32,000 nucleotides of DNA from Nonlabens ponticola (GCF_003966335.1 NZ_CP034549.1:330001-362000), one strand, 5' to 3'; shown: positions 1 to 32,000, numbered from the stretch's first letter. A program made the numbers and translations. Notes: generated from the letters alone by a model not told the origin.

Positions 1-144
1 CAGTATGGCGAGACAGGATAATACTATGGTTATGAACTGTCGTCCTGTAATAAAACTTGGTGTTGTTTTTCGTGGGCTCACTTGCAGTAACAAATTAAAA
101 AACTAGCGATCCAGGTAATTTGTTTTTAGGCCGTTTAGAATTTA

Positions 145-179
145 GCTTTCGCGCCTGCCTATCGGCGAGGCAGGAAAGC
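145..179 (-). terminator. Imperfect nested hairpin just 3' of the PiT gene, built on a split copy of the GCTTTCGCGAAAGC palindrome; possible terminator
   Basis: GCTTTC(145-150) pairs with GAAAGC(174-179). The inner stem is cctgcct(154-160)/aggcagg(168-174). It lies 16 nt past the stop at 195-197. No clean T-run follows on the minus strand. Confidence 0.3.
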
Positions 180-194
180 GTAATCCTAAAACAC

Positions 195-2465
195 CTATTC
201 ACTCTCGCTATCCCGATCAAATCGATTGACATCGTACTCAGTGTAGTACTGCTCTGCAATCTGGATAACGGTATTGAGTAGATCACGAGTTTCAAGCAGC
301 AGTCCAAAGTAAAGCGTAGTGTTTTTAGGCGATTCGTCAGCGTCCTTGGTTCGTTTTACTTGCTTTTCGATTTTGTGATCCACCAGCACAAGAATCTCTC
401 GCTTTTTATGAATAACGGCCTCTAGTTTCCCGAACTCCTTAGCAGAGAAGATTTGTTGAACCTCGCCAAAAATATCTTGAAGTTGCAAGATGATTTCCTT
501 AAGGTCCTTAATCTGATTAAATTTTAGGCTCTTGTGATTGTTATTGATGTGATCTGCGCTTGCCTTAGAGATGTAATCCAGTGATTGCGATACATCTTGC
601 AAGTGACCCAAGACATTTATGTAGAATTTACTGGCACCGATGCTTGTCTCGTCCAGATTCTTGATAAAAAAGTAGATATTGTTGCGCAGGTTATCGATCT
701 CGCCAGCGAGTTTTTTACTCACCTTGCGGCTTTTTTTAAGACTACTTAAATCCTGCGTCATAAGACCTTCCAGTGTGTTTTGATACATGTGCTTACCGCG
801 TTTGAAAACGGTAGATACGATATCGCTACTTTCCTCTATAATACCTTGAATGGTATTGCTCTCGGCGCGTTTGAGCTCGTCTGTCGCCTTTTGTACATTT
901 TGAGATTTCTTGTGCATCAAGAAACTGCGTGTGATAAGAACGATAGCAAGCGCCACCAGACCAACAATAGCGTACATACCACCCATGTAAATGATGTAGG
1001 CAAATATGGCAGCGGCAGTAAAGGCGCTAAAAGCGGTAAAAAACCAACCACCTATTACGTTTAATACACCAGCGATGCGGTAAACGGCACTCTCGGTACC
1101 CCAAGCGCGGTCTGCGAGCGAGGTTCCCATGGCTACCATAAAAGTTACATAGGTTGTGGAAAGTGGCAATTTGTATGAGGTTGCAACAGATATAAGCACA
1201 CTGGCCACCATCAGATTGACCGACGCGCGCACATAATCAAATGCTGGTCTATCTGCATTTCTAGGAACTAAAGTAGATTCTGGAGCCTTCTCAAATTTTG
1301 AAGCGATATACTTATTGGCATTTGCCGGCATGATGCGCTTGATACCTTCGGCAGCGACGAGTGAGTAGCGTACTAGATATCTAGAAAGGGCATTCGCCTG
1401 AAAACGCTCTGTACCGCTGTCTTGACGAGCTAGATCGACTGATGTTTTTACAACGGCTTGAGCCTTTGAAGAGAACCAAAGCGTCAACACCATGATGATA
1501 CCAGCGACCATGAGCAGCCATTTCTGGCTAGGCAATTTGCCTGCGAGTGCGTCCATGGTAAAGTCTGCCGGTGATCCAGCGGCTTGCCACACATTATATG
1601 CGTCATAGGCACCTATGGGTACACCAATAAAGTTTACCAAGTCATTACCGGCAAAGGCCATCGCCAGGCCAAAGGTTCCCATGATAATGATCAACTTGTA
1701 GATATCCCATTTGATCACGTACACATAAATCAAACTGAAAATCGTCCAAAACACAAAGCCATAGGCCAACGTGGTGTAAACGTTTGAAGTGTATTCAAAA
1801 ATAAAGTTGAGTGCTCCTAGATCTGCACCCTTTAATCCTTTTACAAGGATGAAATAATACAAACTGGTGAGTGACAAACCTCCAAAAATCCCAGCCAAAA
1901 AAGCTGGACGCTTGCGGTAGTTAAACGTGAGCATAAGCCTAGACAAAAACTGCACAACGGCACCTATGGTAAAGGCCACCACTACCGATAGTAGAATGCC
2001 TGAAACAATCTCAATCGCAGTATCACTAGCGATATACTTGCCTAGATTAAGAAAAGTCTCTGTCGGGCTATTACTTATTTTAATCAAAGAAATACATACT
2101 GCGGCACCCAACAATTCAAAAACGATAGATACGGTAGTTGATGTAGGCAATCCCATACTATTAAAGAAGTCCAGCAATAGTACATCTGTAATCATGACCG
2201 CCATGAAAATGATCATGACATCGTCAAAGAAAAACTCGCTGGGATTGAAGATTCCCTTGCGCGCAACCTCCATCATACCGCTGCTGGAAAGCGCACCTAG
2301 CGCAATACCTATACTCGCGATTATCATGATGGTCTTAAAGCTTATCGCCTTAGATCCTATCGCGCTATTCAAGAAATTCACTGCATCGTTACTCACACCA
2401 ACTACAAGGTCTGTGATGGCTAGTCCTGCGAGTATCACTAGCATGTAAATGTAAACGTCTCCCAT
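195..2465 (-). CDS. Inorganic phosphate transporter, PiT (PHO4) family, long form with a C-terminal PhoU-like cytoplasmic domain
   Basis: 756-aa ORF. The N-terminal ~520 aa are polytopic membrane protein with PiT-like motifs (VSNDAVNFLNSAIG; AGNDLVNFIGVP). The C-terminal ~230 aa are helical and charged, resembling PhoU/NptA C-terminal domains. Confidence 0.8.
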   Translation of the reverse strand: MGDVYIYMLVILAGLAITDLVVGVSNDAVNFLNSAIGSKAISFKTIMIIASIGIALGALSSSGMMEVARKGIFNPSEFFFDDVMIIFMAVMITDVLLLDFFNSMGLPTSTTVSIVFELLGAAVCISLIKISNSPTETFLNLGKYIASDTAIEIVSGILLSVVVAFTIGAVVQFLSRLMLTFNYRKRPAFLAGIFGGLSLTSLYYFILVKGLKGADLGALNFIFEYTSNVYTTLAYGFVFWTIFSLIYVYVIKWDIYKLIIIMGTFGLAMAFAGNDLVNFIGVPIGAYDAYNVWQAAGSPADFTMDALAGKLPSQKWLLMVAGIIMVLTLWFSSKAQAVVKTSVDLARQDSGTERFQANALSRYLVRYSLVAAEGIKRIMPANANKYIASKFEKAPESTLVPRNADRPAFDYVRASVNLMVASVLISVATSYKLPLSTTYVTFMVAMGTSLADRAWGTESAVYRIAGVLNVIGGWFFTAFSAFTAAAIFAYIIYMGGMYAIVGLVALAIVLITRSFLMHKKSQNVQKATDELKRAESNTIQGIIEESSDIVSTVFKRGKHMYQNTLEGLMTQDLSSLKKSRKVSKKLAGEIDNLRNNIYFFIKNLDETSIGASKFYINVLGHLQDVSQSLDYISKASADHINNNHKSLKFNQIKDLKEIILQLQDIFGEVQQIFSAKEFGKLEAVIHKKREILVLVDHKIEKQVKRTKDADESPKNTTLYFGLLLETRDLLNTVIQIAEQYYTEYDVNRFDRDSESE

Positions 2466-2544
2466 TGCTTAAAATAGTTAAGCTGCAAAAGTGCTATATT
2501 CTGTTGGGTTGTACGTTATTAAAAGGTTATAAATATTAGGCGTT

Positions 2545-2577
2545 AGGATAGTTACGCTTTCGCGAAAGCGTAATCCT
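2545..2577. repeat. Extended hairpin element containing a perfect GCTTTCGCGAAAGC (2556-2569); 22-bp perfect palindrome TTACGCTTTCGCGAAAGCGTAA (2552-2573) plus AGGAT/ATCCT outer arms
   Basis: Read directly from the sequence. Intergenic, between the terminator of the lipoprotein gene and the PiT start codon. Confidence 0.95.
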
Positions 2578-2593
2578 ACAAACATTACTGCAT

Positions 2594-2624
2594 AAAAAAA
2601 GCTGCCTGGTAGCAGGCAGCTTTT
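2594..2624 (-). terminator. Rho-independent terminator (usable in both directions) downstream of the lipoprotein gene
   Basis: Stem gctgcctg(2601-2608)/caggcagc(2613-2620) with a 4-nt loop. Flanked by an A7 run (2594-2600) and T4 (2621-2624), so the minus strand reads hairpin followed by TTTTTTT. Confidence 0.8.
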
Positions 2625-2650
2625 GTAAAATATTTTGATATAAGATTAGA

Positions 2651-3865
2651 CTAGTTTCTTGTCCAGCCGTCGCCCCAAGAATCATAATCTGTTCCTGCAT
2701 CGTCATCATCGTCATCGTCATCATTCTCAATAACATCGTCTTGTGTAGGTGCTGGATTTGCAGATCCTACGCTTTCTTCAAAGCCATATGAATATTCAGT
2801 ATCTACATCGTCAAAAAGAACATTGGTAAAAAATAAATCAGAAGGAATGTTTGAACTTGTTCTAAAGGCTGACTCATCATCCTCTATCACAACACCACGA
2901 CCTGTGTTTGAAATCTCGATGTTGCTGAAGATACCACCTGATCCTGCACGTACTCTAAAGGCTCTACTATCATCATCATTACCAACTATAGTAACACGAT
3001 TGACTGTAGGACGAGATAATAGATTGACATCCTCAAGTGAGAAGTCTGTATTGAAGCCATCCATTTCAAAAGCACTGTCACCATCTGCAACATCAAGTTG
3101 CTCAACATAAACGTCTGTAAGGGTACCTCTATAACCTTCAGTCCAGTCGATGGAGTCATCTTCTGCTCCTACTACAGATAGGAAAGACACGTTTACAGTA
3201 CCGCCAAAAAATTCCACACCATCATCTGATCCTCTATAGACTTGCACGTGGTCAATGCTTGTTCCATTTCCTACAGCATATAGCGATAAGCCGTTAAGTT
3301 CTGCATTACCATCGATGGCACCACCAGCATACTCGATTCTCATGTAAGAGATATCTCCAGAGTCGTCTGACTCGTCATTGCCACCATAAGATAGTTGTCC
3401 TACTTCGCTCGTTGCAGTATCAGTCGATCCAGCTGCTGTAGAGTTGATAGGTGCTCTACCCAAAATAATAAGTCCACCCCAATCACCAGAATCTGGGTCA
3501 TTTGCAGCAGATGTAAGTACGATAGGATCATCTGCGGTACCTTGAGCATCGATTCTAGCGCCTTGCTGGATCGCGATGTAGGCATTCACACCTACTGGTA
3601 ATGCTCTCAAAGTAGTTCCTGCAGGAATGGTAAGTGTAGTACCATTACTCATGATTAATGGACCATTGATAATATAATCAACGTCCTCGTCCAACTCAAG
3701 GTCCTGTGTATATACACCACTCAAGTTGACTGCGTCTTCATTGCCGCCACCAGTTCCATTGCCGCCATTTGTGATGTTGATTGTAATATCAGACGTGTCG
3801 TCGCTTTCACAACTAGCAAAGATTGCTAATACAAAAAGCGCTATTAAAAATCTATTTGCTTTCAT
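2651..3865 (-). CDS. Putative cell-surface lipoprotein (beta-helix-like, Gly/Asp-rich) with a poly-Asp C-terminal tail; partner of the upstream TonB-dependent receptor
   Basis: 404-aa ORF. Lipoprotein signal MKANRFLIALFVLAIFASC. Repetitive GxxxxI/V strand-like segments. D8 run near the C-terminus. Starts 31 nt after the receptor stop on the same strand. Confidence 0.7.
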   Translation of the reverse strand: MKANRFLIALFVLAIFASCESDDTSDITINITNGGNGTGGGNEDAVNLSGVYTQDLELDEDVDYIINGPLIMSNGTTLTIPAGTTLRALPVGVNAYIAIQQGARIDAQGTADDPIVLTSAANDPDSGDWGGLIILGRAPINSTAAGSTDTATSEVGQLSYGGNDESDDSGDISYMRIEYAGGAIDGNAELNGLSLYAVGNGTSIDHVQVYRGSDDGVEFFGGTVNVSFLSVVGAEDDSIDWTEGYRGTLTDVYVEQLDVADGDSAFEMDGFNTDFSLEDVNLLSRPTVNRVTIVGNDDDSRAFRVRAGSGGIFSNIEISNTGRGVVIEDDESAFRTSSNIPSDLFFTNVLFDDVDTEYSYGFEESVGSANPAPTQDDVIENDDDDDDDDAGTDYDSWGDGWTRN

Positions 3866-3896
3866 GTTTTTTATTTTACTTGTTTATTGATTAAGA

Positions 3897-6698
3897 TTAG
3901 AATTGGTATTTAAGACTCATCCCTAGATTGACACCTAGTTTGAAACTACTTATTGTGATATCACCACTACTGGTCTCTTCTCTCACGTATTCAATATCTG
4001 GATTGATGAGATTTTTTGCACTCAATTTGAATGTTAGATTATCGCTCAACGGGCTTGAATAGACAAAGTCTAATGAAAAGACTGATTTTTCTATAATATC
4101 TCCTAGAGAACCTGCACCAATAGCAGATATTCGGTCTGAGAAGTAACTACCAACAAGTGACGCCGTAGGTTTATAATTGTTTAATGTAGGTGTATAAGTA
4201 AGATCTGCATTGATGATAAATGGTGACGCTCCTTCAAGGGCAATCTCATCGCGATCAAATGATGTTGTATAGGTTACATTATCGCCAGTGATATCCTTGA
4301 GATCTTGATTTGTATAGGTATACGCTGCGTTGACGCCAGCAACAAGTACATTATCTTCTTCTAGATCCTTGACAATACCTACTCTAGCCTCGAGCTCGAC
4401 ACCTAATACATCCGCACTATCACCAGTTCTAAAGTAGCGCTGTGTACCGGTAGCATCTGCCGCAACGACGCGGTTTACTGGGTCATCGATTTTCTTATAA
4501 AATGTACCAATGGATAGGATCTCGCCTTGATTAAAGAAGTATTCAAATTTCAAATCAAAGTTGTTCACCGTACTGTAAGTAGGGCCGCTACCATCTCTGC
4601 CGCCTATCAAATCAGGATTACCACCATATCTAACGGTTACATCCTCATAGACAAACGGTGCCACCTCTTTAAATTCCGGTAAAGAAGCTGTTTGGCTGTA
4701 TGATGCTCTCAAGTTGATATCTTCTGTCAAAGAATACTTTGCATTGATACTAGGCAATATGATGTTTTCATAGACGCTGCGAGATCCTGGATCATTAGGT
4801 GGCAGGTTTACTACATCATAGGTAATACTTTGATCCCAAGTCTCAACTCTCAAGCCTGGAATGAGCAATAGTTTACCGGTAGTGATTTGTGCATTGGCAC
4901 TAACACCATGGATATCCATTTGTCCATTATAGATATTCTCTGGCAATCCTGGCACATTTGTATTTCCTATTTCATTAGATATAGGATTCAAAACGATGGT
5001 ATTGAATTGCGTACCTATGTTACGTACATTAAATATATCGTCCAGATTGTTCACGTCTAGAACTGGTACATCTCTACCATTAAGCTCTACCTCATATCCA
5101 TATCGATAAGAAGTAAAATCACGTTCCTTGCGTCTACCGCTGTATCGCAGATTGAACTTTAAATTCTCATTTACTGTTTTCTCGATATTCAGAAAACCTG
5201 TGATCTCATCATCTACAACAGATTGAGTAAACCGTTGATTGTCAAAGGCGATGTTTGAGAACAAATTAGGATTGGTCTCTGGATCATTATCCAGCGCAAA
5301 CTGATAATCTTCTAGGGTATTCCTGCGACGATCTGGCTCATCAGAAAATACTTTATTATATGCTGCACCCCAATTTATGGCAAGTGTCTCTTGGATATCG
5401 TGCTCACCTAATAATTGAGTCACGTGAACTCGATCCTGGTTGAACTGTGTGTTCCTTACAAAATAACCGTCCTCACTATCATTGGCATCGCGATTAAATC
5501 CTTGACCATTGATACCATAGTTGGACACACCATTAGCAGATTTATTCACAAAAAGATTTACAAACTTGAAACTGTTATTATCATCAAGTGTAAAATCTAT
5601 ATTGGCTTGTGCAGTAGTGCGTGCCGTATAATTGTATTCTTCCACCGTTGGGAAATTGACTTTCAAGACATTGGTAAAGTCTCTGGCAACACCTGTTTGA
5701 TAAAAAGAACCATTTGTAAATGCTGCAGACCCATAAAGACTAAGCCTCATACCATTATCAAATCTAAAGGAGTGGCCACCATCGATACTAGCATCAATAT
5801 TCACAGGTTCAAACCCATCAACTGGATCAACGCTGTGAGATAGCAATACTGCAAAAGGATCGTTGTCATATTTATTATAATAACCGGCATAACTCGCGCC
5901 ATCCAATCTCACAAAATCCTCGCCAATGGCATTGGTATTTGCACCAGTACCCAGCGTGACATTAAGAAAGCTATTACCAGTATGCTTTTTGGATCTAACA
6001 TTAACATTACCAGCTGAAAAATCACCAAAAAATCGAACATCATAAGCCTTACTCACATCGATACTCTCAATCACATCAGACGAGAAGATGTCCAGGTCAA
6101 TGTTTTTCTTATTTACATCAGTGGATGGTAATGATAAACCGTTTAATGAAGAGTTTTGGTACCTATCACCTAGTCCACGTACATAGACATTACTGCTGCT
6201 TTCTTGTTTTGAGACACCAGATATTTTTGCAACCGCACCAGATGCATCACTTACACCTTTTTGGGATAATTCTTGCGCACCTATGGATTGTACGATGGTT
6301 ACAGACTTCTTTTGTTCTTCTAACAGCGCCTCTGCACTCTCGCGAGACCTGCGCACCACGACTGATACTGCCTCAAGTGCCGCAGACTCTGCCGCCATGT
6401 CAATATCTACAGTGGTAGTAAAACCATCACGCACTACCACGTTAGGTACTTCAATCGTCTGCATTCCTACAAATGATGCCACTAGTGTGTAAGTACCAAC
6501 TGGCGCCACAATATTAAATTTACCGTCAATATCTGTTTGAGCACCCAGCTGTGTATCCTTGAGTACTACAGAAGCAAAAGGAACGGTCAATCGCTCCTCA
6601 CCGCTATCCTTATCATAGATAGTACCTACTACACGACCCGTTTGAGCAGCCGCTATCGCACCAACCATAAAAAGTAATACACATAAAAACTTATTCAT
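3897..6698 (-). CDS. TonB-dependent outer-membrane receptor with an N-terminal carboxypeptidase-regulatory-like domain
   Basis: 933-aa ORF. Signal peptide ending AAAQ. GRVVGTIYDKDSG..VPFASVVL matches a CarboxypepD_reg fold. Plug-domain motif NVYVRGLGDRYQNSSLNGLSLPS. Terminal aromatic residue (..LKYQF). Confidence 0.9.
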   Translation of the reverse strand: MNKFLCVLLFMVGAIAAAQTGRVVGTIYDKDSGEERLTVPFASVVLKDTQLGAQTDIDGKFNIVAPVGTYTLVASFVGMQTIEVPNVVVRDGFTTTVDIDMAAESAALEAVSVVVRRSRESAEALLEEQKKSVTIVQSIGAQELSQKGVSDASGAVAKISGVSKQESSSNVYVRGLGDRYQNSSLNGLSLPSTDVNKKNIDLDIFSSDVIESIDVSKAYDVRFFGDFSAGNVNVRSKKHTGNSFLNVTLGTGANTNAIGEDFVRLDGASYAGYYNKYDNDPFAVLLSHSVDPVDGFEPVNIDASIDGGHSFRFDNGMRLSLYGSAAFTNGSFYQTGVARDFTNVLKVNFPTVEEYNYTARTTAQANIDFTLDDNNSFKFVNLFVNKSANGVSNYGINGQGFNRDANDSEDGYFVRNTQFNQDRVHVTQLLGEHDIQETLAINWGAAYNKVFSDEPDRRRNTLEDYQFALDNDPETNPNLFSNIAFDNQRFTQSVVDDEITGFLNIEKTVNENLKFNLRYSGRRKERDFTSYRYGYEVELNGRDVPVLDVNNLDDIFNVRNIGTQFNTIVLNPISNEIGNTNVPGLPENIYNGQMDIHGVSANAQITTGKLLLIPGLRVETWDQSITYDVVNLPPNDPGSRSVYENIILPSINAKYSLTEDINLRASYSQTASLPEFKEVAPFVYEDVTVRYGGNPDLIGGRDGSGPTYSTVNNFDLKFEYFFNQGEILSIGTFYKKIDDPVNRVVAADATGTQRYFRTGDSADVLGVELEARVGIVKDLEEDNVLVAGVNAAYTYTNQDLKDITGDNVTYTTSFDRDEIALEGASPFIINADLTYTPTLNNYKPTASLVGSYFSDRISAIGAGSLGDIIEKSVFSLDFVYSSPLSDNLTFKLSAKNLINPDIEYVREETSSGDITISSFKLGVNLGMSLKYQF

Positions 6699-6851
6699 CT
6701 TGTACTTGTTTTCTCGTGCAAAATAACGACGTGATGCAGGGACAACAGGTTAATTTACCATTAGCATATTTCTGACCATTGTTAAGAAATGGTTACCCTA
6801 GGTAAACAGGTTGTTAGGATACAGGATACTATCTTGCATCAAACTTTATTC

Positions 6852-8183
6852 ATGAACTGGCCACAATTATTATCGCTTAAAAAATATGGTGACACCCAAC
6901 GTCGTGATCGACTCGAGCAGGACGAGTTGCGGTTAGGGTTTGAGGTAGATTATGATAGGATCATATTCTCACAAGAATTTCGCAGTTTGCAGGATAAGAC
7001 ACAGGTAATCCCGTTGAGCCAAACTGGTTTTGTGCATACTCGACTTACACATAGTCTAGAGGTGAGCGTGGTAGGCAGGTCGATAGGAAGAATGGCTGGG
7101 AAGAAAATACTCGAGCGCCATCCAGAATTGCTCAAGATGGGATATAAATTGCAAGATTTTGGCAGTATAGTCTGCGCTGCGGCTCTTGCACACGATATCG
7201 GGAATCCACCCTTTGGCCATAGTGGTGAGAAGTCGATAGGTAACTACTTTGCCAGTGGTAAGATGCAGATGGTGATGAGTCAGCTTTCGCGAAAGCAACA
7301 ACACGACCTACTGCATTTTGAGGGAAATGCTAATGGATACCGTTTATTAAATCTTGACAAGCCGGCTGCACCAGGTGGATTGAGATTGTCTTATGCAACG
7401 TTGGGTGCGTTCATAAAGTATCCAAAAGAGTCACTACCTGTAAAACCAACTGCTCATATCTCTCAGAAGAAATACGGTATTTTCCAATCAGACCTTGAAC
7501 ATTTTAAAGACGTGGCAAGCGAGTTGGGTCTGGACGACAACCTTGAGGAAACAGGTTTTTACAATAGGCATCCACTTGCCTATCTTGTTGAAGCCGCAGA
7601 TGATATATGTTACAGCATCATCGATTTTGAAGATGGTATCAACCTAGGCTGGATATCAGAGGATTATGCCCTGGAGCACTTGATAAATCTAGTACGCAGT
7701 AATATTAGGACTGATGTTTATTCCAATCTGGAGACAACCGCACAGCGATTGGGCTATTTGAGATCGCTAGCCATCAATAATCTGATAACGGACTGCGTGA
7801 ACATTTTTATGGATAATGAAGAGGCTATTCTTAAAGGGCAGTTTGCTCACGCACTTATGGATAGGTCGACCTATAAAGCTCAAGTAGATGATATTCTATC
7901 CATTACTGTCAAGAATGTTTACAAAAACACCGATGTTGTTCAAAAAGAGGTTTCTGGTTACAAGATATTAGGCGATATTCTTGACGCGATGGTGACTGCC
8001 ATGCTCAATGATTTGTCGGGTACGCTCACCACGTACGACAAATTAATCCTAGATCTTACAGCCGTAGAACTTAACGAGAGTGATGAGGTTTATGATAGAC
8101 TGCTTACTTGCTGTGCTTATGTCTCATCATTGACAGACTCAAAATCGATGGCTTTGTTCAAAGTTATTAATGGGAGTATCTAG
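6852..8183 (+). CDS. dgt: dGTPase-family deoxynucleoside triphosphate triphosphohydrolase (HD domain)
   Basis: HD motifs RLTHSLEVSVVGRSIG and AALAHDIGNPPFGHSGE. I prefer the ATG at 6852 (MNWPQLLS..) over the ORF-track start at 6789, by analogy with typical Dgt N-termini. Confidence 0.85.
   Translation: MNWPQLLSLKKYGDTQRRDRLEQDELRLGFEVDYDRIIFSQEFRSLQDKTQVIPLSQTGFVHTRLTHSLEVSVVGRSIGRMAGKKILERHPELLKMGYKLQDFGSIVCAAALAHDIGNPPFGHSGEKSIGNYFASGKMQMVMSQLSRKQQHDLLHFEGNANGYRLLNLDKPAAPGGLRLSYATLGAFIKYPKESLPVKPTAHISQKKYGIFQSDLEHFKDVASELGLDDNLEETGFYNRHPLAYLVEAADDICYSIIDFEDGINLGWISEDYALEHLINLVRSNIRTDVYSNLETTAQRLGYLRSLAINNLITDCVNIFMDNEEAILKGQFAHALMDRSTYKAQVDDILSITVKNVYKNTDVVQKEVSGYKILGDILDAMVTAMLNDLSGTLTTYDKLILDLTAVELNESDEVYDRLLTCCAYVSSLTDSKSMALFKVINGSI
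7283..7296. repeat. GCTTTCGCGAAAGC palindrome, perfect copy inside dgt (read as LSRK)
   Basis: Exact 14-mer read in the sequence. Codon phase gives caG CTT TCG CGA AAG Caa = QLSRKQ. Confidence 0.95.
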
Positions 8184-8242
8184 CCACTTTAAAGCAACCA
8201 GTATGAGGTTCTTATCGTATATTTAACACAAAAATTTTCTTG

Positions 8243-11095
8243 ATGAAAAAAGTTATCCTTGCTGCCCTAGCACTTTCACTTATAGCCGTTTGCGCTTACA
8301 TGATCTACACTCCAGATGTAGAATTATCTGCCATGGAGTTAAAGCGTGAAAAACACAGAGAATTCATTGCAAATTCACCGTTCAGCGACTCAAAGGACCT
8401 TACAAAAGCTCAACGTAAAAGCATGAGCCTACCTCCTAATGCTTACAATGAGCGCATGTGGGAATTAACGATGAATCCAGAATTAGGATATCCAACACCG
8501 TATGTTGTGGATGCACAGCGTGCCGTAAATGCCTCGATTGCAAAGAGCACGCCTGGAAGTGAAGCCTCACCCTGGATAGAACGAGGACCGCTCAATGTAG
8601 GTGGTCGTACAAGAGTTGTTTTTTATGACCCAAATGATGTAGGAGCTAATAATGGTGACGGCACTGATTATAACCGTGTATTTGCTGGTGGTGTAGGCGG
8701 TGGACTATGGGTTAATGATAATATTGAAAGTGCCAATAGTCGATGGAATCAAGTTCCAGGTCTAGCGTCAAGTCTAAACATAAGCTGTTTTGCTATTGAC
8801 CCAACAGATAGTAATACTATCTATCTGGGTACTGGTGAACAATATACGGACGGTGCATCGATAGGAAATGGAGTATATAAGTCAACTGATGGTGGAGACA
8901 CTTGGGAACAAGTAAATATCCAACCTGCCTTTGATGAAGACCTGACTAACGGATCAGACATTTTCAAATCAGGAGTGTTTTTTGTCAATGATTTGATCGT
9001 TAGAGAAGTTGATGGTGGTACAGAGGTTTATGCTGGAATAGGCGCAGCATTCTATGGCGCACCTAACTTTAACTTTCAGAATCCTAGAAACTTTCTAGGA
9101 ACTCAAAATGCTGGACTATACCGCAGTACAGATGATGGCGATAGTTGGTCTAGAATTGAGGATGAAGACTTAGAATATGATTTTAATGGTTTGACTTTTT
9201 ATACAATACCCAACGACTTTGAGTTAAGTGCAGATAACACGCTTTACTTTGGAAGCATAGATGCAACTGGAGTCAATGTAGGTGGTGGTCGTATTTTTTC
9301 AAGCAGCGACGGTACTGATTGGACTGAATTATTTGAAATAGGCAGTGGTGATCGTGTTGAGATAAGCCCATCTGCAACTAATCCTAATAAATTCTACGTC
9401 CTTGCCCAAGTAGCTGGTCAGGCAAACATTTATTTGACCGAAAACGGATTTGCCACCTTAGATCAAATATCAGAGCCGGACGATGCAGACAACGGTATTC
9501 CTGCAAGCGATTTTACTCGTGGGCAGTCTTTCTATGATCTTGTGATAGAAACAGATCCAGAAGATGATGATCAGTTATATGTAGGTGGTATCAACATACA
9601 CCGTTCACGCGATGCTGGTGACAGCTGGGATCAAATTTCTAGATGGTCAAACAATCCCAATATGGACAATTTGAGTGTCCCATTTGTTCATGCAGATATT
9701 CATAGTATTGCCTTTAAGCCTGGTGATTCTAATGAAGGTGTGATTGGAAGTGATGGTGGTGTTTCCATTGTAGAATCATTTGCTAGGGCAACAAGATCTT
9801 CCGGAGCCATTGAAAACCGCAATTTAGGCTACAACGTTACTCAATTTTATTACGGTGATATCGCTGCCACAGACTTTGAAGATGGTGATGAATTCGTTGG
9901 TGGAACTCAAGATAATGGATCTCAGGTTTTCAATAATTCTAATGTAGCAGGTGGATTAAGCAACAGCTTTGATCCTATAGGTGGTGATGGCTCATTCTCT
10001 GCTGTTGATTCTGAAAGTGGTTACGTAGTTTTAGGTTTTACTAGTCGTAATCATTACTATTTTGATTATCCACTTAATCCTGATAGGGCTGGATTATTTG
10101 ATTATATCAATCGTGGCGAGGCATACACTATTTCAAGTGAGTCTGACGGTGATTTTATTAATGTAGGTGAGGTTGATCGTGCTTTTGATATTTTTTATTC
10201 TAATTCACGTGGCGGCAGCGGTGGCGGTGGCAGCACCACGATAACCGCATGTGAGCTGGGTGCCAACTCTGCTGACTGTAATGAAATCAATGTTCCCGCT
10301 GTAAGCGGCTCACGACCAACAGCTCTGACCGCATCTCCATTTGCGGCAGTTAATCCAGTTCTTTTTATTGGAACAGAAGATTCAAGAGTTTTAAGAGTTG
10401 ACAATACACTGGATGCAAACCCTGTTACAACAGATATTTCTGGAGATGACTTTTTAGGAAGTGCCTCTGATATACGCATAGGTGAAACCGAACTAGAAAT
10501 TTATGTCACCATGCATAATTACGGCATCAATAACATCTGGTATACTAACGACGGTGGACTTAATTGGTCTCAAAAAGATGGCGATTTACCAGACTTACCT
10601 GTAAAAGCTATTCTCCCAAACCCGCTTGTAGAAAACGAGGTGATTATAGGAACTGAAATGGGAATCTATGTAACTACAGACTTTGACAGCGATAGCCCTA
10701 CATGGACATTGACTGTAAACGGCATGAGTACAGTAAAAGTTCTCGATCTAGATCTAAGAGAAGCTGACAATACGATTCTAGCTACCACTCACGGTCGCGG
10801 ATTATTCACAGGGCAGTTTACCACAGCTGGAATAGGTAGCGCAAGCGCGCCAATCTCGCAGCTCAATGTTTATCCAACTCAAGTTACCAATGAGCTAAAC
10901 ATAGAAAGCTCTAAAAATTTCTCAAGTGCGACTATTAAAATATTTGACTTGAATGGTCACGAGGTAATGACACTTAACCGTGATTTAGGTAATGCTAATT
11001 CTAAAATCAACGTGGCTGGTTTAAGTTCTGGATTGTATCTCTTGCAGGCACAATCCCAAGGACTGAACGAAACCATCAAATTTGTAAAAGAATAG
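8243..11095 (+). CDS. Secreted BNR/Asp-box repeat (sortilin/VPS10-like beta-propeller) protein with a T9SS C-terminal sorting domain
   Basis: Asp-box motifs STDGGDTW, STDDGDSW, SSDGTDW, SRDAGDSW and TNDGGLNW. The C-terminal ~80 aa (NVYPTQVTNELNIE...GLYLLQAQSQG...IKFVKE) resemble a Por/T9SS type A tail. ATG at 8243 follows the TTG at 8240. Confidence 0.8.
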   Translation: MKKVILAALALSLIAVCAYMIYTPDVELSAMELKREKHREFIANSPFSDSKDLTKAQRKSMSLPPNAYNERMWELTMNPELGYPTPYVVDAQRAVNASIAKSTPGSEASPWIERGPLNVGGRTRVVFYDPNDVGANNGDGTDYNRVFAGGVGGGLWVNDNIESANSRWNQVPGLASSLNISCFAIDPTDSNTIYLGTGEQYTDGASIGNGVYKSTDGGDTWEQVNIQPAFDEDLTNGSDIFKSGVFFVNDLIVREVDGGTEVYAGIGAAFYGAPNFNFQNPRNFLGTQNAGLYRSTDDGDSWSRIEDEDLEYDFNGLTFYTIPNDFELSADNTLYFGSIDATGVNVGGGRIFSSSDGTDWTELFEIGSGDRVEISPSATNPNKFYVLAQVAGQANIYLTENGFATLDQISEPDDADNGIPASDFTRGQSFYDLVIETDPEDDDQLYVGGINIHRSRDAGDSWDQISRWSNNPNMDNLSVPFVHADIHSIAFKPGDSNEGVIGSDGGVSIVESFARATRSSGAIENRNLGYNVTQFYYGDIAATDFEDGDEFVGGTQDNGSQVFNNSNVAGGLSNSFDPIGGDGSFSAVDSESGYVVLGFTSRNHYYFDYPLNPDRAGLFDYINRGEAYTISSESDGDFINVGEVDRAFDIFYSNSRGGSGGGGSTTITACELGANSADCNEINVPAVSGSRPTALTASPFAAVNPVLFIGTEDSRVLRVDNTLDANPVTTDISGDDFLGSASDIRIGETELEIYVTMHNYGINNIWYTNDGGLNWSQKDGDLPDLPVKAILPNPLVENEVIIGTEMGIYVTTDFDSDSPTWTLTVNGMSTVKVLDLDLREADNTILATTHGRGLFTGQFTTAGIGSASAPISQLNVYPTQVTNELNIESSKNFSSATIKIFDLNGHEVMTLNRDLGNANSKINVAGLSSGLYLLQAQSQGLNETIKFVKE

Positions 11096-11098
11096 TTT

Positions 11099-12859
11099 TT
11101 ACAAACTTTCTATAAGTTTTAGCAAGGTCTCACGATCGATCCCTGCAATTTTATGCAAATCACTCGTGGGACCTTGTTCTATAAATGAATCTGGCAATCC
11201 TAGTTTGTGGATTTTTCCCGTATACGCTTTCGCGAAAGCATAATCACAAACAGCACTACCCAAACCACCTGCTTTAGTACCATCTTCCATCGTTATAACA
11301 TGATGGTGTTTATCAAATACCTCATCAAGCACAGTTGCATCCAGAGGTTTTAAAAATCGCATGTCTATATGGGTAACATTTAAATCTTCTGATTTGATCA
11401 ATTTCTGAACCATAACACCCAATGGTCCAATAGACAAAACAGCAATGTTCCTACCGTTAGAAAGCTGACGAGATGAACCTATCTCGATTTCTTTAAAATC
11501 CTGCTTCCATTCTATTATATGGCATCGACCACGCGGATAACGTATAGCGATAGGCAGTTCTAGACCTTTCTGTGCAGTAAACATCAGATTGCGTAAATCC
11601 ACAGCATCCATCGGTGCAGCGATAAGCAAATCTGGAATACAGTTTAAGTAGGCGAGATCAAAAGCACCATGATGCGTGGCACCATCTTGACCTACCAGTC
11701 CGGCGCGATCCAGGCAAAAAACTACGGGTAACTTTTGTAATGCTACATCGTGTATTACTTGGTCATAAGCTCGCTGTAAGAAAGTCGAATAAATGTTGCA
11801 AAAAGGAATTAATCCTTGTGTCGCCATACCAGCGGCAAGCGTCACCGCATGCTGCTCTGCAATGCCTACATCAAACGCTCGATCAGGATAGGTGTCCATC
11901 ATAATTTTCATGGAACTACCCGTAGGCATCGCAGGCGTGATTCCAATGATCTTATCATTTTGGTGGGCGAGCTCTAACAAAGTATGCCCAAATACATCCT
12001 GAAACTTAGGCGGTAATTCACTATCATCTCGCTGTGGTATATCACCAGTAACTTTATCAAATTTTCCAGGTGCGTGATAGCGCACTTGGTCGAGCTCTGC
12101 TTGTTTGAGGCCTTTACCTTTTGTAGTACGCACATGAAGTAATCGTGGCCCTTTCGAACTCTTCTGTCGCTTGAGTTCATTAATCAGTAATGGCAAGTCA
12201 TGTCCATCAATAGGACCAGAATAATCAAAATTGAGCGCTTCAAAAATATTATCGCGACCCGTTTCTTTACCAGATTTGGTTTTGGTGAGGTAATCCTTGA
12301 GCGCACCTACCGCAGGATCAATACCTATAGCATTATCGTTAAGTATAACTAGTAAATCAGCACCACTAACTCCAGCGTGATTCAAGGCTTCAAACGCCAT
12401 ACCGCTGGCGATACTGGCGTCGCCTATGACGGCGATATGTTTTCTAGCGTTGCTTTGTAAATTGCTGGCCATCGCCATACCCAAAGCTGCACTGATTGAT
12501 GTAGAACTATGACCTACGCCAAAAGTGTCATATTCACTTTCTGAACGTTTGGGAAAACCAGAGATACCATTTAACTCTCTATTGGTATGAAAAACATCAC
12601 GCCTACCCGTCAAAATCTTGTGACCATAAGCCTGGTGCCCTACGTCCCAAACCAGTAGATCATTTGGTGTGTCAAACACATAATGCAAGGCGATTGTCAA
12701 TTCAACCACACCTAAACTAGCGCCTAAATGACCTTCTTTAGTGGCTACAATATCAATAATGAACTCTCTTAATTCCTGTGCGATTTTGGGTAGTTCGCTT
12801 TCGCGAAAGCGTCTTAAATCCACAGGATCGTGAATGGTAGAAAGTAGGTCTCGTGCCAT
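11099..12859 (-). CDS. dxs: 1-deoxy-D-xylulose-5-phosphate synthase
   Basis: 586-aa ORF with Dxs hallmarks: GHLGASLGVVELTIALHYVF, WDVGHQAYGHKILTGRRD, GDASIASGMAFEALNHAG, IAEQHAVTLAAG, STFLQRAYDQVIHDVALQKLPV. Confidence 0.95.
   Translation of the reverse strand: MARDLLSTIHDPVDLRRFRESELPKIAQELREFIIDIVATKEGHLGASLGVVELTIALHYVFDTPNDLLVWDVGHQAYGHKILTGRRDVFHTNRELNGISGFPKRSESEYDTFGVGHSSTSISAALGMAMASNLQSNARKHIAVIGDASIASGMAFEALNHAGVSGADLLVILNDNAIGIDPAVGALKDYLTKTKSGKETGRDNIFEALNFDYSGPIDGHDLPLLINELKRQKSSKGPRLLHVRTTKGKGLKQAELDQVRYHAPGKFDKVTGDIPQRDDSELPPKFQDVFGHTLLELAHQNDKIIGITPAMPTGSSMKIMMDTYPDRAFDVGIAEQHAVTLAAGMATQGLIPFCNIYSTFLQRAYDQVIHDVALQKLPVVFCLDRAGLVGQDGATHHGAFDLAYLNCIPDLLIAAPMDAVDLRNLMFTAQKGLELPIAIRYPRGRCHIIEWKQDFKEIEIGSSRQLSNGRNIAVLSIGPLGVMVQKLIKSEDLNVTHIDMRFLKPLDATVLDEVFDKHHHVITMEDGTKAGGLGSAVCDYAFAKAYTGKIHKLGLPDSFIEQGPTSDLHKIAGIDRETLLKLIESL
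11226..11239. repeat. GCTTTCGCGAAAGC palindrome, perfect copy inside the dxs C-terminal region (read as AFAKA)
   Basis: Exact 14-mer, codon-aligned on the minus strand, giving YAFAKAY. Confidence 0.95.
12797..12810. repeat. GCTTTCGCGAAAGC palindrome, perfect copy inside the dxs N-terminal region (read as FRES)
   Basis: Exact 14-mer. Phase is cGC TTT CGC GAA AGC = RFRES. Confidence 0.95.
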
Positions 12860-12951
12860 GTGTCAAAGGTAGCTATTGAAGTGATGACTTAAGAGTTCAG
12901 AGTTATATGATAATATTATGAGGTATGTGAGTTTATTATAAGTTGAAATGA

Positions 12952-12963
12952 GTCCACGTGGAC
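12952..12963. promoter_or_regulatory. 12-bp perfect palindrome GTCCACGTGGAC in the dxs/tadA divergent spacer; possible regulator site
   Basis: Read directly. Lies 93 nt upstream of the dxs start codon. No known cognate factor. Confidence 0.2.
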
Positions 12964-13014
12964 CTAAAGACACTTCAAAATTATCTCAAGACCGTCATCC
13001 ATTTTTTATTCGTC

Positions 13015-13035
13015 AAGCTGAATTTAGTTCAGCTT
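13015..13035. repeat. REP-like intergenic hairpin (aagctgaa-N5-ttcagctt)
   Basis: 8-bp stem with a 5-nt loop. Context cgtcAAGCTGAAtttagTTCAGCTTctcat resembles the ..CTGAA-loop-TTCAG.. spacer hairpins common in Bacteroidota genomes. Confidence 0.5.
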
Positions 13036-13089
13036 CTCATGTTTGAATAATTTACTCAAGATTCTGAATATGCAACAGACATTCTTAAG

Positions 13090-13110
13090 ATTCTGAAATA
13101 AATTCAGAAT
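13090..13110. repeat. REP-like intergenic hairpin (attctgaa-N5-ttcagaat), second member
   Basis: 8-bp stem with a 5-nt loop followed by gac. aagattctgaa also occurs as a direct repeat at 13058-13068 and 13087-13097. Confidence 0.5.
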
Positions 13111-13178
13111 GACAAGTAAACTCGTGTGCGTTTGAGTTCAGTTTCAGTTTCCTTTTATTTTTCTTTTTACTTTTGAAA

Positions 13179-13628
13179 ATGTTAGAACCATTTGACGATA
13201 CCTATTTTATGCAGAAAGCTTTGCAAGAAGCTCAAAACGCCTTTGATCGTGGCGAGATTCCCGTAGGTGCCGTGATTGTGACTGACAACAGGATCATCGC
13301 TAAAGGCCACAATCTCACTGAAACACTGACTGACGTGACTGCACATGCAGAGATGCAAGCCATTACAGCTGGGTCAAGTTTTCTAGGCGGTAAATATCTA
13401 AAGGATTGTACGCTGTACGTGACACTTGAGCCGTGTCAAATGTGCGCTGGCGCATTATATTGGTCTCAAATCACTCGTGTTGTTTTTGGTGCGAGCGATG
13501 ATCATCGTGGTTATCGCAAGATGGGAACTCAATTGCATCCCAAAACTCAAGTCACCAAGGGCATCCTAGCAACGGAATGCAGCGATTTATTGAATCAATT
13601 TTTTGCGGCTAGACGCAGGCTCAATTGA
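13179..13628 (+). CDS. tadA: tRNA adenosine(34) deaminase
   Basis: CDA-fold zinc motifs HAEMQAI and PCQMCAGAL. Size ~150 aa. ATG at 13179 preferred over the TTG at 13173. Confidence 0.9.
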   Translation: MLEPFDDTYFMQKALQEAQNAFDRGEIPVGAVIVTDNRIIAKGHNLTETLTDVTAHAEMQAITAGSSFLGGKYLKDCTLYVTLEPCQMCAGALYWSQITRVVFGASDDHRGYRKMGTQLHPKTQVTKGILATECSDLLNQFFAARRRLN

Positions 13629-13884
13629 GCTTACTCACATCATCCCAGTCATCATCCTCATCTTCATCCTTTGATGGCGGATTCAGATTAAACTTTGATA
13701 AGTCCTTGTTCCTATATCGCACCACGATAAACGCAGGCATCAAAATCAAGAAGATAAAAGCTGTAGAAAAACCTATGAGTTTATTACCCAGCAACGCATC
13801 GCCCTGATTGATAAAATAAAAACCACCAGCAATTACTGCTAGTGCAGCAAATAGTAACAGTCCAATGATTTTGGTGGCGTTCAA
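13621..13884 (-). CDS. Small two-TM membrane protein with an acidic C-terminal tail (hypothetical)
   Basis: 87-aa ORF with two hydrophobic helices (IIGLLLFAALAVIAGGFYFI; LIGFSTAFIFLILMPAFIVV) and a DEDEDDDWDD tail. Begins 17 nt downstream of aspS on the same strand. The start would be TTG, so it is uncertain. Confidence 0.5.
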   Translation of the reverse strand: MNATKIIGLLLFAALAVIAGGFYFINQGDALLGNKLIGFSTAFIFLILMPAFIVVRYRNKDLSKFNLNPPSKDEDEDDDWDDVSKLN

Positions 13885-13901
13885 TGAAATATTATAAAGG
13901 A

Positions 13902-15665
13902 TTATTCTGTGCTCCCGTCTACAGTAACTTTCAAGTTCAATTCTTCCAATTGTTCTTGATCTAGAGCCGATGGTGCATCGATCATCACATCACGACCATT
14001 GTTGTTTTTAGGGAAAGCGATAAAGTCTCTAATCGTTTCTTGGCCGCCTAGAATGGAAACCAATCTATCAAAACCAAAAGCTAAACCTGCGTGTGGTGGC
14101 GCGCCATATTCAAACGCGTCCATCAGGAAACCGAATTGCGCTCGAGCCTCTTCTGGCGTGAATCCTAAATGATCAAACATCAAAGCCTGCAACTTCTTGT
14201 CAAAAATTCGTACAGAACCGCCGCCTATCTCGTTACCATTCAATACAAGGTCATAGGCATTTGCGCGCACGTTACCTGGATCTGATTCTAATCTGTCAAT
14301 ATCTTCTGGTTTAGGCGATGTAAATGGATGGTGCATCGCGTGATAGCGCTGCGTATCCTCATCCCATTCCAACAGTGGGAAATCCACAACCCATAATGGT
14401 GCAAATTCATCGGCTTTGCGCAGTCCTAATCGTTCTGCCATTTCCATGCGCAAGGCGCTCAATTGTGCTCTGGTTTTATTGGCTGGTCCAGATAATACCG
14501 CGATTAAATCACCTGCTTTAGCGCTGGTGGCGTCTGCCCATTTAGCAAGATCTTCCTGATCATAGAATTTATCAACGCTAGATTTAAACGTACCGTCCTC
14601 GTTACATTTCACATACACCATTCCCATCGCACCTACTTGCGGTCTCTTGACCCAGTCGATGAGTTTATCGATTTCCTTGCGAGTCATGCTTGCACCACCT
14701 TGTATAGCGATTCCCACGACTAGTTCTGCTTCATTAAAGATTTTGAAGTCTTTAGCTTTCGCGAAAGCGGAAATATCACCGAACTCCATACCAAATCGAA
14801 TGTCTGGTTTGTCATTACCATACTTTTCCATCGCTTGCGCGTATGTCATCCTTGGAAAGTCTGCAACATCAACATTTTTCACCTTCTTGAGCAGGTGGCG
14901 CGTCATTTCTTCAAAGATGTTGAGCACGTCTTCCTGCTCTACAAATGACATCTCGCAGTCTATTTGTGTGAACTCTGGCTGGCGATCTGCTCGAAGATCT
15001 TCATCACGGAAACACTTGACAATCTGGAAATACTTATCCAGACCACCTACCATCAACAATTGTTTAAAGGTTTGTGGCGATTGTGGCAAGGCATAAAACT
15101 GACCTTCATTCATTCTAGAAGGCACGACAAAATCCCGAGCACCTTCTGGTGTGGATTTGATCAAGACAGGTGTTTCTACCTCAACAAAGTCTTTACCCGC
15201 TAGAAAATTGCGTACTTCCATCGCCACTCGAGAACGGAAAATCAAGTTCTCACGCACTGGATTGCGACGTATATCTAGATAACGGTATTTCATGCGCAAT
15301 TCCTCGCCGCCGTCTGTCTTGTCTTCAATGGTAAAAGGTGGTGTCTTGGACTCACTCAAGATCTTGAGTTCCTTGACTAATATCTCGATATCGCCTGTAG
15401 GCATTTTGGGATTCTTGGACTCACGCTCAATCACCTGACCAGTGACTTGGATCACAAACTCACGACCTAGTTGCTGTGCTTTTTCAAGCATGACTTTATC
15501 AGTACGCTCCTCATCAAAAATAAGCTGCGTCACACCATATCGATCGCGCAGATCGACCCATACCATAAAACCTTTATCTCTGGTTTTTTGAACCCATCCA
15601 GCAAGTGTTACTTTTTTATTGATATCGGCGGCGCGCAGGCTACCACAATCGTGCGATCTGTACAT
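13902..15665 (-). CDS. aspS: Aspartate--tRNA ligase
   Basis: 587-aa ORF. OB-fold N-terminus ([26 protein letters not shown]). Class II motifs [27 protein letters not shown] and GGGSVRI...GLAFGFDRL. Confidence 0.95.
14755..14768. repeat. GCTTTCGCGAAAGC palindrome, perfect copy inside aspS (read as AFAKA)
   Basis: Exact 14-mer, codon-aligned on the minus strand, giving SAFAKAKD. Confidence 0.95.
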
Positions 15666-15897
15666 GATAATAGTGTAAAAATAAGTTGCAAAAATAAACC
15701 GATTATGCGCACGACAAACTGATTCTCACGCTAATAATCACCGTTATCGTCTTAAAATGAGCCTTTTAACTTATTGATAAGATTACACCATACTTCTGAT
15801 TATTAGTTACTTAAGTCACTAATGTAAATTTAATGTTACCTAAATGTTTTATAATTAAATAATTTGAGTTAATTTTAAATCACTAAATGAAAGACCC

Positions 15898-16254
15898 ATG
15901 AAAAATATAATCGTTATTGCCGCTTTGATGATAGGTACCCTAGCCTATGCACAAGAGATCAAACCAAAATTTGAAAAAATGGATGATGGATTGCTCAAAG
16001 CAACCTATTTTCATGACAATGGCGAGATTGCTCAAGAGGGAACATTTCTAGACAAGCAACGTCATGGCGAGTGGATCAGTTATGATCAAGATGGAAAGAA
16101 AACTGCACAAGCGCAATACACCTTAAATCAGAAGACAGGCAAATGGTTCTTCTGGCACAATGACCTTCTTACTGAGGTCGACTATAATGGCGATCAAATA
16201 GTATCAGTCAACAAATGGGTAGATCAAGATGCTGTTGCCAGTAATAGGCCATAA
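15898..16254 (+). CDS. Secreted MORN-repeat-variant (YwqK-like) protein
   Basis: 118 aa. Signal peptide MKNIIVIAALMIGTLAYAQ. Repeats of the G.W..Y..G type (HGEWISYDQDGKK; TGKWFFWHND). Confidence 0.6.
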   Translation: MKNIIVIAALMIGTLAYAQEIKPKFEKMDDGLLKATYFHDNGEIAQEGTFLDKQRHGEWISYDQDGKKTAQAQYTLNQKTGKWFFWHNDLLTEVDYNGDQIVSVNKWVDQDAVASNRP

Positions 16255-16273
16255 TGCAAACCAATTAATATTG

Positions 16274-16302
16274 AAACCGCTGCCTATCGCAGCGGTTTTT
16301 TT
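16274..16302 (+). terminator. Rho-independent terminator after the MORN-like gene
   Basis: Stem aaaccgctgc(16274-16283)/gcagcggttt(16289-16298), a 5-nt loop, and a T-run extending to 16302. Confidence 0.8.
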
Positions 16303-16372
16303 ATGCTCAATACTGTCGGGAAACGCTGGAAATGACGACTTAATCTTAACAGAGTTTTGTTTCAACATTTAC

Positions 16373-16394
16373 ACGATCACATTAAACAGATCGT
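16373..16394. promoter_or_regulatory. Inverted repeat ACGATC-N10-GATCGT upstream of the TetR-like gene; candidate auto-operator overlapping a near-consensus -7 box (TACCTTTA, 16394-16401)
   Basis: Read directly. Ends 25 nt before the ATG at 16419. TetR regulators commonly bind palindromes in their own promoters. Confidence 0.25.
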
Positions 16395-16418
16395 ACCTTT
16401 ACATAAAGCATTGATATT

Positions 16419-17105
16419 ATGGCAACTGTTAAGAAAACAACCGCTAAAAAAGCAATTAAAAAGAAAAAAGAGATCACTCGTCAAGATGTGATTACCGCAT
16501 ACATGGAATATGTTCTTGAGCACGAGAAAACGCCTAAGAGCGTTTACAAATTTGCTAAGGAAAACAATATGACCGAGCAGGAATTCTATAATTTCTTCGG
16601 CAGTTTTGATGGATTGCGCAAGGATATCTGGAATACCTTCTTTACCATGACTATGGACGTGGCTCATAAAAATGAGGATTATGCACACTTCTCAAATCGC
16701 GAGAAGATGCTCACCTTTTTCTACACCTTCTTTGAATTATTGACGCTCAACCGCAGTTATGTGCTCTTTGCTCTACAGGAGAATCAGCACATGATGAACA
16801 AGATGAATGAGCTCAAAGGATTACGCAAGCACGTGAAAAACTTTGCGAAAGATCTTATCATGCAACGCAACGAGTCTAAGACCAATATCCTACTAGAACG
16901 TTCTGAAACAGTTTATAGCGAGGGCGCATGGGTACAGATGATCTTCCTACTCAAATTCTGGATGGACGACGACAGCGCTGGTTTTGAAAAGACTGATATG
17001 GCGATTGAGAAGTCAGTCAACACGATTTTTGATGTTTTCGACAATACGCCATTGGATTCTGTTTTTGATTTCGGCAAGTTCTTGTGGAAAGAGCGTATGT
17101 CGTAG
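16419..17105 (+). CDS. TetR/AcrR-family transcriptional regulator-like protein
   Basis: 228 aa. The N-terminal segment ITRQDVITAYMEYVLEHEKTPKSVYKFAKENNMTEQEFYNFFGSFDGLRKDIW fits a TetR HTH. The C-terminal part is an all-helical ligand-type domain. Confidence 0.65.
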   Translation: MATVKKTTAKKAIKKKKEITRQDVITAYMEYVLEHEKTPKSVYKFAKENNMTEQEFYNFFGSFDGLRKDIWNTFFTMTMDVAHKNEDYAHFSNREKMLTFFYTFFELLTLNRSYVLFALQENQHMMNKMNELKGLRKHVKNFAKDLIMQRNESKTNILLERSETVYSEGAWVQMIFLLKFWMDDDSAGFEKTDMAIEKSVNTIFDVFDNTPLDSVFDFGKFLWKERMS

Positions 17106-17176
17106 CAGTAAAATTCCAAACCTCAAATCACAAATCTCAAAAACTTGTGATGCGCAATTTGCATGATAATAGTTAC

Positions 17177-17190
17177 GCTTTCGCGAAAGC
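17177..17190. repeat. GCTTTCGCGAAAGC palindrome, perfect intergenic copy; shares 23 nt (ATAGTTACGCTTTCGCGAAAGCG) with the copy at 2549-2570
   Basis: Read directly. Lies between the TetR-like stop and the ABC1 kinase start. Confidence 0.95.
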
Positions 17191-17245
17191 GGAAACATCA
17201 AAAACTTGAATCCAAGAAATGTAATTCTGGATTCTATCGAAAAAC

Positions 17246-18586
17246 ATGAAAACACTAGATAAAATACCTACCAGTAAATTGGGCCGCACCACCGAAATGG
17301 TGAAAACGGGTGCCAAAATAGGTGCGAATTACATAAAGTATTATTCAAAAAAGGCGATCAATCCATCCATGGATAGATCATCACTGGATGAAGATAATGC
17401 TAGTGATATTTATGACGGTCTCAAGAATTTAAAAGGTAGCGCGCTCAAGGTGGCGCAAATGCTTTCCATGGACAAGAGTTTGCTGCCTGGTGCCTATGTA
17501 GAAAAATTTAGCCTGGCACAATTTAGCGTGCCACCACTGTCTGCACCATTAGTGCGCAAGACGTTTAAGAAATACCAAGGTGCTTTTCCTGAAGAGATTT
17601 ATGATAAATTCTCGAAGGATTCCATAAATGCGGCAAGTATAGGTCAAGTGCATAAAGCCGAGAAAGATGGCAAAGAACTGGCGGTTAAAATCCAGTATCC
17701 AGGCGTGGCAGACTCTATAAGCAGCGATCTGGCTATGGTAAAGCCTATCGCCATAAAGATGTTCAACCTTAAAGGCGAGGATTCAAAACGCTATTTTGCC
17801 GAGGTTGAAGACAAACTGCTGGAAGAAACCGATTATAATCTAGAGGTAGAGCAAAGCATTTCAATAACCGAGGCTTGCTCGCATATTCCCAATTTAAAAT
17901 TTCCTACTTATTATCCTGATCTTTCCAGCAAGCGCATTATCACCATGGACTGGATGAAAGGCCAGCATTTGAGTGAGTATGCTCAAACGGGATTCTCAGA
18001 GGTGACAGGAAATAAATTAGGACAAACGCTTTGGGATTTTTATATGTTCCAGATGCATGGCCTCAAAGCCGTACATGCAGATCCACATCCTGGTAACTTC
18101 TTGATCTCACCAGATGAAGAATTGATTGCCATCGATTTTGGGTGTATCAAACAAATTCCTGACGAATTTTACACACCATATTTTGAACTTGCGGTACCAG
18201 CAAGTATTAATAATCCTGAGATTTTTAGAGAGAAACTTTTTCAGCTAGAAATATTGAGAGAAGACGATAGCGATGCAGAAATCGACTACTTCTCACGATT
18301 GTTTCACGAGATGTTGACTTTATTTACTAAGCCTTTCCAAGAACAAGAGTTCAATTTTGCAGACGCCACATTTTGGGATCAGATCAGCTCACTGAGTGAA
18401 AAATACAGCAACGATAAAGAATTGCGCAAAATGAACGGTAATCGCGGCAGTAAGCACTTCTTGTATATCAATCGCACATTCTTTGGTCTTTACAACTTGC
18501 TACACGATTTAAAAGCAACCGTGCGCACGAGAGACTATGTGAAATATCTGGATGAGAAAGGATTTAAGAATCATCCAGCTTTGTAG
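17246..18586 (+). CDS. ABC1/UbiB-family atypical protein kinase (AarF domain)
   Basis: 446 aa with motifs AASIGQVHKA, AVKIQYPGV and HADPHPGNFL..IDFG. Confidence 0.85.
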   Translation: MKTLDKIPTSKLGRTTEMVKTGAKIGANYIKYYSKKAINPSMDRSSLDEDNASDIYDGLKNLKGSALKVAQMLSMDKSLLPGAYVEKFSLAQFSVPPLSAPLVRKTFKKYQGAFPEEIYDKFSKDSINAASIGQVHKAEKDGKELAVKIQYPGVADSISSDLAMVKPIAIKMFNLKGEDSKRYFAEVEDKLLEETDYNLEVEQSISITEACSHIPNLKFPTYYPDLSSKRIITMDWMKGQHLSEYAQTGFSEVTGNKLGQTLWDFYMFQMHGLKAVHADPHPGNFLISPDEELIAIDFGCIKQIPDEFYTPYFELAVPASINNPEIFREKLFQLEILREDDSDAEIDYFSRLFHEMLTLFTKPFQEQEFNFADATFWDQISSLSEKYSNDKELRKMNGNRGSKHFLYINRTFFGLYNLLHDLKATVRTRDYVKYLDEKGFKNHPAL

Positions 18587-18604
18587 ACTTACCTTTACAA
18601 CATT

Positions 18605-18634
18605 AAAAAACACCGCTAACTGCGGTGTTTTTTT
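18605..18634. terminator. Bidirectional rho-independent terminator between the ABC1 kinase (+) and the TA pair (-)
   Basis: A6 run, stem aacaccgc(18609-18616)/gcggtgtt(18622-18629), then a T-run to 18634. Confidence 0.8.
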
Positions 18635-18653
18635 ATAAATTCTTTTTGGGATT

Positions 18654-18938
18654 TTACCTAGAGTCGAAGACTCGCATGATAAATAGCGTGCTTCTTGAAA
18701 CACGGTAATTTATTTTGAGATATCTGAAAAACACCTTGCGATATTCAAATTGATGATTTTCAAACTGTGGATCTATAACACCTATTTTATGTATATCCTC
18801 ATTCATTGAAAGTGAACTAATAAAATCAAAAATGTCCACGATGATCCGTTTCGCTGTGACCTCGCCATATAGCTCTATGTAGAACTCAGATGTTTTTTCT
18901 AAATCTTTAAGTCCTCTTGACGAAAAACGATAATTCAT
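18654..18938 (-). CDS. Type II toxin, ParE/RelE superfamily
   Basis: 94 aa. N-terminal ..FSSRGLKDLEKTSEFY and a C-terminal ..IMRVFDSR signature typical of ParE-like toxins. The start overlaps the upstream small gene's stop (TAATG). Confidence 0.65.
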   Translation of the reverse strand: MNYRFSSRGLKDLEKTSEFYIELYGEVTAKRIIVDIFDFISSLSMNEDIHKIGVIDPQFENHQFEYRKVFFRYLKINYRVSRSTLFIMRVFDSR

Positions 18939-19159
18939 TACTTATCGAACCAGCTTAGCGCAATTTTTCTTGCTTCATCCAGCGTATAAACTCTACCTGC
19001 CTTGATATCCTCTTCAGCCTCTAGGATTCCAGCATCCATTTCTTCTTGGGTCTCACCAGCATAATAGTGCGAGGCAGCTTCTTGAACCAGGTTCAAAAAA
19101 CCATCATCAGCCTCGTCAATGAGCTTGTGTAGTTTGTCTTTAAGATCTTGATCTGACAT
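18938..19159 (-). CDS. Putative cognate antitoxin (small acidic addiction-module component)
   Basis: 73 aa, acidic, ending ..EAEEDIKAGRVYTLDEARKIA... Positioned immediately upstream of the toxin and translationally coupled to it. Confidence 0.55.
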   Translation of the reverse strand: MSDQDLKDKLHKLIDEADDGFLNLVQEAASHYYAGETQEEMDAGILEAEEDIKAGRVYTLDEARKIALSWFDK

Positions 19160-19179
19160 GATTTAAAGTTAGTGATTTT

Positions 19180-20463
19180 CTAGTTTTTATAAACCACACC
19201 ATCCTTCATGACAAAGTTGACGCTTTCTAGTGCTTTGACATTTTTGACTGGATTCTCATCAACGGAGATGATGTCTGCATAGAAACCTTTTTTCACCTGA
19301 CCCATTTTGTCTTCCAGGTCGAGGATTTTGGCTGGTGTGATCGTGGCACTCTGAATCGCCTCGATTGCTGGCATTCCAGCTTCTACCATGTAATAGAATT
19401 CCATGGCATTCTTACCGTGCGCGTATACCCCTGCATCGGTTCCAAAAACAATTGGCACACCTCTTTTATAGGCTCTAGCAAAAGTTCCTTGAATTTGTGG
19501 GCCAACGGCTCTTGCTTTGGGCACAACGATTTCTGGATAGAATCCGTCCACCTCAGCTTTGAGTGCTACTTCTTTTCCAGCTGTGATGGTAGGAACTAGA
19601 TAACAATTCATTTTTTTCATGAGATCCATGGTTTCATCACTCATATAAGTTCCATGCTCAATGGTCTTGACGCCACCTTCAACAGCGCGTCGCATACCTT
19701 CATCGCCATGCGCGTGAGCTGCCACGTGCATGCCGTAATCTGATGCTGTGCTGGTAATCGCTTTGATTTCTTCTAGAGTAAACTGCGGATTGCTACCGTT
19801 TTTTGCGACACTCAACACGCCACCAGTTGCTGTGATTTTTATACAGTCTGCGCCATTTTTATAGCGGTGACGCACAGCCTCGCGAGCCTCGTCGGTTCCG
19901 TTTGCTACACCTTCACGAGGTCCAGGATCGCCCATGAATGCTTGATTACCGCCGTTTGTTGGGTCTGCATGACCACCAGTACTGGCGATAGATTTGCCTG
20001 ATGTAAATATGCGCGGTCCAGGAACCTTACCTTTATTGATGGCATCACGTAATGATATATTGATACCCGATCCACCAAGATCACGCACCGTTGTAAATCC
20101 AGTCATCAAAGTGGTTTCTGCATAACCTACGGCATTGAATGCCACATCTGCTGGATCGTCTACAAATTTTGAAATGTACGCCTGCGGATTGTATTCTGTT
20201 TCCATGTGCACGTGCATGTCAGTAAGGCCTGGCAATACCCATTGATCCTTGAGGTCAAAGTATTTGACATCTTGAGGTATGTTTTTATAACCTTTAGAAA
20301 CCTCACTTACTTCATTGCCATTAATCCTGATGGTCACCTCATCCATCCATTTACCAGACTCAGTATCTAGTAAATGACCAGCATGGATAAAGGTGGTCGT
20401 TTGCTGTGCGCCTAGCAGCATGCAACAGAATACTGCGAGTGTGAGTAAAAAGCTATTCTTCAT
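19180..20463 (-). CDS. Secreted metal-dependent amidohydrolase-family protein (Xaa-Pro dipeptidase/imidazolonepropionase-like)
   Basis: 427 aa. Signal peptide. Metal-binding motifs DMHVHME, HAHG and FGTDAGV. Confidence 0.8.
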   Translation of the reverse strand: MKNSFLLTLAVFCCMLLGAQQTTTFIHAGHLLDTESGKWMDEVTIRINGNEVSEVSKGYKNIPQDVKYFDLKDQWVLPGLTDMHVHMETEYNPQAYISKFVDDPADVAFNAVGYAETTLMTGFTTVRDLGGSGINISLRDAINKGKVPGPRIFTSGKSIASTGGHADPTNGGNQAFMGDPGPREGVANGTDEAREAVRHRYKNGADCIKITATGGVLSVAKNGSNPQFTLEEIKAITSTASDYGMHVAAHAHGDEGMRRAVEGGVKTIEHGTYMSDETMDLMKKMNCYLVPTITAGKEVALKAEVDGFYPEIVVPKARAVGPQIQGTFARAYKRGVPIVFGTDAGVYAHGKNAMEFYYMVEAGMPAIEAIQSATITPAKILDLEDKMGQVKKGFYADIISVDENPVKNVKALESVNFVMKDGVVYKN

Positions 20464-20497
20464 AGTCGGTTGGATTAAAATATTGTAGGTGTTAATT

Positions 20498-21631
20498 CTA
20501 TCTGTTCACAAACTCAATTACCGCGTCAATAATGAATTTGATTTGCTCATCATCAAGCTCTGTATGCATAGGTAATGAAATGCATTCTTGCACCAGTTTG
20601 TTGGTGACCTTGAAGTCATCTTCGTTATAGCGATCATCCTGATAAGCCTTTTGTCTATGTAGTGGTATTGGATAATAGACACCACATGGAATACCCTTTT
20701 CGTTTAAGTGTTTCACCAGCGCATCGCGATCAGTGTCTTTTACCGTAAGCGTATATTGATGGAAAACGTGACAATCGCATCGATCACAAATAAGCGGTGT
20801 GATGATCTTTTGATCCATCGCAAAAGCTGCGGTGTATTTGCGGGCAGCGTCACGACGTGCGTCGTTATACTCGTTCAAGTGGCGCAGTTTAGTTCTCAAT
20901 ATGGTCGCTTGCATGCTGTCCAATCTGGAATTTACGCCTACCACATCATGATGATATCGTTCATACATACCATGATTCACGACACCTCTTATGGTGTGCG
21001 CTAGATCATCATCGTTGGTAAAAATGGCACCACCATCGCCGTAACATCCTAAATTCTTTGATGGAAAAAACGAGGTCGTTCCCACGTGACCTATGGTGCC
21101 TGTTTTGGACTTGGTGCCGTTGCTATGCATGTAATTAGAGCCTATTCCTTGAGCATTGTCCTCAATGACAAATAGATCATGCTCGCGAGCAAGTTCCATG
21201 ATCGCATCCATGTTTGCTGCAAGACCAAAAAGGTGTACTGGAACGATGGCTTTCGTTTTTGGCGTGATGGCATTCTTCACAGCCTCAACATCAATATTAA
21301 AGTCAAACGGATTCACATCTACCAGCACAGGCGTCAATCCTAGCAATGCGATGACCTCAACAGTCGCTGCAAAAGTGAAATCTGCCGTGATGACCTCATC
21401 ACCTGATTTAAGACCTAGACCCATCATCGCGATTTGTAGCGCATCAGTACCGTTTGCGCATGGAATCACGTGTTTGACATTCAGATAATCTTCCAATTCC
21501 TTCTGAAAAGCATGAACTTCTGGACCGTTGATAAAAGCCGTGGACTCGATGACATCAAGAACATTCTTGTCAACTTCATCTTTTATTTTTTCATACTGAC
21601 CCTTAAGGTCAACCATCTGTATTTTGCGCAT
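20498..21631 (-). CDS. DegT/DnrJ/EryC1/StrS-family PLP-dependent sugar aminotransferase
   Basis: N-terminus MRKIQMVDLKGQYEKIK is typical of the family. Also FINGPEV..FE, ANGTDAL and SFFPSKNLG (PLP lysine). I trimmed the ORF-track start from 21712 to the ATG at 21631. Confidence 0.85.
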   Translation of the reverse strand: MRKIQMVDLKGQYEKIKDEVDKNVLDVIESTAFINGPEVHAFQKELEDYLNVKHVIPCANGTDALQIAMMGLGLKSGDEVITADFTFAATVEVIALLGLTPVLVDVNPFDFNIDVEAVKNAITPKTKAIVPVHLFGLAANMDAIMELAREHDLFVIEDNAQGIGSNYMHSNGTKSKTGTIGHVGTTSFFPSKNLGCYGDGGAIFTNDDDLAHTIRGVVNHGMYERYHHDVVGVNSRLDSMQATILRTKLRHLNEYNDARRDAARKYTAAFAMDQKIITPLICDRCDCHVFHQYTLTVKDTDRDALVKHLNEKGIPCGVYYPIPLHRQKAYQDDRYNEDDFKVTNKLVQECISLPMHTELDDEQIKFIIDAVIEFVNR

Positions 21632-21718
21632 GTGTCGTCTATTGGAATCGTCAAAAATGACTGTATTACTGTAAAAATACGATATAATAAAGCCACCTGC
21701 CAACCCGTGCAAAAGTGC

Positions 21719-21726
21719 TATTTTTG
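21719..21726 (+). promoter_or_regulatory. Bacteroidota-type -7 promoter box TATTTTTG (TAnnTTTG) directly upstream of waaA
   Basis: Exact match to the TAnnTTTG consensus, 7 nt before the ATG at 21734. This would imply a leaderless or near-leaderless mRNA. Confidence 0.3.
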
Positions 21727-21733
21727 AAATTCT

Positions 21734-23008
21734 ATGCCTATATTAAAAAGTCTATATGATACGGGTTCCGCTTTCGCGAAAGCGTGCTTACCACTAGCTG
21801 GATTCTTCAACAAAAAGTTGCAGTTAGGAGCCAAAGGTCGGGAACAATCCTGGCACCTTCTTGACACCAAAGTCAAGAGCACCTTACCGAAAATCTGGGT
21901 GCACGTAGCGTCTTTAGGCGAGTATGAGCAAGTCGTTCCCGTGCTGGAAAAATTGAATCGCAAAGAATACCAAGTGATCCTGACATTTTTCTCGCCATCA
22001 GGCTATGAAAATAAAAAGGACACCGCACTGGCAGATGTAGTCACCTACTTGCCCATCGATGCTGTCTCAAATGTTTCTAAATTCATGGACCTGGTTGAGC
22101 CGTCGCTGGCGATCATGGTCAAGTATGAATTCTGGCCCAACTATTTGAACGCACTCAAGCGTCGTGAGGTCAAAACCATATTGGTGAGCGGTATTTTCAG
22201 AGAAAAAATGAGCTTTCACTGCTGGTACGGCAGCTGGATGACTAGCTCGCTAGAAGCTTTTGACCATTTTTTCCTGCAGAATGAATCTTCGTTGCGCGAA
22301 CTCAAAAAGCTAGGATTTGAAAATGCGAGCGTTTCTGGCGACACCAGATTTGACAGGGCTAGCCAATTGATCGAGAGAGATAATCGAATTGAGCTTATCG
22401 ACCAGTTTGTAGGCACAGAAAAGTGTCTGGTCATAGGCAGCAGCTGGCCGGCAGACATGCAGGTTCTCAAAGATTTCATCAAGAAAAACAAGCACGATCA
22501 AGCCTGCAAAATCATCATTGCGCCGCACGAGATCCATGCCGACTCGCTTAAAAATATCGAGAATAATATAGGTTTTAAACCAGTTTACTGGAGTGATATT
22601 AAAGAGGGCGCTGCGCAAGATCTAGAAAAAGATACTGTTCTTGTGGTCGATACCATTGGCTTACTTACTAAGATATACAGCTATGCAGACGTCGCCTATG
22701 TAGGCGGCGCCATGGGTAATACGGGTTTACATAATATCCTAGAAGCAGCAACCTATGGTGTACCTGTGATTATAGGTAAGAATTATGAAAAATATCCTGA
22801 AGCTGGAAAATTAGAAGATCTAGGAGGTTTGTTTTCAATCTCAACCGCAGACGAGTTCTCACATCAAATACATCGTTTACTGACTGATGATTATTTGCGT
22901 GAAAAGACTGGAATGATTTGTGGACACTGGATCAATAGTAATACAGGCGCGACGCGAGAGATTGTTACCCATTTAAAATCTATAGATGAAAAGCTGGTTA
23001 TTAATTAG
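21734..23008 (+). CDS. waaA: 3-deoxy-D-manno-octulosonic acid (Kdo) transferase
   Basis: 424 aa. WVHVASLGEYEQVVPVLEKL matches the WxHxxSxGE motif. The C-terminal part is a GT-B fold (VGGAMGNTGLHNILEAATYGVPV). Confidence 0.85.
   Translation: MPILKSLYDTGSAFAKACLPLAGFFNKKLQLGAKGREQSWHLLDTKVKSTLPKIWVHVASLGEYEQVVPVLEKLNRKEYQVILTFFSPSGYENKKDTALADVVTYLPIDAVSNVSKFMDLVEPSLAIMVKYEFWPNYLNALKRREVKTILVSGIFREKMSFHCWYGSWMTSSLEAFDHFFLQNESSLRELKKLGFENASVSGDTRFDRASQLIERDNRIELIDQFVGTEKCLVIGSSWPADMQVLKDFIKKNKHDQACKIIIAPHEIHADSLKNIENNIGFKPVYWSDIKEGAAQDLEKDTVLVVDTIGLLTKIYSYADVAYVGGAMGNTGLHNILEAATYGVPVIIGKNYEKYPEAGKLEDLGGLFSISTADEFSHQIHRLLTDDYLREKTGMICGHWINSNTGATREIVTHLKSIDEKLVIN
21770..21783. repeat. GCTTTCGCGAAAGC palindrome, perfect copy inside waaA codons 13-17 (read as AFAKA)
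   Basis: Exact 14-mer, offset 36 nt from the ATG, giving SAFAKACL. Confidence 0.95.
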
Positions 23009-23957
23009 TTTCCTATTAAGCTTATTTACCATGCAGGCACAGGTCTATCAACTTGTAGATGGTGATAGCAATGAGCCACTCGCATTTGCTACCATAAGTT
23101 TTAATGATGGTCGAGGCACTTTTGCAGATGATGACGGAAAGTTTCAGTTTTCGCGAAAGCGGTATCCAGGAATTGATTCTCTTACTATAAGTTCTCTAGG
23201 ATATAAAACTATATCAATTGCGACTGCAGATTTAGTACCTGTGTTAAAACTGTATCCGGATACTGATGAACTTGACGCCGTAGTGGTAAGAGCTAAACTA
23301 GACGGTAAATTCAAAGAAAAAGAAATTGATGCTATTGAGCATGATGATTACTTCAATAGCTGGTTGCCAACAGTAGAATCTGAGATTGCGGTCAAGTTTG
23401 AGCGATCAGCTAGTCAACCTACCCAGATCAAAAGTATTTTACTACCCGTAATTGTTGAAGAACAATCTGGTCGTAGAAAGGGAAAGGTGCGCAAATTCAG
23501 TACATTGTTTAGATTACAATTTTATGCCGTAAATGTTGACGGATCACCAACTGACAAAAGCAATTATCCAGATCATACCTTCATCATCAATCAGGAAACT
23601 GAAGATGTTTACAACGTTGATGTAGAAGAGTACGGCATCCAGATACCTAAAAACGGACTTTTTGCCTCCATTCAGGTTTTAGGCTACACTTATCCAGATG
23701 GAAAACTCATTGATGCTAAAAAATATCGCGAGATAAAGACAAGAACAGGATTTGAAAAAGTTTCCACTACCTATAGACCGCTGTTACCGTTTACTGATGA
23801 AGTGGATGCACCATTAACATGGGTTAGACGTATTTTCTTCAATAATAAAACCTGGCAAAAATTTGATCTATCCTACAATCCTAATAGCAAATTAGTGAGA
23901 TCTGGTCATGATAGTTACGGTATGGGCGCTGTTTTAAAAGTCTATAAACAAGACTAA
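22986..23957 (+). CDS. Hypothetical secreted protein with an N-terminal carboxypeptidase-regulatory-like domain
   Basis: 323 aa. Signal peptide ..FTMQAQ. YQLVDGDSNEPLAFATISFNDGRGTFADDDGKFQF resembles CarboxypepD_reg. Overlaps the waaA 3' end by 23 nt. Confidence 0.6.
   Translation: MKSWLLISFLLSLFTMQAQVYQLVDGDSNEPLAFATISFNDGRGTFADDDGKFQFSRKRYPGIDSLTISSLGYKTISIATADLVPVLKLYPDTDELDAVVVRAKLDGKFKEKEIDAIEHDDYFNSWLPTVESEIAVKFERSASQPTQIKSILLPVIVEEQSGRRKGKVRKFSTLFRLQFYAVNVDGSPTDKSNYPDHTFIINQETEDVYNVDVEEYGIQIPKNGLFASIQVLGYTYPDGKLIDAKKYREIKTRTGFEKVSTTYRPLLPFTDEVDAPLTWVRRIFFNNKTWQKFDLSYNPNSKLVRSGHDSYGMGAVLKVYKQD
23147..23160. repeat. Degenerate (13/14) copy GTTTTCGCGAAAGC of the palindrome, inside the 22986 ORF (read as FSRK)
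   Basis: One mismatch at position 2 (C to T), read directly. Confidence 0.9.
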
Positions 23958-24616
23958 ACGGTTACAGCTTTATTCAGGTATTCTCTAAAGGGCAGCATCT
24001 CTTTATAGATCTCAACACATTTATCTTGAAAGTTTGATTGCATGATTTCTTTCTGAGTTACATCATGTTTCACGGCAAAACTCTTGCGACGCAGCAGCTC
24101 GATGTGTTTATGATCCTGGGAATAACCTTTAGGTGATGTTTTAAGCTTGTCATCATCAGTCATGAGACCTCCAAAGGTTTCTTTAAACGACTTTTTACTG
24201 ATTATTTTCTTGAGTTCCTCGCCGTTATAATCGATGGCGTCCCTTATAGAATCAAGAACTTCCTTTTTAGGCTTATAGAATCCACCAGCAATAAAACTAC
24301 CATTAGTCCCGATTTGAATATAAAAATCACCATAATTGCTACTCTTGTCAATGTCCAGTCCAGCACCAAAGTGGTCTTTATAAACGGGCTTGTTAGGATG
24401 GTATAATAGGTTGTTATTGATTCGATTGACGGCTTTTTTTCCCTCGGTTTTATGATAGGTATCGTGCACTTTAGCCAGCTTCTCATCCAACTCATTAAGC
24501 CAGCTCACAAACCAGTCTTTTACATCATGATATTCATCCCGATGCTCGTCCATCCAGTCCTTACTATTATTATTTTGTAACTCTCTAAGGAACGTGAACA
24601 TCTTATTGAAACTCAT
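23954..24616 (-). CDS. DUF2461 (TIGR02453)-family protein
   Basis: 220 aa. The N-terminus FTFLRELQNNNSKDWMDEHRDEY is characteristic of the family as I recall it. Confidence 0.6.
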   Translation of the reverse strand: MSFNKMFTFLRELQNNNSKDWMDEHRDEYHDVKDWFVSWLNELDEKLAKVHDTYHKTEGKKAVNRINNNLLYHPNKPVYKDHFGAGLDIDKSSNYGDFYIQIGTNGSFIAGGFYKPKKEVLDSIRDAIDYNGEELKKIISKKSFKETFGGLMTDDDKLKTSPKGYSQDHKHIELLRRKSFAVKHDVTQKEIMQSNFQDKCVEIYKEMLPFREYLNKAVTV

Positions 24617-24703
24617 AGCTAATCTTTTATTTAAAGGTAAAACCCACAGTTATAGCGTCTAAAAAATTAATAATACATTAGCAATAGGATTATCAGTTTA
24701 AAA

Positions 24704-24711
24704 TACATTTG
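24704..24711 (+). promoter_or_regulatory. Candidate -7 promoter box TACATTTG (TAnnTTTG) for the first acidic lipoprotein gene
   Basis: Exact consensus match, 25 nt upstream of the ATG at 24736. Confidence 0.35.
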
Positions 24712-24735
24712 TTCCCTTAATTAAAATTTTCAACC

Positions 24736-24966
24736 ATGAAAAAAGTAACCCTAGCAATTGCCGTTTTATTCATTGCAGCTACTGCATTTACCTCATGTCG
24801 CGAGACTGAAAAAGAAACTGAGACTATCGTAAGAGAAGTTGAGGTAGAAACTCAAGATGCTGCTGAAGAATCTGAAGGTATCCTAGAAAGAGCTGGAAGC
24901 GCAGTAGACGCTGAAGTCAACAAGGAGATCGATGAAGAAATCGATGAAATAGGCGACGATAACTAG
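24736..24966 (+). CDS. Small acidic lipoprotein, paralog 1
   Basis: 76 aa. Lipobox ..AFTSC. Mature part is ~45% Asp/Glu. Shares the SCR(E/D)E..VEVE motif with the two downstream genes. Confidence 0.7.
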   Translation: MKKVTLAIAVLFIAATAFTSCRETEKETETIVREVEVETQDAAEESEGILERAGSAVDAEVNKEIDEEIDEIGDDN

Positions 24967-24986
24967 TCGAGTATTAAATTATTTCA

Positions 24987-25015
24987 AGGCCATTCCATCA
25001 GGAATGGCCTTTTTG
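24987..25015 (+). terminator. Rho-independent terminator after acidic lipoprotein 1
   Basis: Stem ggccattcc(24988-24996)/ggaatggcc(25001-25009), loop atca, then TTTTT. Confidence 0.8.
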
Positions 25016-25082
25016 TTTACTTAAGCTTTGCATTTACTGGGATATTTATATATTTACCTCTTAATCATTTAAACAACCAACA

Positions 25083-25340
25083 ATGAAAAAATTATCATTA
25101 CTATTTGTAGCATTATTTACGGTATCAATGTTCACCACTTCATGTAGAGAAGAGTCTGAAAGCGTAGAGGTAGAAATGGAAGAAGTAGCAGACGATATGG
25201 AGGATGCTGGTGAAGACATGGAGGACGCTGCCGAGGACATGGGCAACGACATGGAAGATGCCGGTGAAGACATGGAAAATGAAATGGAAGATACTGATGT
25301 TGAGGTAGAGGTAGAAGACGAAGATGGTGACAACGACTAA
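25083..25340 (+). CDS. Small acidic Met-rich lipoprotein, paralog 2 (DMEDAGE heptad repeats)
   Basis: 85 aa. Lipobox ..FTTSC. The mature part is almost entirely D/E/M/A/G. Candidate TTTG (25027-25030) and TATATTTA (25049-25056) promoter boxes lie upstream. Confidence 0.7.
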   Translation: MKKLSLLFVALFTVSMFTTSCREESESVEVEMEEVADDMEDAGEDMEDAAEDMGNDMEDAGEDMENEMEDTDVEVEVEDEDGDND

Positions 25341-25352
25341 TTAATCCTTAAG

Positions 25353-25520
25353 ATGAAAAAGATATTTTTAAGTTTGATGATCATGGCAATCACAGCTCCT
25401 GCTCTAGTGAGCTGTCGTGATGAGAAGGAAGTTGAAGTAGAAACCCTAGCGCCAGATGCTGAGGATAGTGATGACGATGAAAGTTATGACACTAATCCTA
25501 CATCAAACGATCCTGATTGA
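25353..25520 (+). CDS. Small acidic lipoprotein, paralog 3 (below the ORF-track length cutoff)
   Basis: My own translation: MKKIFLSLMIMAITAPALVSCRDEKEVEVETLAPDAEDSDDDESYDTNPTSNDPD (55 aa). Same lipobox/VEVE architecture. Starts 12 nt after paralog 2. Confidence 0.6.
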   Translation: MKKIFLSLMIMAITAPALVSCRDEKEVEVETLAPDAEDSDDDESYDTNPTSNDPD

Positions 25521-25547
25521 TCACAAACTCAAAGAATATAATTATAG

Positions 25548-25575
25548 AAGGAACCTATATCAGGTTCCTTTTTTT
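25548..25575. terminator. Rho-independent terminator after the acidic lipoprotein cluster (overlaps the 3' end of the convergent LexA-like gene)
   Basis: Stem aaggaacct(25548-25556)/aggttcctt(25562-25570), a 5-nt loop, and a T-run to 25575. Confidence 0.7.
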
Positions 25576-26330
25576 ATTCCTGCTATCTCATCACGCAGGC
25601 TATCAAGCCCTTTCTTGAGCGAGAGCATCGCTTCTTGACCTTCATGAACATCAAGATCAAAACTTAGTTTTGAATTTACTTCCCATAATTCCTTAATGTC
25701 AACGATAGGCTGCTCGATGACCGGATAATCTTTATTGAGCGAGATAAGACTAACCTGATCTGAGCCGTCTTGCTTGACCAGCTTTTTCACCACTACCGTA
25801 TCGTCTGTCACTACAACATGAATACGCGATTGATTGGCTTGTCTTATACTCTCAACAGCTTTTGCCATAACCCATTCTTCTGGTTGTAGCACGGGCAACA
25901 TACTATCACCTTTGACCTGAAAAGCCCTGTAACTACCTTCCTTGTATTGAGGTAGCGGTATATTAAAAGCTGGCAGTTCCTGATACCAGTCTGTATCCTG
26001 TACGTTGCTCGCATATCCAGCACTTGCCTTGATGGGTACCATGATCATGTTCTCACGGTCTGTGCTGTCCATCGTAATGATTTTTGGCGCTGTATTAGGA
26101 CTTGTCTCAAGCTCTTTATTATAGCTGTTACCGTATAGCCATAGCGGATTTATATTGAATTGACGTAGCAATTCTGACACAATTTTGCCGGTAATCTTCT
26201 TTTTACCACGTTCAATATCTGCAGTTGTGCTACCTGCGTCAAGCATTGATGCAAACTCACTTTGTGTTTTACCTTGATCTTCTCTTACTTGTTTAAAGCG
26301 TCGCGCCTCTATAGAAATGTCTTGTGCCAT
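25560..26330 (-). CDS. XRE/CI-type HTH + S24 peptidase repressor (non-canonical LexA-like)
   Basis: 256 aa. N-terminal HTH (KQVREDQGKTQSEFASMLDAGSTTADIERGKKK). Ala-Gly cleavage-site context VPIKASAGYA. Catalytic Ser in VKGDSMLP and Lys in VVVKKL. A ~45-aa C-terminal extension follows. Confidence 0.8.
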   Translation of the reverse strand: MAQDISIEARRFKQVREDQGKTQSEFASMLDAGSTTADIERGKKKITGKIVSELLRQFNINPLWLYGNSYNKELETSPNTAPKIITMDSTDRENMIMVPIKASAGYASNVQDTDWYQELPAFNIPLPQYKEGSYRAFQVKGDSMLPVLQPEEWVMAKAVESIRQANQSRIHVVVTDDTVVVKKLVKQDGSDQVSLISLNKDYPVIEQPIVDIKELWEVNSKLSFDLDVHEGQEAMLSLKKGLDSLRDEIAGIKKGT

Positions 26331-26350
26331 GTGACAAATATAGTAGTATT

Positions 26351-26447
26351 AGGAACATTTCCAACTTTAACAGTGGATTATTTCCTAATTATAGGATTTA
26401 TTCCATATATTTGAATCAATAATCGCAATAGTCTTAGGATTATTTCC
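26351..26447. promoter_or_regulatory. Four iterated ~12-nt motifs (AGGAwnATTTCC-like) in the divergent LexA-like/SRAP promoter region; candidate operators
   Basis: aggaacatttcc at 26351-26362, ggattatttcc at 26375-26385, aggatttattcc at 26393-26404 and aggattatttcc at 26436-26447. Copies 2 and 3 together create TCCTA-N4-TAGGA (26383-26396). Confidence 0.45.
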
Positions 26448-26460
26448 AAATATTAAAGTT

Positions 26461-27288
26461 ATGTGTGGTAGAGCTTCAGTAATTACGCCTCAAGCATTGT
26501 TAGAGAGACGTTTTGATTCCGCTTTCGCGAAAGCGGGATTATTAAAAGAAAACATTAACACAAGTGTAGGTGAAGAAATTCCTGTTATAACTATGCAGGA
26601 TCCTAAGCAGATTCAATTGTTCACTTGGGGTTTCACACCGCACTGGGCACATAAACAGACTTATCTCATAAACGCCCGTGCAGAAGGTGGGCGCAACGAA
26701 GAAAATGATCGTAATTATAAAGGCACAATGGGCATATTTAACAAGCCTATGTTTAGACATGCAATAAGATCGCAACGTTGTATCATATTAGTAGATGCGA
26801 TTATTGAAGGGCCTAAACAGCAAAAGCTTAACAAGCCGTATGTTATTTATCCTAATCGTGATCGTGGACCATTTGCCATTGCTGGAATTTATGACACATG
26901 GCGACACCCATTGTCTGGTGAATTGCATCACACAGTAGCGATGATAACTACAGCTGGCAATCGCATTACCAGCGCGATAGGACATCATAGGGCACCGCTT
27001 ATTCTTAAAAAAAGCGATGAGAAAAAATGGTTAGACCCATCACTTGATGTAAAGGAAATTAGCTCCATGATGAAGCCATTTAATGACAACGGTTTTAATG
27101 CTTACCCTATATCATCTAGTATAAAGCAACCCAGTGCAAATGGACTGGAGTTACTCAAGCCTATAGGTGATAAATTGGTAAAAGATTATGACCGTGGCTT
27201 CTATGACAGGTATAAATACATGAGCGATCTACCTAGTACTATAAAAGAAGAGCGATTAGTAGAAGGTGATCAATTTGTTTTATTCTAA
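26461..27288 (+). CDS. SOS response-associated peptidase (SRAP; YedK/HMCES family) with an extended C-terminus
   Basis: 275 aa. Invariant N-terminal MCGR (catalytic Cys2). SRAP-like core (FTWGFTPHW, NARAE, FAIAGIYD, MITT.AN, IGHHRAPLIL). The extra ~50 aa end in QFVLF. Confidence 0.85.
   Translation: MCGRASVITPQALLERRFDSAFAKAGLLKENINTSVGEEIPVITMQDPKQIQLFTWGFTPHWAHKQTYLINARAEGGRNEENDRNYKGTMGIFNKPMFRHAIRSQRCIILVDAIIEGPKQQKLNKPYVIYPNRDRGPFAIAGIYDTWRHPLSGELHHTVAMITTAGNRITSAIGHHRAPLILKKSDEKKWLDPSLDVKEISSMMKPFNDNGFNAYPISSSIKQPSANGLELLKPIGDKLVKDYDRGFYDRYKYMSDLPSTIKEERLVEGDQFVLF
26521..26534. repeat. GCTTTCGCGAAAGC palindrome, perfect copy inside the SRAP gene codons 21-25 (read as AFAKA)
   Basis: Exact 14-mer, offset 60 nt from the ATG, giving SAFAKAGL. 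Confidence 0.95.
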
Positions 27289-27293
27289 TAGAT

Positions 27294-27566
27294 ATGACGA
27301 CAACTGCTGCAGAGGATTTAAAAATCAATCTACTTCAACAGGTCAATAATAAGATTGATGACCTCAAACCAAACTCAGCGAAATCAACAGTGAGTTGGAA
27401 AGAAAAAATTAATCTCACGAATCAATTATGGAGCAGCATTAATTTGCTCTTATGTGATATTATATTAGATGATGATAGCATAGTATCTTCTGGAAACTTA
27501 CATGCTGTGCTTCAAGAAATGGAACCCACCATCAATGAATTGGTCATCACTCATATGGTAGAGTGA
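27294..27566 (+). CDS. Hypothetical 90-aa protein, apparently co-transcribed with the SRAP gene
   Basis: ATG 5 nt after the SRAP stop, same strand. No recognisable motif. The coding call rests on position and ORF length only. Confidence 0.4.
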   Translation: MTTTAAEDLKINLLQQVNNKIDDLKPNSAKSTVSWKEKINLTNQLWSSINLLLCDIILDDDSIVSSGNLHAVLQEMEPTINELVITHMVE

Positions 27567-27630
27567 AAGGGTAACGTCACTTACAATCTTTGTATATGAC
27601 CACTTAAGCCGAATCAGAAATATTCTTAGA

Positions 27631-29169
27631 CTAGCGTTGCCACAAACTTGAGAAGTTAAAACTAAGACCGATATTAAAGTTAGTGCTATTAGTATCACCA
27701 TCTAGCGCGATAAACCTACCACCTGATACAACTAGTGAAAGATTAGGATCTAGAACGTATAATAGTCCTATGGTAGGTCGCATAACAATTCCTTCACCTG
27801 TGTCGACACCTGCGCCACCAGCTGCACCACCTAGAAATTCACCGTAAAATCTTGCTTTGTCGTTGAAGAATGAAGGTGAATAAAATCCTAGGCCGCCCAT
27901 TCCATGTGCATAACCACCAGATTCACCAGCATAAGCAAAACCGGTTTCACCAGTCAAATACACATATGGTGACAAATCAAAATTGAATTTTACCGCCAGT
28001 AGTTGTAAGTCGACTTCTTCCAATCCGTTAGGACTATCAGTTTTGGCAATGTCTAGATAGGTTTGGTTTTGTAGCTCGACTCGTATTCCTTGAGATTTTG
28101 TTTTGATGTTGGAACTATTGTCAGGAGATCGTGAGCCACCGACTAGATTGACATACTTCAATCCGACTCCATACGTGTATGCTTCAAGATCACCGTCAAG
28201 CGCTCTATAATAGCCACCGCGACCTGTGAGGTAAATTTTTGAATGGAGTTTTAAGTCCAATCCAGCCTCTGGCCATATGGTTAATCCACCTTCTGGAAAT
28301 ACACGACCGCCACCTGCACCGATTGCAAATTTGGTGAACAAGTTCAGGTAGTTTGTGTCCACGATATTGTAGCCACCTCCCAAAAAGATATCCATATAAC
28401 CGGCGCGCAGTCCTTTATAAATGGCGTCCGTACGCACATATAGATATGTGTTGCTTTTTAAGTATTTCTGGTATTCAAATCCTGCGCTATATAAATTGCG
28501 TTGCAAATCATTACCGCGGTCATCTTTTGAATCTCCCATTGTGTGTAGAACGTCTAGCCTACCCATAAGCACTGTTTTGACAGCCGGCTCATTCCATAAT
28601 TCATTATCTAGATTCAGATCGTATTGCTTTCCTGCATCCTTATAGTCTGATACTTTGAATAGACTAGGAACATCAACAAATATCGAAACAGCGTTATCTT
28701 CAATCTCGCCAGTGTAAAAATTGAAGTGATTATATGCTAGGCCTACCGCAAAGTCGTTGAACTTATATTTAACACCTGCACTAGCATTAATCAAAGCACC
28801 GTCATTGACAAGAAACCTATAGCCACCACCACCTGCAAAATGAAAATTAGCGTCTGCGTGTAAGTTACCCACGAGTCTAGTAGTCGCACCTAGCTCTACT
28901 CCTAGTGTAAATAATCCACCTTGATCACCCGTGATAGCTTTGTGAAATCCAGCTCCCGCATAAAGCCAGTTATTAATTGGAACTTGGTATCGCAAACCAA
29001 CGATACCCATGCGATCATCAAGTTGCGGAAACTCATCTATAGGCATCTCCACAGACAGGAAGCTCAAGCGAACGTTATTTTTTAATACTCTGGGATTTGT
29101 TGTGGACGTATTTTGAGAGATTGCTTGATATGCAATCACAAACAAGCACAAAAACAGGATCTTTTTCAT
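27631..29169 (-). CDS. Hypothetical outer-membrane beta-barrel-like protein with an apparent threefold internal repeat
   Basis: 512 aa. Signal peptide MKKILFLCLFVIAYQAISQ. Gly/aromatic-rich alternating strands. Recurring ..GGGGYRF.., ..GAGGGRVF.. and ..GGAAGGAGV.. segments, and ..RALDGD...GVGLKY / ..IALDGD...NIGLSF endings. Confidence 0.6.
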   Translation of the reverse strand: MKKILFLCLFVIAYQAISQNTSTTNPRVLKNNVRLSFLSVEMPIDEFPQLDDRMGIVGLRYQVPINNWLYAGAGFHKAITGDQGGLFTLGVELGATTRLVGNLHADANFHFAGGGGYRFLVNDGALINASAGVKYKFNDFAVGLAYNHFNFYTGEIEDNAVSIFVDVPSLFKVSDYKDAGKQYDLNLDNELWNEPAVKTVLMGRLDVLHTMGDSKDDRGNDLQRNLYSAGFEYQKYLKSNTYLYVRTDAIYKGLRAGYMDIFLGGGYNIVDTNYLNLFTKFAIGAGGGRVFPEGGLTIWPEAGLDLKLHSKIYLTGRGGYYRALDGDLEAYTYGVGLKYVNLVGGSRSPDNSSNIKTKSQGIRVELQNQTYLDIAKTDSPNGLEEVDLQLLAVKFNFDLSPYVYLTGETGFAYAGESGGYAHGMGGLGFYSPSFFNDKARFYGEFLGGAAGGAGVDTGEGIVMRPTIGLLYVLDPNLSLVVSGGRFIALDGDTNSTNFNIGLSFNFSSLWQR

Positions 29170-29230
29170 ATCTGCAAAATACTGAGATTAAGAGGGGCCA
29201 ATCGAAAATAGACAACTTTAACTTGGTAAA

Positions 29231-29263
29231 ACAAAAAATCCCAACCATTACTGATTGGGATTT
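29231..29263 (-). terminator. Rho-independent terminator immediately 3' of tRNA-Asn
   Basis: Stem aaatcccaa(29236-29244)/ttgggattt(29255-29263). On the minus strand the hairpin is followed by a T-run. Confidence 0.7.
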
Positions 29264-29267
29264 GAAG

Positions 29268-29341
29268 CTCCTCCTCTTGGGCTCGAACCAAGGACCCTCT
29301 GATTAACAGTCAGATGCTCTAACCAACTGAGCTAAGGAGGA
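29268..29341 (-). tRNA. tRNA-Asn (anticodon GTT)
   Basis: Manual cloverleaf on the reverse complement. Acceptor TCCTCCT/AGGAGGA, D stem GCTC/GAGC, anticodon stem TCTGA/TCAGA with loop CTGTTAA, T stem CTTGG/CCAAG with loop TTCGAGC, discriminator G. 74 nt; CCA is not encoded. Confidence 0.9.
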
Positions 29342-29382
29342 CTGTGATATACACAAACTCAAGCTATTTGCTTAAGCGAGGG

Positions 29383-29390
29383 CAAATATA
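29383..29390 (-). promoter_or_regulatory. Candidate -7 box TATATTTG (TAnnTTTG) upstream of tRNA-Asn
   Basis: Plus strand reads CAAATATA. Lies ~41 nt upstream of the mature tRNA 5' end. Confidence 0.3.
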
Positions 29391-29440
29391 ATATGTTTTA
29401 AAAATGTGTGCCAATATTTTGGATAAAATTTTGATCGGCT

Positions 29441-30784
29441 CTAGGAACCAAACAACCATTTATACACATCGTTACCGTTGGCGTACAACATAAGTACCAG
29501 CAGTAGCAATATTCCTATGATTTGTGCACGCTCAAGGAACTTATCGCCTGGTTTGCGACCAGTAATGATCTCATAAAGTAAAAACATCACATGACCACCA
29601 TCAAGTGCTGGGATAGGCAAAATATTCATCACGGCGAGTATAAAAGATATAAGAGCTGTCGTGCTCCAAAATTCTAACCAATTAAATGTATCAGGATACA
29701 ATTTCGCAATGGTCCCAAAACCGCCTAGCTGCCCTGCGCCTTTCTTAGTAAATACATATTTGAACTGCACCACATAATCATGCATCGTCCAGTATCCACG
29801 AGAGACTCCGGCCACGAGACTTTCCCCTAAAGAATATTCCCTTGTTTTCAGATCAACTATTTCTCTCATATCCATGAAAGAATAGATACCAAAACCGTTG
29901 GCAATTCGTGACGAACTTAAATTGACATTGATTTCTCTTCGTTGACCATCACTTACTGCAACCATTGTGAAGGTAGAGTCAGGAGTGACAAAGTTATTCA
30001 TGGCATAAGCAACATCCGTCTGATATTCTACAGGATACCCAGCGACGGATTCAATTTTATCTCCTAGCTTCAAATTAATAGAATCAGCAATTGATCCCTT
30101 AACGATAGAGTCAAGTGCCATAGGCCTTCTATACGCAAAAGCTCCATTGACCCCGTCATTAAACATGCGATCACCTATGTCGTCTGGAATTGAAATCTCT
30201 ACTGGTTGACCTTCACGTAATACAGTAACTGTCTCAACATCTCTGAAAACTAAATATTTACTCAGGTCGCGTGCATAAGGTAATGTATCGCCATTCACAA
30301 GATAAGGTTGATCACCTTGCTCAAAGCCAATCTTCTCTAGCGTCGTTGGAAAACCAAAACCATATTTAAAATCATCACCTGTCGCTTCAAGTGTTCCCTG
30401 CGAGTAAATGATTCCAGCATAAATAATAAAACCTACTAATACATTGACAATAACACCACCTAACATTACAATCAATCGTTGCCATGCTGGTTTTGATCTA
30501 AATTCCCATGGTTGTGCCGGTTGTGCCATCTGCTCCTTATCCATGCTCTCATCGATCATACCAGCGATCTTTACATAACCGCCTAGAGGCAACCACCCAA
30601 TTCCATAAACGGTATCGCCTATCTTTTTCTTGAATAGAGAGAATTTAATGTCAAAAAATAGGTAGAATTTCTCCACCTTGATCTTAAATAATCTGGCAGG
30701 AATAAAGTGACCTAACTCATGCAGCACGATTAGTAAGGAAAGACTCATCAAGAAATTGATGATTAAAACAACAGTAGGATGCAT
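29441..30784 (-). CDS. rseP: RIP (site-2) zinc metalloprotease RseP, M50 family with a PDZ domain
   Basis: HELGHF motif at residues ~21-26 of the trimmed protein. C-terminal NILPIPALDGG motif. Start moved to the ATG at 30784 (MHPTVVLIINF..). Confidence 0.9.
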   Translation of the reverse strand: MHPTVVLIINFLMSLSLLIVLHELGHFIPARLFKIKVEKFYLFFDIKFSLFKKKIGDTVYGIGWLPLGGYVKIAGMIDESMDKEQMAQPAQPWEFRSKPAWQRLIVMLGGVIVNVLVGFIIYAGIIYSQGTLEATGDDFKYGFGFPTTLEKIGFEQGDQPYLVNGDTLPYARDLSKYLVFRDVETVTVLREGQPVEISIPDDIGDRMFNDGVNGAFAYRRPMALDSIVKGSIADSINLKLGDKIESVAGYPVEYQTDVAYAMNNFVTPDSTFTMVAVSDGQRREINVNLSSSRIANGFGIYSFMDMREIVDLKTREYSLGESLVAGVSRGYWTMHDYVVQFKYVFTKKGAGQLGGFGTIAKLYPDTFNWLEFWSTTALISFILAVMNILPIPALDGGHVMFLLYEIITGRKPGDKFLERAQIIGILLLLVLMLYANGNDVYKWLFGS

Positions 30785-30886
30785 AGAGCAGATTAGGTTA
30801 ACAGCCTGCAAAAATAAGTTTTTATACGCTTACTTTAAAAGTGTTGCATGCTCACAACAAAAAGAGAGAAATCAAACGCTTATCTA

Positions 30887-32000
30887 TTACTGCACAAGTA
30901 GAGACCTAGTTAATAGAGTGGTATCGTCCAGCATGATTTTCACCAGATACATTCCAGGTGTCGCAGGAACTTCAAATCGGCTGGCATTGGCATCTTGATA
31001 TTGATCCACTATTCTACCTTGCAAATCATATATGATGAGCTGCTCCATCCTACCTTCCATTCCATCCACAATAAAATAATCACGCGCTGGATTGGGGTAT
31101 AACCTGAGTTGTGCCGTATCAAAATCATCCATACTCAAAGTCGCCGTATTCTGACTTGAAATGATTTTAGTTTCTGGATCAATCATTACATCAGTGACTG
31201 CAAAGTCAATATCGTCAAGCACGATTTGTATTTGATTTGCATTTATATCTACCAGAATATCTCTTGTCTGGTTCTCACCTACAAGTCGCAGTGGCAATTG
31301 ACCCTCAAATAAATCTACACTCTCGTGACTCGTGGTCTGTTCGATATCTAGGCTCACTTCTAGATTTTGATCCTGTGAATAGGTGACCTGATAAGATGGG
31401 TGACCTTCATCATAAATCCAATCGTCAAAAAACTCTCGAAGATCTTGACCGCTTGTAACTTCTGCAACTCTTAGGAAATCCTCTGTTTTGGCATAGTCAA
31501 AAGCCAATGCGTTATTATTCAGGAAATTTTTAAGCACGCTATTAAATACATCGGCACCCAATCGATCTTCAAGCATATTGAGTACCATGGCTCCTTTATT
31601 ATAACTCAGTCTGCCATTAAAAACTCTTGAAACGCTTAAGGTATCGGCCGCGGGAACATAAACGCTACCGTCTGGCGCGCTGGTGATGGATCTAAGTCTG
31701 CTTTCTCGCCAGCTTTTAAATGAATCTTCTCCCTTTAATTTTTGTATCGCTTTTCCATTTGCATAGGTAGCAAAGCTCTCATTAATCCATATATCTTGCC
31801 AACTGCCGCAGGTCACCTTATTACCAAACCATTGATGCGCTAGCTCGTGAGCGGTCAAATTAAAACTAAATGTACCCATGAATGATATGGTAGTATGTTC
31901 CATGCCACCATTCCAACCAAATTGCGCATGTCCATATTTCTCATCCTTAAAAGGATAAACACCATAAGATTCTTCAAAAAATGACATCATCGGTGGTGTC
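30887..32000 (-). CDS. M1-family zinc aminopeptidase with a T9SS C-terminal sorting domain (5' end lies beyond the window)
   Basis: Gluzincin motif HELAHQWFGN..(18)..E. The C-terminal ~80 aa (LRLYPNPARDYFIV...GMYLVKIMLDD..LLVQ) resemble a Por/T9SS tail. The reading frame stays open to position 32000. Confidence 0.85.
   Translation of the reverse strand, partial: TPPMMSFFEESYGVYPFKDEKYGHAQFGWNGGMEHTTISFMGTFSFNLTAHELAHQWFGNKVTCGSWQDIWINESFATYANGKAIQKLKGEDSFKSWRESRLRSITSAPDGSVYVPAADTLSVSRVFNGRLSYNKGAMVLNMLEDRLGADVFNSVLKNFLNNNALAFDYAKTEDFLRVAEVTSGQDLREFFDDWIYDEGHPSYQVTYSQDQNLEVSLDIEQTTSHESVDLFEGQLPLRLVGENQTRDILVDINANQIQIVLDDIDFAVTDVMIDPETKIISSQNTATLSMDDFDTAQLRLYPNPARDYFIVDGMEGRMEQLIIYDLQGRIVDQYQDANASRFEVPATPGMYLVKIMLDDTTLLTRSLLVQ

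Follow-up and report, generated by a model that had tools for sequence, protein, structure and literature searches.

The window analyzed here is a stretch of 32,000 nt of Nonlabens ponticola DNA (NZ_CP034549.1:330001-362000) that carries, among others, genes for a PHO4-family transporter, an HD-domain protein, Dxs, AspS, a Kdo-transferase and an SRAP protein. Distributed over genes and spacers are eight exact copies of the palindromic 14-mer GCTTTCGCGAAAGC, one copy with a single mismatch and one split by a hairpin. These are listed below in window coordinates, with no strand assigned.

145-179: split copy, GCTTTCGCG followed by a 21-bp GC-rich hairpin insert CCTGCCTATCGGCGAGGCAGG (154-174) and AAAGC, 16 nt past the stop of the gene for the PHO4-family transporter.
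2556-2569: exact copy, extended to the 16-mer C...G, in a spacer, 91 bp upstream from the start of the PHO4-family gene.
7283-7296: exact copy in the HD-domain (dGTPase-like) gene, encoding LSRK by the rare codons CTT TCG CGA AAG.
11226-11239: exact copy in dxs, aa 541-545 (AFAKA), in a variable C-terminal loop.
12797-12810: exact copy in dxs, aa 17-22 (RFRESE), in a variable N-terminal segment.
14755-14768: exact copy in aspS, aa 300-304 (AFAKA).
17177-17190: exact copy, as the 16-mer, in the spacer between a TetR-family gene and an ABC1-kinase gene.
21770-21783: exact copy in the Kdo-transferase (waaA-like) gene, aa 13-17 (AFAKA).
23147-23160: one-mismatch copy GTTTTCGCGAAAGC in a CarbopepD_reg-like gene (QFSRKR).
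26521-26534: exact copy in the SRAP (SOS-response-associated peptidase) gene, aa 21-25 (AFAKA).

The sequence-only reading had placed the eight exact copies at these coordinates, together with the 13/14 copy at 23147 and a copy split by a hairpin at 145-179, and all were confirmed; the split copy is the exact 14-mer interrupted by 21 bp. Gene context likewise confirmed its assignment of copies to HD-domain/dgt, dxs (twice), aspS, waaA-like and SRAP genes, and its statement that coding copies use all three reading phases agreed with the peptides AFAKA, RFRES and LSRK. By chance, the word would be rare: dinucleotide-preserving shuffles of the window gave a mean of 0.09 matches at two or fewer mismatches, none of 100 shuffles reached nine, and Markov models of order 1-3 with the copies masked gave an expectation of 1e-4 to 1e-5. 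The mismatch spectrum was very sharp, with about 8-10 exact copies for each one-mismatch copy.

While the word itself stood, the earlier choice of the 14-mer as the unit did not, because the core mostly extends to the 16-bp palindrome CGCTTTCGCGAAAGCG, where 85-92% of half-sites have C at -1, and each side carries a flank signature. On each strand, a stretch of ~18 nt on the 5' side of the core is poor in C and rich in T and G, and the whole site therefore spans about 50 bp. The signature did not differ between coding phases, between coding and template strand, or between genes and spacers. The flanks have composition but not sequence in common, and complementarity between the arms of one copy was no higher than that between arms of different copies (z = 1.5). 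At the copy at 2556-2569, the local flanks prolong the palindrome (GGAT.GTTAC / GTAATCC). Because its arms are not mutually complementary, the site has the appearance of a symmetric duplex element, not of a long hairpin.

All 11 sampled Nonlabens genomes contained the word at 3-8 copies per ~22 kb (63 exact copies in ~251 kb), and 104 low-GC metagenome loci (~100 contigs) yielded 170 distinct copies. The genome loci represent a single syntenic neighbourhood, and independence from that neighbourhood is provided by the metagenome loci and the non-syntenic halves of four genome loci. Across Nonlabens loci, unrelated neighbourhoods included, the density was about one copy per 4 kb, which by extrapolation from the sampled loci would amount to ~700 copies in a whole genome. 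A local fluke was ruled out by the similar density in the 11 genomes and ~100 independent metagenome contigs, and contamination or an assembly artefact by copies at orthologous positions in independently sequenced species. No copy was present in 80 other Bacteroidota loci and one Leeuwenhoekiella locus (81 in total), nor did these outgroup loci hold any other GC-containing palindromic 10-mer with at least 3 copies. The word is specific to Nonlabens, a genus of marine bacteria in the Flavobacteriaceae. Nonlabens phage P12024S has no copy; prophage-like contigs hold canonical copies, and the word is therefore not strictly confined to the core chromosome.

Individual sites were conserved to a high degree. 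The DNA of the 7283 site is identical in 11/11 Nonlabens genomes, the aspS copy (14755) in every Nonlabens genome covering the site, and the 21770 copy is kept in YIK11, Hel1_33_55 and N. marinus. The intergenic copy at 2556 is exact in Hel1_33_55 and N. agnitus and has one mismatch in YIK11, and that at 17177 has stayed whole in Hel1_33_55 and N. marinus, there as part of a perfect 42-bp palindrome. The CarbopepD_reg gene of YIK11 homologous to that at 23147 contains an exact copy (L081:340), the homology being at the gene level. Over all 264 alignable pairs, the word was exact in both genomes in 237 (90%), versus 4.6% predicted from the 75% identity of the flanks. Synonymous sites are near saturation among the compared species, and only 6-8% of the codons for invariant residues are identical in all 8 species, while the 14-mer is identical in 8/8 species in dgt, in 6/8 and 5/8 at the two dxs sites and in 5/5 in aspS. 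Since the copies are fixed at orthologous positions despite near-saturated synonymous sites, they must be of long standing and under maintenance rather than recently inserted. Furthermore, the peptides are encoded by one fixed codon set, often of rare codons; from codon usage, the probability of the observed DNA given the peptide was 0.01 for AFAK, 0.02 for FRES and 0.0007 for LSRK.

The two dxs sites allowed comparison with orthologs that do not have the word. The copy at 12797 is found in 6/8 species of the dxs codon alignment and in N. agnitus, and the two species without it have other residues and codons at equal length. At 11226, N. ulvanivorans has one mismatch, and in N. spongiae and N. 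xiamenensis the sequence is unrelated, again with equal length. At both sites, word-free orthologs differ from the word at 6-7 positions with the same protein and gene length, and the peptides RFRESE and AFAKA occur only in species with the DNA word, in segments that are otherwise variable and show no indel. In these two comparable cases, the coding copy thus replaces existing sequence without a change in length. Selection or molecular drive then keeps the word exact in defiance of codon preference, at the price of imposing short peptides on tolerant parts of proteins. We are highly confident that it is a maintained DNA-level unit, neither a product of chance nor a conventional mobile element.

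Coding copies made up 63-66% of the total. Among the 170 metagenome copies, 107 were coding (58, 28 and 21 in the three frames) and 63 intergenic, and intergenic DNA was ~3.7-fold enriched in copies per base. Spacer copies showed no preference for convergent, divergent or tandem orientation, indicating that they are neither terminators nor promoters. No T-run or gene-end preference typical of intrinsic terminators was seen, and most copies are intragenic, in support of the earlier suggestion that the word is not a REP element or terminator. That the word works through RNA or protein, whether as a hairpin for termination or attenuation, as a motif of a small RNA or as a peptide motif under selection, is scarcely credible. 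As single-stranded DNA, the 22-mer would form a 9-bp hairpin of -7.3 kcal/mol, and coding copies yield only three recurrent peptides. However, the 14-mer forms a weak hairpin (-2.1 kcal/mol, z = -0.2), none of the copies overlaps an Rfam family, the peptides always come from the one fixed codon set, and copies lie on both strands relative to genes in three frames that specify three unrelated peptides. This distribution over frames and strands effectively refutes such a role.

The split copy at 145-179 has counterparts. A homologous hairpin insert of ~20 bp was found in four copies at the same position of the core, between positions 9 and 10 of the 14-mer; those in YIK11, where it breaks the ortholog of the 17177 copy by 20 bp, and in locus L257 are homologous to the insert at 145-179. 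Three of the four insert-bearing copies have intact orthologs elsewhere, and N. agnitus has an uninterrupted 14-mer at the spot orthologous to 145-179 (L329:12294). The repeated break at GCTTTCGCG^AAAGC suggests that the core may be cuttable or openable there. Applied to both strands by symmetry, the break position implies a 4-nt CGCG 3' stagger, after which either side would end in a GT-rich 3' strand.

The insert at one fixed position points to processing of the site by some DNA-cutting or strand-transfer activity, and it is among the observations that would suit a miniature mobile or self-propagating palindrome (REP/RAYT-like, MITE-like, or a nuclease or HUH homing site) spread by insertion or short-patch gene conversion. 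Consistent with this are the enrichment in spacers, the near absence of degenerate copies, the copies on prophage-like contigs and the TTAC-like tetranucleotides ahead of many copies, which recall the conserved tetranucleotide ahead of the short palindromic REP/BIME repeats mobilized by RAYT transposases. The nested hairpin in the core also resembles insertions into REPs (cf. IS1397/IS621) and the very small nested dispersed repeats of cyanobacteria that Elhai et al. reportedly described in 2008. Nevertheless, we consider such an origin quite improbable. REPs are extragenic and gained by insertion, whereas about two-thirds of the Nonlabens copies are intragenic, many are conserved genus-wide at orthologous positions, and neither dxs site is an insertion relative to an empty site. 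Because the flanks are alike in composition and not in sequence, no common template longer than ~22 bp was copied; this, together with the equal length of the word-free dxs orthologs, also excludes the word as part of a larger inserted element. The genes annotated in the loci studied include no RAYT or transposase gene.

The core includes CGCG and TCGCGA, and TCGCGA occurs outside the word 13 times versus 4.9 expected; as it is not avoided there, no restriction pressure acts against it. These features would accord with an orphan methyltransferase on CGCG/TCGCGA that, with biased short-patch repair, creates and maintains the word, as once proposed for HIP1, the cyanobacterial palindrome GCGATCGC, which is embedded in methyltransferase sites (PMC4390886). 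We regard this mechanism as improbable. The word-free sites are 6-7 positions away from the word, a gap hard to bridge by a repair bias on single mismatches, and conservation in the face of saturated synonymous sites points to selection at each site. The 16-bp exact core and ~18-nt flank preferences also exceed methyltransferase and Vsr-type sites, and no such recognition site is known to be nearly as long. A search of the literature found no Nonlabens methylome, which we count against this reading.

An array of binding sites for a dimeric nucleoid-organizing or segregation protein (of the Noc-NBS, SlmA-SBS, ParB-parS or MatP-matS type, or as proposed for HIP1), with selection at each site, is a less remote explanation, although still an unlikely one. 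The perfect 16-bp palindrome with symmetric flanks and arms that are non-complementary beyond the core suggests a duplex site read by a dimer, the sites are kept at orthologous positions, and the lytic phage does not have the word. parS and Noc-binding sites, palindromes of 16 and 14 bp, share with the word a perfectly palindromic layout (xxTTTC...GAAAxx) and a frequent location within genes, and like them it would be read by a dimer. On similar evidence, Xu et al. argued for a role of HIP1 in chromosome structure (PMC5861425). However, known arrays consist of tens of degenerate sites, and parS/NBS of 1-70 per genome, compared with the ~700 near-exact sites extrapolated for Nonlabens, and the interruption of the core at a fixed position is left unexplained. 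The parS/NBS consensus is tGTTTCACGTGAAACa or ATTTCCCGGGAAAT, in few copies clustered relative to ori. The Nonlabens word matches parS at only 6/16 positions, with 2 bp instead of 4 between TTTC and GAAA, and lies about once per 4 kb in unrelated neighbourhoods.

The earlier comparison of the word with HIP1 and uptake sequences, as a hyper-abundant palindrome invading coding DNA, gained support from its abundance, frames and orthologous conservation. Like HIP1, it is found both within and outside coding DNA, includes CG-rich sequence that methyltransferases could recognize and is conserved within and between ORFs beyond neutral expectation, and at orthologous sites beyond codon-usage prediction, as is HIP1 (PMC5861425). 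On the other hand, it is a different sequence, confined to a Flavobacteriaceae genus where HIP1 is phylum-wide in cyanobacteria, with a core of 14-16 bp and a ~50-bp flank signature instead of 8-10 bp, and one copy per 4 kb instead of about one per kb or denser. USS (Pasteurellaceae) and DUS (Neisseriaceae) provide a second parallel: coding copies in all frames and enrichment in spacers are their hallmarks, as they are in Nonlabens. USS/DUS are specific words of at least 9 nt, in hundreds to thousands of copies per genome and far above expectation; the present word, 8 in 32 kb against 0.09 expected, is likewise longer than 10 nt and over-represented thousands-fold or more. Clade-specific 'dialects', imposed peptides in tolerant protein segments, positions conserved among related species and weaker preferences reaching into the flanks are also shared. 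In contrast, USS/DUS are asymmetric, with inverted pairs only in terminators, measure 9-12 nt and have a density near one per kb; the 16-bp word of Nonlabens, which belongs to the Bacteroidota, is perfectly palindromic and about four times less dense. Finally, with Chi (RecBCD/AddAB), it shares a density of about one per 4-5 kb, absence from a lytic phage as would befit a 'self' mark, and GT-rich sequence on the 5' side of the core in the prospective 3'-tail strand, although Chi is 5-8 nt, asymmetric, skewed to a replication strand and modestly over-represented.

We tentatively favour a genus-specific 'self'-DNA site for a DNA uptake or recombination pathway, a proposal that we hold to be plausible rather than probable. 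A symmetric protein, probably a dimer, would recognize the site in duplex form, and the site would most likely mark DNA as 'self', as do USS/DUS, Chi for RecBCD and HIP1 as now proposed. Conservation of HIP1 implies selection (PMC5861425), and its function, long unknown, is now linked to natural transformation, which it enhances (bioRxiv 10.1101/2024.09.10.611283; 10.64898/2026.06.24.733823). Natural competence with a preference for self DNA has been described in Riemerella columbina, of the same order as Nonlabens (PMC7965970). Counting against uptake, no report of natural transformation or competence in any Nonlabens was found in the literature, and canonical copies also lie on prophage-like contigs. 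The sharp mismatch spectrum counts against it too and would also fit recognition by a nuclease or recombinase; its exact-to-one-mismatch ratio is presumably sharper than that of the Haemophilus USS.

A genus-wide palindromic word of this kind seems undescribed in Bacteroidota. A more speculative extension of the 'self'-DNA proposal, to which we give only a small chance, is that Nonlabens has a new recognition system that is a palindromic hybrid of an uptake sequence and Chi. A symmetric protein would read the ~50-bp composite of 16-bp palindromic core and C-poor 5' arms and open or cut the core at the CGCG stagger, exposing a GT-rich 3' strand on each side for uptake or RecA-dependent recombination in both directions, and the dedicated ~20-bp hairpin mini-element would parasitize the cut site.

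The 14-bp palindrome GCTTTCGCGAAAGC, here called the word and usually part of a 16-bp palindrome with C before and G after it, is present in the window (32 kb) as the sequence-only reading described, in eight exact copies, one 13/14 copy and one copy split by a hairpin.

145-179: split copy, exact apart from a GC-rich hairpin of 21 bp that follows position 9
2556-2569, 7283-7296, 11226-11239, 12797-12810, 14755-14768, 17177-17190, 21770-21783 and 26521-26534: exact copies, six in genes (an HD-domain dGTPase-like gene, dxs twice, aspS, a Kdo transferase gene and an SRAP gene) and two in spacers
23147: 13/14 copy, inside a CarbopepD_reg-like gene

The gene context of the window copies bears out the claim that six exact copies lie inside genes, and these copies use all three reading frames, as had been proposed, encoding the peptides AFAKA, (R)FRES and LSRK. 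The estimate that chance would give far fewer copies also held: dinucleotide-preserving shuffles had a mean of 0.09 matches at two or fewer mismatches and reached nine in 0 of 100 cases, and the Markov expectation for the word (order 1-3, copies masked) was 1e-4 to 1e-5. The SRAP (SOS-response-associated peptidase) gene, at 26461-27288 on the forward strand, has the word at codons 21-25, and a gene encoding a LexA-like HTH and S24 peptidase (25560-26330, reverse strand) is divergent from it. The sole RNA gene found in the window is that of tRNA-Asn (GTT), at 29267-29341 on the reverse strand.

The Dxs and the PHO4-family transporter encoded in the window match Nonlabens ponticola proteins at 100% identity. 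We analyzed further Nonlabens loci of ~22 kb each, around dxs or a PHO4-family gene, from ten genomes (YIK11, N. dokdonensis, Hel1_33_55, N. marinus, N. spongiae, N. ulvanivorans, N. xiamenensis, N. agnitus, N. tegetincola, and MB-3u-79). Each locus contained 3-8 exact copies per ~22 kb. The window and these ten loci together held 63 exact copies in ~251 kb, a density of one per 4 kb, and extrapolation from the loci of 11 genomes gives ~700 copies per Nonlabens genome. This similar density in 11 genomes speaks against the local fluke that the sequence-only reading had kept in view. No copy was found in 80 listed dxs loci of other Bacteroidota (~1.4 Mb, with ~25 other Flavobacteriaceae; best identity 68% among the matches listed) or in one Leeuwenhoekiella locus. 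None of these 81 outgroup loci had another GC-containing palindromic 10-mer in three or more copies, and no lineage-specific palindrome of their own was found in them. The word is found in every sampled Nonlabens genome and is absent from every sampled locus of other Flavobacteriaceae genera. A metagenome scan with the 16-mer as the query gave at least 120 loci; at least 104 loci, at 31-45% GC, held at least 170 distinct word copies. Among the matches listed, many low-GC contigs carried 2-4 copies each, and the few contigs that overlapped the reference loci showed 70-83% identity to Nonlabens proteins. The many contigs with multiple copies indicate that the enrichment is not limited to one syntenic neighbourhood.

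The genome of the Nonlabens siphovirus P12024S (L327, JQ823122, 35.7 kb) contained no copy even at two mismatches, where the host density predicts ~9. Matches in IMG/VR were for the most part single chance ones, or fell on a site that unrelated phages conserve, and several low-GC phage-like contigs had 2-3 copies per 11-14 kb with canonical flanks (L141, which encodes a head protease and an endolysin, and L177). The word thus marks the chromosome and, as these contigs show, some resident elements at least; the virion-propagated P12024S genome is left unmarked.

In Dxs, RFRESE at aa 17-22 and AFAKA at aa 541-545 are confined to species with the DNA word, and Nonlabens species without the word have unrelated residues at those positions with the length unchanged. 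Motif-free dxs sequences have 6-7 mismatches to the word, and dxs of N. ulvanivorans has a one-mismatch intermediate, GCTTCCGCGAAAGC, encoding ASAKA. Judged from these sequences, the coding copies at both dxs sites arose by substitution and not by insertion. Synonymous sites among these Nonlabens species are close to saturation, with just 6-8% of invariant-residue codons identical across all eight species and a pairwise codon identity of 0.38-0.56. The 14-mer is identical in 8/8 species in dgt, in 6/8 and 5/8 in dxs, and in 5/5 in aspS, and the dgt copy is intact in 11/11 Nonlabens genomes. For 237 of 264 alignable ordered pairs (90%), the word was exact in both genomes, where the flank-column identity of 75% predicts 4.6%. 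The ratio of exact to one-mismatch to two-mismatch copies was 46:6:1 in the loci of the first eight genomes and, among the matches listed, at least 171:18:21 in the metagenome loci. The probability of the DNA given the peptide, calculated from codon usage, was 0.01 for AFAK, 0.02 for FRES and 0.0007 for LSRK, and the LSRK copies use the rare codons TCG and CGA. The half-site GCGAAAGC, known as a very stable DNA mini-hairpin, is almost never seen alone without the full word, and a half-site reading was rejected on this ground. Orthologous conservation, codon bias, and equal lengths leave no room for chance, contamination, or selection on a peptide, nor, among the coding copies, for insertion of a conventional element. 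Contamination and a larger mobile element had both been raised in the sequence-only reading; the 90% exactness between genomes disposes of the former and, for coding copies, the equal length of the motif-free dxs orthologs disposes of the latter. Loci of 11 Nonlabens genomes thus show that the word occurs genus-wide, is maintained in the DNA itself, and locally dictates protein sequence. As a separate observation, indels cluster beside the dxs AFAKA copy: N. dokdonensis Dxs has a 6-residue insertion, AAGFNK, directly before it (L082:11621-11650), and N. marinus Dxs has a 2-residue insertion just after it.

Approximately 63-66% of the word copies lie within ORFs, so the word is not a REP-like intergenic element, in line with the earlier claim. 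Among the matches listed, the coding copies were in the AFAKA frame 58 times, RFRES 28 times, and LSRK 21 times, and they are biased toward the first fifth of genes. Spacers are ~3.7-fold enriched in the word per base. Because the intergenic copies (tandem:convergent:divergent = 30:9:10) match spacers overall (214:56:62), a terminator or promoter was rejected; this unbiased orientation and the intragenic location of most copies agree with the proposal that the word is not simply a terminator. An intrinsic-terminator-like hairpin (AAAAAAAGCTGCCTGGTAGCAGGCAGCTTTTGT) of conventional type is present at window 2594-2630, downstream of a 404-aa gene; the intergenic word copy at 2556 is 35 nt away and is therefore not the terminator there. 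No Rfam family overlapped any word copy. Restriction avoidance of TCGCGA was rejected because this hexamer is commoner than expected outside the word (13 observed vs 4.9 expected). We regard it as improbable that the word serves methylation and repair.

The word is flanked by C on its 5' side and by G on its 3' side in 85-92% of half-sites; this is partly ascertainment in the metagenome set yet is true in the genome loci too. The wider consensus is TTnC-GCTTTCGCGAAAGC-GnAA. From position -2 to ~-19 on each strand, C amounts to 8-11% against a background of 20%, and T and G are enriched, with T peaking at -3/-4, -7, -10, and -13 (every 3 nt); the composition is back to background by about -20 to -26. 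Since this pattern is alike on the coding strand, the template strand, in all three coding phases, and in spacers, it belongs to the site and not to codon structure. The unit is thus ~50 bp with two equivalent half-sites; the flanks (19 nt on each side of every copy) are exemplified at window 2537-2588 and 17158-17209. A long hairpin or cruciform was rejected because the arms within one copy were not more complementary than arms from different copies (z = 1.5) and the single-stranded 14-mer has a weak fold (-2.1 kcal/mol). An exception is a copy in the TetR-ABC1 spacer of N. marinus (L085:5826-5867), which lies within a perfect 42-bp palindrome, TGAATAGTTATTTC-core-GAAATAACTATTCA. The unit would most simply be read as duplex DNA recognised by a symmetric protein rather than as a long hairpin. 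We consider it rather unlikely that the copies form an array for a nucleoid protein.

Four copies are broken at one bond, GCTTTCGCG^AAAGC, by homologous GC-rich hairpins of ~20 bp (mini-inserts) with a consensus of about CCTGCCTGTCGGCAGACAGG.

Window 145-179: mini-insert in the split copy
L081:5843-5876: mini-insert in the YIK11 locus
L081:~3010 (~3000-3040): mini-insert in the YIK11 locus
L257:~12090 (~12085-12125): mini-insert in a metagenome locus

For three of the four interrupted copies, the word is intact at the orthologous spot in other species, namely in the PHO4-family downstream spacer (N. agnitus, L329:12294), the TetR-ABC1 spacer (three species), and the spacer after a DegT-family gene (two species). 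The mini-insert was not found outside the word, and it resembles a very small nested element specific to this site, or the footprint of cleavage at that bond. Homologous inserts at one bond suggest that the core is opened or cut at one fixed bond off its centre, which, mirrored on both strands, would correspond to a 4-nt CGCG 3' stagger. At L082:3773-3828 in N. dokdonensis, the arms GCTTTC and CGAAAGC, whose outer flanks are canonical, enclose a 42-43-nt segment with two small hairpins, which may be a larger insertion into a word copy. That the word is itself a mini-element that propagates on its own seems improbable; a conventional inserted element is ruled out for its coding copies.

Over these rivals we tentatively favour the reading that the word would be a self-DNA signal for uptake or recombination, because outside uptake sequences, HIP1, and, more loosely, Chi, its set of features is not known. 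With uptake sequences and HIP1 it shares the extreme over-representation of a long exact word in one clade and in all reading frames, spacer enrichment, orthologous conservation, and extended flank preferences. GT-rich 5' arms and a fixed cut position would fit the production of 3' single strands ending at the core, a mechanism that we offer as speculation. Even after 30 years, work on what HIP1 does is continuing. Elhai (PMC4390886) listed Chi sites, uptake sequences, and HIP1 as the three classes of words that are hyper-abundant in genomes. The conservation of HIP1 has been taken as a sign of selection (PMC5861425). Transformation is reportedly more efficient with HIP1, for which roles as an uptake signal and as a Chi-like site have both been put forward (10.1101/2024.09.10.611283; 10.64898/2026.06.24.733823), and phylogenetic profiling has been applied to HIP1 and type IV secretion genes (10.64898/2026.06.24.733823). 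Within the order to which Nonlabens belongs, natural competence that favours own DNA is known (PMC7965970).

In the literature searched, no paper contained the 14-mer, the 13 with its 10-bp core were unrelated to the word, no such word was described in Flavobacteriia, and none tied Nonlabens to such palindromes, to competence, or to methylomes. Against that literature, the word resembles HIP and USS as an iterated word but stands apart as a palindrome of 16 bp, in its ~50-bp grammar, and in its phylum, Bacteroidota. It would be a system comparable to Chi, uptake sequences, and HIP1 in a different phylum. Its palindrome is unusually long and exact, its flank grammar can be measured, its phylogenetic limits are clear, and its hosts are in culture and completely sequenced. 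A general question thereby becomes testable, namely what holds thousands-fold over-represented words in place, even in essential genes. The word could also mark Nonlabens DNA in metagenomes and, if the uptake or recombination reading is true, could help the genetic tractability of these marine Flavobacteriia.
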